Source: Carcharhinus amblyrhynchos (lineage: Eukaryota). Taken from it: a stretch of DNA of 64,000 bases. The DNA lies in contig OZ336876.1 of assembly GCA_965287045.1 (NCBI GenBank), positions 5,146,001-5,210,000 of the forward strand. Reading direction: 5' to 3'. Positions 1 through 64,000 of this stretch are shown here, piece after piece. The position numbers were made by a program, and so were the translations under genes. The notes beneath the pieces were generated by a model. That model ran no database searches and was not told where the DNA came from. It was given only the letters and a program-made list of their open reading frames with translations. The stretch's first letter is position 1, and every line of letters starts with the position of its first letter.

Positions 1-1464
1 GGTCAATATCATATTATTTCCTTTAAAATTATTTTGCTATACAAAACATCTTGACAGTCTATTTTAATTGTTGATGCTAAAAGCGACGCATTGCAGTCAT
101 CATAGGGATGGAGAAACTATTAAGCAGCTAATACGGTTTTAGACAGAAGACATAAGGCACTACCAGCAAAGCGTTAAATGATTTTTGAATTAAAGATTAT
201 AATGTAATGAAACAAATAATTTAAGCATCTGTACGTACAATGAGGGAATTAAAAAAGAAATTATGATTTTAAAACACATATTCTGATATTTCAAACACAT
301 TTTAATTATTGAATGAATTGTTATTCATTTCAGCCAAAAGCAGGTTTTTGCAAAGTATGTTTTTGCAATGAATAGGGAATTTCATTGTCCAGGCATAGAA
401 TAGATACCTTTCTGAAAGTAGGATCTCATGCCTATTTAGTTTTGGCAATGAGCCGCTGGAGATGTCCATATTGACCTCAATGACGAGCAGTCTTATTTGC
501 ATAGCAAAAGGAAGGGAGTTCAGCCAAGATAGGAGTCAGCATCCAAATGAAATGGACGAATGAGAAATTATTCTGCCCGATGGCAAAATGCAATTTGCTG
601 AGTAATTGGTCAAGAATTATTATTGATGTCCGTTTACTCAATGTAGTTGGTTTTAAATTAATATGAAGCGGGAACTATCAATAAGAAAATCTATAATTAA
701 TCTGTATTTGACAGGACACAGTGGATTCATTGGAGAAGTTCTGCCACTCTATTCCAGTTCTGCGTTTTGTGATCTCGAGGAACGGTTTGTCGCTTTATTT
801 TTGTTTTAAATAAATGTTATATCTTCATACTGAGGTATCTGCCTCGTGAGTCTTATATTGTCTGTAGCTAAAGATAATATTGGCCACCTCAAATTATTTC
901 AAACCACCTCAACATAGTATAGATGATGTGGTAAAGTCAGTGACTCAAGTAATAACTTCATCAATGTCAGGTGGCCAAAAGATAAGAAAATCGGAAATTC
1001 ACTGACTCAGCTTCTCATTATAATGTACAGCTCCAATTTTGTTTGATCAGCTTATTGTTAGGTTACTCGGGGCATTGAGTGACGGTCAAACCCCTACATT
1101 AGCACAACAGTTTGTCTGTTGCGAAAAAATATTCCTTTAACGCTGTATAATATGTCGCCATTGCGTCTAATGGACACAATTTCTGCCAAGACTAGTTTCA
1201 GGAATATTGTTATTCCTTTGCTCTACGTGATGTAGTTGTCCACCAACTAATGGAAAACGCATTACTAAGCCACACTTCTCATGTGAGGTAATCGTGATGG
1301 TCACCACATCAGCTGCAGAAATAAGAGAAAAAAACAACTTTCAAATTCTTCGGCATCTGAGATGTGTACATTCAATAACTGATTGCTTCTGTATAGCTTA
1401 GCTGAATAGATATTTTGGAGCTGCTTTGACTTGATTGAGTTTTACTTGTGCAAAGCCAACTAAC

Positions 1465-2369
1465 TTATTTAATAAAACCAGGGATGAGAGCCAGGGGGCG
1501 CATCATTATATTTTTCAATTCGGCCCTAAACTTTCTTTGGGAAACTGCATAAATGAAAGTGTTTGTGCAAGAACTCAAACACCTAAGCATATACCCTGAT
1601 AGTTCCGCAATGGTGAAAGAATCATTGTAATCTGTGTTTAAAAATTGTTCATCTGTGAAATTAACACTTATGAAACAGATAAAAATAACCATCCATAACA
1701 ATAGAAAGGTGCCCGATATGACAAGCAGCAAAACGATGGATTTCCTTCTGTTGTCCAGCTCGGGATCTGTGTGATTGTCAGATCTCTTTTGTCCTATGAT
1801 GTCCTTCCGTATTCTATTGGCCAATATAATGTGCCGGATTGTTAGTGCATTCAGCAACATTATCAATACAAACGGTGTGAAAGGTGTCAAAATAGTGTCC
1901 ATCCAGAAAAATGCTATCCATATGGGCAAGGTGTAGAAGTTTGTTTTTGTATTACACGACCATGGTACGTTGTCAATTACTTCCCGAGGTTCATAAATGA
2001 AGTAGACTGGAAGATTTTCTAAAAAGCTTAAACAGCACACCACTGCAATTACCACATAAGCTGTTTTCTCAGTGCAATATTTAGTCCTTACGTTTTGGAA
2101 ACAAATCGAAACAAATCGATCAAAAGTGAAAGCTACAGTTAGCCAGACAGACCAATCAATCGAAAGGAAGAGCAAGGCTAGATTCAGACGACAAATAGAA
2201 GTTACATTCAAGAATGTATTTGAGAAATATGCATCTTGAATCTCATACAATATTACGTCGAAGATCATGACCATTAGATCAGCCACTGCCATGGCCACCA
2301 GGTAATGTGTGATGCATTTGGAGAGACCACACTTTCCACGGGAGAGTATCACGATTGTCACCAAATTTG
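1465..2369 (-). CDS. GPR139-like class A GPCR, gene G1, exon 2 (spliced CDS 975 nt, 324 aa)
   Basis: Uninterrupted 7TM ORF with LxxMAxADL (TM2), SVWLTVAFTFDRF (TM3), NLPVYF (TM4), PF..LN (TM5), DPELDNRRKS..FLLLW (TM6) and SCTNTFIY..KFR (TM7/H8). Acceptor tttttctgcag| precedes CA-AAT-TTG (phase 1, A-N-L). Confidence 0.9.
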
Positions 2370-3525
2370 CTGCAGAAAAACGTACAAACATATCTCAAAT
2401 TTTCTGGTATCAAAGATATGTACAATTAATATCTAACCGCTAAAACATAATGGATATTATTTTATTCATTCAGTAGTCTCTTTCAAAATCAGACAATTGT
2501 ATAGAAATCCTAAGGAATTCCTTAAAAAAAGTCTCATTTCATTCTGAATGATTCGTTAGAATTGTGTATTGTCGGATTGGTATTAAGGGTTATACCGTAT
2601 TGCAAACACACGGAACATCGGCTAAGAAATAAACGGTTTACCATTTGGGGAGCCCGTCAAAAATTGGATGCTCCATGGATCAAAAAAGGCAATTTGTAAA
2701 AATATATTTCTCTGGCATAGATGAATGGACAGAAATAAATATGGTATGCGTGCGGTTTGGGAGCGATGGAGGTGGGGATGGCCCCTGTGGGCGGGGAACC
2801 GCGAGGTCACCTAACCTCATTGAAACAGTGAATTTCTTAATGGCTATTGATAATCCCGATGTGTCAGTTCCATTCTTTGTCAGTTTAACATGCTGAATGC
2901 AAATGTGAAGGAATTTTTTTTCCCCATATGAAGTACCACTTTAAGTTGTATTCTTTGGTCAGCAAAAAACAAAAAACAGTTTTTTTGCCAATGATTGAGT
3001 TCAGTTTGCCGTTGTCCAAGGAACACGGACAAAGATCATTGCAAAAACAATTGCATTTAGCAATAAAATGACTATGTACCATCAGGGATCGAGATTCGGA
3101 ACGTAACAACAGCAACTGTAATTCTGCATTCATTTGTTAATCACTTCGATATGCCTAACTCATGAAAATAGTAACAAACAATGTGATATAATCCCGGCAC
3201 TGAACCGTATGATTTTAATGAAACCATTGTTTAAATTTGAAGCACATGGAAACATAGTTTGTAGAAACAAAGCTGTCTGACTTTTGGAGATTAAATATAA
3301 TTGGAGTTTTAGAATTTATTGATTCCTTTTTCTGTGGTGACCTCTTTCCTTTAGCTAATTGCAAACATGCAACGAACGAAATTGGACAGATGAGTTTAAA
3401 TGTATCGCAAAAACGAAGTGTTAATTCATTTTTGTTTTCATCTGCCCATGTCAAATAGAATAATACAAAAATGTCTGCAAAAACACAGCAGGACTGCCAG
3501 ATGAATGGACAGAAATAAATATATT

Positions 3526-3757
3526 AACATAACATAAGAAATAGGAGCAGGAGTAGGCCATCTGGCCCTTCGAGCCTGCCCCGCCATTCAATAAGATCAT
3601 GGCTGATCTGTCGTGGCTCAGTTCCACATTCCCGCCCTCTCCCCATAATCCATAATCCCCTCTCTTATCAAAAACCCATCAACCCGCGTCTTAAAAATAT
3701 TTAGCGAGGTAGCCTCCACCACTTCAACGGGCAGAGAATTCCAGAGATTCACCACCC
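3526..3757 (-). mobile_element. 5'-truncated CR1-type LINE 3' end
   Basis: Near-identical to 56889-57131, including the cataagaa tail. Confidence 0.85.
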
Positions 3758-3804
3758 TTATGCGTTTTTGTTTGGGAGCGACGAGGAGAAGAGTTAATAT
3801 TTCA

Positions 3805-3975
3805 TAGAATAATACAATCCCGACCGTTTAGTCCATCGCGCCTGCACGAAAGCATCGAAACACAATCCCACGCCAGCCATCCCCTCCATTCCATCCCTGA
3901 CTCACGCGTTTACCAGGTCAAATCCATCCACACACATTTAGGCACTGAGGGGCAGTTTAGCATGGCCAACTCATC
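3805..3975 (-). mobile_element. HE1-like SINE, 3' fragment
   Basis: ggggcagtttagcatggccaa and the catagaat tail match the other SINE copies. Confidence 0.55.
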
Positions 3976-5771
3976 ATTTCGGGTCTAAATGACGGCCCCG
4001 CCTATTTGAACGCCTTTCAAAGTTACATTCCATTCTTGAAAGAATAAAGGAGCATCATGACTCTGACGTGCAATCCATCACAACACCGTGAGAACAAGTG
4101 CTGAGTACGCGTGGCCAATTCTCTCTGTAACCGTGCGTCCCAGATTCAGATTTTCTTTCTCAGTAAGATGTGGGAAGACAACGGAAAATATAGACTAGAT
4201 TTCTACTCAAGTTGCTCTATTGCAATTGGTGAATTTAATCCCTTGAATAGATTGCAATTGTTATCACCGGAGAATTCAACTTGACAGACGGGATGAGATT
4301 GACTTTCCTTTTTCTGGCCAGGAATCCTCAATAGAATATGATCGCATGTTATCTCTTTCAGGTCTTTTTGAGATTCAGTTCTTTTTCATTCGGAAGAAGC
4401 TGAACAACAGACAAGAAGTGGCAGGGTGCATTTGGCTGTAAAGGCATCCCTTTCTCCCTCGTATGTCGGGACAAATTAAAGTATAGCTGCTTTATTGACA
4501 CTTGCAAACAGAAGTTATTGCATACTTCCTGCATTGAATTTTACAGCAGGAATCTGCTAGTTTTCGGATATACTCCATGTGAAATTTTACTGTGCCTTCT
4601 CAGTCCAAGAAACACAAAACACCTAAGATATAAAGACTGAGATTTGCCCAATGCTTGCCAGATATGCCATGACTTGGATTTAGACTTGCAGCTGGCTAAT
4701 AGTAGCTGAATTAATTTTCATGTTAATGTGAATATATTATTCATGTATCTCACAGGCTCCACTGGGAAGAGGCTTATGACAGAAATGGACAATCACACAT
4801 TTGATGTTGCACAACTCATCGAGAAGTGCTAAGCAATAAAATATGTCCAATTACATCGCCTGCCAGCTGGCACATACTGGCAAGTGCGCCTCAAGATTTC
4901 CGATGGCAACAATGACAAAATAAAAGTAACTATTACCCAAATCAAAACATAAGCGGCCGTTGTCGTGTAGTTACTTAAGGCGGCATCGGAAAATAGATGG
5001 CTCTAAATGGTCGGGTAGCCGGAAACACGATATATACATATCATGAAATAACTTCAAATTGTTCTGGAAATGCGAAACTCAGCAACTGCTACATGATAAT
5101 GCGATTGGTCAGGGTAAAAAGCATTCAATCACTTTCTATTCAAATAAATGACAACTCGCCTGTACTCTAAAATAAGCTGCCCATTAGCTCTACCCTTTAC
5201 TGTACTGCCGTTAAAGAGTGATTACAGTTGCGGAGTTCCAGCAACTGTAAGTCTTGTTTAGTTGCTGTTTGTCGGCTGGAAGCGCCAGCAAGACTTTTGG
5301 TAGGAATGAGGAAATATTTGACTCGAATGCTCATCTGGCTTCCAATTGCAGCTTCATTCAGGATGTTATTTCAGGGTGGCTGCATTGAACCAAGTGTGCA
5401 TATTTGTTCGAATTTCACTTCTCAATCATTGGCTTACAATGAAAAAGACGACTACTTTAAAATGTAAGTTCCGATTTTAATGCTTGCTACAGAGGGAGAA
5501 AAACAATACGAATGCTCATAAAGGCTGACCGGTGTAACTTTGTCGCCAAAGATCAATAGTCAGAACAAATTGCAATTAATCTCAGTTAATTAATGTAACC
5601 ACATAAGACTAACATGCTGCCATTTACTCAGTGGTACTTCAACGCCTCATGCCCTAGCTGCGAATAGAATACATCGAAATAAGGAGATATTACATTTCCT
5701 TCTATATCAGGAAGAGGGAAAGAAAAAAAATCTACGATGTATTTTGATTTCCACAGATTAATGCATCTTAC

Positions 5772-5841
5772 CAGGCACTCCAACTATTGCAAGAATTGGG
5801 TAATAGATGTTTTCTATCTGTATGATTATTGGTAGCCCCAT
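5772..5841 (-). CDS. Gene G1 exon 1 (MGLPIIIQIENIYYPILAIVGVP+G)
   Basis: ATG at 5841, then 23 codons plus 1 nt, then donor G|gtaag. Encodes the first half of TM1 and splices in frame to 2369. Near-identical to the exon at 46778-46847. Confidence 0.85.
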
Positions 5842-5906
5842 ATTCAGATTGACGTGACGCTGTTCCTCAGAAAAATACAAATACTCTGCTTTCAAAATAA
5901 GTGTCG

Positions 5907-5995
5907 TATTTATACCAGAGCAAATCTTTAGCGGCATTTTAATATGGTCCCATGGCTGGCATTAGTGTCAAATCGTTGAACAAACAGATGAAGCC
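5907..5995 (-). promoter_or_regulatory. Putative G1 promoter: TATAAATA (5907-5914), O/E-like TCCCATGG, TAAT and forkhead/E-box element (5976-5995)
   Basis: TATA box ~66 nt upstream of the ATG. The 20-mer ttgaacaaacagatgaagcc is 18/20 identical to 24467-24486 upstream of G2. Confidence 0.6.
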
Positions 5996-6469
5996 TTGAT
6001 CACTGTTGATAATACGGGTACAATATCATGATTTCCTATTCCCAAAGTACAAAGAGAGAAAATATCACTTTAATTGGTAATCCCAAGCAATATATTTTCA
6101 CAACAACGATTCTACAATAATGATCCAACTTCAATTTGGACATATGTTTAGATAAATGTAAGGTATTGGTGAGAACAAGTGTGCATTATTGTCATATATT
6201 GCATTACTGTCTGATTTTACTTATTAACGGTCTAACCCTCTTCTTCATTGCACAAGTATATGTGTAAGTATAATGAGACACAGTACTGTTTGTGAGATGG
6301 CAGAATACTCAGGTAAACACGGCGGGTGTTAATTTATGAAGATTAACAGTCCCTTAGATGTGTAGAAATCTGACACTCTGGATGTTATGACATGCCTTAA
6401 ACAGAACGAAAGAAGTGTTGAAAACTATACATTTAGCTTGATTCATTGATACGGATTGAAAATAGTTGT

Positions 6470-6900
6470 GGTCCAAGAAATGAACTCTGCCGGAAGCCGC
6501 TAGTTACAGATTGACAACTGGAGAATGATCCATTTACCCCAATCCACTGTTTTCAATCAGTCAGTAAATCTTCAATCCAGTCCAAAACACCCGCAGCTCA
6601 ACCCCTTGAGACCTAACCTTCTGGATCGATATTTTGTATGGCACTTTATAAAATGCCTTCTGGAAGTCCGGACAGATTATATCCACATTATCTATCTGGC
6701 TGGTTCCATCCTCAAATAACTCTAGCAGATTTTTCAAACAAGACTTGCCCTTCAAAAGCCATGTGACATTTCTGAATTGAGCTTTGATTTTCCAGATGCT
6801 CCGTCCCCTCCCGCTTCCCTGTCACAGATGTAAAGCTGACTGATCTATAGTTTCCCACATTTTCCCTCTCTTTTCTTGAATTAAGGCGCCACATTAGCAT
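6470..6900 (-). mobile_element. Degenerate CR1 LINE RT fragment
   Basis: GNYRSVS, GKSCLKNLLELFE and DFQKAF motifs, with frameshifts. Confidence 0.8.
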
Positions 6901-7789
6901 TATATCCTTACTAAATGATATATTTTAAACCTTTTGCAATCCCTTTTCCTCTCAGCAATGTACCTGAGTCCTCATGACTTCAATACTTCTCTAAACATCT
7001 GTCAACGTCCTTTCACCGTTCTCCCCTTTGAAACTCTTGCCCAGTCTTCCTTGGCCCGCTCTTCCATTAGGCCTGTATGATTACCCAATGCTTAAGTCAT
7101 CTCACTTCCAATCTGAATTTCACCCCTTCCAAGTGGATCTTTAACAATAAGGCTATGAACTAATCCCTCTTCATTACACTAATTGCAACAAAGGGAGTGA
7201 AACCAAAATTCACCAAATTGATTCCCAGCATTGATCGTTTGTCTGATAGCACATGAATTAATAACTTGGTCTCTATGCTGTGGCGCTCATAAAAAAATAA
7301 TTTATTGATAAAAAAAACTGAGGACAATGCACAGCCACCACCCACCCACCCTCACACTCCTGCCAGGCTAGAATCATTGCATCCCACCGTAAGAAAGTAC
7401 TGATTTCCGAGCTTTTTTTCTAAATTTCAGCCGGAAAATCCTCGATGCATGCAATATGTTGCCCGCCCAACTTAATCATCACCCACCCCCACCCCCTCAA
7501 ACACACACACGCACAAAGCATGCTTACTTCATGAGCTCTTAGTTGCACATAAACTGTGGACTTGGATTGTTGTCAAATACCTACTTGACCACACAAAGTG
7601 ATACATACATGGACCAGTCAAGCATAGCATCCATCAACATTCCTTTCCAAATTACGTTCCTGTTTTCTGGCTTCACTTAACTGTAGTTGTATTCCAGTGT
7701 CCTCTATTTCCCACCGTATTTTATTATTCTACCACCGGGTTCTGTCAATGTTCCTCAAGTGTGGATATTCGTTGATATTTGCAGATCAT

Positions 7790-8580
7790 TCCCCACGATT
7801 AAGAGCAAAAGGGATAAAATTGGTCCTCTTGAAGATCAGACTGGTCAGCTATGTATGGAAGCAAAAGAAATGGGGGAGATATTAAATGTGTTTTTTTTGC
7901 ATCCGTATTTACTAAGGAAGCTGGCATAAAGTCTATGGAAATAAGGCAAACAAGTAGGGAGATCATGGAACATTTTCAGTTTAAAGGAGGGGAGCTGCTT
8001 GCTGCCTTGAGGCAAATCACAGTAGATAAATCCCCAGGACCGGACAGGGTATTCCCTCGGACCTTGAAGGAGACTAGTGTTGAAATTGCAGAAGCCCTGG
8101 CAGATATATTTAAAATGCCAGTATCCAGGGTGAGGTGCCGGATGATTGGAGGATAGCTCACGTTGTTCTATTGTTTAAAAAAGGCCTAAAAAATAATCTG
8201 GAGAACTATAGGCCCGTAAATTTGACGTCAGTAGTAGGTAAATTATTGGAAGGAGTATAAGGGATAGGAGCTATAAATAATTGGATAGATAGGGACTTAT
8301 TAGGGAGAGTCAACATGGCTTCGTGCGTGGTAGATCATGTTTAACCAATCTATTAGAATTTTTCAAGGAGGTTACCAGGAAAGTGGATGAAGGGAAGGCA
8401 ATGGATGTTGTCTAATGGACTTCAGTAAGGCCTTTGACGAGGAGATAAACATACTTCCAATTAAAAAGGGATGAAGGCATATGGGGAACAGGGGTGAAGG
8501 TGGATTTGAAACCAATGGAATATCAGCCACGATCTTATTGAATGGCGGAGCTGCCTCAAAAGCCTGAATTTTCCTACTTG
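7790..8580 (+). mobile_element. CR1/HER1-type LINE fragment (ORF2 part joined to a 3' end)
   Basis: IGPLEDQ, KSPGPD, NYRPV, GRSCLTNLLEFF and DFSKAFD motifs, then an abrupt jump to a 3'UTR-like sequence at ~8441. Confidence 0.85.
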
Positions 8581-8789
8581 TGTACCTAATTCACATATTT
8601 CATAGCTCAATATTGCATTTTTATCTGATACACCAATTCAATTTTGAAGCATTTGGGTTTTGTTGCCTTTTTCAGGTTGTTGTTCTGTGCTGCCACATAA
8701 TAAATATTAACTGGCTTCTGCACATCTGTCCATGTCTTCCTATAGTTGGTTACTACTTTCCTTATTGATCCTCATATTTTCACATATTT

Positions 8790-9050
8790 CATGGATGGAT
8801 GGAAATGTGGATGGATGGATGGATGGATGGATGGAAATGTGGGTGGATGGATGGATGGATCATTGGATGGATGGATAGTTGGGTGGATGGGTGGATGGAG
8901 CGAGGAATAGAGGCCTCAAGTGCAGGATAGAGGGATAGATTGAATGACAGATTGATGGACGGAGGAAGGAAGTGAGGGAGGGAGGATCTGTGGGATGGAG
9001 GATCTGAGGATGGGAAAGGAGGGGAGAGATGGCCAAAGGATGGAGAGGTA
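8790..9050. repeat. (GGAT)n microsatellite and purine-rich low-complexity tract
   Basis: Visible tandem GGAT units; explains spurious ORF 8789..9193. Confidence 0.9.
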
Positions 9051-10020
9051 ATTAAAAAGAACATAGTACAAAGGAATGAGTGCAACAGGCTAGCATTGGC
9101 AATAGACAAAAAGGGGTGAAGCAGAGTGAGCAAGAAAAATGCAATGAGAAAATAAGAGTGAAGATGGAATAGATATGATATAACTTGATCCAATTTAGAA
9201 AGAGGGAGACTTCAAATAAGATGTCAAGAGGCCAACATTTGTAAACACAGCTCGCCTTGTTTATTCTTATGACCTTTTAACCGAAATCAGATGTCATCAG
9301 ATGGAGGGATTTATTATGGGAATAATAAAGAATTCTATCCTATGAAGCTGAAGGTGCTGTTGCTAATGGTGTAGTGTGAGAAATACAGGAATGCTGAATA
9401 GCTGAATTGTAGTAACTTAGAAATCGGTGGACGTTATGCTTTCTTTGGAATATTTTGTCACTATTTAGGGAGTTATATGTAACAGACTTAAAGAGGTACG
9501 GCGATCTGTCGTTGATGCAGGAGTTCTAGGTCTAGGGAACGTTGTTTCAGACGCAGGGGTTACAGTTGAGTAGGATTGTGAGAAGTAGTGTAATTTTTAA
9601 GGCTGCAAGAGCTAACAGTACAATCAGCAGTGATGGACGAGTTCAGCAGCATACAGAAAGGGGGAGGCACATGACAGACAGTTAACTAGGTTACACGAAA
9701 CAGATAACCGCAGTGATGAGATTAAGCGCAAAATGGGAGTTGAGAGAGTGTTAATTGAAGGAATGACACAATACAAGCCATTTACAGTGTTTAAAGTTAA
9801 CAAGGTTAACAGCCAAATAAGGGGGAATAACACAATACAAGCCATCACAATGTTTGAAAAACAGTATAAAATGTGCTGCAAATCTATGTAAGGTGTGCCT
9901 ATTTTGACTAGACACCCGGTCTTGCAAGAACGACAAATAAAATCTTGCTCCTTCAGAACTTGACTTGACTAAATTGTTTAACTGTGAGCTGTGTTTCTCA
10001 CAGGATATAGTATATAAAGA

Positions 10021-10861
10021 AGGCAGATGGAGTATAATGTTAGCAAATGTGATGTTATCCACTTTGGTAGAAATAATAGTAGGAGGGATTATTATTTAAA
10101 GGGCGAAAAGCTGCAGCATGCTACGGTGCAGAGGGACCTGGGTTTCCTTGTGCATGAGTCACAAAAACCCAGCCTGCAGGTGCAGCAGATGATCAAGAAG
10201 GCAAATGGAATGTTGGCCTTTATAGCGAGGGGAATAGAATATAAAAGCAGGGAGGTCTTGCTGCAACTGTACAGGGTACTGGTGAGTCCGCAGCTGGAGT
10301 ACTGTGTGCAGTTTTGGTCACCGCATTTGCGAAAGGATATATTGGCCTTGGAGGGAGTGCAGAGGAGGTTCACTAGGCTGATACTAGAGATGAGGGGGTT
10401 AGCCTATGAGGAGCGATTGAATAGACTGGGTCTGTACTTCTTGGAGTTTAGAAGGCTGAGGGGGGATCTTATAGAGACATATAAGATAATGAGAGGGATA
10501 GATAGGGTCGAGGTAGAGAGATTCTTCCCGCTTAGAAAGGATAGCAGAACTAGAGGGCACAGCCTCAAAATAAGGAGGAGGGCAGTTTAGATCGGAGTTG
10601 AGGAGGAACTTCTTCACTCAAAGGGTGGTGAGTCTCTGGAATTCTCTGCCCATTGAAGTGGTGGAAGCTACCTCACTGAATATATTTAAGTCACGGGTAG
10701 ATAGGTTTCTGATAGACAAGGGAATTAAAGGTTATGGGGAGAAAGCGGGAAAGTGGAACTGACCCACTTCAGATCAGCCATGATCTTATTGAATGGCGGG
10801 GCAGACTCGAAGGGCTAGATGGCCTACTCCTGCTCCTATTTCTTATGTTCTTATGTTCTTA
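10021..10861 (+). mobile_element. Young 5'-truncated CR1 LINE (RT C-terminus plus 3'UTR)
   Basis: Open 187-aa ORF (QRDLG, KANGML, LEYCVQFWSP, RRLRGDLIE) and a (ttcttatg)n tail. Confidence 0.92.
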
Positions 10862-11330
10862 AGGAGGGAGAAAAGTTTGTAGTGCTCTAGAGGATTACGG
10901 AAATTATATTTTTGATGATTTCATGAGCAATCAAAGACATTGCACTTTTGGTGGCATGGTGCGTAGGGGGAGAATAAAAATATAATGTAATTATAAAGAC
11001 TTTAAAAGCGGGTAGGGATATGTGTTCTCTGGAAGGATTGAGGTTACTCAAATGAAGAGAGTATTTCCACATTGAGGTGTTAACATATAGAAACATAGCA
11101 GATAGGAGCATGAGGAGGTTATTTGACCCTTTGAGATTACCCCCCAGTCATCCAACCCAACAGCCTAATCCTTCTTTTTTACACATAACCTTTGATTCCA
11201 TTCGCCCCAAAAAGCTGGGAAATATTAGCAGCATCTGTTATGTTTAGAAAAAGGCGAATGGAGCAGTTTAAGCGACAGAGTTAATGAGAGTTGTAATTCC
11301 GGAGAAAGCTGAATGGATATTACAGTGTGT

Positions 11331-11645
11331 GCCACAGAGGCACAGCGGTTAGCACGGTTGCCTGTTAGCGCCAAGGACCCGGGTAAGATTTCCGGCGTGG
11401 TTCACTGTCTGCCTGGTGTTTGCACATTCACCCTGTGTCCATGTGGGTTTCCTCCGGGTGCTCCGATTTCCTCCCACAGTCCAAACGAATGTGGGTTAGG
11501 TGGATTGGCATGCTAAATTGCCCCTTAATGTCAATGGACTAGCTATGGTAAATGCATGGGCATAGGGCTTGAGTAGAGTTGTGGTCTTGCAGACGCAAAG
11601 GCAGAATTGCCTCCTCCTGCACTGTAGGATTCTGTGATTTTATGC
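11331..11645 (+). mobile_element. HE1-like tRNA-derived SINE
   Basis: A/B-box-like head, gggtttcctccgggtgctccg core and ctgcactgtaggattct tail. Confidence 0.8.
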
Positions 11646-12878
11646 CATAAGTAGCGAAAATTGTAGAGGTTGGAGAGGGTTACAGCGGTGTGAAGACCTA
11701 CACAGTGCTGACAGGCCATAGAAGTTGGGAGACTTGTGAGGAAAAACATTGCTGGAAGAGAAAATGAGTGTTTTATTGATGAGAGTGTCTACAAGGTGCT
11801 ACATGGGCTGAAGGATTCTAATGATTTAATGAGTGTTTCAGGGGTTGTTAATCGAAGCGAGATAGGATGCAATAAGTCAATAAAGCAATTATGTGTATTT
11901 TGTAGGAAAGGTTTGCTGGATTGCAATCCTTCACAGTTCAGTAAGGTCTTGGTTGATCATCAATTTGACTTATTGTGATCCAGGGACTCAAAGCAGCAAA
12001 GATTTTCAGAGAGACGTCTGTAACCGAGGGAGGAACTCTCAACATTACATTAGCCGAGGTTCATAATTTTGAAACAGGAGATCTCCCTGATGGTGTGAAA
12101 GTAAATTTTGACACCAACATGTGTGAAACTATTTGAGACAATCGGCATTTCTGCTGTTTTATTTTAGCTCCAGAAACAGTTGGCTCACTCTGGATGTAAT
12201 CTCTCTTACCCTGCCCTTTACCTGTTCTTTGGGAGAAATCAAACGGGCCATTCAACAGGCCGTTGAAAGTTTATTTTAATAGAAACAACCAGTAGGGGAA
12301 GAAATAAACATGTGAATGACAGTCATAATGCTTATTCGGAGAGGCAATAACAACTAGCAGAAAGAAATGGGAAAGAATAATCGACCAATAATTCCAAATG
12401 CTAATCTCGTCAATTATATAATGTAGGTAATCATGGATATGATCAACAATTAACATCACATGGCTGACATCAAAGCAATATTTTGGCTTGCCATTTTATT
12501 TCTCTGTGCGGCTATGAGGTGCTGAGAGTGGACTTAGTCGATGTGCAGGACAAATGTTTCCAGCTATTTACACTTCCAAACCTGTTTGGATGCTGTGAAT
12601 CCATTTCAGGTCTCTTTAGTCCTGGCTCCATCAAGTTCATCTCTTGTCATTCACTGACTTATTCTCGTCATGGCTGACTTCTTTTGACCATAATATCTCT
12701 GGTTCTCTCCCTCACTCACTTTCTAAGGCAGTTTATTGTTACAAGTACTTTCCATTACCTCCTACCACCGTCACATCTTGCTTACTTTTAGCTAGAAATT
12801 TGCCACGTTGCTGCTGACAGGGACACATTATTCCCATCACTCACAGGCTGGATAGTTGGGCTGTTTAAAACTGTTGCC

Positions 12879-13765
12879 TTAATCAATGTACTGAGCAATC
12901 CATACAAATGGATATTTTAACATCCTCATTATCTCAGCTCTGAAATTGGGCTGTGTCACCACATAAATAAAGGTGTTTGTGCAGCAGCTAAAATTCCGCA
13001 TCATAATGGTGACTGACACAAATATTTCATAACCATTAAGATCTAAAAATGAATTTAGCGCTCCAGGCATGTATAACACATACAGAAACCACAGAAGTAT
13101 GAAGTTGATGGATATGGCAAAGAGTAAAATAATAGACTTCTTTCTACTCTCAATCTCTGGATCACTGTTTTTTTCTGCCTTGTTCTGATCCTTCAATGAT
13201 TTGCGAGCTCGGCTGACCATTAAAATGCGTCTGAAAATCAGCCCGTTAAGGGAAAGAATTACAGCAAATGGGATCAATGGTGTTAACACCATTGAAAACA
13301 TTGTGAATACATCCCATCTCGGATCAGTATAGAAGGTTTCCTTATTATGACAGTACCACGATACATTGTTGATTACTTTCCAAGGTTCAAATCTGAAGTA
13401 ATGAGGCACATTTTTCAGACAGAACAGAATGGTTATTGTTGCAAGAACTACACCCGCAGTTTTATTGGTACAATATTTAGCTTTCAGCTTCTGGGACCCA
13501 ATGGCGACAAATCGATCAAAGGTAAACATGACAGTGAACCAGACAGAGCAGTCTACGGCTATTTGGAGAAGGACATTGACAACACTGCACACAGGGGTCA
13601 AGTCCAGGAAACCAACTGGGTAATAATAGAACCGGAACCGTTTCAGCATGATATCAGTGATAATAACCATCAGGTCTCCGGCTGCCATGGCCACCAGGTA
13701 ACGAATGGTGCAGCTGGAGAGGTCACACTTTCCCCGGAGTAGGATCAGAATCGCCATTAAATTAA
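12879..13765 (-). CDS. GPR139-like GPCR, gene G2, exon 2 (spliced CDS 954 nt, 317 aa)
   Basis: Intact 7TM ORF (DCSVWFTVMFTFDRF, DPEIESRKKS, SCCTNTFIY). Acceptor ctctctacag|TT-AAT-TTA (phase 1, V-N-L). Confidence 0.9.
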
Positions 13766-14179
13766 CTGTAGAGAGAAGGGAACAGAGCATGGAAATGACA
13801 CATCAACTTTCATTTACATGTTATATCATCGCGTTTGGATGTCCCTTATCAGGTCAGCCCTTACTGTGAATGTCGACTTGTCCTTGAGAAGGTAATGGTG
13901 AGTGCCCTTTTTGAATTGAAAGCGAGGAGGTGAGAGAGAGAGAGAAAGGATGATTTAGACATAAGACTTCAAACTGAGGACTAGGAGAGTCGAAGGCAGA
14001 TTGATCGGTAAGCTTTGGTTAGTTTAGAACCACTTTCTTCCATGCTAAAAGTGAATGGTAAATATCCATTTGATTATGACGTTTACCTATATCCCCAAGA
14101 GTCAGCATGTTCTACCTAATACGTGCCATTCGTCTTCTTACACTTGTGTGTCAAACTAAGACTGTAACATTCCGTTACA

Positions 14180-17100
14180 GTAGCACAAGGATAGACAAAA
14201 TGACGACGTTGCTGGAGAGATCGTGTAGCCGGGAGGGATTCAGATTCTTGAGGCACAAGGAGCAGTTTTGGCAAGGTGGGACGAGTAACAAGCACATAGA
14301 CCGCCCCGGGTTGGAACCAATGTCCTTGGGATCTTTTCGCTAGTTTGCTTGGGTCTATTTAGAGGCTAGTGGGGTTTTGGAATTCAATGCCCGGAGTAGG
14401 ATCAGATTGTTCTGATTCAGGTCAGTTAAATGAAGGTAAATCATTGGCTAGTAATATTGATGATGTCGTGATAATAGACCTGGGAATGCAGGAGAAGGAA
14501 AGTTTTAAAAGTGCCTAGCAAGCAAAATTGATGGGGTTAAACTGTTTATATTTCAATGCAAGTAGTATTACAAGCAACTTCGATGTGGTAAGGGCAGGTA
14601 GATATATGCTATTTTAATGTCACTGCTGTACTAAAAACATGACTAAAAGAGGTGGAAACCAGGCAGCTCAATATCTGTGGGTATAGAATGGGAGATAAAA
14701 AGGAGAGGGAGCAGTATTTAGTGATTAGAAATTAAATTCCAGTTCGAAGACGGGATGACATATTGTTTGGATGAACGAACGAAGCTTCGTAGGTTGAAAT
14801 AAAAAGGGGCAGTCACACGACACAAGGTATAATATTGACCCCCAATGATGAAAGAGCAATAAAAGAACAATTATTTAGAAAGCTTCCTGCTTGTCAGAAA
14901 AGGAGGGTTAATAATGATAGATGACTTAACTATCCCAAGATCAACTGGTATTCAAAACTATTTAAAGGGCACTGAGTGAGAAAAATTCATGGAGCGTGCC
15001 CAGGAATTTATTTTTCAACTACTTATTGACAAATCTAAAAAGAGGAGGGACAATTCTAGACCTTATCTTGGGAAACGAAGAAGGGGAAATCGATGAGTTG
15101 ATTGCTGTGTGAGTGACAATATCTGGGATGCTGATCACAATTCCATTAGATTTAGCATTGCCATGGAAGAGGGCAGAGATAAAACTGGAATGACAGTTTT
15201 GAACTGAGGGTAGGCAATCTGAATGAGGATGCACTTGTTTGAGGTGAACTGGACAACGCTTCTTGGGAATGCATCAGTGGAAAACCAATGGGAAGCACTA
15301 AAAAGCAAGATCATAGTGGTCATGAAAGTGAGCAGTGACCACGATATGATAGAATGTGCCCGGCAGTTTGAGAAGGAGAAGCTGGAATCAGATGTAACTG
15401 TATTACATTTAAACAAAGGTAACTACAAAGGGAGAAGCTGGCTTTGTAGGCTCCTGTTTGGAATGGGAGCCTAACAAGGGGTACAGTAGAACAGCAATGG
15501 CTGTATTTCTTTTTGGGAGGGGGACGTCAATCGGGGGGCACAACCGGAGTTCATCTCAAGGAGGCGGAAAAATGCAAGGGACGGCTGAGGCATCCATTTC
15601 TGGCGAGGGAAGTCAAGGACAACTTAAAAGCAAAATAAAAAGCCTACAAAGTGGCGAGGATTAGTGGGAAACCAGCGGATTAGGATGATCTTTAAAGAGC
15701 AGAGAACAACTAAAAAGAGCAAGAAGCAGGAAGAAGTTGAAACATGGGTGTAAGCTAGCTAGTAATATAAAAGAAAATAGGAACAGTTTTTTTTGATATA
15801 CAAAAGGTAGGATAGGCAAAATTAGATAATGGACCCCTGGAAAATGACGCTGGAGAAGTACTAATAGGAAACAAAGAAATGACAGAGGATCTGGACAGTT
15901 ATTTTGTGTCAGTCTTCACGGTGGATGACACCAGAGGGTTGCAGGCTCCAGGAGACTTGGGGACACAGATGAGTGCAGTGGCCATCGCCAGGGTGAAGAT
16001 CCTGGGGAAACTGAAAAGTCTGAAGGTTTCAAATCTTCAGACTGGTGAAGGATGCACCACATCCTGTGGTTCTATAAAAGATATTGTGGATGTCATGGAG
16101 GCATTGGTGGTGATCTTCGGGAATTACTCGAGGCAGGAAGGGTCCAGACGACTGGAAAATATTTAATGTAACACTGCTAGTTAAGAAGGGAGGAAAGCCG
16201 CAGACGGGCAATTATAGGTTGGTTTGCCTGAATTCGTTCATTGGCAAGATTTTAGAGTCCATTATTAAAGATTGGATGGCAAGTACATCGAAATGCATGA
16301 TAAAATAGGACTGATTCAGCACGGCTTCGTGAAGGGGAAGTCATGTCTGACAAATCTGTTAGAGGTTTTTGAGGAAGTAAGAAGGAAGTTAGCTAAAGGA
16401 GAACCAGCGGATGTGATTTATTTATATCTTCAGAAGGCATTTGACAAAGTGCAAAATAGAAGACCATTAAATAAGTTAAGCGCTCATGGTGTTAACTTTA
16501 AGATCCTGTCATGATTAGAGAATTAGCTGACTGCCAGAAGGCAGAGAGTAGGGATGAAAGGCTTCTGTCACGATGGCAGTGGTTGATTAGTGATGTGCCT
16601 CAGGGGTCGGTGCTGGGAACACAACTTTTCACAATATACTTCACCACTTTGGAAGAGGGAAGTTGCTAAGTTTTCAGATGGTACAAAGACATGTAGAGGG
16701 GCAGGTATCATTGAGGAAGAGAAAGAGGCGGTAGGGGGCTGCAGAAGGGTTTGGACAGGCTAGGAGAGCAAACAAGTGCCACATGGAAGAGTGTGCACTT
16801 TAGATGGAGGAATGGAGATATAGGTTATTTTCTGAATGGGGACATACTTAGGAATCAGAAGCACAAAGGGACTTCGGAGTCCTTGTATAAGATTCTCTTA
16901 AAGTCAATGTATAGGTTCAGTTGGAATTTAGGGAGGCAAATGCCTTCATGTCGAGAGAGCTAGAGCACAACAGAAGGGATGTACTTCTGAGATTGTATAA
17001 GGTTCTAATCAGGCTTCATTTGGAGTATTGTGATCAGTTTTGGGCCCCGTATCTCAGGAAGGATGTGTCTGCCTTGGAGTGGGTTCTGAGGATGTTCATA

Positions 17101-17572
17101 AGAATGATCCCTAGAACGAAGAGCTTGTCATATGAGGAACGGTTGAGGACTCTGAGTCTGTACTCGTTGGAGTTTAGAAGAATGAAGGGAGTTCTTATTA
17201 AAACTTACAGGATATTGCGAGGTCTGGGTAGAATGGACGGGGAGAGGATGATTCCTCTAGTAGGAAAAACCAGAACCAGAGGACCCCAGGTCAAAAGGAT
17301 GATCCTTTAAAATAGAGATAAGGAGGAATTTCTTCAACCAGAGAATGGTCAATCCGGGGACCCCTTCACCGCAGAAGGCCATGGAAACCAGGTCATTGAG
17401 TATCTTTAAGACAGAGATAGTTATGTTATTGATTAATATAGGGATCCGCTGTTATGGGGAAAAAGCAGGAAAATGGGGATGAAAAAAACAAGAGATATGA
17501 TTGAATGACGGAGCAGACTCGATGGGCTGAGTGGCCTAATTGTGCTCCTTTGTCTTATGGTCTTGTGCTCTT
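14180..17572 (+). mobile_element. Long degenerate CR1 LINE (ORF1 end, endonuclease, RT, 3'UTR) in the G2 intron
   Basis: GFRFLRH (ORF1), DLILGNE, SDHDMIE, QHGFVKGKSCLTNLLE, PQGSVLG and LEYCDQFWAP motifs. Many stops; ends in a tcttatgg tail. Confidence 0.88.
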
Positions 17573-17589
17573 ATAAATGTACAAAGTTG

Positions 17590-18129
17590 ATACTGGTGAA
17601 ATTCAGAAGTTTGTTTCTGTTTCTTGTTCTCTCTCCAGAGGCGTCACCTCCGAAAATAAGAGTGTGTTCAGATCCAAGCCGGGAATTATAATGTGCTTCA
17701 TAAAGTTAGCATACACTGTATGTTAACACCTGAGTTTGGCGTGGGCGAGAATAAGGTTTATCACTCAGTCATGATTCAAGGACACCACAAGGAAAATTCT
17801 ATCAAACAAAGTCTTAAGAACACAGTGAAAAGTTAACTTTAAAAAATTAGCATCAATTTTACCACTTACTATATTCAAACACAACGCATATAAACCTATC
17901 TGTTGTTCCAAGTCAATCACCATCACACAAACATGAACTCTTTTCTAGACTTGGTGAAAAAAGCAAGCATGCTCAAGTGACATTGGGTTTTCAGCTTTGT
18001 TACACCCGCTACGGAATAATGCTTTGGATGTTGGATCATTTCTCTGAGACTTCCGAGTTCTGGAACCTTCTAAAACGCCTCTGGAGAGAGAATAAGAAAC
18101 AGAAACAAATTTCTGAATTTCACCAGTAT
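17590..18129. repeat. 55-bp inverted repeat (arms 17590-17644 and 18075-18129)
   Basis: atactggtgaaattcagaaRtttgtttctgtttcttRttctctctccagaggcgt matches the reverse complement of the second arm with 2 mismatches. Confidence 0.9.
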
Positions 18130-18543
18130 ATAACTGACATTTTTTTTTCAACTCCGGAGAGGGGAAAACAGATGACGCTGCTTCTTCTCTCAAATCCAAA
18201 TAGCGTCTGAGAAAATCAAACTAAAGACAACAACTTCAGAGAGTGGGGAAAGTCACAGTTGATGCTCTCCAGTTCAGGCAACTGCTAAAAAGCAAAACTA
18301 AAAAAATGGACTTTTCTGCTTTTATCACATGACATAAATAGCCAGTGAATTTCCATTGAACAATCCCAAGGGAGCATTAAAACACATAGGACCTTGCATT
18401 AGTCCAGCTTAAAATTAACATTATATCAATTATGCAGCTTCAGTAACACACATAGGATACCGGTTACAGACATTATTGTACCAACAAGGTCTTGAAAAGG
18501 AGCATGATTAAAATACACTTTTTAAAGATACAGTAAAGCCACA
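17721..18543 (-). mobile_element. Putative 3' LTR of a Gypsy element
   Basis: On the minus strand a polypurine tract (ggaaggaggag) is followed by TGTGG at 18543; the segment ends ...gttaACA at 17721, directly downstream of pol remnants. Confidence 0.6.
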
Positions 18544-18699
18544 GCTCCTCCTTCCAAAAAAATGAACCATCAATATTCAAAGATGGCCTCAATTTTCAAT
18601 CTTAATTTGCACACTGCTGGTACACTACAATTGATATACAAACACTTCATAAAATCAAAACTTGCAAACATAATAGGAGTATAGTCCATTTCAGCCCTT

Positions 18700-21130
18700 G
18701 TCTTCCACCATCGAACATTCCTCCTCTTGTCATCAAATCCGTGACTTGTTGGTGTGGTTCAGCTGCATCGTCGTTCCTCTCCAAAATGCTTCATCAGATG
18801 TTAATCCTGCTTTGATTGTGAATCCGACCTCAATTTTGTCGTAAAAATGTTAAATTAGCTCTGTCAATGTCCTTAGGAAGCAAGGTAGGATAAGAATAAT
18901 AAAATATTGCATGTGTGTAGTCAGCGCCATTCTGAAAGCTCATTTTAGCTCGGCCCCCCTTGTTCATCGACTATATCTCTTCTGTCTGACGGCAAAACTC
19001 ATCGGTTTGCTCTCGGTATTTACCATGCGCACCCTCTTTGGGAAAGAAACTCAGTGCATTGTCTTTCTGGGTATCAGAACCCACTGCAGCCAAGGTTTCA
19101 AAAGTTAGTGTGGCACTTACATTGCTGCAAAGAAACACCGCATCATCTTCAATGAACATCTGTGTTTCACTGAGCTATAGAGACTGTGCAGATTAATTTT
19201 TCAATCAGGGCATTTCGAATTATTAGAGAATTTCAGCAAACAATGAAATTTCTAGTTGTTGTCATGTACTTTGATCTGCACTAGTACGACACATCTGCTT
19301 CTCAATGTCCTTTTTAACATGACACACGCCTGTCGATTCATCTTCACTTTACTTTGCAGTGATGGTGAGCTGTTTGTGACAGCTCTAGTCAATTAAGTTC
19401 AACAACACAGGAGGAGGGTTGCACAAAGTCAACTTGTCTTGTATCTGTCTCCAGACCTTTCTTTATTCATGTTAGAATCATGGAATCCTACAGTGCAGAA
19501 ACACGCCCTTCGGCCCATCAAGTCTGCACGGAACACAATCCCACCCAGGCCCTACACCCATATCGCTACATATCATACCCACTAATCCCTCTAACCTACT
19601 CGTCCCTGGACATTAAGGGCCAATTTCTTAGTGTGGCCAATCAATCTAACCCACACATCTTTGGACTGTTTGAGGAAACCGGAGTACCCGGAGGAAACCC
19701 ACGCAGACACAAGGAGAACGTGCAGACTCCACACAGACAGTGGGCCGGGAAGCGAACCCAGGACCCTGGAGCTGTGACGCAGCAGTGCTAACCACTGTGC
19801 TACCGTGCCGCCCATCTGTGCTACTGTCTCGCCCGTTATTGTCCCGAAACTGGTTCTCCTCTCCACCTTCACCAGTTTTACATGACCTATCGACCTTTCG
19901 GCTACTGCACCTCAGATCGAGTAAACATCCGCTTTTCTTTCCAAACCTGTGCCAATTTGAGAGGACCATGTCTACAATGATACTGCTGAGCTAGAACAAC
20001 ATTTTCTACAACCAACTTTTGCATAACTACTTTAGTACGACATAGCTTTGTCACACATATCTGTCCAAATGATGTCAATAACTCTTTCAGGGAATTTGGC
20101 TCTGGAAGGCAACTCAATAATGTATTCCAATGTCTGATGAATTCCCAGTTATCCGATTTCATTTGAAGAATGTCATATTCAGAACTATCTGGCTTTGTTA
20201 GTAACCAGGAACGCAGCCTCGTTCTATTTTCTTTCCCCATTAAAAACACGTTCCGGCACATTCACATGACACACTCTGTGAGCTTTCCTTCTATCTGGCG
20301 TTTTTATCAGATAATTCAACTTCCTTAATGTTCTTCCAATTGAAAACCCTACTTTTCAAGGTTCACCTCCCACTGGTTGCAACAGTCAGGCTTTAAACTC
20401 AAAAGCAAACGCCAGATGTTGGATTTATAATCGCTGCTTGTTTAATCACATGACGCGCTAATTTTAAATTTTGCCTGCCCAATTCATCTGCGCTGTTCAA
20501 ACCTTCCGCAGCCTTTGAAACATTCTCAATAATATTGTCTCAGAACGCTGACTCACCAGTTCCTCCTCAATCAATGTAATCAATGTAAGTGGCCCTCTTA
20601 CCTCATGATCAAATATTAATTCAAATCGATAGAATTTGTTGATTTATTCGGCGCATCCCTAATTGCAAAGAGAACAAATGGAATTCATTCATCCCAATTG
20701 TCCAGATAAACTTGGCAATACCCACTCGGAATTGTCCTTAAAGCTTCATGCCACCGCTCTGATGCTGCCTGCTATTTTGGATGTTACACAATTGTTTTAA
20801 ATCGTTTTACTCCTAATCTATCCATAACAATCTTGAATAATTTTAACGAATAACTTGATCTTTAATTTGATTGCAATACTGCGGATAGTCCACAACTAGT
20901 AAAATATTTAAGCAATTCCTCTACAATGCTTTCAACTGTAACATTGCTTAATGGGTTATCCTCTAGAAATCCATCCATTATTATCAATAGATATAGATCT
21001 CATTTTCCCCTTTTATGCAGGGGTCCGATGCACTCAATTGAGATTCGTCTTAAAGGTTCCTCAATGCTGGAATGGATAGGATTTGTATTTGTTTGCGCAT
21101 CACCTACGATTTCCCTGTTCCCTGACGTGT
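18700..21130 (-). mobile_element. Degenerate Gypsy LTR retrotransposon pol (Gmr1-like order INT-RT-RH)
   Basis: Integrase core WDE.IPFVLFAIRDAPN..ELIF.HEVRGP (~20600-20720) and NYLIKTPDRRKAHRVCHVN (~20260-20320) lie upstream of RT/RNaseH-like remnants (~18900-20100). Confidence 0.7.
19473..19813 (-). mobile_element. Full-length HE1-like SINE nested in the Gypsy remnant
   Basis: gggcggcacggtagcacagtggttagcactgctg head, conserved core and gcactgtaggattccatgattct tail. Confidence 0.88.
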
Positions 21131-21319
21131 GAAACATGATCGGCAAAAATTCAACCGCATCCTTATGCAGACACGGCCAATAAAAATGTTATTTTTTATA
21201 TTAACTGGAGTTTTACTTACTCCCAACAAATCGTCTCCCATTGATTCCTCACACGCTATCTGCAACTACACGCTACAGGTAGTACCACTTGATTAAATTC
21301 CGAGCATTTTTCATCCACC

Positions 21320-22150
21320 TGAAAATGCAAATGCCCCCATTACCTCGTTAAGACACCCGCCGGGTGAAAACAATAAGGTTTTAGCGAGGTTTCATACTAG
21401 GCGCGAGACCCACAAGCATTATATTCAGCTCAGTTGGAAGGAAACCTGTGCGCAACTGCTTATGGTATGGAAATAACAATGTCGATATAATTAGTGGGCC
21501 CAAACTGTATTCTCCGAACTTCCTAGAATCTCCAGGCGTGGGGAGAGTGGTTCCCTGCAGCGGTGTTTAGGACTGCTCCTCACTAACGGGGAACAGGTAT
21601 CCCCACCTCGCTTGTGGTGTACAACACCTTGAGCTCCCCTTCCCCCCACCCCCCACCCAACTCGTGCGGTCGGGGGCAAGGGGCCTATATGGCAGTGCTA
21701 GTCTGGCACACTGGCACTGTTCAAGTGTCAAACGGACACCTTCTCACTGCCCACTTGGGAGCGGAGAGGTCCAGGAGACGGGGCCAGATGGTGGCCGAAC
21801 CTAGTGGGGGTGGGGTCTATTGAGGCTACTCAGAAGGTGTCCCATAGGCCAGAAATCGGAAGGGGAAGGGGTGGGCTGCTCTGGAAGGCTGGCTGTCAGG
21901 AGTATGAGGAGCTTCCCATGATCCGAGGCCAGCGATTGGGAGGCGAGTGAAAGAGTGGGAGAGGGGAGCAGTGACAGATCGGTACAGGTGCAGCTGCCTC
22001 CTCGGTACAATGCTGATGGAGTCTCGGGCGGTAAATGAAACCTTCCTTTATGATCCGATCTGAGAAAGGAAACCTCCAGACACGCACTAGTCTATCAGTA
22101 ATGGCACTAGGATTGTATACTGATATCCCTGCTCAAACTTTGGAGAATCA
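21320..22150. mobile_element. GC-rich non-autonomous DNA-transposon-like remnant
   Basis: GC-rich island in an AT-rich intron, resembling shark Harbinger-type elements from memory; termini not resolved. Confidence 0.35.
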
Positions 22151-24254
22151 TCTGCACTAGGACGTTACCCTGACATCCCTGCTCAACGTGTTAAACTTTC
22201 TAGTTCTAAGACACAAATGAGCTGTGAACAGTCCTGTACAGGAGAAGGAAAAATAAAATTTTCAATCTGTGATCAAGTGGAGCGCAGGAGTCATCATCAA
22301 ATGCGATGATAGGGCAAGAGACTTTAAACACGTAATTTATTGAAGAAATTTAATATGGATGATATTTTTGTTGTTATTGTTTTCTTCTCTGGATAAATCT
22401 CTGTCAGTTAACAGAGCAACACATATGTTCGTCAGTTCACATGTATCTTTTGGCAAGCAGGCAGCTCAGCGAGTTAGCTGCAAATGTCAAGTGCAGACAC
22501 TCTGAATCAGATAGGTAATAGTTTACCAATTCTTCCCTGACAGAAATGGGATATGTGTCGCCCAGAGCATTCTTGGTAACCACAAGTTATTAAACTCAGC
22601 GTTCAGGACACCCAGGCTGTCGATATTGTTCTGTGAGCAAGGAATTAATCAGCACCAGGTAACCTTCACAATAAATAAACTGAGCGAAAGATTAGTACAG
22701 ATGCAGAAAATTTAGGTAAAATTAGAAGTCGAGAGGTGGATCACCATTCAGTTGAATGTTAAAAGTCCTCGGTGTTGATTCAATGCGGTTCAAAACTGAA
22801 TACGGTCAATCAATTTCACTTCTCACGCACATTACATAACATTCTCTTGTCATCATAAAACAACAGAACATGAACTGGAGAGAGCAGTCTCTTGAAACCA
22901 TGTACCTGGGAAGAGTTGATTGGGTCCTGGCCATCCCGAGAGGAATTTACCAGAATGAGTGGTGCTTATTCTGAAATATTTAAGATCTAGGTGTGGGGAA
23001 AAAACTCCATTTGCTATCAAGGTCACAGTGCTGCCTTCGGCCTGTTACAATGTTCCAGTGAAGCTGAAAGAAAACTACAGGAACATTACTCATCTTCCGA
23101 TGAGACACTTTGCAGGTTGCTGGACACAACACTGAATTGAACATTTCAGACCATTCATTTGCTCCTTCAATGGGATTTATTCCGCTGAAGTGCCATTCTG
23201 TGCCTTTTTTAGGATTTGTTTTCCAGACAATGTTGCCTCCTTTGCTAATATTTGAAAACACAATATGCTACTTAGATCAAATTTTAGCCACTGGTGCAAT
23301 AATAATTACAAACCTTGTCTTCTGTTCCGATACAGTTGTGAGATAAACTGTTGTACCCTCCCCCCACCCCTCCCCAATCTATCCCTGATCTACTCTAACT
23401 GCACATGACACCACGGTACCACACCCCTTTACCCAACAGAATCTAACCGGTCACATGCCTTTCTCTCTCGACTGATGAAGAAGCATCTGATTGAACTGGA
23501 AATGCACACTTCTTTTCTTTCTTCACAGATGCTGCCACTTTTTTTCAGCATCTGCGATACTTCATGTTATTGTTTTTCATATCTTCAGGGCAATTGAACG
23601 GCTGGTAGCCAGAAACTGCAGAGCACAATTTTAAAAATAAAAAAGAGAACTCTCTTTTTCATTCGGGATAAGGTGAGATTTTTAATCACAAAAAAAGTGT
23701 GGATTTTGTGGCCCAAAAAGCAGTGAAAGTCGTGGCATTCAACATATTCATTTCTAATTTAAATAGGTGTTTGGTAATTAAAATAATGACTTATGAGTGC
23801 AGGAGGAGAGGAAATTCGAACTGAGTCAACATGCGGATGATTCATCGACGTATCGAATGCTGGAGCAGGTGCGAATGGTCTAGCCTTGTTCCAATGCTAT
23901 ATTTTCGAATATTCACAATGACTGACAACACAAGTTGTATATGGTCACTGAGATCAGAAGTTCCTCTCCAGCTGTGACAATGTATCATGCAGATACAGAC
24001 CTCAGCATTATTACCTTCCTTAGTTACCTGCACTGATGCCTGTGCGCTATGAAACCAAATTGGTTTTCTGGTCATACGTTTATTTTCCGTGCAAGTACCG
24101 TAATTAAGACTTGCAAATGGACAGGAAAATAACAGAGATATTTGTACAATGGTCAGCAGCAGATCAGCATAAAACTCATTCAACAGCACGTAGCACATTA
24201 AACATCTTAAAACCAGGCACAGACTAACACAATTCCAATGGTTTTGAGACTTAC

Positions 24255-24321
24255 CAGGAACCCCAATGGTGGTAAGGGCCGTATAGAATATTTTCCTGAC
24301 CATTTCTATTGGCGTATGCAT
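24255..24321 (-). CDS. Gene G2 exon 1 (MHTPIEMVRKIFYTALTTIGVP+G)
   Basis: ATG at 24321, 22 codons plus 1 nt, donor G|gtaagt. The nearest downstream exon 2 is at 13765 (intron ~10.5 kb). Homologous to G6 exon 1. Confidence 0.8.
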
Positions 24322-24405
24322 TTTTATTCCTATTAAGTGAATTATCTCTCTGTACTGGAGGAAACCTGTCTGACTTAAACTTTGAGATGTTTTCACAAAG
24401 TCTTT

Positions 24406-24486
24406 AATTTATACTCTGTAGAATGTCCCCTGGGTATTGAAGTTACAACATTTAATGTCGTAGGTTTTGAATAAACAGATGACGCC
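24406..24486 (-). promoter_or_regulatory. Putative G2 promoter: TATAAAT, O/E-like TCCCCTGGG (24426-24434), forkhead/E-box ATAAACAGATG
   Basis: Same motifs at similar spacing as in the G1 upstream region. Confidence 0.6.
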
Positions 24487-25189
24487 AACTATGTTAAATA
24501 CCTGTAGGTCTGGACTATTTTAGCTCTGTTTCTAAGTTGGAAAGAAAACGAATTTGAGGTTGATTCACTCAAAGATGGTCAACATCAACCAAACAACATC
24601 GGCCACATCTGCAGTTGCATCAATATTGCAATGAATTCTCTCAGTCACCATACCTTTCAACAGGGTCGTTCAGCTTGTTCCACATCTGAGTGCGATGATC
24701 TACTTAATGTTCATTCCCTGACTGACACATGGGACTTGTTATTTTCCAGCAATCGTAAATTCACAGTCTTACTTACCTGTATAGTTTATCAACACATGAT
24801 TGCGTGTTTTCTCATCTTATTCCAAAAGTTTTCTTTAGTTTCCGCTTCCCACAACATCAGTATCCGATAAATACCCTCCTGTCAATCGCTCTTCGAATTT
24901 TACGTGTTTCAATAAGATCAGCACTTTCCTCTGAACTCCAATTTCTACAGGCCCAGATGTTTCATACCTATACTTAAACGAGAACGTATTTAATTATACA
25001 ATTAGTAGACAAAATATTCTATGAATTGTCTCTAATGCAAAGTAAACACACCGTAAATATGAGAAACCGCATGTAGTAACTCAGGATGCTGTCTTACCAA
25101 TGCCAATGGCAATTCTAGCTGGTATCCTCTCGATGTTCTCTTTTACTAAAGGTCAACATTCTATTTCTTGATGCACATGCAAGGTATTT

Positions 25190-25580
25190 TTTAACTTTGA
25201 TTTGATTTATTGTCACATGCATTAGTATACAGTGAAAAATATCGCTTCTTGAGCCTTAAACAGATAAAGCATACTGTACATAGAGAAGGAAAGGCGGGAG
25301 TGCATAATGTACTGTTACAGTCAGAGTAAGGCTGTAGAGGAATGTCAGCTTAATACAAGGTAAGCCCATTCGGAAATCTGATGTCAGAAGGGAATAAGCT
25401 GTCCCTGAGTCGTTTGATACGTGAACTCAGACGTTTTAATATCTTTTTCGCGACCGCAGAAGATGGATGAGAGTATGAGCGGGTTGCGTGGGGTCCTGAA
25501 TTATGTTGGCCGCTTTGTCGAGGCAGCGGGAAGTGTAGATGGAGTCAATGGATGTGAGACCGGTTTGCCACATGGACATG
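25190..25580 (-). mobile_element. Rex1/Babar-type non-LTR retrotransposon 3' fragment
   Basis: SIYTSRCLDKAANIIQDPTQPAHTLIHLLRSRKRY resembles the IIKDPxHP..FxLLPSGRRYR C-terminal motif; aataaatcaaatc tail. Confidence 0.7.
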
Positions 25581-26562
25581 TATGCAAACTGCGACTTCTT
25601 CTCCTCCAAACTTCTGTCGTCCCATTGCATTTAAAATGTAATGAGACGACCAAAGCTCCTGCTCTTCCCACTGAAGAGTTTATGACCCCTAAGTGTCCCA
25701 GACTATATGCAGTGTGACACTTCCTGCCCATTCCGTTACCCTTTCTATCGCCCCTGTGTCCTTACATTTTGCTTCGTTAATATGTTAGTGTGAATAAACC
25801 TGTGTGTAATACACATGGCCTCATGATCTAAAATACTAATCATGTGCCTACCTTTCGGAGGCTTTATATTTGATCACGTGACAAATAAACAGCTTTGTTA
25901 TCTCATATGTGTAACAGTTATCCAGATATAAAACAAAATTCCTTGTGGACGTCTCACCCTCCCTCGCTGCTGATGTTCCAAAGTTGTGAGCAAGCCTTGT
26001 GAGGCAATCTTTTCATTGCCATATTATCGAGTGTACTTGTAAACTAAGTAAAATACATGAGGTATGGGGAAAGGCTGGGAAGACTTGGCGTGCATCCATT
26101 GGAGATTAGAAGAGTGAGGGGTGGAGGGGCTGGGGAGTGCTTGGTTGAAGTTAATAATTTCCTTAATGTTCTTGACAATATGGAATTGAGTTCAAATTCA
26201 AGGGTACTGTTCTAAAAAGAATAAATGGTTCTTTTTGAACAAAGCTGAGGATATTTTTTTCTCAGAGAGTTTTGAACCATTGGATTGAAAGGGTGGGGGA
26301 CGGAGGTTACCGATATTTTTTAATGCGGAGAGAGTTAGATTCTTGTTCCAGAAGGGAAAGAAACGTCATGATCGGAGTGTGGAGGAGGCTAGGTGATCAT
26401 GTCGAACTTGAAATGCAAATGAAATGAATGTTGGAGCAGTTTCTAAACATATAAATGTGCTTCGAATGAACATTTGATTGGGTGGGCAGAGGCAGTGCAC
26501 CGTATCCAACTAGCTGTTTTGGCCTCTGGGGGAGCGGGGAGAACACTAACCAACGAGACTTA

Positions 26563-27762
26563 GGGCCCGATTTTACCAATCGGAGCCTAAGGACCGGATC
26601 CAGGCGTAATATGGATCCGAGCCCGGAATCCTCATTCCAGCGCGTCTCTGCGCTTCTACCCGCTCCGATCCGGTCCGCGCTGTGGGCGGGGCTTAGCGCT
26701 GCCGGACCGTTCGGATCTCTGAACTGCGCGTGCGCAGTTCAAAAAGTCGGCAGCAGCGCGCCCGAGCGATGGGTTGAAGTGCGCAGCTGCGGTGGGTCGT
26801 GCCTTCTGGAAGCTTGCTCCCTGCTGTGTATCCTGTGTCAGAGTCCCCAGGCAGAACATACAGTAGTTCCCTTTGGAAGGCAGCTCTATGCCAGGCTGTA
26901 TCTTGTTTTGGTGGTACGACCTGATGGGTCCATTATCAATATCCGATACAAGGAGCCTAAAAAAATTAATATGATGCCAGTCGACGTTTCCCTTCTGCCA
27001 GAAGCTGAAAGGAAACCAAGATTGTGCAAATGTGTTTCCAAAAGAACTAGAACGAAAAGGGAGAAATTTGAATATGAATTTAAAATTGACAATTATAGCA
27101 AATTCTGGAGGAAGAAGTAGTCTTCAAAAGTTTGGGTTTTAGAAACAACCATCACTGGATTGCTTAGTTGGTGTTGATATCAGTGGAACTTTGACAAATG
27201 CACATATTATTGTGCTGTCATTAATAAGTTGTGTTTTTTTTAACTTATGATCGACTCCATTTATTTTGTTCTTATATGTTTCTGCAGGAAGGATACAGGG
27301 AATGAAAATAACTGATTCCTGTTTTTATTTCTATTATTATATGACTTAAATGCAAGGAGAAAATGCTTTGAATGTTAATTAAACAGTACACATTCACATT
27401 AATTCTGTGCCCCCTGTTCCTGATTACATTTGTGTGGATTTGACTTGCGTATATTTAGTTGTTTGTGTGATGCTTCATTACAACTAGTTGCAGGAAAAAA
27501 AACAGAAAGCGGAGAGAGCAGCTCTCGTCACATCAGCCTCTGGGGGGAGGAGGGGGCTCTGATGGATCTGTGGACTAGGGGGAGGAGGGTGGCGTGCTCA
27601 GATGGATCTCTGCGTGGGTGAGGGAGGAGAGGGCCCAAATCAAGTGTCGGTAAAGTCGCGAACTCCTTGGATTCGGGTGCAGATCGCGTTAAAGGCCCGA
27701 CACCCAAATTTACCGCATTTCGGGCCCGAAAAAGGGCGCGAATGTTTGGTAAAATCGGGGCC
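26563..27762. mobile_element. Non-autonomous TIR DNA transposon (PIF/Harbinger-like) enclosing an MRPL55 copy
   Basis: Left end gggcccgattttaccaa (26563-26579) matches the reverse complement of right end ttggtaaaatcggggcc (27746-27762) at 16/17. CpG-rich subterminal arms. Left flank TTA, right flank AAA, so the TSD is imperfect. Confidence 0.7.
26770..27502 (+). pseudogene. MRPL55: Processed (retro)copy of mitochondrial ribosomal protein L55 (bL31m); CDS homology ~26860-27120 plus AT-rich 3'UTR and short A-tract
   Basis: RQLYARLYLVLVVRPDGSIINIRYKEPKK..MPVDVSLLPEAERK.RL...YSKFWRKK matches the MRPL55 core. No intron. R->C changes consistent with CpG decay. A-tract at ~27494-27502. The 5' boundary is uncertain. 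Confidence 0.88.
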
Positions 27763-27835
27763 AAAATTCCATCCAGTACTTTTTTCACAAATTGCAACAC
27801 ATAAATGGTATCTTCATCTGACTCTCCTTTGTTTC

Positions 27836-28761
27836 TCAGGTTGATAGGCTGTTGCCATATCTCATCATCAAATGCCAATTCCAACAAAATGCCTTCCAGC
27901 TTACCATCCAATTTGATAATGCGGACAGTAAAAGCGACAGCCACGCTCGAATACATCTTTATGGTAGGCCACAAAGCCATGTGGTTGTACACGATCTGAG
28001 AAGTTTTAACATATTCCCTGCGCTATAAGCCATATTCAGAGGGTGTGCCCAATTCGGGACATTATCGGACTTGGAAATATTTGCGTAGAAAACCATGATC
28101 ACTTCTGTCAACCACAATAAAATAAAACAGAGAAGTAAAATCATAGATTTCCTCCGACTCTCCATTCCTGGATCTTCACGTTTCTCAGCAATGCCCTGAC
28201 GGCAGAGCTTCCTCCGGGCTTTACTCGACGCTAAAACATATCTGACGGTCAGAAAATTAAACAAGATCAGAAAGAAAGGCAGCAGTGGGATTGAGACATT
28301 GTGGAACCAGGAGAATGCCAGCCATCCAGGAAGAATATGAGCATCTACCTTTTTCATACAACCAATGGGCCCACCTATTTCCTAAGATTCATATGTGAAG
28401 TAGTAGGGGATATTAGTTAATAAACTCAACATATACACGCTTCCTATCACCATCCTTGCAGTTTTCAATGTGGAGTATTTGATTTTAAACGTTTGCCAAC
28501 AAATGGAAACGAAACGAACATGAATGAAAACAACTGTTAGCCACACCGAACAATCAAGGCTTATAAATATCATCACTTCCTGAAGTATACAGGGGACAGT
28601 GTGAGTCATGTGGCTGTAAATTGTACTAAAGATGAAGCTTATCACTACACTGAAGAAGATGACCAGTAGATCTGCTGCTGCCATCGCTATTAGATAGCTG
28701 GTGATGCATTTAGTGAGTCGACATCTTGCTCGGCAAAGAATGATAATCATCAATAATTTAC
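27836..28761 (-). pseudogene. GPR139-like pseudogene G3, exon 2
   Basis: Acceptor cccaaaag|GT-AAA (TM1 N->K), DRF->VRF, in-frame TAG at 28382-28384, a short deletion in TM6 and an in-frame TAA at 27959-27961 before helix 8. Confidence 0.88.
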
Positions 28762-30150
28762 CTTTTGGGGGAAAAATACAAAGAAATTGAAGCATAGATT
28801 TTTCTTCTGAATATTTTAGAGTTAACCAGAATTTATATTCGGTTCAATTGGTGAAGGAGTTGAGAGGTTATCTGATCGTCGTGGTCCTCCCATCACCCAT
28901 TCGTTTCGAAGTTGCTCCACTCCTGAATGAAGAGTCAGAACAGCGTTTGAATCCCAGTCCCCAGCGGCAATACTGAGCAGTGACTGCATAGTCCATCCCT
29001 TATTGGATCCGCAACCCAACGTTAATAAGTTCAGAAAAATGGCCAAAAGTAATAAGGATCAAGTGTGGGGTAAACCTAAAGCTTTACTCAGTAATACGGT
29101 CTGAAAACATTGCAAAAACTACGAAAATTACAATGTTTCTTGACCGACGCAGCTCTTTGATGTTACATTCTGAGTTTTCTAGATTAAAAGGCCAATTGTG
29201 GTGAAATAGATGAGTAACCATTTTAAATTATTAATCAGTCTTTGTTTCCTTAATGGATTCTTTCAAATCCGATTGTAATGTGTTTCAATGTGCGATCTTA
29301 CTCAGCATTACAATTTCAGGCTAAGTTAATTGATCCCCTGCCTTAGTCTGACATTACTGGACTGACAGTCTGACAGCCCATCCAATGATCTTGGAAAATC
29401 AGTGGCATGAAGGATGAGCATTATGTTGTTATCTCGAATTATATGGCGGATTCTGATTTTTCAATCATTTAATCAAGTGTGAAAGGTCATGACATGCCCC
29501 GCTCCTAATCAACTGGAATCGCCAATTTTAAAACAAATAGCCACATGTGGATAACTGTCAATCCGACGAGCCGTGCTAAAGACAGGTCCAGCATCAATCA
29601 CGTTACTCAATATTAAATATAAATTACGTACAGCTCTAGTTTTCGTGTCTTCGTTATCGTGTATCTGATAAGTAAGCATATTTTTCCCAACAGATCCACC
29701 TCGTTCTAAAACCTATTTCATTCAGAACTTCGTTATAATTCTGGTGATTCATTGATGTATAGAGTGCAAAGTTTGATAATGGAGACTTCTTCTTGTAGTA
29801 AACAGAACATTTCTCATTCCCTCTAATATGTTTTACTGAGTTTAGTTTTAATTACTTGCCGGAAGTAACCTTGGACATCAGATTGCAGGGTGTTTTTCTC
29901 CCAGTCACTCTAGTATCCACCTTCAAAGCCGAAATATTGTTCGGGGAGCTCTGAAATGCAATTTCATTCAGTGAATTATGTACAAAATCAATTTCAATAG
30001 AATACAATATACTCTGAAAAAATATTTTCACTTGAGAGAAAGATCAACAATAGCAAATAACATGGAGAATGCATCGTTAGCTGTCCAACAGCCACAATGT
30101 TAAAACCTTAAAACCGACGTAGATTGAATAACAAACTTATATTGACATAT

Positions 30151-30223
30151 CAAGAATTCCAGTGAACGTTATAATGCGATAGAAAATAGATTGAGTTGTA
30201 TAAAATATCGTTATCCTCTCAAT
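30151..30223 (-). pseudogene. Degenerate exon 1 of G3 ([I]ERITIFYTTQSIFYRIITFTGIL+G)
   Basis: Aligns to the other first exons (IYYPILAIVGVP-G). Start reads ATT and donor reads G|atatgt. The promoter module homologous to G1 lies just upstream. Confidence 0.6.
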
Positions 30224-30351
30224 GGTTGACACTGTTGTGCTGTCTATGAAATTCAGTGTCTGATTCCTGTTGGGAATAAAGGCTTTAAACGTGGCTTTCT
30301 GAATATTCTAAAGCAGCATACCTCATGGAATCGCGTTGTTTTGATTAAGCT

Positions 30352-30439
30352 TCCCCAGGATCATTATTAGTTTCAGTTATTTGAACAAATCGTTTGTGGA
30401 ACTGCTGGCACCTCTCATAATTCTTTAATTCCCCTGGAG
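30352..30439 (-). promoter_or_regulatory. Decayed promoter module of G3
   Basis: attagtttcagttatttgaacaaa (30366-30389) is 19/24 identical, ungapped, to G1 5961-5984. O/E-like TCCCCAGGA (30352) and TCCCCTGGAG (30430). The E-box is lost. Confidence 0.5.
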
Positions 30440-31744
30440 ATTTTTGGAGTCCAAGATAGACAGCGCAATTTATGATTTTCAGCTTCGTCTTTCTTGCCTG
30501 TCTGTCATAGTCTTGAAAAATATATAAATAAAAATCTTATTTTACACTCTTCAATAACCAATATTGAATTAGCAGTTCACATTCTGCTATAACTCTCAAA
30601 TCAAATACATTTTGGTTAATTTGTTGTATGCTCATGAAAGTAATTTAAACAACTCAAACTTGTGATATTTGGAATGAAAGATCAGATTTAGGACGCAGTA
30701 CTTCACAGTTAGACATTTATTTCCAATTCTTGAACAGCATGGCGTCTATACAAATATCTTGTAATCGAGGCAAACAACTATTTTCAAGAATTCGAGTTGT
30801 TTCTATTGATTTTGTGCACATATGAAAGTTGATAACGTTTCTCTCTCTGTTTCAGAAAGGAGACTGACGGATGAGCCGATGAAACATGTGGGAGACAAAC
30901 AAAAGGTTTAGCTGGTATAATGAATGAACACCTCTTATTCAGCATGAATGCAACATTAAACTGAAATAGCTGAAATCACTGATGCTGGCAGGGCTTGAAA
31001 TAACAAAAACTGACTCTAAAAGACCCAGCAAATTAATGAGCAATGCTCCAAAAATTGAGTTTCGATTGAGTAGTCTATCTGAGAATGTGCAAAGTATCAA
31101 CATACATTTTTGGGTCAGTTTAATTTTAATAAGAATAGCGAGATGTGGCACATGAGATTATAACCCAGCATTGCTGAAATATTGTACTTTCAAATATTTC
31201 GTATTCCTGTTTTCAGAGAGATCTTAAGGATATTTTTTTCATCAATAGGGGGATCTACCATTGAATTAGAAACCGAAGTTTTTCATAAACAATTGTAACA
31301 AATTGTCCCTAAATTATCCTTTCCTGAATCTGGTTTCCAATGGGGTTACCATACGCATACACATGAGTCAAGGTAGGTGTAGGAAAATGCTTTAAGATGG
31401 CGGCGCGGGCTCGTTGGGCCGAAGGGCCTGTTTCCCGTGCTGGATTCTTCTTCGTTCTTTGTTCTTTTATAATGTTGTGCTGTGACAATTTTAACGGTAA
31501 TCCTTAAGTAATACGAATCGCCAGATCTCTTTCTGTCTCTCTCTCTCTGTCTGTCTGCCACACCACCTCCCCCCCACCCACCCCCGCGCCCAGAAAGATG
31601 TTGGAGAGTTTTGACAGATCCAGACTTCACATAAACCCTTGTAACAATCGGCCTGTTAGTACGATGGATAATGTTTTATTCATTGCACCATAACATGTAG
31701 GTAGACAAGAAGCCACAACGGCCAGAGTTGGGCGTTTGTCTGAG

Positions 31745-32230
31745 ATGATGTGGAGATGTTGGCATTTTACTGGGGTGGGCACAGTAAAAAGTCTCAGAAA
31801 AACGGAGTAGAGTTCAACAGAGTTTATGTCGCATCACGAGCTTTTGGGGCGCTGTTTCTTCATCGTGAGAGTTAAGAGTTGCGTTCACAAACAGGACCTA
31901 TATAGACAAAGACTCAATTGCAAGATATTGGTTAGAATGCGAATCTTTACAAGTAATCAACTATTTACAGATTCAGACAATGCGAGTAGAGAAAGAGAGA
32001 GATAATCAAAGGTTTAGGAGGTGTGAGTTGTCTCAAGACAGTTAGCAGGATTCTACAAGCACAGGCCAAATGGTGGGGGTTACAAATAGAGTCACATGAA
32101 CCCAAGGCCCGGTTGTAGCCGTCCTTGTGCGTGAAACCGAGTTTCTGCTGGATGATTCAGCTTTGTCGTGTGTCTCGGACGCCGCCTGGCAGAATGCTTA
32201 CCCAAGATGTCAATTTGAGATTGTAATTTG
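31745..32230. mobile_element. Penelope-like retroelement fragment
   Basis: Resembles common shark Penelope-type repeats (from memory) and shares segments with 56600-56880. Confidence 0.45.
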
Positions 32231-33124
32231 AATTGGTGCACAATGTTCAATGTGTTTGTCCACCATGGAATGAATGAAGTGAAGCACCTTTCCTGGATAC
32301 TGTACGCTCGCTTCTCAACAGTGACTGGGAGAATTAAAAAATGCTGCGTTACAACAAACCAATATCTGTTTTTGTTGCAAAGTCCCAACTTTTGTGTGTC
32401 TTTCAGCAATTAGTGCTGGACATTGGATTGTGTCAAGCTGCAAAACTGGGTCCTGGTCAGCTCGATGCACTGTAAGACAAATAGGATGAGGGGAGGCTGA
32501 ATGGTCCCTTTCTCTGAGTTGCTGGTCCTTCAGCAGCTGTTGAAGTGTCCGCCCTTGAAGCACAGAGGACACCATCGAAATGTTCTGAAAGAACCTGGAA
32601 AAGACACTCTTCATCACGTTCTAACTCTTTTATGCAAGGCACACAGAAGATGTGGATGAGAGTTTGGTTTTAACCACCAATATCCCCTCAAGCACAAAAT
32701 GTGCAGACCACAGATAACAGGGAGTTATTTCACCTTAGAGCAAACACACCCAAGATATTTGCAGTAGTGTTGAGATGCAAGATAAATTTGTCTCTTTATT
32801 ATTCAATTTAAAGTGAGGAGGGTAGAGGCAGCACGGTTAAACAAAGAGAAAACTCAGAGGCGCCATCAACACAAACGCTCTAGTGTTAGCTACAGAAGTA
32901 CATAGTCGGATGAAAGCACCCCCCCCCTCCCCTTCCGCCCTCCCCCGCCCCCACACCCACCCCTACTGAACTTTAAGATCAAGCAGTCCAGTGGCTGGCG
33001 AAACAGAAAGTTCAATACAAATAATTATTCTTGATCTCGAAATCTAATTTCAGGCTGGATCTCCCGCAGTCCAGTCACCATCAAACATTCCATCTTTAAG
33101 CACAATGCACTATCATTTATAAGG

Positions 33125-34170
33125 TTAAGTTCCCTCTACAGTGTCCCATTAAATTTCCCGAGTGCAGGTCTAGCACAGGCTGAGATACATGGAAAATGCT
33201 CCTCTACACTGTCTCATCAATAAACTCCAGTGCAGGTGTACCACAGGGTGAGGTGCAGAGTAAATATTCCTCTGCACTGTCTCATCAGTAAACTCCAGAG
33301 TAGGTGTACCACAGGGAGAGGTGCAGAGTAAATATTCCTCTGCACTGTCTCATCAGTAAACTCCAGAGCAGGTGTACCACAGGGAGATGTGCAGAGTAAA
33401 TATTCCTCTGCACTATCCCATCAATAAACTCCAGTGCAGGTATACCACAGGTTGAGATACACAGGAAATCACCATCTACGCTATCCCATGAAAAAGCCCA
33501 CTGAAGGTATAAAACAAAGTGAGATGCACATGTATACCGCTCTATACTTTCCCATTAAGATCTCCAGTACAGATGCAGCACAGGGTGAGATACACAGGGA
33601 ATTTTCTCTAGACTACCCCATCAAGAATTCCAGTACAGAGGTGGCACAAGGAGAGATGTACGGAAAATGTCCTTCTAACTGGCCCTTCAAGACTTCAAGC
33701 AATGATGTAGCACAGAGTGAGATTAACAGGGGTTCTCCTCTCGACTGGCCCTTCAGGAACTCTAGTGCATGTGTATCACAACATTAAATACGGTTCTGAA
33801 CTCCCTGTACATTGCCATGAAACATTCGCTCATGAGTGACACACAGGTCAAGGACAGACATATTGTCCCGATACTGTCCCTTTCAAACACCCACAGGGGA
33901 GGTAAAGCACGGGGTTGCATGCCAACTAATGCAAACTCTGCAAAGCGACATTATGTAGTTCACTGTAAAAGGTGTTTCCTCTGCATTGATCCTCAACCTG
34001 AATCTTTCTTCTGCATATCACATGGGGACATTCTAAATTGGGATTCATTTTAATATTTCCAAGGATAGGGATTGCACGGGGTAAAGTGCAGAGCTTTTGT
34101 CTGCATTGCCATCCCAAAATGCCAGGTTCCAGTACAATGTACCTTCTGTATGAATCATGTTTCCCTCTAA
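33125..34170. repeat. Tandem array of 66-68 bp units, about 15 copies
   Basis: Unit starts at 33133, 33201, 33269, 33337 and 33405 (period 68). Unit cctctgcactgtctcatcagtaaactccagagtaggtgtaccacagggagaggtgcagagtaaatatt. Confidence 0.92.
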
Positions 34171-37100
34171 CACTGTCCTTTTAATGTTGCCTGGTCAGCT
34201 TCGCTTGAATTGTTATATTCCAATCGTGCTATCCGCATGCAAGTCTTCCATTACATCTGTTGGCGGGATGTGTGAGGTGATCGGTACTGCTTAAAGTTCA
34301 GACAATACAATACTAATGAAGCCAGTATCTCTGTATAGGTACAAAACTTCATTTAACCAGCAGCTGCTAGGAGAGTATCACAGGCTTAGTACAGCTCCCA
34401 GATAGAGCAGCTTGGTCTCTCCAGTGGAATCTGGTGTATACAATTCAAAACAGATCAGATATATTTTCTATCAATTTACCCTACCTTTCATGAGCTTTAA
34501 ATCATTTATCTCTCGCAAATATACATCAGCAATAATGCCTGTCATAAATCTTCGCCAACTGCACCTTACCCTCTCTGTCATAATGCACTTTATTAGTCTG
34601 TAATATTCAGAAGCTGACCACTATCTTAGCTGGTCCCACTTCCTGTGTTGCCTAGGACATTCAGATGTTAGCCCAAAGATCAAATAAACATCCCAATTGG
34701 TTATCTTAAAGGTCGCTGCTGAACCAAATTAACACACGACCCCACCTCTGGACATGCATCCATCGTGATTCGACAGTGAATAAACTCTATTCATGAAATC
34801 TGATTAAGTGTTCTGAGTGTTCACTCCATCCAAAACCTTATTGATATATCTTCCTTATTCCCAATGTTTAAATATTCTCTTGGAAAATAACTTCGCCCAA
34901 TTGCCTTTTAACATGATGCTTTGCAGTAAACAGTGGAAGATCTTATTGCACTCACATCGGTGTAAACTTTTCTTGTGTCAGATTAGAAGCTTTAAAAAAA
35001 TCTTTTAACTTAATGCTTGTGCCTCTGTCAATGCCTTAATATCTAACGTTTAAAATATTTACTCACTTATTAGGTTTCACCGTACAACATTTCGTTCAGA
35101 TACATTGTGCAATATTCATTTAGCTCTTTGCAAAACACTGTTTAGATACTTCAGAATTTTAGTGAAATACTTGTACACAATTTCTTCTTTATGTGTGCAA
35201 TGCCAGAGTAAATTAAGTGAATTAAATTTGTTGGATGATTGCTGTCAATGTCAAGTGGGAGAAAAATGTTCACTGCACAAATGAGTATCCATCACAAATT
35301 GCGATTGTTTTCAATATTCTGACTATGAGATGACCCTGTCCGACACAAGATCATGTGGAATATCCCCAGTAACAGGGGATATCCCCATAACAGAGCCTGC
35401 ATGTCAGTGTTAAAAAATAAGCATTAAATTCCCGGAGACGCTCACACCTCTTACTTCATACAGTGAGTGAAAATGATAACGCAATTGGTGGGGATTGCTT
35501 TGTTGATTTCACAATTCATTTGTGGATTTTGTGATGGTACATTCTTTGATTGAACTTAACTGGAAAAAAAATCAACATTTCTAAATCTGCTTCTTCTCCT
35601 GACTATATGGATTACGAGATATCTGGATTGAGGCTGAACATTAGTCCCAGTCACTGAATGACAGTATTAAAACTTTTCAGTCCAACTATATTTGTACCGC
35701 AACATATTTCAAATGTAACTATGCTTTTCATTTGAATTCCAGTTGGGCATTCTGATGAAACCACTAAATTGGTCAGTAGGAGCGATATGAAGTGGAACCT
35801 GATTAATTCGTATATTTCTAATTATTTCCTTGATCTAAAGTTCGAATTTCATTCTACAGACATCATGTGTTGTTTTTTGAGCGGGAATCAGCTCTCACAT
35901 ATGGAACCGACTGCTAATAATTGGACAAACACAATGTAAGATCTGTCATGGAGAAATCAGATGTTGATGGAAGCAAATCCGATATTTGTTATCATGTTTC
36001 CACTTCCGATAACTTTGGCTGACCTGAAGTAGAATCTCTAGTCTTCAGATGCTCTATTCTCGATTCTTGCCTCTCACATCACTATTACTGATTTTGCGAA
36101 GTATTTAATGTCCATTGTCTTTAGGTCTTGAGGGCGAACATTTTCTCACTGCCACCCTCTCCGTAACTCTGACGATCTGAATACTTCTTTCAATTAAGGA
36201 AATGTAATCGGCTGACACATATAAAGATTCAGTGCTCACCTATTGGTCTTTTTCAGTTCAATCTCTAGCTTGAGGCTGTACAGATCAGAGTTACAGAGGC
36301 AAGTGTGTCTTTGTCACTGTGAGGGATAGTGTGCTGGATGGTGAATCGATGAACAACGGATGGGGAGGGAATATGATGTGTGTCTCTTACAGACTGAAAG
36401 AGGATCGGGAAAAATGAAAGGGAGTGAAAGGAAGGAATGTGCCAAATACTGTGTTTAGGAGTCAGACTTCATGATTTACCTGTTTCCATATCTTATGAAA
36501 CTGTGTGCTGCATCCTCATTTCCATGGAGCCAGCTTCTTCGCAGCAGCCACCGTACCAAACTCTGAACTAAATACTTCATCCAGCTTGCATCCCTGGCAG
36601 AAATTAATGCCCTTTGCATGAAATTAGCAGTTAATCGTAGCAAACTGCTCTGCTGCCGGTTGTCAATGTTGAATTTGAGAAAGTATCAAGTGAGAGGTCT
36701 CCAAAGACCAGATGATACAAACAGCTGGTCATTCCGGATAACCACTGCCTTGATTTGAGTTATGTCGACATGAGCTGTTTGATTGCCCTCAGTGCTTAAC
36801 TTACTGCGGCTTCTGACCGCTGCAAAATTCTGACGACGTGCTCTTTTATAGAATCCACCACTCATTGAAACGTACCACATGCTTTTTGCCCCAACCCAGG
36901 AACTGAAATTCACATGTACCCTTGCATATTTTTGTAATAGGCAAAAGGGCTGCTTTGACTTAATGACATCTGCATGTGGTGAATACAAGGCATGGTGCTA
37001 TGGCATAGTAGGGAATGTTGTTGATTTTTCGGAGAATAAATATCCGTGTCCTGGGAAACCTGCGGTCAACCAAAGAATATCAGCAATCGGAGTCCACAAT

Positions 37101-37460
37101 GCCACCAAACAGAACTCTCTTCTCATACAGTATAAATTGGCGTCCCCTTTGTAGATTGTTTATCTTCTATAAATGCCTTGATGCAGGAAATCGCAAAAAA
37201 AACTTCGGAAGTGTTTCGCAATTTGCAGCAAAGTCTGGCCTTCTGAATCAATGGAGCGACTTCAGAAGCAGTAGCTTTATGAAAAAACTTTGTCACTGCT
37301 AAGTCCTCCACTGAGGTATAACGTCAAATTCCGAAAATTGCCTATCTGACAACGATGTGCGGGCCATGGATGTCGCGCAGAGGGATTATATGGCAATAGC
37401 GTCCACGATTAATGATTTCACCGACATGGGAAGGTGGAATTATTCTTTTCAGATCTTAAC

Positions 37461-38540
37461 AGAAGCCAGAGGGTGGTTGTAGAAGTTGTTATTCAGACTG
37501 GAGGCCTGTGACCAGCGGTGTGCCTCAGGGATCAGTGCTGGTTCCACTGTTATTTGTCATTTATATTAATGATTTGGATGAGAATATAGGAGGCATGGTT
37601 AATACATTTACAGGTGACACTAAGATTGGCGATATAGTGGACAGTGAAGAAAGTTATCTCCAATTGCAACGGGATCTTGATCAATTGGGCCAGCGGGCTG
37701 ACGAATGGCAAATGGAGATTAATGTACACAAATGCGAGATGATACATTTTGGTAGATTGAGCCAGGGCAGGACTTACTCAGCTAATGGTAGGGCGTTGGG
37801 CAGAGTTACAGAACAAAGAGATCTAGGGGTACATGTTCATAACACCTTCAAAGCGGAGTCACAGGTAGACAGATTGCTGAAGAAGGTATTTGGCGTGCGT
37901 GGTTTCATCAGTCAGAACATTGAATACAGGAGTTTGAATGTCTTGTTGAAGTTATACAAGACAATAGTAAGGCTACACTTGGAATACTGTGTGCAGATCT
38001 GGTCACCCTGTTATAGAAAGGATAGTATTAAACTAGAAAGAGTGCCCAAAATATTTACTAGGGTGCTACTGGGACCTGATGGACTGAGTTAAAAGGAGAG
38101 GCTGGATAGACTGGGACTTTTTTTGTCTGGAGCTTAGGAGGCTGAATGGTGATCTTATGGAGGTCTATAAAATAATGAGGGGCACAGGTAAGCTAGATAG
38201 TCAATATATCTCCCAAAGGTAAGGGCGTCTAAAATTAGGAGGCATAGGTTTAAGGTGAGAGAGGAGATATAAAAGTGTCCAGAGGGACAATTGTTTCACA
38301 CAGAGGGTGGTGAGTGTATGGAACAAGCTGCCAGAGGTAGTAATAGAGGCGGGTACAATTTTGTCTTTTAAAAAGAATTTAGGTAGTCACATAGGTACGA
38401 TGGGTATAGAGGGATATGGGCCAAATGCGGCAACTGGGATTAGCTTTGGGGTTTTACAAAAAAGAAGGGTGGCATGGACAAGTTGGGCCGAAGGCCCTGT
38501 TTCCATGCAGTAAACCTCTATGACACTATGACTCTATAAG
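37461..38540 (+). mobile_element. CR1/HER1-type LINE 3' portion
   Basis: SGVPQGSVL..LF.IYINDLD, DTKIG, QRDLG and LEYCVQIWSP motifs; ctctatga tail. Confidence 0.9.
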
Positions 38541-40326
38541 TGAAGTTGAAACTGAAAAGTTAAGTATCACTCCAAAAAATGTGTTTTGAGAGAGTACTTT
38601 GAGAGTATTTTCCATCGAGGCGAGGACGTAAGGGAATGAAAGATGGGCCTTTGCTGCAGAAGGAATGTTAACCAACAGAGAAGGGAAAATCGGCGGGAGA
38701 TTAGTGAATCCACAGCAATGGATAGGATAAGAAGAAGTAATGGTGTCAGGAGGACCAGCTGCGTGCACGGATTGAAGGTCAGCGGTATCGGTTCATTATT
38801 GGATCTTGCGTTCCATAATCCTTGAGATACGCAAATTTCTCCTCAATGCGTCGCATCAGACAAAGTTTAAAATAGAAGTGGGGAAAATGACACCTTTGAC
38901 AGAGTTTTGAGGACTTCTGGAGAGGAAGGTCATATGGAGACACATGGAGCTGAGCGTGAATTTCAGACTGCGAAACTGCGAATGAATCTGAGAAAATGAA
39001 ATAAACTTCGCTCCCACTTAAACAAAACTTTTAACGTTTCCATCAAAATGAATTGAAGGGGGTCGAGGTTTGCAAAGTTTTTAAGCAGATTTTCAAATGT
39101 ACAACACGATAACATTGTAGACAATTTCCTGTACAAAAAGTGCAACAGGTCACACATCCATTTATTAGTCTCAGATTTGCGGGGGAGGTGGAGGGAGCGG
39201 GATTCTTTCTCCTTTTGAAACGTTTGGGTCAATTTGCGAAATTTCGCGTTAGACCGCAACTGGCCAAAAGACATTACAATCTTTCAAGTCCTGTATGTCT
39301 GTTTCCATCCTCGAAAGCCGTTTGTCAGTAGAATGTTGTAACGAGTTACAAGGAGAACTGGAATTCCGATATCACAATGACTGTCATCGTCATAAAGCAC
39401 ATTTGTAACAGTCAGATGCATACTAGTCGGAATGTTTAGAATTCAACATTAGATAAAGTCAAATTTCCCGTATCCAATTCGAAAAAGGAGCTTTGGCACT
39501 TACCACGTGGCTGTTAGTTCATAATGACTCTAGTAGATATGTCAAACTGGTTATCTTTCATAATGCTGTGCTAGGTATACATGGTTGTTTTGCCATGTTC
39601 TAAATGTTACATTCCAAATTCACTAGTGATTTTTCCCCACAGCAACAAAGTTCAGATGGATGAAGTTAAATTTTCTTGTTTTTTTTCTCCCTCATCTCTT
39701 GAAATGTTATTTCATTTGGACGCTCCCGATTGCTCAGATTCATTCCAGTTTCCAGGGAAATTCGAGAAAATATAGCCAGTATTGCACCATCCCTATCTCT
39801 GCATCTTAAAACACCCTACCATTCATGACATGGGTGAGAAGGATTGCCTACTTTTATTTCCATTAGTTGTCCAAAATATTTTTCGTGTCTTCTCCGTTAA
39901 TCAGCATTGTTCTAAGTTTCTCTCTTTTGCCTCATGCCTTTCTAATGTTGATGTTTTTGTTTTCTGTGCAGGAACATATCAAATGTTAAGAGTATTGATT
40001 ATTTCCTTCATTACTATTATTAATTTGAAATGTGACACTGCGGAGGAACGATCCTCATTTACTCAGGTTGTTTTTCTACATTTTTCTAAACACTCCCACT
40101 ATTTTTACATATATTCCATGGTAGTTTTGTATCATGTTCAAAGATTTTTTATTGAAATTTACACTAATTTTTGGCCCACGAATTGAATTCTATTAAGTTG
40201 ATAGTTCACTTCATTATCCATCCACTGACTTGCGTTTTTAGAGGTTTTCTCGATAGCATTCATCTATTTCAGCCTTCTAATTTTTTGTCTTACATGTCTA
40301 CCAGTCGATATGCATTTCCATGTCTG

Positions 40327-40645
40327 GGGTGGAATCGTGGCATGGTGGTTAGCACTGCTGCCTCACAGCGCCAGGGACCCGGGTACAATTCCAAACTTGG
40401 GTCACTATCTGTGTGGAGTGTGCACATTCTCCCTGTGTCTGCGTGTGTTTCCTTTGGGTGCTCTGGTTCCCTCCCACAGCCCAACGATGTGCAGGTTAGG
40501 TGAATTGATCATGTTCAATTCTCCATCAGTGAACAGAACTGGCGCTGGAGTGTAGCGAGTACGAGATTTTCACAGAAACTTCATTGCAGTGTTAATGTCA
40601 GCCTACTTGCGACTAATAAATGCACTTTAATAAACTTAACTTTAA
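40327..40645 (+). mobile_element. HE1-like SINE head/core with an alternative 3' tail
   Basis: Same head and core as the other copies, but the tail is cagtgttaatgtcagcctacttgcgactaataaa...aaactt. Confidence 0.8.
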
Positions 40646-41134
40646 GTCCTTTCTAATTTGTCGTGAATATCTATGGTTTCGGTTTAGTTTGGAGTATTGA
40701 GGTCAACTATAGCCTATCTTTGTGAACATATAGGAAAATGCATGGAGTCGGCTTGCGGAAATAGTGACAAAAAGGAAAAAATGTCTGTTTTGGGCAGAGT
40801 TGAGAAAAAAATATAACTGGGGTGCTTGGAATTTAAAACATTGTGAACCATCGAGATTGTCCAGATGGTCTGATGACCGATAAGAATGAAGCGAGGGACA
40901 GACTCTGCTTGCAAATGAATCCTGCACTCGATATCTTAAATTTAAAGTTGTTCATTGAAAAGTAAACGCCATCAGAACAATTCTTTATTTTTTGATCACG
41001 GAGACTTCTATTGCCTGACACTCCCCAACAAAAAAAATGTTAGAATATCATGTCCTGAACAATTTTCAACTGAATATTATTCCCAGAAAACTCCGTTGTT
41101 CGGTGAGTTCTACTAAATCCCATTAAAACTAGAA

Positions 41135-41285
41135 GAATGGATAGAAAGATAGAGAGAGAGAGAGCGAGAAAGGGGGAGAGAGGGAGAGAGAAAGAGAGAA
41201 ATGGATGGATTAACATTAGTGCTGGGGAAAGGATGGATGGATGGATGGACGGTGAGAAGGAGAGTCTGAAAGATGGATGACGGAC
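41135..41285. repeat. (GA)n/(GGAT)n microsatellite
   Basis: Directly visible. Confidence 0.85.
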
Positions 41286-41672
41286 AGAGGACAATGCTCC
41301 CTGGTTGTCGGCTGTGCTGCAAAATGATAACAATAATGTGTCGTACAAACCAAAAGATATAAGTTTTAGATAATTGACAAAATCAGCATCAGACCACACA
41401 GCATTGTATTTCAGCCTGGAGCAGACCATGTTAAATATCCGGAAAATTTCTATTTCCATTAATTTTCCTCCAGAACCAACTGAAATTTCCACGCAAATGA
41501 GGGCACAATTCAATTTTAGCTGTAGAAACACATGCAGATAGATTGTTCATTCATGAAAGACTAAGGCAAAACGTTCTCATTATGAAACTCTAGATAAAGT
41601 ACAACGTTTCCAATGCTGACATGGGGACGATTAGTTGTTACTGATACCACATAATTAACATTGAATGAAACT

Positions 41673-42586
41673 CTACCCTTGATTATACCTTTTTAGCCAT
41701 TTTCCTAATTTAATTATAAGAACGAACGGATATTTGAACAGATGTTTTAACTCCTCCCTGAATTGTGTCTGGGAAACTGCATACATAACTGGATTGGAGC
41801 AGGAACTTAAATCCTGCAGCATATACCCAATTCGCTGCAGAACGGTGAATGCATCACTGAGGTCGGTCTGCAAATACCGAACTTCTCCAATCAGAACACA
41901 TACGTAATGAATAAATGTTAGCATCCATAAAAGTATAAAGCTGCCAGATATGACCAAAAGTAAAATGATGGACTTTCTTCGGTTTCCCATTTCTGGATCA
42001 CTGTTGTGGGTGTGCAAAGCCCTCCTAATCTTGCTTCTGAGCAGAATGTATCTGATGGTCAGGCTATTCAATAGAACAATAAAAAGAAATGGAATAAAAG
42101 GCATCAAAACCGTGTCAAACCATGAGAATACAACCCAAGTAAGGGAACTGTAAATGCTTGATTTCAAAACACAGTACCATGACATCTTTTTAATTATTTC
42201 TCCAGGCTCAATGGTGAAGTAAATCGGTAGATTTTGAAGCAAGCTAAGCCCCCATATTATTGCTACAATTTGAGCTGCAGTTTTCTCTGTGCAGTATTGT
42301 GTTCTTATTTTCTGACAACAAATTGCAACAAAGCGATCAAGTGTCAATGCGACAGTTAACCAGACAGAACAGTCAATGGAAGCAGAAAGCAGGAAAACAT
42401 TCAGACTGCAGGCGACAGTGTGGTCCAGAAATGAAACTGGGAAGTAGAATTCTTTGATCTGATATAGGATGACTTCCACGATCATGACCAGAATATCGGC
42501 GGCTGCCATGGAGATCAAGTAAATAGTGATGCATTTAGAAAGGCCACACTTGCCGTTGTATAGAATAATGATGGTTAACAAGTTGG
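41673..42586 (-). CDS. GPR139-like GPCR, gene G4, exon 2 (spliced CDS 984 nt, 327 aa)
   Basis: Intact 7TM ORF (DCSVWLTVALTLDRF, DPEMGNRRKS, SCSNPVMY). Acceptor tcatttacag|CC-AAC-TTG (phase 1, A-N-L). Confidence 0.9.
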
Positions 42587-42964
42587 CTGTAAATGAGTAT
42601 CACAAATAATGAGGATTGTACCCCTGAAATAATTGCACATAAATATGTTAATGTTCATAATTCTGACATGCACTTTATTCTGCAAATGGTCCATGAATTG
42701 AACAAAAGTAATCTTTGGATGCATAATTATTAATTAACCCAGTTCATACTGATTCCTAATTAGAAGCTACCAGGATATTGGTTAGCTATTACATTTTGCA
42801 GCCGTTATCTGGGTATATAACATTCAAAGCAATAGTTTTCCGTTGTTGAACTATATTGATAATGCAAAGTAAAAATACTTCTACGTGGTTATTTTTCTTC
42901 ATTAATCATTGTATGATCTTGTGTCTTATATCATTGTACCATCAACAAAAACTAATAATTGTCA

Positions 42965-43395
42965 GAGACAAAGTACAGCGAGCGTTCATCGGACTGACTC
43001 CTGAAATTTCGGGATTTTTGTGTGATGAAGAATTGGGTCGACTGGGCCTGTGTTGATTGGAAATTAAATGAAAGAGAAGGTATCAAATTGATTTTTTTTA
43101 AAAAAAGACTGAGAGGAATGAACAGGCTGAATGCGGAGATGACCTTTCCCTCGGTTGGTGGTTCTATCAGGAGTCAGAGGCTTACTTTGCGGGGCACTCT
43201 ATTTAGGGTATTGACGAAGAGCAACATCTTCATTCTGCGGATGGTGGGCCTGTGGAATTACCTCCGAAAGAAAGTTGCTGAGGCGAAGTCACTAGATATA
43301 TTTAAGCGGGAAGTAGATAGACTTCCATACTCGAACAGTGTAAATGAACAACGGAGGGAAGGAAGAATGATTCGGCCAAAATCATATCGAATGGG
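42965..43395 (+). mobile_element. Degenerate CR1 LINE 3' fragment
   Basis: VQRAFIGLTP..LGRLGL and RMVGLWNYL motifs. Confidence 0.7.
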
Positions 43396-43397
43396 AC

Positions 43398-43715
43398 GTG
43401 GTGTTGTAATGGTGTTGCCACTGGATTATTAATCCAGAGACCCAGGTTAATACTTTTGGGACCGGGCAGTCGTGAAATTCTAGTTTAAAAGTTTACCGAT
43501 ATCATCAAAAATGTGTAAAACATTCTAGTCCAGTAATGTTCTTGAGGCAAGAAGCTAACTCTGCTGCCCTTACCTATTCAGGCCTACGTGTGACTGCAGA
43601 CCCGCATCAAAGTTGTTGACTCTCAAATATTCCCTGACATGCCCAGTCAAACAGGGAAGTATAAAGAATGCAAGTCCAGCCCCTGAGCGAATACAATTAG
43701 AATGGTCTACCAGCC
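43398..43715 (+). mobile_element. tRNA-derived SINE, second family (possibly SacSINE1-like)
   Basis: tRNA-like head (gtggtgttgtaatggt...aatccagagacccagg); homologous to 45545-45860. Confidence 0.55.
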
Positions 43716-45234
43716 TTGAGTGCCGAATGATCTTGTCTTCCCCTATGTTTCTTTGTTTAATGATGGCAAACACAACTAATTACAGAGCGATGAAACTGGG
43801 TAAACACATATCAACATCAGTAAACCGTCACTCATGGCAAATAAACAGCAATGGAGAACAAATCTGATCCCATTGACTGGCAATGATCTTAAACGATCTA
43901 TAAGAACTATCATAGAAAGGAAATCAGTGACAAATCATATGCATAGAAATGGTTTTTCCAACTTCACAATATGCAGGCAATTTTGTCACGCCGTATAAAT
44001 GAAGGTTTTCCATATTAGTAATCCTATATCATTTACACGAAACAGATAATGTAGAAGAAAAACTTCAATCGGGAGACAGAAAACTCAATCAACAGAATTT
44101 TACTGAGTTGTGTTCCTTTGTGAGCACAGACGGTGACCAGTGGCTTTTTCAATGCATCGTATTGCTGTGCTTAATTTGAAATACTTAAAAATTCTGTAAA
44201 GTTTGTGAAAACTCACTCGCACCTATCTGTTTGGTTGTAGCAACACTGACCCTGACGACCGTCTTATTAGATCTACAAACTTAAGACACAAACTGCAGTA
44301 GGATTTAGCCTGAAAGATAAATTATGCAAAGCCGAGATCTTAAAAGTCACCGAGTTAAATGACCAACATTTACGTTCATCAGATAAGCAGGGTGAATCCC
44401 ATTCTAATGTTACTAAAATTTACTTAGAAGTTTAAAAGTGTATTTATGAGTCACAAGTAAGGATTATTCTGACACTCCAATGAAGTTATTGTGAAATTCC
44501 CCTAGTCACTATACTCTGGCGCCTGTTCGGTTGAATGCACCTACCCGTCCCTGAGAAACCCAAACCATAACGTTTTATGAAATTTACGCAGTTCGGCTGC
44601 TCTTGCAGAGGAATCACGAGTGGTCTGACATGTGCACGAAAAGCTAATTAAGGGTAAGGATTTGAGCTCGTAATGAGGCCTTTTATCGCTTGCTAGTAGA
44701 AATTTCATCCCTTTATACGCATGAACCACACCTTGTAATGAGGATGATGTATTCAGCTCTTGTAACTGTTTTAATTACCCTGGACCTTAGTGAGACCATC
44801 GTTCCTTATCCTTTTCTTTCTCGGCACGGTCTCGACTTACTAGCCACGATGCGGCAAACGGTCGGCGTTGTTTTTTTGTTCTTTGATATCAATTGTGGTG
44901 TAAGTTTTAAGTTTGACGTTCAATTAACTAAGCTAATGAAAGTAATATAATAATATTTGGCAAAATGCCTCCCCGATGAGCAACACTCATCTGCTGATCG
45001 AAAAAGGTCTCTTAATATCCCTTTTTACATTTTACGGAAAGATAGTCAGATGGCCAGTGCAGATTTCTGATATGTGGTCCCTATAATAAGCTGTCCATTT
45101 AAAAATATGCTGTGGTTTACAATAACAGCTAAACAATGCAAACTCGAGTGCAGGGAAGGAACATATATCCCACTGGTGAAAACAAAATGCAATTTCTCTG
45201 TGTAAGGCATTCAGGCTTTGTCGGCAATATTATG

Positions 45235-45525
45235 TACAACAGTACAATTACGTTTTGTTTTATTGGTGACACATGTAGGCTTACATGAACACATTAATGA
45301 CTCACTGTGGAAAAAAAACACTAATCGCCACATTCCGGCGCCTGCTCGGAAACACAGAAGGATAATTTTGTCATGAACAAAATCAGCACGACATTAGGAC
45401 TGTGGAAAGGGAACTGAGCACCCGGAGGAAACAGACGCAATCACCGGAAGACCGTGCAGACTCCGCACAGACAACAACCCAAGCTGGAGTATGGAAAGAG
45501 GATCCCTGACGCTATGAGGTAGTCA
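45235..45525 (-). mobile_element. HE1-like SINE (alternative tail)
   Basis: gcacccggaggaaac..gtgcagactccgcacagac core in reverse orientation. Confidence 0.7.
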
Positions 45526-45544
45526 TGTAAAGAAAAGCGATTGA

Positions 45545-45860
45545 CGGGTGGTATCATCGGTCGGCTAAACATCCAAAGACTCAGATAATGTTCTGGTCAT
45601 CTTGGTTCGAATCCTGCTATGTTGAGTGAAATAAAAACAAATTTGGAATTAAAAATCTACTAATGACCGATGTCAACAATTAGCGATCGTCGGAAACCCC
45701 TTCTGGTTCTGCAACATCCATTAAGAAAGGAAATCTGTCCTCCACAGCTGGTCTTGCCTATATGTGACTCCAGAGCCACAGCAATGTATCTTAATCTCCA
45801 AACTAGGGATGGGCAATAAATACTGGCCAGTCAATGTCGTTCACTATCTATGAAAATAGA
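45545..45860 (+). mobile_element. tRNA-derived SINE, second family
   Basis: B-box ggttcgaatcc; ggaaatctg..gtgactccaga..gggcaataaa is shared with 43398-43715. Confidence 0.6.
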
Positions 45861-46777
45861 CAATATTTGAATATTCACAGGTGCAGTGAATTTTCCACAT
45901 CGCTGGTCAGCTTCATCCGTCCCAACACTCCATCCAAATTTTGAAAATAAACTCTGGCTAATGGTAATTAACTTATGATGGGAAGGATAAGGGTTCTGTA
46001 TCTATCTACTGCGCATCAAAATACAGACGGAATATTAATTGATTCCCATTCATGATTATTGGGAGGCAAAGGAATAAACACATATTTCTTCCACATCCAA
46101 AAATAATAATAAAACTCTTGAAGTAACGCAAAGAATATCCAAAAAAAAGTCTGCAATCAACAATCCACAATGTGACATTCAATTTCTGCTATTGTAAATG
46201 AGGATAAGTGACCTAGTCGCACCTTTCACATTAGCACATAGCCAGCAGTAGCTAAATTAGATCTATCCAAAAATCGTGTCATATAGCCATCCGTGAGCAG
46301 CTGCCTCAAGTATACTGTTGCCTTTCTGGACACAATCCATTCTTTATGCAGAAAGGACCTCCTTCACAGAATATCGTTTCTTATGCAGCGAACGTAGATA
46401 TGTCCCCTCACACTGAGCTTCCATGTTTTCACGTCCACATTTTTAACCCAATAATGAGCGTTAATGTCGTCTACAAGTATTGCATCAATAATATCAATCC
46501 TGGAGAGAACTTAGACTGCTTCCTGCTCGGTGTATCATGCCAAATACACCAATGTTACAGGAAAAATGCCAATCTTGCTTATTTTCCCAAAGTTGAGAGA
46601 AGACTGCCATCAATGATACCATTCACTTAACATTACATGTTGAATCTTTGAGTTATTTTCATCAACTGACAGGTCAAATGCATTATAATGGTAAAATATA
46701 ATTATTACATACTAAGAAGGTTAACTGCGAAATTCAAATATTGAAATAAGTAAATAAAACGAATAGAATGCACTTAC

Positions 46778-46847
46778 CAGGAACACCAACTATTGCAAGA
46801 ATTGGGTAGTAGATTGACTCTATCTGTGTAAGTAGTGGACGTGCCAT
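46778..46847 (-). CDS. Gene G4 exon 1 (MARPLLTQIESIYYPILAIVGVP+G)
   Basis: ATG at 46847, 23 codons plus 1 nt, donor G|gtaagt. Splices in frame to 42586 (intron ~4.2 kb). Confidence 0.85.
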
Positions 46848-46912
46848 TTTCTTGGAAGAACTTTGCAAGTGGTGGGTGAAGATCGCAGCCAGAGTTGTCT
46901 ACAGAACACGTC

Positions 46913-47020
46913 TTCTTATACACTGGAGGGAAATCTCGAGAGATCTATTTCACAATTGATGTGAGTTTCAGTAATCAGCTTGAGAATATTAGTCATGCCT
47001 TATGATTGAGTAACACATCC
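46913..47020 (-). promoter_or_regulatory. Putative G4 promoter: TATAAGAA, ATCTC-NN-GAGAT palindrome (46933-46944), ATTAGT..TTGAGTAAC
   Basis: TATA box ~66 nt from the ATG, as in G1. Only a partial match to the shared module. Confidence 0.45.
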
Positions 47021-48469
47021 CAACCCTCGTCATGCAAGCATTACAACAAATAACATTTCCATTGTTTTATTACATGTAGATCATATGTACTAATCATACA
47101 AGATATATTTTAATAGCAAGCAAGTGGGGAAATCGTGGATTGGTAAAATTTTTAGGCTGTAAAGAGGTCATAGCCGCAACTTGTTTATCTACGCCCCTTT
47201 ACCAGCACTTCTCGAATGGCGCTGCACAGGTAACTGTTGTAGGTCGGTTTGTATTATCCTTTGGAGGCCTCGTTCCTACTTACCGTCAGCAAAATCTGAA
47301 AGGGTTCTGACATACACAGCAAGGAGCCCCAGACACACATCTAGGGCGGAGGGCTTGCAATAATTGGCATGCCTTCTCACAGACGAGTAAAGCAACAACC
47401 TGACATTGTCAAATTAGGAGCTCATACATTTCAATGACCCACCAGAGTTAGCTATGCTTCTTATGAGTGGAAAGATAGATCCAGCAGAGATGTCAGCACC
47501 ATGCCAAGTTGTTGGGAAGGGATGGATTTTAGCGTACCCAACTTCGACACCAGACTATAATGTCACGTGGAATCAGACCATTTCCTGGACAAGGAAACTT
47601 CCCGATTGCCATGTCCTGCCCACCACTACACCCCACCTTCCACGCAATGCATCAATATTCCATGTGAACACCAACAAGACTGTGGGAAGTGCACCTAATA
47701 TACCCCAGCTATTTGTGGGACTATAGTGTCCATCACCACAGGTGGCTTTGTCACATCCCCACTCGCACAATTGCTCAAGCCCTAAATGGTATATCTCATC
47801 GATTGTCTGGTTGACAAGTATTGAGGGAATACAAAGAAAGGGACAAAAAAGCATATTTATTCTCATGCTTTCCAATCCGCCTACCGCAAATTTATCTATT
47901 CATGCCAGTATCAATGAGAGTGAACATTACACTGCCCCATGTGGATATTTCATCGTGTTAAGTTCTGCGACAGAAGTGCTAACTGGGATACCTTTTGACA
48001 GTTAATTTACGTTGATTCCGGGCGGTCACTGGGCGCTGGCGTCCTTCAGAAGTAGCAGAATTGTACTCAGCTATATTCAATAGTAACACTTTCCCCTGCA
48101 TTATAACCATCAAGACATTAAGCAACCCTGGTTCAACGAAGGATATAGGGTGCCATATCAGGAGCAAGGCTAGCCTAAGATTAAAAGAAGACACAATGAT
48201 GGAGCAACAACACAAGATTATACACGCACCTGAAGCATTAAGTAATGGACGAAGATATGCGATTCCAAACAAATAAACAACCCGCAGATTTCAAAGGAGA
48301 AGCAATGTGCTCACAAATCCCTACTCTCAATGATTAGAGCGTCCTGCAAATATGTCCAAAAAATCAGCTACAACCATCAGTCAGAAGCACTGAGCAGATA
48401 ATCAATCTCGGCCTCATGTGCAGGCCCCGACATTACAGAAGACAGCGTTCAGTCAAAGATCATAGAATC

Positions 48470-49080
48470 CCAAAAACGTAGGACGGGCCAGTCAACCCAT
48501 CCAGCCTTTTTTTATATACTTATTGCTCTTTCCTTGTATTCGTCCATAAAGCTAACCCTCCATTGTCCTCATTTGCTTCCGGTAGGTTCACGCAAACTCG
48601 TTTGTCTTATTTACTTGATAGTAATTTTAAAAATCCCTCCATACTAGGAATTAATATGTTGAACCTCTACGGCAAATCCATCTTTCCTTTGGCAATTCGA
48701 ACAAAACCGCACACAACACTCCAGGTGTGGCTTCACCATTCTAACGATATTCCGACATCTCCATCCCGTTTTAAAATCTTTTATAATAAAGCCCAACATG
48801 CCATTTGCCTTTTTTTTACTGCTAAATCTCTATGTTCGCTTTCAGTGAGCCATCATCAAAGCCACCTAGGTCCTTTGGACATTCAATGCTCCCAGCTTTT
48901 CAACATTCTCTGTCTTCCTGTTTCACCTACCAAAGAGTTCACATTTCTATATGTTGCGTTCCACCTTCCAACATTTCCCCCACTCACTCAGCATCTCCAA
49001 ATTCTCTTGAAGCATCTTTACATTCTCTTCAGAACTCAAAATTCACGAATTTTGCGTCATCTACAAACGGGAAATATTAA
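48470..49080 (-). mobile_element. Degenerate CR1 LINE fragment
   Basis: Reverse-strand FVDDAK/DLG-type motifs and a catagaatc tail. Confidence 0.6.
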
Positions 49081-49597
49081 ACTTAATCGCAAATGTCCGA
49101 AGAATTGATATAGTTTGAGTCGGACTGGATTAATGATTAACAAACTGTTGTACAAGCTTTTAACTTCTGAAGCGAATAAAGACACAAAGTCGATGTTAAA
49201 TACTTCAACACAATTTCCTTCATTCGGCAGCTACTTAAACAACCCGAAATACTTGCAATGCGTAAACCAAATCGACATTATCTGTTACTTACTTAACTTC
49301 AGTTTGATATTCGTTTGCAATTAAAACCTGGTCAGGATTTTGTCACGTGGAACTAGTTTTCTGTTTTCTTCTTCTTCCAGATGTTGACGTTCCTTGGGAT
49401 CTCGGTCCCTGGATTCTTCACATTGCCTTCTGAACAAGCGTTTTGCGTTAGCATAGTTACCAGCTCCAAAATATCCTTGGTAACTAGCCAATGAATTGAC
49501 GAGAAACACCAATTGCATCTTTTATTTTCGCCAATCAAAATAAAGACAGAGTAATGGTACGGGACACTCCAGACACTGCCTGTCCCTGTCTGTGCTG

Positions 49598-49755
49598 TAC
49601 ACAAACACACACACAAACACACTCATACAGTCACCGCATACACTTTATGGCACGCACATACACGCTCACACACAGGAAAACACTCTCTCGCAAACAGACT
49701 TGCACATTCAAAAGCCCACACAAACAACCACACCTATATTCACTCACTCACAAAA

Positions 49756-49793
<38 letters not shown>

Positions 49794-49803
49794 TTACACA
49801 CAA
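49598..49803. repeat. (CA)n/(CT)n microsatellite, low complexity
   Basis: Directly visible. Confidence 0.9.
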
Positions 49804-49824
49804 GCAGATGCTGAAATGTCTTGT

Positions 49825-50385
49825 TAGTGTGGGTGACAGGGTGACTGACAGATTGGGGAAATATCCTATCAGTGTGAGAACCAGCTCAAAGGGCAGATGG
49901 AATTGTCTTGTCAACGTGTGTACCAGCTAGATGGGTAATTTCGGAGGTGACTTGTCAGGATGGGTATTAGCTAGACTGACATATTGAGGAAAGGTCACGT
50001 CAGTGTGAGTGCCAGCTCGATGGGAAATGCGGAAAGGGCATCTCAGCGTGAGTAATAGCAATACAGAGAGTTTGAGAAAGGTTCTGTCAATTTGAATAAC
50101 AGCCAAACGGGAAAATGGAAATTATATTATCAATATGACTACCAGCCACACAGGCAGGTGAGGAAATCATTTTCAGTGTAAGTCACAGCTTGAAATGGGT
50201 AGATGCAGAATAAGCATCACAAGTGTGAGTAATAGCTGTATAAATGGATTGATAAAGGTCCTGTCAGTGTGAGTACAAGGTAAGTCAATAGGTGGGAAAG
50301 GATTTGTCAGCGTGAGTATTATGTCTCGTGGAAAACAACAGGTCGATTTTGTCAGGATGGCTAGTTTTGGATTGGAAAACAAAGT
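49825..50385. repeat. Diverged ~43-44 bp minisatellite, about 13 copies
   Basis: The tcagtgtgagt.ccagct anchor recurs at 49869, 49911, 49955, 50000, 50043, 50087, 50130, 50173, ~50219, 50264, 50307 and 50352. Confidence 0.85.
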
Positions 50386-51523
50386 GAATTCATAAAATGT
50401 GTTGTTATATTTGATCAAATCGAGTTCGATTACTTTTGCTTTACAAAATCTGATATTGCATATTTGCCCATTATCTCAAATTTTAATTTCATTCTTCAAT
50501 GTCTCTCACAATCGAAAAACCTGCGGATGATTTTTAAAATACGTTAATAACAGATTTAGATAAACATTGTGCAGTGAACTGAAAACAAACTGAAGTCATC
50601 AATGTGCCCTTTTAAATTTACAGCTCTACAACTATTCATTGCCACAACACACAAAATGAATTTTGTGATGGAATGAAGGGGAAAGGAGCTATTACAAAAC
50701 ACAGATCTATGAGGAGCTGATCATGAGTGTCCAATCAACTACTTTATGAAGCTCAGAAACGAGGTGGAAACAGGTTTCAGATTGTTCAACTCACAACGTA
50801 TGATTTGTGAGCTTCAGTACAAATCACAGAATGCAGCAGGCCACTGTAACTTAATGAAACTGGGATTGAGTAACATATGGAAATTATTTGTATGGAAAAA
50901 TGTCAATTGTTGTGCAACCATTCCCTTCATTTCACACTTTATTTTCAGTTCAGACCCTATTGCTCTTAGCCACAGGTATTCAGAAGCAATTGACAATCAA
51001 ATTACTCCTGTAAACATAATGTGGACATGTCATCCACTATTTTACTCCTTGCCTTCAAGCAGGCTGGTGGGAACTTGATGACTGCACCAGCATGTGAGGT
51101 CTCTCTAGACTCATTCGAACTCTATGATCTCATCAAAACTCTTTGACCTCCATTCCTGACAGGAGCATTATTTTCTCCATGAAATATTGCCCGGGCTTGC
51201 AGTTGCTCAATTGTAGTCGGGGCTCAGGATTCAAACTGGTTGTAGAAATCAGGCGAGACAGCGAGATTTTGGACAGTAGTATCACCTAATAGTATTGGGT
51301 TGATGTGGGAGGGTAGGGGGATGGGTGAGGGAGGGGAATAGCCCATTTTCCAATTATATTATATTTCCCAAACTCAATGTTCTGCTCCAATTATAGATGT
51401 GTCACTCTCATATTAGAATAATAGGTTGAACTCTATTCCCTTTGAAGAAAACCCCGTCACTTTGATACAATGCAAAGTTCTCACTAATATTGGAAAATTT
51501 TGTAATTGCTCTATGATTCTGCA

Positions 51524-52422
51524 TCATTGAACAATATTTAGTATTTTGGCGAAGGGACATTTCAACAGAATCTTCAACTGTTCTCTGAACTTAGTTTGTG
51601 TCACAACATAAATGCCAGTGTTTGTGCAGCAACTCACCAGTTCCAGCATGAAGCTCACATCCATCACAAAATTATCTAGATATATAGATTTATACCCCAT
51701 ATAATAATGTGATTCCAACTAGAACAAATCATTAACGTTGACCGTAACAGCATAAAATTGGCCAAGATTAAAAAAACAGTAAAATGATGGATTTCTGCTA
51801 ACTCTCCATCTCTGTGTCTCTGCGGCTCTCACCACTGTTCTGATTCCAGAGTCTCCTGCAGAATTTGCTGCTCACTAAAAGATAGTTGAAGTGAAAACAT
51901 TGAGCAGCAAAATCAGGACAAATGGAACACAGGGTGTTTAAATATGATGGAGGAACTCAATTGTTGTCAAAGCCAGAGACTCTTGAACATCCTGTGTGTA
52001 ACAACAAAACCAGGGGTCATTCATCAATACATGCCGCTCTGTTAACATAAAATACCAGAAAATATTCTTTAAACAGCTCAACACAGTGACTGTCCCTAGA
52101 ACTGCAGCTGCTGTTTTCTCTCTGAAATATTTACTTTTCAGCTTCTGGCAGGATATGGCCACAAATCAATCGAAGGTGAAAGTGACGGTGAACCAGACAG
52201 AGCAGTCAGTGACAGTAAATAGCAGGACAGCGTGTATAGAGTGCACAGGATGGACTTCAGAAAAAGGAACACTTCTGAATAAACAATTGGAATTTGCCTA
52301 AATATCAAGTCAAGGGATAATAACCATTAGATCTGCCATTGCCACCACCACCAGAAAATGAGTGACACCTTCAGAAAGGCGATGTTTGTTCCGAAACAGG
52401 ATTAAAATACTGAGGAGATTAA
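51524..52422 (-). pseudogene. GPR139-like pseudogene G5, exon 2 (no exon 1 identified)
   Basis: Acceptor ccctcacag|TT-AAT-CTC. Frameshifts in TM2/ECL1, DRF->D*F (TGA 52166-52168) and further stops. Ends SCCTNTGIYVVTQTKFR. Confidence 0.9.
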
Positions 52423-52727
52423 CTGTGAGGGAAGAAATCAAACAATGATATTATGCCTCAGATTAAGGAAAATTGCACCTGGTTGATTGTGGATTATTGT
52501 GATTTTCCAATGTGCTACTGTAAATCTTGATTTTTTTGGAACATTTGGCATTTAAAGAATGAACAGGATGGTCAGTGAAAAATGAATGGAAAGGGACATT
52601 AGCTAACAGAACCAAGAGTCTGTTTGGTAATATGGACATGAATGAAATGTGTGCACATTTATCATCAAAATGTGAATGTGAGGATTTATATGAGTAAGTT
52701 CACAGATGATACGAAAATTGGAAGACT

Positions 52728-53050
52728 AACAGTGGTAAGCGTTGCTGCCTCATATTCCAGAGACATGGGTTTAATTCCAGTCTTGGGTGAATGTGTAGAC
52801 TTTGCACTTCTCATTGTTGCTGCATGGATTTCCTCCAAGTGTTCCGGTTTCCTCCTGCAGGCCGAAGTTGTGTGTGTGTTAGGTGAACTGGCCATTCTAT
52901 ATTGCCTCTAAGTATTCAAGAATATGTAGGCTCATGGGATGAATGTGTGGGGTTCCGGGTATAAGGCAACGGGAGGAGCTGTTGTAGAGTCAGTGCAGAC
53001 TCGAGGGGCCACATTGCCTCTTTCTGCAATGTAAGGATTTTATTCGATTC
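52728..53050 (+). mobile_element. Diverged HE1-like SINE
   Basis: cagtggtaagcgttgctgcctca head, ccggtttcctc core and gcagactcgaggggcc tail. Confidence 0.75.
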
Positions 53051-54254
53051 TAGTGCATTATTTTCTAATCTTGTACAGTCTGGGGCCATTCGGCCAATCG
53101 AATCTGCAGTCTCTGAAATAACCTTCCACCCAGTGCCAATCCGTGCCTGATCCCCATGATTTTTCATGTCATGCACTATTAAAGGAGATTGGAGATGGTG
53201 CCTGGCACCTTTGTCAGATTGGTAATCTGCTGGGAGTCTTTCTGTTGTCTGTTAAATTAGAAAGTCTGGAATGTGGCTTGTAAAAGAAGCAAATGTGAAG
53301 TGAGGAGAAAAAAGTATTTTCACTTAAAGGGAGTTCGTCTTTGGGATGCACTGCCTGCAAGTCTGGTGGAGGCAGGTTCAATAGAATCATTGACGAAGGC
53401 ATTAGATAGTTATTTGAATATATAAAATGTGCGGGTGTGCGGACAACAGACATGGGAATGGCACTAAACCCTGAATGCTCAATAGTAGAGCTGGTGCAGG
53501 GCGATAGGCCACATTTCCTCCTACTGCAATATATCAATTATATGATTGATTCTACGACTTACACACCGAAAGCAGTCGCCACTCAAACCGGATTGCAACA
53601 GAACAGCCCTTAAAAATTAAGTGAACTTCTGTAGAACTTTTTCAGCAATGATTACGTTGATACTGTTGGTCGTGATCTGCAGTACGAGATGTATTGGGTG
53701 CTACAGTAATAAACCTATGGACGATATGGTCGCTTCTGGTCAACCAAGTATTTTTAGTAGACTGAAACAAGTCAGAATCCTAATTTTCTTCTCCTGTCTC
53801 TACAAATTTAGCTGAATATCCACTTCTGCATTTACATTAACATGTTTCAGACAGCTGCTGCCATCTTCCCACTCTGACATTAACCAATGTCAAACATTGT
53901 TCCCGGAGCTGCAAATCGTGTCTGCCCATTCCACATCCTCCTGCTGTGAAAGCTGGGCTGCGTTCCCGCTGCGATAAACCAACAAAACAAAAAGTGGTTA
54001 AAGATGGAGGAGAAAGTTCAGAGTCTGAATTTGTTGGGCTCAGTCAGTGTTGCGTTTTCAAGGCTGTGAAGTGCCAAATCGGAAGATGTGATGGTGTTCC
54101 TCCCGTTTTCGTTAAGCTTCACTAGGGCACAGGAGCAGGCCAATGGCAGACATGTGGAGTTGAGAGTGAGATGCAAATTTGAAATGACAAACAACTGGAC
54201 GGTGGTGAAGACTAAGCAGTCGCAAACCTGGTAACTTTATATTGGCCCTCGAAC

Positions 54255-54990
54255 AATCTCAGCCTCTGTAATCACCTCCAGTCCCTGCAATTTTCCCTAT
54301 CTATTTAAAATCTCCCAGACCTTACAAATTTCTCTATCTCTGTAATAAACTACGTCCGCTTCAATCCTCCCCATTCTCCAACTCCTACAAAATCTCTCCC
54401 CATTTAACCTTAAGACATTCACTTTCTCTTTTACATGTGCCAGCATGAACAACCATCTCCATCACTTTGATCTGCTCAAGCAACTTTTGTAATCTGCTCT
54501 AACAGCTCCCCTTCCACCCTCTATAATTTCCAATAGCCTCTACAACTTACCCTTCTCTGTTAGCTGTTCCAGTCCTACAATCTTTCCTATCTCTGTTTAC
54601 TTCTCCAGCACTATAACGCGTATGTTCTCTGTGTTCACCTCCAGGCCTACACATCACGCTCTCTGTTACCTTCTCAGGCCTCTACAACACTCCCCATCAT
54701 TAAAATCTCTAAAACCCCGACAACCCTCACTTTCTCTATAATCTCCCTACCTCGAAACATCATTCACCTCCCCACAATTATCCCTTTCACAACCATCCCG
54801 TTTTCTTCTCCAGCTCCTATAACCTTCCCTTTCTGTTCTATCTTCCCCAGACACTACAACCCTAACTTTTCCTGTATTCACCTTCAGCGCCTACACACCC
54901 ACCTTTCTCTGTAAACTTCTCCAGCCCCTAAAATATCCAGTTCAATGTAATCTCCTGGAATTTTAATCACTCCCCCATTGCAAGATGAAA
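54255..54990. repeat. Diverged C/T-rich ~36-39 bp tandem repeat (ctctgtaacctcctccagccctacaac-type)
   Basis: Recurrent ctctgt..ctccag..ctacaa units; a similar array lies at ~62960-63500. Confidence 0.75.
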
Positions 54991-55744
54991 TCTATCTATC
55001 TCCTGAAGTAGCCCAGACGTTCAATTCCCCCCTTCCTTTCAGATAGCACACGCTATTTCACTTGGTGTAAAATATTTTCTTCCTAAAGTTTGCATGAATT
55101 GCATTCTGCGACAATATGGAATAAGTTAAATAAATATAACATTTATCATTTATCTCATTCTGCGGCACTCTCTCATTTATTCCCCTCCCAGTCGGCGCTT
55201 CTCACGCACTCTCACGTTGTTTCTATATCTCTTCTAATAGCTCACAGAGAATCCCTCTCTCTCTCTCTCCCTGCCTGATTCTATCACTCTCTTTCTCTCT
55301 TTCATCCATCTTTCTATGTTTGTCACAGTAAGTACACGGTTATCTCTCTCTCCTATCCTTGGAAACTACCCCTCGTTGTTCCTGTCCTCCAAGCCGCCCC
55401 AACTCGCTCTATCACTCCCACTCCCGCTCTCTCTCACTTTGCATCTGGTGCGTAACTCTCACTTTCCTTCCACGTCCCTCGCAATTCCACATTTTCACTC
55501 CACACCTTCCTAGCCCCTATCTTTTACCTCCTCCATCTCTCCCCCCATCACTCTCAATCCCTCTTCTCTACATCTCTCCTCTACCAGCATCTCTTCCTGC
55601 TTGTCTTTCTTATCCCCTCCCCTTTATATCCGGAACTCTTCGCTCCATTCCTCCCTCTCTATCTGACATTTTTCTTAGGCACACCTTCTTCTCCCTTACC
55701 CCAGTCTTCGAGTACACGCACGTCCATCATTATTATACCATGTC

Positions 55745-55910
55745 GAAGTATGTGCAGGTTAGGTGCATTTGTCATGCTAAATTGCCCCGTAGAGTCAGGG
55801 GGGCTAACTAGGGTAAATGCATGCAGTTGTGGGGATGGAGCCTGGGTGGGATTGTGGTCGGTGCTGCCTCAATGGATTGAATGGCGTCCTTCTCCTCTAT
55901 GATTCAGTGA
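55745..55910 (+). mobile_element. HE1-like SINE 3' half
   Basis: gtgcaggttagg..catgctaaattgcccc..gcctgggtgggattgtggtcggtgc. Confidence 0.75.
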
Positions 55911-56888
55911 ACTATAGCCAGACGTAAGAGAGAAAGGCCTGTGTTTCTATTTTGTGATTTTCCATCCTCAGTTTAGTATGATCAGATGATGCAGCTGCAG
56001 GCAAGTAGCATGGGCGCCACACGAGTGCCAGACAATGACCATCTCCAACAAGGGAAAAACTAAACATTCTCCCCTGAAATACAATGTAAATTCCAACACC
56101 GAATCCCCACCAAAACTATCCTGGGGGTTACCACTGACCACATACTGAAATGAGCTAGACAACAAATTACATCCTGACTGCCCAAAACCTGCTCAAAATC
56201 TACAAGGCAAAAGCCAGAGGTGGATGGAGTGCTTTCCCCTTACCTGGAGGACTGTCGCTCCAATCACACCACATGGACAGAGCATCTGAAGAATGCAACT
56301 CACAAACATCTTCTCGAGTGCCACTGGTTCTCGAAAATAAATTCTAGACTTGCCAGCGAAGCGGCATGTAAATATATATGGAGAACCTTCCCTGGGAATT
56401 CTGATGCGGATAACTTAGCGGAGTTTATTCAATATTTAATCACAAAATCTCTCCCCTCTTTTCAACAAGTAACAAGGGTCTCACGAAGCATTCTCTCAGA
56501 TGTGACCTATTTACTGGGACAACCAAAGATTATAAAACTTAGGCTGCAAAATCAGAGGTCACTTGATCTGCTCAGGAACGGAGCACTTGTATCCCCAAAG
56601 GAGATGTGAATCGTCTTAAGCCAGGTCAGTTAGCAGGATATTGAAAACCCAGGCAGTATGGTGGGGGTTGCAAGCAGTGTGAGACGAACCCAAGATCTTG
56701 GTTGAGTGCACCCTCATGCGTGCGGAACTTAGCTTCCGATTTCTGCTCAGATAATCTGTGCTGTCTTGTATCTTGAAGGCCGTTGGACAAAGTATCAGAA
56801 CGTTAGACAGAGCTACAGACCAACTAAGGAGCAAATTGGCACAATCCCTCCAACCTGTACTCAGAAATCAGAGGAGGACACCCAGCCC

Positions 56889-58570
56889 CATAAGAACATA
56901 AGAACATAAGAAATAGGAGCAGGAGTAGGCCATTTAGCCCCTCGAGCCTGCCCCACCATTCAATAAGATCATGGCTGATCTGTCGTGGCTCAGTTCCACC
57001 TTCCCGCCCTCTCCCCATAACCCTTAATCCCCTTGCCTATTAAAAACCTATCAACTCGTGTCTTAAATATATTTAGCGAGGCAGCCTCCACTACTTCAAC
57101 GGGCAGAGAATTCCAGAGATTCACCACCCTTTGAGTGAAGAAGTTCCTCCTCAACTCCGTTCTAAACCACCCCCACCCCCCTTTATCTTGAGGCTGTGCC
57201 CTCTAGTCCTTTCTGAGCGGGAAGAGCCTCTCCACCACTATCCTATCCATCCCATTCATCATCTTATACGTCTCAATGAGATCTCCCCTCATTCTTCTAA
57301 ACTCTAACGAGTACAAGCCTAGTTTATTCAGCCTCTCCTCATAGTTCAACCCCCTCAACTCTGGTATCAGCCTAGTAAACCTCCCCTGCACTCCCTCCAA
57401 GACCAAAATATCCTTGCGTAAGTGTGGCGACCAAAACTGCACACAGTACTCCAGCTGCGGCCTCACCAGTGCCCTGTACAGTTGCAGCAAGACCTCCCTA
57501 CTTTTATATTCAATCCCCCTCGCTATGAAGGCCAGCACCCCCTTTGCCTTCCTGACCACCTGCTGCACCTGCAGGCTGGGTTTTTGTGACTCATGCACAA
57601 GGACCCCGAGGTCCCTCTGCACCGTTGCATGCTGCAGTTTTTCGCCATGTAAGTAATAATCCTTCCTACCATTATTCCTACCAAAGTGGACAACTTCACA
57701 CTTGCCAACATTAAATTCCATTTGCCAGTTCCTGGCCCATTCACCCAGCCTATCTAGATCCTTCTGCAGACTTTCCACACACTCCGCAGAATTTGCCATT
57801 CCACCAATCTTGGTGTCATCAGCAAATTTCGACACCATACACTTGGTTCCCTCCTCCAGATCATCTATATAAATGGTAAATAGCTGAGGCCCCAGCACCG
57901 ACCCCTGGGGCACTCCACTAGTCACCAACAGCCAATCTGAATAGCACCCATTGACCCCCACTCTCTGCCTCCTATTTGACAGCCAATCCCTATCCACGCT
58001 AACACCCTACCCCTGACTCCATGCCCCCTGACCTTCTGCAATAACCTCTTGTGCGGCACCTTATCAAACGCCTTCTGAAAATCAAGAAACACCACATCCA
58101 CCGGCTCTCCTCTATCCACCGCCCTAGACACATCCTCATAGAATTCCAATAAATTCGTCAGACATGACTTCCCCTTAACGAAACCGTGCTGCGTCTGCTC
58201 TATCAAACAATTCTCCTCAAGATGCCTCGCTATTTTGTCCTTCATCAGGGATTCTAACACTTTACCTACAACAGACGTTAAACTAACCGGCCTATAATTC
58301 CCTGCCTTTTGCCTGCCACCCTTCTTAAACAACGGCATAACATTAGCCGTTTTCCAATCTTCCGGCACTTCCCTGGAATCCAGCGATGTTTGGAAAATGA
58401 TCATCAAGGCATCCACTATCACCTCCGCCATTTCTTTCAGATCCCTTGGATGCATTCCATCCGGTCCTGGGGACTTGTCCACAATCAGTCCCTCCAGTCT
58501 TTCGAGCACTGCCTCTCTAGTAACAATAATGTTACTCTTGAGCTTTTAGCAGTTTGCACTGAGATGGTGG
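56889..58570 (-). mobile_element. Young 5'-truncated CR1 LINE (RT domain, one frameshift at ~57995)
   Basis: Two long overlapping ORFs (KSPGPDG, NYRPVSLTS, DFQKAFD, PQGSVLGP, FADD) and a (cataagaa)n tail. Confidence 0.95.
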
Positions 58571-58699
58571 CAGATCTGTACCGTAATTAGTTCAAACAGG
58601 CGGAAATCGGCGAGCATTCCTGTCCCAGTATTAATAAAATATACTGTTTTGTTATTGTGATCATTGATGTTCCCAGTGAATGACGATAACCAATCAAAT

Positions 58700-59060
58700 T
58701 GGGCCATCCTTTCTACTTTGCCTCCATTAACGTAGACACGGGCATGCCCTTCACTAGGCTGCCTGAAGTCGATGATTATCCCCTTGGTTTTGTTGACATT
58801 GAGGGAGAGATTATTGTCGTTGCATCAGCTCACCAGGTTCTCCATCTCTTTCCTGCACTGTGTCTTGTCATTGCTTGAGATCCGATCCACAATGGTGCTG
58901 TATCATCAAACTTGAAAATTGGGTTGGAGGGAAATTTGACCAGTCCGAGGTGTATATGGAGGATAGGAAGGGGCTGAGCGCACAGGCATGCAGAGCATCA
59001 GTGTTCAGGACGATCGTGCAGGAGGTGTTGGACGAAGTTTGGCGTGGAAGTTGAGATTGT
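58700..59060 (-). mobile_element. Rex1/Babar-type RT fragment
   Basis: Degenerate PQGCVLSP..YT.D and LSLNV.KTK..IIDFR motifs. Confidence 0.65.
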
Positions 59061-60169
59061 TGAAACAAACGCAAAGGTGATCGGAAAACTCAGTGTTGGA
59101 AGCTGAGTAGGGGAAAGTCAGGTCAATGGAGCTTTGGGAATCGGTGACTAATATATAATATTGATGCAGAGTTTGTCCACTGCATTGTAGACAATTAGCA
59201 GAAGGGTCACAGGTTGCCATTGAGCATGTAGGGGACGATATATTTCCAATACAACAATAATTACCGTGTTAAGTATCAAGAAAGGAATTGAAAAAATTGC
59301 AATCGAATGATGAGGTACGACATGGATTCTTTGGGGTTTTTTTCTGAACCAGTGAGAGATAGCGAGAGATTGGAAATCCTGCCACTTGAGGATCAATGTT
59401 TACGTTTTAGAAAGAGTGCAGAAATTGATTAAAAGAAATTTTCCGAGAAGCTGATCTCCTATAACATGCAGGAATCACAGTCCCTGGGATTGCTCGTCTG
59501 AGAGAACAGAAGTTGGGATAAATATGATTGAGGTGTTCAATACAATGACAGGTGTTAGCAGTATGGACACCAAAGCAGGCATGTCTAAAGCCAAAACACA
59601 CATGGTTACGTTGATTTGCAATTGAACCAATGATGAAAAGTAAGAGACGAAGTTTTATAAGACTTTTGGTTACGTCATGAAATTTACAACCTGAAAATGT
59701 GGCAAAGACAGATTAAGTGAGAAGCAAGTTGAATGAATAAATGAAAATAAAATTTGCAGCACATCAATGAGGAGATGTGGAAGTGAAATTAATTTAGCTG
59801 ATCTAGAAGAGAGGTGATAGTGAGGAGACAGATTAAATGACAAACTGCAGGTCTGTAAACATTATGTGATTTGTTTTCATTAAATGAATTATTGAAACGA
59901 ATTCGCTTGACTAAATTGAAGTCACATTCCAGGGTACAGAGAGTACCTGGAAGGACACTCTGACATTAGGGTTTAATGACTGAATGGTCAGTGAGACTGA
60001 ATTTCATCTCTGAACCAACATGAGGTCAAGAAACAGGAATCATGATGTGCATAGGAACATTTCTATCGCTATTTAACACAGTATGTAATTGTCCAACCTA
60101 CAAGGTAGAGACATTTCCAATTAGGCTTCCGCTCCTTGTATATTCCCTCCACTGGGCATTGGCATAGGT

Positions 60170-60266
60170 GTCGTCACCTTTTTTTTTCAAATTTAAGACA
60201 CAAAAACAATTTGAACACTTTTTTTCACAACATCAGTATCTCAATTGAGATCCTGGAATGTATAAA
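60170..60266 (+). promoter_or_regulatory. Putative decayed G6 promoter: module remnant (60170-60190), 14-bp palindrome ATCTCAATTGAGAT (60238-60251), TATAAA (60261-60266)
   Basis: gtcgtcacctttttttttcaaa aligns to G2 ggcgtcatctgtttattcaaa with the E-box and forkhead cores destroyed. Confidence 0.5.
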
Positions 60267-60353
60267 GATGGTGCACAAGGAATGTATCACCTCAGAATCT
60301 GATCCAGAGACGTTGACTGCAGCAGAAAGGAACTGCTTCACTTCAGACAGCAA

Positions 60354-60420
60354 ATGCATAGACCAATTCAATGAGTCAGGAATATATTCTATATGATCCT
60401 TGCCATCATTGGCGTTCCTG
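60354..60420 (+). pseudogene. G6 exon 1 (MHRPIQ*VRNIFYMILAIIGVP+G)
   Basis: 67 nt, as in G2 exon 1. Donor G|gtgagt. In-frame TGA at 60372-60374. Confidence 0.88.
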
Positions 60421-60826
60421 GTGAGTACATAAGAACAACTGGGTTGAGCAAATTTGTGTGTAAGCTTGTTTTTGATGTTAGTATGTAAATAACAATGTTA
60501 AATTGGATCGACTTGTCATGTTTATATAATCATTATTAGAATACTATAAATGCATTAAATTTATTGGTTTATTTCTCTGGTTATATTATGGTGCATCGTT
60601 TATTTCTAGCTCAGAGGTAATCTTAGTAGCAAAGTTGCTGCAAGCGACTTAAAGTTGTGCCCTATTGAATCAAGTCTCAAACTAGGGAACTCATCAGAAG
60701 AACATTGTTAGTGAAATATCTGCCATGTGGTGACAAATTGGAGCAGAACATCTGACGCCAGTGACCATGTATTGCCATGCCTAAGTTACTGTCAACCATC
60801 CACATTCTCTCCCCTTTGTCTTACAG

Positions 60827-61580
60827 TTAATGTAGCTGCAATCGTGATCCTGTCCCGTGGACGTTGTGGCCTATCCACCTGCACAACTTGCTACCTGCTG
60901 GCAATGGCAATGGCGGATCTACTGTTTATTGTTTTTGAGATCATTCTCAGGCATATCAATGCCTATTATTTTCAGAGGAATTTCCTTTCGATCACCCCTG
61001 TGTGTAGTGTTCAAGCTGTCCTGCTTCGCGCATTGCTGGACTGTTCTGTCTGGTTCACGGTTACTTTCACTTTTGATCGATTTGTCGCCATTTGTTGTCA
61101 GAAGCTGAAAACAAAATATTGCACAAAGAAAACTGCATCTGTGGTCCTAGGAACAATAGGCATTTTGCTCTTTGCAAAGAATATTCCCATCTACTTCAGA
61201 TTTGAACCTGAAAGGATCATCAACAATGTACCATGGAGCTGTGAAAATAAGCGAAGCTACTTCAGTGACCCTAGATGGATTGGGTTTAGAATTTTTGAAA
61301 AGGTCTTGACACCATTGATACCATTTGGCTCAATTATTTTACTTAATGTACTGACAGTCAAACATATTTTAGTGACCAGTTGAGTGCAGGAGGCACTGAA
61401 GGGTCAGAACAGGGTGGAAAAACATAGTGACCCAGAGATGGAGAGTAGAAAGAAGTCTGTAATTTTACTTTTTACCATATCCAGCAGTTTTATACTGCTG
61501 TGGTTGGTGTATGTGTTGTATTTTTTCGACGTTGATGATTATTTTGATGATTACTCTTCTTACATATTTGATAATATTTT
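60827..61580 (+). pseudogene. GPR139-like pseudogene G6, exon 2 (truncated at the start of TM7)
   Basis: Acceptor tgtcttacag|TT-AAT-GTA; DCSVWFTVTFTFDRF; TGA at 61381-61383. Homology stops after YIFDNI, and the CTNTFIY segment is absent. Confidence 0.9.
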
Positions 61581-62212
61581 GCCTTCAGTAACTACTTAGA
61601 TAGAGTCACACTTCAAATGTCAGTGGAACAATGTTGAAAGGCGTTATGCAGATTCCAGAAAGTAAATTAAAATATTGAGCGAGAAAGACAGCAAAGAACA
61701 AAGACCTTCTGAGACATTCAGAGAGGCAGACATTTAGGAGTCAGGGGTCAAAACATGTTATTAAAGACAAAGGGCAAACATGAAGGCACAGTCTCTCCTA
61801 CACAGAGTTTCATTCGATTCTTAGTTCCTCACATTCTTTCAGAAAATTGTTTTAACGGAACAATAAAGCGAGTCTTAATGTATACGGATCTTCTTTGGGC
61901 GATGTATTATTTATTTGATTCTCAATCTGTCTATCGCTATGTCTGTCTATCTATCTATTCCTAATTAAACACATTTCTACTCATATAAACCATTTAGCTG
62001 TTTGGCAATAGAGCCAGCTCTCCTGCACTCGACGTCAGTCCTCTCCCATGAATAATGTGGCTGGGTATCTGTGTGATCTGGTCTGGAGCCAAAGCTCATA
62101 TTAGACATGAGAGTTGGGGGCTGACCGTGGCGAGTTCTGAGAGGGAGTGGGGTCCCTTGGTTTATGGTTGTGCGCCACCTGCAAGCCTTTTTTTTTCCAA
62201 TTGCATTCTGAC

Positions 62213-62550
62213 AGAATCATAGAAACCCTACAGTGCAGAAAGAGGCCAGTTGGCCCATCGAGTCTGCACTGACCACAATCCAACCCAGGCCCTACCCCCT
62301 TATCCTTATGTATTTACTTATTAATGCCTCTAACCTCCGCATCTCAGGGCACTAAGGGGTAATTTTAGTATGGCCAATCAACTTAACCCGCACATCTTTG
62401 GACTGTGGGAGGAAACTGGAGCACCTGGAGGAAACCCATGCAGACACGAGGAGAAGGTGCAAACTCCACACAGAGAGTGACCCGAGCCGGGAATCGAACC
62501 CAGGTCCCTGGAGCTGTGAAGCAGCAGTGCTAACCACTGTACTACCATGC
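62213..62550 (-). mobile_element. Full-length HE1-like SINE
   Basis: Head with B-box gggttcgattccc, conserved core and gcactgtagggtttctatgattct tail. Confidence 0.9.
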
Positions 62551-62959
62551 TGTGCTGAACTTTCATATTTGACCCAACATCTCAACACTTGTTCACCTCA
62601 TGACATTTATTCATCTCCAGAATGTCGCCTGACTGCACCCCCCCCCCCCCCTTCCCCGTGTCAGCTCAGGAGCTGCTCAAACTTTCATCTATTTCATTGT
62701 TTCCTCCAGAAACGGTTATTCCTAAGCACTTCATTCCATTCTGTTCATATTCTCACTTTGTACCGTACTGTCCAGCAGCTGGACGTCAGCAAGATATGCA
62801 ACTTAACTCAAATGATAATCTTGTGTGTTCTCTGATTGCTTCAGTCCAGCAATACACTTATCCTTTTCTCAAAGCTTTTAATATCCGAAATTCTTCCCAT
62901 CATTTTTACTTCTTGAGCTCTCTTAATACTGATTTTTTTTAAGGTCTTCTGGCCCATAC

Positions 62960-63500
62960 ATCCCCAACGACCTATGTAAGCACCTTCAGGTCGTACAGCT
63001 CACCCAGTACCCCTATTTCTGCACATCCTCAAACAGCTATAATGCGACCTACATCTGTAATATTCTCCATTATCAATAATAGTCCCTACATCTCCATACT
63101 ACTGAATTCTCTGGAACTCCCTCATTGCTGCAAATTGCGGCCTCCTTAACTTTTCAATCTTTTTGATGCGATTTCTCTGTCACCTTATTCGAAGCCAGCA
63201 ACTTTCCCAGGATCTGTAATTCCCCCTTCAGCTCTCCCTTTTTTGTGTAACCTCCTCCAGTCATGACTACATTTCCTGTCTTTGCAACCTACGCTGGCAC
63301 CCGCAACACTCCCTCTATCTGGAATCTACTTCAGTCTTCACAATCATACAAGATATCTCAACATTTTCATCCCAGCATTTTACCATTTCAATAGCCCTAC
63401 CATTGAAGGTCTTTGCCTCAGCTCCCTGAATGAAAAGTCATTCAATTCCATTCAACTTTATTCTCAGCCTCTTCCTCTCTCATCTTTTATATACACCTTA
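62960..63500. repeat. Diverged C/T-rich tandem repeat, same family as 54255-54990
   Basis: tgtaacctcctccag-type units. Confidence 0.6.
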
Positions 63501-64000
63501 ACAGGAAAATAACGGTGGTTTAAAGAGAATTATACTTGCATTGGTAAACATTAGATAAGAAATGTGTTGTTTTATGTGGATTTAATTTAATGCTTCTGTG
63601 TCTGGATGGGTAGAATCCATAGCTAGCTTCAGGATTGAAATACATGTGCATGTGTGGCGGTTGGTTAAGTTCAAACTTTGTTTCTATTGTGCTTAGAGAG
63701 GGCTACAACATGAATAATTAATAAAAGGCATAAGCATTTGGAGGTTGATTAGCAATTGTGGTATTTTAAGTTAGAGAAGTGTTTAAGTTTTAATTTACCT
63801 AGTTTAATTGTAATAGAAAATAGGCATCATATGGGATAATGGTTAAAAAAAACCTGGAAATTTGGAGTTCAGATAATTAAGGAAACTATGAAGATGAACA
63901 GAATTGTCCAGTAAACCTGGAGTTAAATGAACAGAGACCAAGACATTGTTCAGAAGAATTCCGGGAAGGGCAAGCATTGTTCAAAATTAAGAGACAACTG

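Follow-up and report, generated by a model that had tools for sequence, protein, structure and literature searches.

Clustered 'probable GPR139' genes of a shark as a sample of an ancient chondrichthyan receptor family with a candidate chemosensory role

Reported activators of the ancestral receptor group of GPR139 and GPR142 are aromatic amino acids and peptides with aromatic ends (PMC8557429, PMC12208981), and the tryptophan/phenylalanine site of human GPR139 comprises F109, H187, W241, R244 and N271 (PMC5430874). The srw/FMRFamide-receptor-like GPCRs of gastropods and nematodes have been described as putative chemoreceptor expansions, most of them without experimental confirmation (PMC11682238). 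Shark noses are large, yet the olfactory receptors known from cartilaginous fishes number only about 10-50 (PMC10116579). Under the misleading label 'probable GPR139', shark genome annotations conceal a receptor family of comparable or greater size, which surveys confined to known receptor families would miss. The initial annotation of the DNA described here had suggested that this family was unrecognised. Literature searches (GPR139 or coupled receptor 139 with shark or cartilaginous, plus broader searches, with subscription papers and bioRxiv supplements outside their scope) returned no description of it, and term searches of the main texts of the catshark, whale shark, Greenland shark and hammerhead/mako papers returned no mention of GPR139. 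The claim is nonetheless doubtful, given that multiple GPR139-annotated copies were reportedly flagged as possibly olfactory in the white shark genome study of Marra et al. in 2019.

The 64-kb window, the whole stretch of Carcharhinus amblyrhynchos DNA that was analysed, contains six paralogous class A GPCR genes (G1 to G6), three intact and three broken. This count, already given in the initial annotation, was confirmed using tblastn and a family HMM, neither of which found a seventh full copy. Pairwise identity among the six is 36-59%. Pfam 7tm_1 matched five of the six GPCR pieces submitted, while for the remaining piece, taken from the latter half of G3, there was just a weak STE3 match; Rfam gave no matches. 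The genes have a two-exon layout with a first exon of 67-70 nt ending in a phase-1 donor. The proposal that this layout is shared holds for G1, G2, G4 and G6, but no exon 1 was found for G3 or G5 by regex, by DNA HMM or by a protein HMM built from 79 database exons.

Five of the genes lie on the minus strand. The main exon of G1 (1465..2369) is intact from the end of TM1 to the stop, as judged by its open frame and Pfam, and its exon 1 (5772..5841, minus strand), which carries the ATG, a short N-terminus and the first half of TM1, lies across an intron of 3402 nt; the nearest relative of G1 is a horn-shark protein, 76-77% identical. G2 likewise has an intact main exon (12879..13765; open frame, Pfam). 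The exon 1 tentatively given to it (24255..24321, minus strand) implies an intron of 10489 nt, such that the intact status of G2 requires a 10.5-kb intron; the assignment is supported by G2 and G6 being nearest neighbours in the tree and having the most similar promoters. G4 combines an intact main exon (41673..42586; open frame, Pfam) with an exon 1 at 46778..46847 (minus strand) and an intron of 4191 nt. With their own first exons, the predicted spliced products are 324 aa (G1), 317 aa (G2) and 327 aa (G4). The pseudogene G3, of a deep-branching subfamily, retains a main exon (about 27935..28761) with stops at 28384 and 27961 and short deletions, and that of G5 (about 51527..52422) has seven internal in-frame stops and a frame-shifted stretch near 51753-51893. 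G6 is inverted relative to the other five; its exon 1 (60354..60420, plus strand) has an in-frame stop at codon 7, and after an intron of 406 nt its main exon (60827..about 61580, plus strand) has a stop at 61381 and loses similarity after TM6, with TM7 not found. LINE reverse-transcriptase fragments occur between the genes. Logan-derived matches were rejected as transcript evidence, given that none of the seven begins with exon 1 and splicing is thus not shown.

A TATA-like box precedes each of the four located first exons, 74 nt before the ATG in G1 (5909..5915, minus strand) and G4 (46915..46921, minus strand), 93 nt in G2 (24408..24414, minus strand) and 94 nt in G6 (60260..60266, plus strand). 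The pattern GTATAAR therefore occurs 74-94 nt upstream of the ATG in 4/4 promoters, although it was picked after the sequences were seen and 20 such motifs lie on both strands of the window. Similarity over 250 nt exceeded background in only three of six promoter pairs, none involving G4; the TATA-type module proposed earlier is thus shared only in part. Strict O/E (EBF) sites of the olfactory-receptor type were found in none of the four promoters, and homeodomain sites and other patterns were at chance level; the O/E and homeodomain patterns were consensus sequences, and receptors of microvillous neurons need not carry such sites.

Database searches place the six genes within a large family. 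The copy count, set beforehand as a test, is not a handful: 1964 of 3441 candidate database clusters match at E<=1e-10, and at the stricter cut-off of E<=1e-30 there are 102 matching clusters at 50% identity. Catshark members of the family include XP_038654761.1, XP_038657043.1 and XP_038636254.1. Among the best 120 matches, 113 are named and all of these are elasmobranchs (sharks or rays) from 16 species, counted by hand, including 26 from horn shark (23 on one 74-Mb contig), 26 from Heptranchias, 18 from Pristiophorus and 14 from Rhinoraja. Shark and ray sequences occur together within subfamilies, and the tree places a chimaera (Callorhinchus) protein within the chondrichthyan family, which indicates that subfamilies have persisted for hundreds of millions of years. 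The window genes are distributed over five old subfamilies; their recent local duplication was rejected (AU p=1e-68, the group having been named before the tree). Of the 15 window-gene pairs, 12 have an estimable dS, and these give pairwise dN/dS values of 0.14-0.39; dS is near saturation. Judged from these comparisons, the window samples an ancient chondrichthyan multigene family of class A GPCRs, which has expanded as tandem clusters over several chromosomes and is still losing genes. Family size, tandem clusters and three broken copies together support the earlier description of a tandemly clustered, lineage-specific, birth-and-death GPCR family.

Class A membership is indicated by the 7tm_1 domain (in 38/38 family members tested, of which seven weakly match Srx), a seven-helix fold and the core microswitch residues. 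By sequence, the closest solved relative is GPR139, which G1 matches at 34.9 bits and which ranks first in PDB searches with the family (65.8 bits, against 54.5 for the next), amphibian (64.7 bits) and fish-paralogue (111.3 bits) profiles; the best solved matches of the family profile after it are a mix of CCR5, PrRPR, TRHR, NMUR2 and CCKAR. The closest proteins outside the family, in vertebrates and amphioxus, are labelled 'GPR139', and the database labels of relatives bear out the suspected auto-annotation as 'probable GPR139'. However, the structure model (pLDDT 76.6) aligns with peptide GPCRs at TM-scores of about 0.7-0.77, and Foldseek drew no distinction between GPR139 and the other peptide GPCRs; in structural alignment GPR139 ranks 45th at only 19% identity. 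The catshark moreover carries a true GPR139 besides these receptors, with 81.3% identity to the mouse protein (PMC13200729, supplement). Orthology to GPR139 was rejected on these grounds and on the residues of its Trp/Phe site (below), and on sequence criteria the family is a lineage separate from GPR139 despite its database label.

The sister of the family is an amphibian/sturgeon 'probable GPR139' gene (e.g., XP_069092602.1), with which it forms a starred clade in the tree (support 100/99). This tree lacks canonical GPR139 and GPR142, none having been returned by three homologue searches or recognised among the listed hits of a further one, and an amphioxus query for them returned nine amphioxus-like proteins, one unnamed protein and no vertebrate protein; invertebrate sequences fall outside as an outgroup of their own. 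The sister gene is apparently single-copy and conserved: used as a query, it returned 20 amphibian proteins, each from a different species, at 66-74% identity to the query, and sturgeon at 46%. Identity between this gene and the shark family is about 32%. The probable origin of the family is a single gene in the GPR139/GPR142/MIP-receptor group, a paralogue that amphibians and sturgeon would still keep. The tiny N-terminus noted earlier was rejected as a chemosensory mark, being common to the single-copy amphibian and coelacanth relatives.

The positions of the GPR139 Trp/Phe site were mapped onto the family through the profile-search alignment. Among 193 family sequences, none keeps all five site residues, one keeps four and six keep three, whereas 18/18 amphibian sister proteins keep four of five. 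A basic residue at 6.51 (R/K) occurs in only 6/193 members, as does Asn7.39; with Pro6.50 and His5.42, these GPR139 residues are mostly lost, while Trp6.48 is kept. An amino-acid ligand had been proposed from GPR139 homology, a proposal that finds no support in a family that is not orthologous and has lost the basic 6.51 residue and Asn7.39. Pro7.50 is also mostly absent. The signalling core (Asp-Arg at 3.49-3.50, Trp6.48, Asn7.49, Tyr7.53 and Cys3.25) is kept in the alignment, with signalling motifs 96-99% conserved across the 193 sequences and Asp2.50, Arg3.50, Trp6.48, Asn7.49 and Tyr7.53 at 98-99%. By the same alignment, the ligand pocket is rebuilt and differs between subfamilies. Site rates in 65 family representatives are 1.43 for the pocket against 0.69 for other TM sites (p=9e-6), as opposed to 0.22 against 0.60 in 18 amphibian orthologues (p=3.5e-4), and the contrast between the two groups is marked (p=2e-8). 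Within species, pocket identity compared with that of other outer-half TM sites is 61% vs 65% in horn shark (25% of random draws as low), 62 vs 68 in Heptranchias (21%) and 35 vs 45 among the window genes (14%). The pocket is thus not more variable than its surroundings within a species, and relaxed constraint on the whole outer half also fits. The 14 chosen pocket residues of G1 are identical in 2/23 horn-shark paralogues, which suggests that subfamily pockets are kept across species. Acidic residues at both 3.37 and 5.42 occur in 132/193 sequences but in only 21/65 divergent representatives. Across divergent members and against the amphibian control, the site rates support a reading of the family as a diversified ligand-sensing repertoire.

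Our preferred reading, held with slightly less than even confidence, is that the family is a repertoire of peripheral chemoreceptors with a ligand pocket rebuilt between subfamilies. The receptors would be used in olfactory microvillous neurons or in chemosensory cells of the mouth or skin. Their ligands would be small, polar and soluble in water (amines, amino acids or short peptides), a different one for each receptor, with acidic residues at 3.37, 5.42 and 7.35 and Arg/Gln7.42 holding them, and signalling would take a Ca2+/PLC-type G-protein route. Asp5.42 binds amines in fish TAARs (PMC4695389). Judging by the residues lost, the ligand is probably not Trp or Phe bound in the GPR139 manner. 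Weakly against this reading, a catshark brain and olfactory library is reported with no GPCR among its 50 top genes, where sparse receptors would not rank (PMC11979771). A further-reaching proposal, which we regard as doubtful, is that cartilaginous fishes have here an additional large chemoreceptor family next to OR/TAAR/V1R/V2R/T1R/T2R, drawn from the GPR139/MIP-receptor group before the chimaera-shark split, with tens or more genes per genome and one or few expressed per microvillous olfactory neuron. If this were true, the family could rival or outnumber the known olfactory repertoire, and shark smell would depend on it in part; the single amphibian sister gene would then be a leftover sensor of aromatic amino acids.

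Clustered birth-and-death and variable pockets are also typical of MRGPRs, FPRs and fish chemokine receptors, and the shark receptors could, though we think it unlikely, be sentinels of the MRGPR/FPR kind, detecting cationic peptides, irritants or microbial products in somatosensory neurons, granulocytes or mast-like cells. An acidic pocket would suit cationic ligands, and the role may be vacant, as the whale shark paper reports MAS1 and its relatives to be lacking in cartilaginous fishes (PMC8455134); however, no MRGPRs or FPRs appear among the best solved matches that follow GPR139. Even in an immune or somatosensory role, the family would be a major unstudied GPCR expansion. The four pocket residues kept by the amphibian gene and the aromatic ligands of the ancestral group would suit sensors of internal nutrients or of a neuro-endocrine kind, as are GPR139 (habenula) and GPR142, responding in gut, pancreas or brain to amino acids, amines, osmolytes or peptides, but this is improbable because endogenous-ligand receptors are normally few and pocket-conserved, like the amphibian gene, and it fits poorly with tens of paralogues, differing pockets and many pseudogenes. 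A mostly neutral drift of copy number in regions rich in repeats, where the majority of copies would be redundant and the outer half relaxed, would accommodate the three broken genes of six, the intervening LINE fragments and the unexceptional within-species pocket variability, but has little probability given the age of the subfamilies, dN/dS below 0.4 and the conserved signalling motifs.

The reading as peripheral chemoreceptors can be set against known systems. GPR139 and GPR142 share Trp6.48 with the shark family, GPR139 being its best solved relative by sequence and the source of its label, but the shark family is multi-copy rather than single-copy. The amphibian/sturgeon gene has the same short N-terminus and TM5-TM6 loop motif; it differs in its single protein per species (20 amphibians) and its nearly invariant, GPR139-like pocket, and offers a tractable handle on the ancestral ligand in Xenopus and axolotl. 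MRGPRs and FPRs are clustered, fast-evolving class A repertoires used in sensory and immune cells, but belong to another branch of class A, and the proposed resemblance would be functional only. The OR, TAAR, V1R/ORA and T2R families resemble the shark family in their tandem clusters, pseudogenes, compact coding regions, variable outer half and conserved inner half; TAARs likewise derive from a brain receptor group. The shark family, a candidate for a sensory role, shows no family-level homology to them (giving Pfam 7tm_1), has one coding intron, in TM1, and lacks an N-terminal glycosylation sequon in 55/55 members with a short N-terminus. The invertebrate srw/FMRFamide-receptor-like GPCRs belong to the same wider group, and the atlas neighbours of the shark family carry Srw/Srx/Srsx domains. 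They too are lineage-specific expansions read as chemosensory, while the shark expansion is independent and took place in a vertebrate.

Six related main exons were recovered in the window by tblastn with long open reading frames as queries. They lie on the minus strand for genes G1 (~1.5-2.4 kb), G2 (~12.9-13.8 kb), G3 (~27.9-28.8 kb), G4 (~41.7-42.6 kb) and G5 (~51.5-52.4 kb), and on the plus strand for G6 (~60.8-61.6 kb); a family HMM run in all six frames found no further full copies in the window. Once spliced, G1, G2 and G4 are open (324, 317 and 327 aa, respectively), while G3 carries two stops and G5 seven internal ones together with a shifted stretch; G6 has two stops and lacks TM7. 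This confirms the six paralogous GPCR genes, three intact and three broken, of the initial annotation, within the limits given below. Its common exon layout was recovered for four of the six genes (G1, G2, G4 and G6), which have a first exon of 67-70 nt with a phase-1 GT donor, followed by introns of 3402, 10489, 4191 and 406 nt (the exon given to G2 is a probable assignment). Pairwise identity among the six is 36-59%, with dN/dS of 0.14-0.39 in 12 of 15 pairs and saturated dS in the remaining three. The exon 1 regions of G1 (5767-5845) and G4 (46773-46851) share 80% DNA identity (whole proteins, 56%), reflecting either strong constraint or conversion. Short pieces resembling the main-exon splice acceptor and first codons at 1266-1331 and 53490-53537 (both minus strand; tblastn E 0.05 and 0.1) had no match by the family HMM and are possibly remnants of further copies.

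The proposed shared TATA-type promoter module held for a GTATAAR box, found 74-94 nt upstream of the ATG in all four promoters, but not for the wider sequence, where similarity was significant for only three of six pairs. No strict O/E site occurs in the four promoters. Of five promoter patterns tried, one, a CGTCA half-site, is present in 4/4 of the 250-nt stretches preceding exon 1, against an expectation of 0.23 per stretch; three of the four have it near -163 to -182.

Between G2 exon 1 and G3 lies an intronless MRPL55-like frame (26470-27120, plus strand; Pfam Mitoc_L55, E 1e-23), with no in-frame ATG found near its start, which is probably a processed pseudogene. LINE reverse-transcriptase fragments, which we take to be CR1-like, occur at 57206-58545 (minus), 37460-38089, 10018-10587, 16915-17307 and 7833-8153 (all plus); Pfam RVT_1 was found in the three tested, and their 3' ends have 86-93% identical copies. 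The window also contains several SINE-like repeats, a tandem array of a 68-nt unit (33124-33672; 4.4 clean copies and more degenerate ones) and a 55-nt inverted repeat (17590-17644/18075-18129; 96% complementary, 430 nt between), which may represent the termini of a small DNA transposon.

The GPCR expansion is real and sizeable. Of 3441 candidates from a G1 search, 1964 proteins reached E<=1e-10; among the best 120 of these, 113 were named, all sharks or rays (16 species), and seven unnamed. Labels of the 113 were mostly 'probable GPR139', with sex peptide, capa, vasopressin V2 and galanin receptor-like also present, and 26 came from horn shark, 23 of them on one contig by hand count. With G4 as query, an exhaustive search brought up 102 clusters (50% identity) that reach E<=1e-30; the 19 family representatives looked up comprised 17 elasmobranch, one chimaera (Callorhinchus) and one unnamed protein. 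The window's best relative is 76% identical. In a 71-row tree (48 chosen family rows plus outgroups, none of them canonical GPR139/GPR142), the family and an unnamed amphibian/sturgeon gene (e.g., XP_069092602.1) form a starred clade (support 100/99), with weaker support for the family by itself (81/59). The window genes are scattered over five places, and their grouping as one was rejected (p-AU 1e-68). Subfamilies mix sharks and rays and the chimaera protein is nested inside the family, which indicates a very old expansion. The earlier evolutionary reading, a lineage-specific, clustered birth-and-death family, is supported.

Among solved proteins, human GPR139 matches best, though weakly (G1, 34.9 bits; family profile, 65.8 bits vs 54.5 for the next solved match), and it ranks 45th in fold comparison at 19% identity. 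A distinct GPR139 exists in catshark and shares 81.3% identity with that of mouse, according to the reciprocal best hits tabulated in the supplement of PMC13200729, so the label is wrong for the family at orthologue level. The closest proteins outside the family are one from a salamander, paralogues of coelacanth/teleost and of reedfish/anchovy, and amphioxus proteins, followed by invertebrate receptors. The salamander protein returned 25 matches: 20 amphibian (20 different species, 66-74% identical, query apart), one sturgeon (46%) and four elasmobranch (32-33%). This amphibian paralogue group has a GPR139-like pocket, and no amniote or teleost match was returned. It is one of at least three unnamed vertebrate paralogue groups outside the shark family that carry the label (P0226 and P0280-P0299, amphibians and sturgeon; P0231/P0243; P0259/P0277). 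Placement in the GPR139/GPR142 group is suggested by profile scores and by the available text of PMC8557429, where the protostome MIP/FMRFamide/proctolin receptors are the sister group of GPR139/142.

Mutagenesis described in the available text of PMC5430874 shows F109, H187, W241 and N271 to be important for GPR139 activation, and R244 lies in the modelled site, although its mutants failed to reach the surface. These residues were mapped via the family-profile alignment to 3.33, 5.42, 6.48, 7.39 and, for R244, 6.51. Among 193 sequences (G1, G2, G4 and 190 full-length proteins drawn from 321 after removal of outgroups and of those below 34% identity or 270 aligned residues), Trp6.48 persists in 98%, Phe3.33 in 46%, His5.42 in 10%, and Arg/Lys6.51 and Asn7.39 in six each; none has all five and one has four, a state found in 18/18 aligned amphibian proteins (20 found). 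Instead, the family carries Asp/Glu3.37 (92%), Asp/Glu5.42 (69%), often an acidic 7.35, and Arg/Gln at 7.42, at lower fractions among 65 divergent representatives. The homology argument for amino-acid ligands is therefore not supported: His5.42, the basic residue at 6.51 and Asn7.39 are mostly gone, and these are not GPR139 orthologues. At 24 pocket positions picked from general class A knowledge, site rates are roughly double those of the remaining TM sites for the family, and around one-third of them for amphibians. However, when horn shark, Heptranchias and the window genes are each taken alone, pocket identity was not significantly lower than at random outer-half sites. It can safely be said that the family has lost pocket conservation and that its pockets vary between subfamilies, with the G1 pocket nevertheless identical to that of two horn-shark paralogues.

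No description of the family was found in the literature searched, which covers few subscription papers, or in term searches of shark genome papers. The white shark genome study of Marra et al. in 2019 reportedly described, for both the white shark and the whale shark, tens of proteins annotated as GPR139 and proposed a connection with smell; if so, the expansion had already been noticed. The available text of a 2025 GPR139 review yielded no mention. What appears new is a separate lineage with an apparently single-copy amphibian sister, older than the chimaera split and without the Trp/Phe pocket.

The intact genes encode class A receptors whose signalling core is conserved; their subfamilies are old and under purifying selection, with continuing loss and a rebuilt pocket. 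External chemosensation is the candidate role we tentatively favour, at somewhat short of even chances; no GPCR occurs among the top-50 genes of the catshark olfactory list. A sentinel role in sensory neurons or immunity is rather unlikely, and internal nutrient or neuro-endocrine sensing is improbable. Drift is equally improbable. The family would probably serve as a detector repertoire for many ligands, presumably with Ca2+-type signalling, the kind assayed for GPR139. Since microvillous neurons are the only type reported for catshark in the available text of PMC10116579, the candidate receptor cells, if nasal, would be microvillous neurons. By analogy with Asp5.42 of fish TAARs, as described in the available text of PMC4695389, the ligands may be polar and probably amine-bearing.

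Follow-up and report, generated by a model that had tools for sequence, protein, structure and literature searches.

Do the paralogous receptor genes at this locus share a promoter element, and does the state of such an element follow the state of the gene? The 64-kb window, that is, the whole stretch of DNA that was analysed, contains six paralogs (G1 to G6) of a two-exon class A GPCR family that is expanded in elasmobranchs, and three of the six are broken. The explanation that we consider reasonably probable is an ancestral TATA-box promoter module, duplicated with each gene and kept by selection, with turnover of its sites.

The receptor family and its six paralogs

The exons and exon remnants in the window are as follows.

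5772..5841, minus strand: G1 coding exon 1, with a phase-1 GT donor
1465..2369, minus strand: G1 exon 2; spliced ORF of 324 aa, free of internal stops
24255..24321, minus strand: G2 coding exon 1
12879..13765, minus strand: G2 exon 2; spliced ORF of 317 aa, free of internal stops
30151..30226, minus strand: exon 1 remnant of pseudogene G3, without ATG, donor AT
27944..28762, minus strand: exon 2 remnant of pseudogene G3, with a stop and frameshifts
46778..46847, minus strand: G4 coding exon 1
41673..42586, minus strand: G4 exon 2; spliced ORF of 327 aa, free of internal stops
51527..52422, minus strand: G5 exon 2 remnant, with several stops
60354..60420, plus strand: exon 1 of pseudogene G6; codon 7 is an in-frame stop
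60826..61578, plus strand: exon 2 of pseudogene G6, with one stop; homology stops short of TM7

Exon 1 and the promoter of G5 were not detected in the window (nhmmer for exon 1). A match at 58829 was considered as G5 exon 1 and rejected, being LINE sequence. An open Mustelus model shares 93.6% identity with G6 exon 2, so this exon probably broke recently.

The database label of the family is "probable GPR139", and its likeness to human GPR139 is distant. Family-wide, 1460 protein matches were obtained at E ≤ 1e-40, at least 84 of the rows being from the horn shark. The family thereby has the large, clustered, birth-and-death repertoire that was looked for in a test of a chemoreceptor family. 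In a quick tree, built from family members only, a 99% branch separated G1, G4 and ray proteins from G2, G5 and G6. Judged from the sequences, the split between G1 and G2 is older than the shark/ray divergence, and their 4-fold sites are near saturation (18/47 identical, 38%). Neither an exon-1 pattern nor G1 gave a match in metagenome scans, and Rfam had none either. A literature search over titles and abstract starts found no paper describing this shark receptor family; the string "gpr" is absent from the main text of the catshark genome paper, and "shark" from a GPR139 review.

Shared motifs upstream of the TATA boxes

Five of the paralogs have a promoter region, and these five non-independent promoters make up the whole sample. 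TAAT or ATTA is present in all five. The assignment of a TATA box in G3 is a guess; the other four are listed here.

5908..5914, minus strand: G1 TATA box, 73 nt before the ATG
24407..24413, minus strand: G2 TATA box, 92 nt before the ATG
46914..46920, minus strand: G4 TATA-like box (TATAAG), 73 nt before the ATG
60261..60267, plus strand: G6 TATA box, 93 nt before the ATG; its flank is conserved in catshark P0216

Upstream of them lie the following blocks, with offsets counted from the T of TATA.

5976..5995, minus strand: G1 upstream element; CATCTG at -76, TGTTTG at -72, TTGTTCAA at -69
24467..24486, minus strand: G2 upstream element; CATCTG at -68, TGTTTA at -64, TTATTCAA at -61, plus a CGTCA half-site
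5961..5970, minus strand: G1 block TGACACTAAT, with a TAAT homeodomain-type core, common to G1 and G3
30366..30389, minus strand: block TTTGTTCAA..TGAAACTAAT of pseudogene G3; 19/24 to G1, without the E-box
47006..47013, minus strand: G4 TTACTCAA at -93, without the E-box
60170..60190, plus strand: eroded element of pseudogene G6, still with CGTCA and TTCAA, altered at CATCTG and TGTTTR

CATCTG/CAGATG is an E-box of the NeuroD/Neurog/Atoh type, TGTTTR is a forkhead core and TAAT is a homeodomain core. A sequence-only reading of this DNA had reported the match of 18/20 between the G1 and G2 elements, and we found it, with every string quoted there, in place. None of 300 dinucleotide shuffles reached this match, and 6000 pairs of 200-nt tiles taken from the real, non-repeat sequence gave 17/20 at best. 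On both strands of the 64 kb, CATCTGTTTR occurs twice, exactly in these two elements. Motif discovery agreed: when the five promoters were searched without bias, this block came out top among shared motifs (0/200 shuffles at width 10 and 1/200 at width 20). The match is, on these counts, a true promoter footprint, beyond chance. The proposed conserved cis-element gains support from its position: between paralogs with nearly saturated 4-fold sites, its distance from TATA is unchanged. Taken alone, the E-box/forkhead 20-mer is an ordinary promoter footprint.

The portion shared across the family is the 3′ part, TTRYTCAA, found in G1, G2, G3 and G4. As had been described, G3 retains its 19/24 block without CATCTG (ungapped score 14, reached by 1/300 shuffles), and G4 has a partial version. 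A forkhead-type heptamer TATTTGT lies at about -132 in G4, and GACTAAT at -74. The factor names attached to the block are less well supported than the block itself. Across the five promoters the composite of CATCTG and TGTTTR was enriched (p = 0.007, for a motif derived from the same data on which it was scored), and singly CATCTG (p = 0.12) and TGTTTR (p = 0.32) were not. The BCDF, DLXF, HOMF, NKX6 and PDX1 consensus scores gave p values of 0.06-0.79 in the same five promoters.

An O/E (EBF)-like palindrome, absent from the list of the sequence-only reading, lies close to the TATA boxes. The O/E core consensus is given as TCCCYNGRGA in Table 1 of PMC3247239.

24426..24435, minus strand: G2 site, 8/9, at -22 from TATA
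46934..46943, minus strand: G4 site, 8/9, at -23 from TATA
30431..30440, minus strand: G3 site, 8/9
30352..30361, minus strand: second G3 site, 7/9
60239..60250, plus strand: G6 palindrome, 7/9 at -22 and -20
5948..5957, minus strand: weak G1 site, 6/9 (hand-counted), aligned by eye with G3 30352-30361, not significant

Matches of 8/9 occurred in three of the five promoters and in 22 of 319 tiles, with none in the preceding 200 nt. The summed score was reached by 3/8000 shuffles (at most 47/8000 when one promoter was left out) and by 63/200000 random tile sets; the TATA-anchored score was reached by 0/2000 shuffles and 1/1500 permuted motifs. O/E came first among 16 motifs scored and, for a motif chosen by eye, was enriched in the 200 nt adjoining the presumed start. 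As it was picked before the test, its p value corrected against some 150 motif families would be about 0.05. A good O/E site was not found in G1 (p = 0.48). In a TATA-anchored de novo scan the -21 block ranked top, yet shuffles matched it (61/150); the O/E-like site therefore fits the consensus and is not letter-conserved.

In catshark P0216, a model that reads through its promoter, seven consecutive codons match G6 (0/20000 shuffles), and the match covers TATA as well as the right half of the O/E-like palindrome. The N-terminal peptide of horn-shark P0228 resembles the frame of the G2 O/E site (1/20000 shuffles, one of 345 tests). It is not colinear with exon 1, and we did not take it as more than a weak lead; an RLHL stretch in P0080 was dropped for its wrong distance.

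The motifs are shared among the paralogs, lie at like positions and are old. It seems that one ancestral TATA-box proximal promoter was copied along with each gene of the family, and that selection held its motifs while the flanks became saturated. Such a module would have its several slots no more than about 100 nt from TATA: an upstream block that ends in TTRYTCAA and is headed by CATCTG in the case of G1 and G2, a TAAT block, and, 22-23 nt before TATA, the O/E-like palindrome. Each gene would have retained a subset, with the E-box block and TAAT in G1, the E-box block and O/E in G2, and O/E, TTRYTCAA and TAAT in G4. This would be binding-site turnover among paralogs rather than one element whose presence or absence follows the state of the gene. 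Transcription would start about 30 nt downstream of the TATA boxes, and the putative binders are EBF/COE, bHLH and homeodomain factors.

Known systems and the candidate cell type

Mammalian olfactory receptor (OR) genes likewise encode class A GPCRs, stand in tandem and include many pseudogenes, and in both families no more than 200 nt separate the presumed start from O/E-like sites, TAAT cores and TATA boxes. The O/E site is described as a hallmark of the OR promoters, and mouse has a conserved one in 78% of 314 OR promoters (Young et al. 2011, PMC3247239). The shark genes are not ORs, however: they match Pfam 7tm_1 only, their nearest structure is GPR139, and they have a coding intron in TM1. 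Their promoters also differ in that TAAT motifs showed no clear enrichment, an additional E-box/TTRYTCAA block is present and G1 is without a good O/E site.

Among solved structures the nearest relative of this class A family is GPR139, the best PDB match (E = 1.9e-7 for G1 and 3.2e-18 for the profile). W6.48 is invariant in the family and exon 2 starts at the same A-N in TM1, the intron of GPR139 having presumably the same position. However, the score barely tops that of unrelated peptide receptors (33.8 vs 31.5 bits), and the family has dozens of copies per genome, unlike GPR139/GPR142. H187 is replaced by D or E in 25 of 28 sequences and N271 by Y in 26 of 28; P6.50 is missing in all 28, and the TM3-ECL2 cysteine pair occurs in all 28. 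The ligand-site residues of GPR139 are given as F109, H187, W241 and N271 (PMC5430874), and the full set is not matched in G1 (F/D/W/Y), G2 (Q/S/W/I) or G4 (S/D/W/Y).

The expressing cell would be a differentiated, neuron-like sensory or endocrine cell. The sensory or neuronal cell named in the sequence-only reading is one candidate, since an E-box with a forkhead site is equally the Neurod1/Foxa2 endocrine signature described in PMC4492000. In the co-bound elements described there an E-box likewise adjoins a forkhead core; those elements are mostly intergenic or intronic, whereas the putative shark cores overlap and lie in the proximal promoter of two of five paralogs. The O/E-like site is a stronger pointer to a sensory cell than the E-box/forkhead pair.

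There are hints, short of proof, that this large, little-studied family may serve chemical sensing. Tentatively, and with considerable doubt, it might be a further chemoreceptor family of sharks and rays from the GPR139/142 branch, with OR-like promoters and with one or few genes expressed per cell of a chemosensory epithelium. That picture comprises dozens of clustered genes per genome, promoters with O/E, homeodomain and TATA sites plus a bHLH block, and the nose or another epithelium. Cartilaginous fishes have large olfactory organs, yet about 10-50 olfactory receptor genes are reported for them in PMC10116579. If the proposal is true, the family would outnumber the receptors now counted. 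With its clustered genes, its at least 84 entries from a single shark and its O/E-like promoter site, this orphan GPCR family is a direct candidate for the receptors that are missing.

An endocrine-type promoter (Neurod1 E-box, Foxa, Pdx1-type TAAT), with the receptors as nutrient or metabolite sensors of gut or islet like GPR142, seems unlikely. It concerns the cell type and is compatible with a promoter footprint, and if true it would mean an unusual expansion of nutrient sensors. However, it leaves the O/E-like sites unaccounted for, the composite is in only two of five promoters and the amino-acid pocket of GPR139 is kept in part only. Dozens of paralogs with many pseudogenes would also suit external sensing better.

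Constraint, turnover and gene status

In organism B, a close relative, the G1 ortholog has two changes inside the 20-mer, one at 5991 and the loss of one base at 5982. CATCTG and TTCAA are kept, and TGTTTG is minus one T, which breaks TGTTTR. Since 0.9 events were expected from the flanks (16 events in 364 nt), constraint was not seen at short range, in a comparison of low power; the cores are not conserved above the flanks between these orthologs. The change-free stretch 5904-5981 was rejected as a sign of constraint, because an equal run occurred in 31% of random placements. In paralogous contigs at 80%, coverage was of exon 1 only, and the loose ends (30 letters) stopped short of the promoter.

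The two changes would suit the view that the matches are functionless now, being traces of common descent that persist neutrally, products of short gene conversion or post-hoc chance, as would the patchy presence of motifs picked by eye in few sequences. We consider this quite unlikely. With the 4-fold sites of G1 and G2 near saturation, an 18/20 match would not survive neutrally, none of the 6000 tile pairs reached it, the offset from TATA is the same and the flanks show no conversion tract.

The sequence-only reading held that the element is intact in functional genes and decayed in pseudogenes. This was not upheld: the element is intact in two of three intact genes and in neither of G3 and G6, the two pseudogenes for which a promoter is present (hypergeometric p = 3/10), a correlation that has no power. 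CATCTG does not stand beside TGTTTR in every working paralog (two of three), being absent within 200 nt of TATA in intact G4. TRTTTRY is a looser forkhead heptamer consensus. A single E-box/forkhead/homeodomain element that is needed for expression and decays after gene death is very unlikely. In its favour, CATCTGTTTR is confined to the intact G1 and G2, CATCTG is missing from the promoters of pseudogenes G3 and G6, and TRTTTRY is found in G1, G2 and G4 and not in G3 or G6. Against it, AT-rich DNA often contains that heptamer, the forkhead core is broken in the organism B ortholog of G1, whose exon 1 has one synonymous change, and the three core changes of G6 would exceed what so short a decay readily gives.

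No upstream stretch is better kept between G6 and G2 than the block that surrounds the element (ungapped score 19, 0/300 shuffles), with 16/21 identical vs 55% identity at 4-fold sites. The G1 TATA box is identical in organisms A and B.

The upstream block shared by G1 and G2

The window is shark DNA and contains six paralogs (G1 to G6), all members of a single class A GPCR family (Pfam 7tm_1). Open spliced frames were found for G1 (324 aa), G2 (317 aa) and G4 (327 aa), each with a coding exon 1 of 67-70 nt and a phase-1 intron in TM1. The others are broken: G3 has lost its ATG, has AT as donor and carries frameshifts and one stop; G5 lacks a detectable exon 1 in the window and is interrupted by several stops; and G6 has one stop per exon, its homology ending before TM7. 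The element in question is a 20-mer with an E-box (CATCTG) and a forkhead core (TGTTTR):

5976-5995 (-): element upstream of G1
24467-24486 (-): element upstream of G2

All strings quoted in the sequence-only reading are present in the window. Within the 200 nt before TATA, the 18/20 match between G1 and G2 exceeded all of 300 dinucleotide shuffles, the 19/24 block of G1 and G3 was equalled in 1/300, and the G2/G6 match in 0/300; the remaining seven of the ten promoter pairs, including all four with G4, were at chance level. Real 200-nt tiles gave 17/20 at best (6000 pairs). CATCTGTTTR has two copies in the window, at the G1 and G2 promoters. A de novo search of the five promoters returned the same block as the top shared motif at widths 10, 12, 16 and 20, its score being reached in 0, 11, 3 and 1 of 200 shuffles, respectively; at width 8 it was reached in 46/200. 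Across the five promoters neither the E-box core alone (p = 0.12) nor the forkhead core alone (p = 0.32) was enriched.

Neutral survival of the match is unlikely because the genes are old. G1 and G2 are identical at 18/47 four-fold sites. In a quick tree of 94/120 relatives (<=345 aa) and the six window genes, with SH-aLRT only and a midpoint root, a 99% branch separated G1, G4 and all 14 ray rows from G2, G5 and G6. Elasmobranchs are dated to more than 270 My in an excerpt of PMC11979771. The G1/G2 block is a real promoter footprint.

Two relatives had contigs over the G1 element. In the closer one (99% identical) the 20-mer was unchanged. The other, likewise a close relative (600 nt at 95-96% identity; three runs, all from a single sample), had a substitution directly before CATCTG and one T deleted from TGTTTG, two events compared with 0.9 expected (16 events in 364 nt, differences near contig ends not counted); its promoter retained CATCTG and TTCAA and lost the forkhead core. 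TTRYTCAA was found at -69 (G1), -61 (G2), -99 (G3) and -93 (G4) from TATA, and among the five promoters was missing only from G6, although the pattern was derived from the same data and has 22 copies in the window. TTRYTCAA, rather than the E-box/forkhead core, is the part retained across the family. Its letters are as close to a C/EBP or PAR-bZIP site as to a forkhead site. CGTCA, which we take to be a CRE half-site, is common to G2 and G6.

The element and gene status

The proposal that the element is intact in functional genes and decayed in pseudogenes fails. The counts were 2/3 vs 0/2 (p = 0.3, by hand), and intact G4 lacks CATCTG, though it is closer to G1 than G2 is. In G6, the region of the element is the best-preserved upstream block compared with G2 (16/21 letters identical; four-fold sites, 55%). 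G6 and an open Mustelus model are 93.6% identical across 251 aa, so the break in G6 exon 2 is probably recent; the three core changes may predate it. The exon-1 stop may also be older, because the Mustelus model begins at the second Met. In favour of the proposal, G1, G2 and G4 each contain a match to a looser forkhead heptamer that G3 and G6 lack, but this motif is common.

The terminal branch of intact G2 (0.83) is longer than that of pseudogene G6 (0.37), and G2 (exon 2, 12879-13765 (-)) deviates at residues otherwise conserved in the family. It may be evolving fast or under relaxed selection; 'intact' may differ from 'functional'.

An O/E-like site near TATA

The footprint is real and its correlation with gene status fails; an O/E-like (EBF/COE-type) site beside it is the better lead. 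The sequence-only reading had named E-box, forkhead and homeodomain motifs and missed this palindrome. It was spotted by eye before testing; the consensus core, TCCCYNGRGA, is from Table 1 of PMC3247239.

O/E-like sites in the promoters (position in nt from the T of TATA)
Gene, match, position
G2, 8/9, -22
G4, 8/9, -23
G6, 7/9, -22 and -20
G3, 8/9, -151 (TATA assignment uncertain)

The best G1 site was 7/9, far upstream. Sites of 8/9 or better occurred in 22/319 background tiles and no 8/9 site in the preceding 200 nt of the promoters. Having 8/9 in 3/5 promoters was equalled by 8/2000 shuffles and 8/1500 permuted motifs, and the TATA-anchored score by 0/2000 and 1/1500. The summed log-odds was equalled by 3/8000 shuffles (<=47/8000 with any one promoter dropped) and by 63/200000 random sets of five tiles. 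Of the 16 motifs compared, O/E came top by either test; ARID, whose consensus overlaps its left flank, also scored (p = 0.003). An anchored de novo scan revealed no excess letter conservation at the site (61/150 shuffles). The O/E reading is qualified by the post hoc choice of motif, the relatedness of the five sequences and the negative G1.

Many database models of the family (e.g. catshark P0216 and horn-shark P0228) have spurious N-termini; some read in frame through the promoter and are a minable source of promoter sequence. The screen covered 236 relatives, whose 23 N-terminal extensions gave 345 tests. The N-terminus of P0216 (68% to G6) is promoter read-through and matches seven consecutive residues of G6, a stretch that spans the right half of the O/E palindrome as well as the TATA box (0/20000 shuffles). 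This shows that the core promoter region is preserved between species at equal distance from ATG, although codon degeneracy blurs the exact letters.

Two sites in the G2 intron, ~190 nt apart, possibly represent an enhancer, or chance:

18364-18373: the only 9/9 O/E consensus site in the window
18160-18179: partial copy (14/20) of the G2 element

The receptor family and its possible cell type

Among the best 120 relatives listed for G1 and for G2, all named rows were sharks or rays (seven G1 rows had no name), usually labelled 'probable G-protein coupled receptor 139'. At E<=1e-40, 1460 proteins matched G2. Heterodontus francisci had at least 26 + 58 rows in the two listings, hand-counted, some partial or mis-modelled. 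The GPR139 label is loose, because the best PDB score (GPR139, 33.8 bits) barely tops that of the CCK-A receptor (31.5 bits) and few ligand residues are kept: of the four named in an excerpt of PMC5430874, G1 retains two, G2 one and G4 one. In the family protein alignment, the TM6 proline (P6.50) was missing from 28/28 rows and position 5x43 was acidic in 25/28, which hints at cationic or amine ligands.

The promoters show an ancient module, its parts distributed among paralogs at a fixed distance from TATA. It would comprise a TATA promoter with the start ~30 nt downstream, a slot for an EBF/COE dimer beside TATA, a homeodomain slot and, from -60 to -100, a block for a bHLH or bZIP/forkhead factor, with each paralog retaining a different subset through turnover. 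O/E, homeodomain and TATA motifs are enriched in mouse olfactory receptor promoters, of which 78% of 314 have a conserved O/E site (PMC3247239, in part). Clustered birth and death looks as in chemoreceptor families, and we consider a chemoreceptor role conceivable, though rather improbable. The cell type need not be chemosensory. EBF factors are active in many neurons and in other cells. Excerpts of papers further state that in beta cells a forkhead motif together with an E-box is also a mark of Neurod1/Foxa2 sites (PMC4492000), that GPR142 is endocrine (PMC6323244) and that the 50 most specific brain-and-nose genes of catshark include no GPCR (PMC11979771); sparse expression could account for this last absence. 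The olfactory receptor count given for cartilaginous fishes is ~10-50, although their noses are large (PMC10116579, in part). Titles and abstract openings in mainly open-access literature revealed no paper on the family expansion or its promoters.

Other features were observed in the window:

26600-27120 (+): probable processed retrocopy separating the G2 promoter from G3, an MRPL55-like frame without introns (Pfam Mitoc_L55, E 1e-23) whose 5' part is GC-rich
33133-33780: array of a 68-nt tandem repeat, ~650 nt, with diverged copies
52422-60420: G5 (-) and G6 (+) head to head with LINE-rich DNA between; G5 exon 1 gone
near 59485 (-): stretch with CCCAGGGA between G5 and G6, a candidate promoter remnant
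2327-2434: G1 intron/exon-2 junction, with a 70% copy at 1270-1380 just downstream of the stop codon, left by a partial duplication
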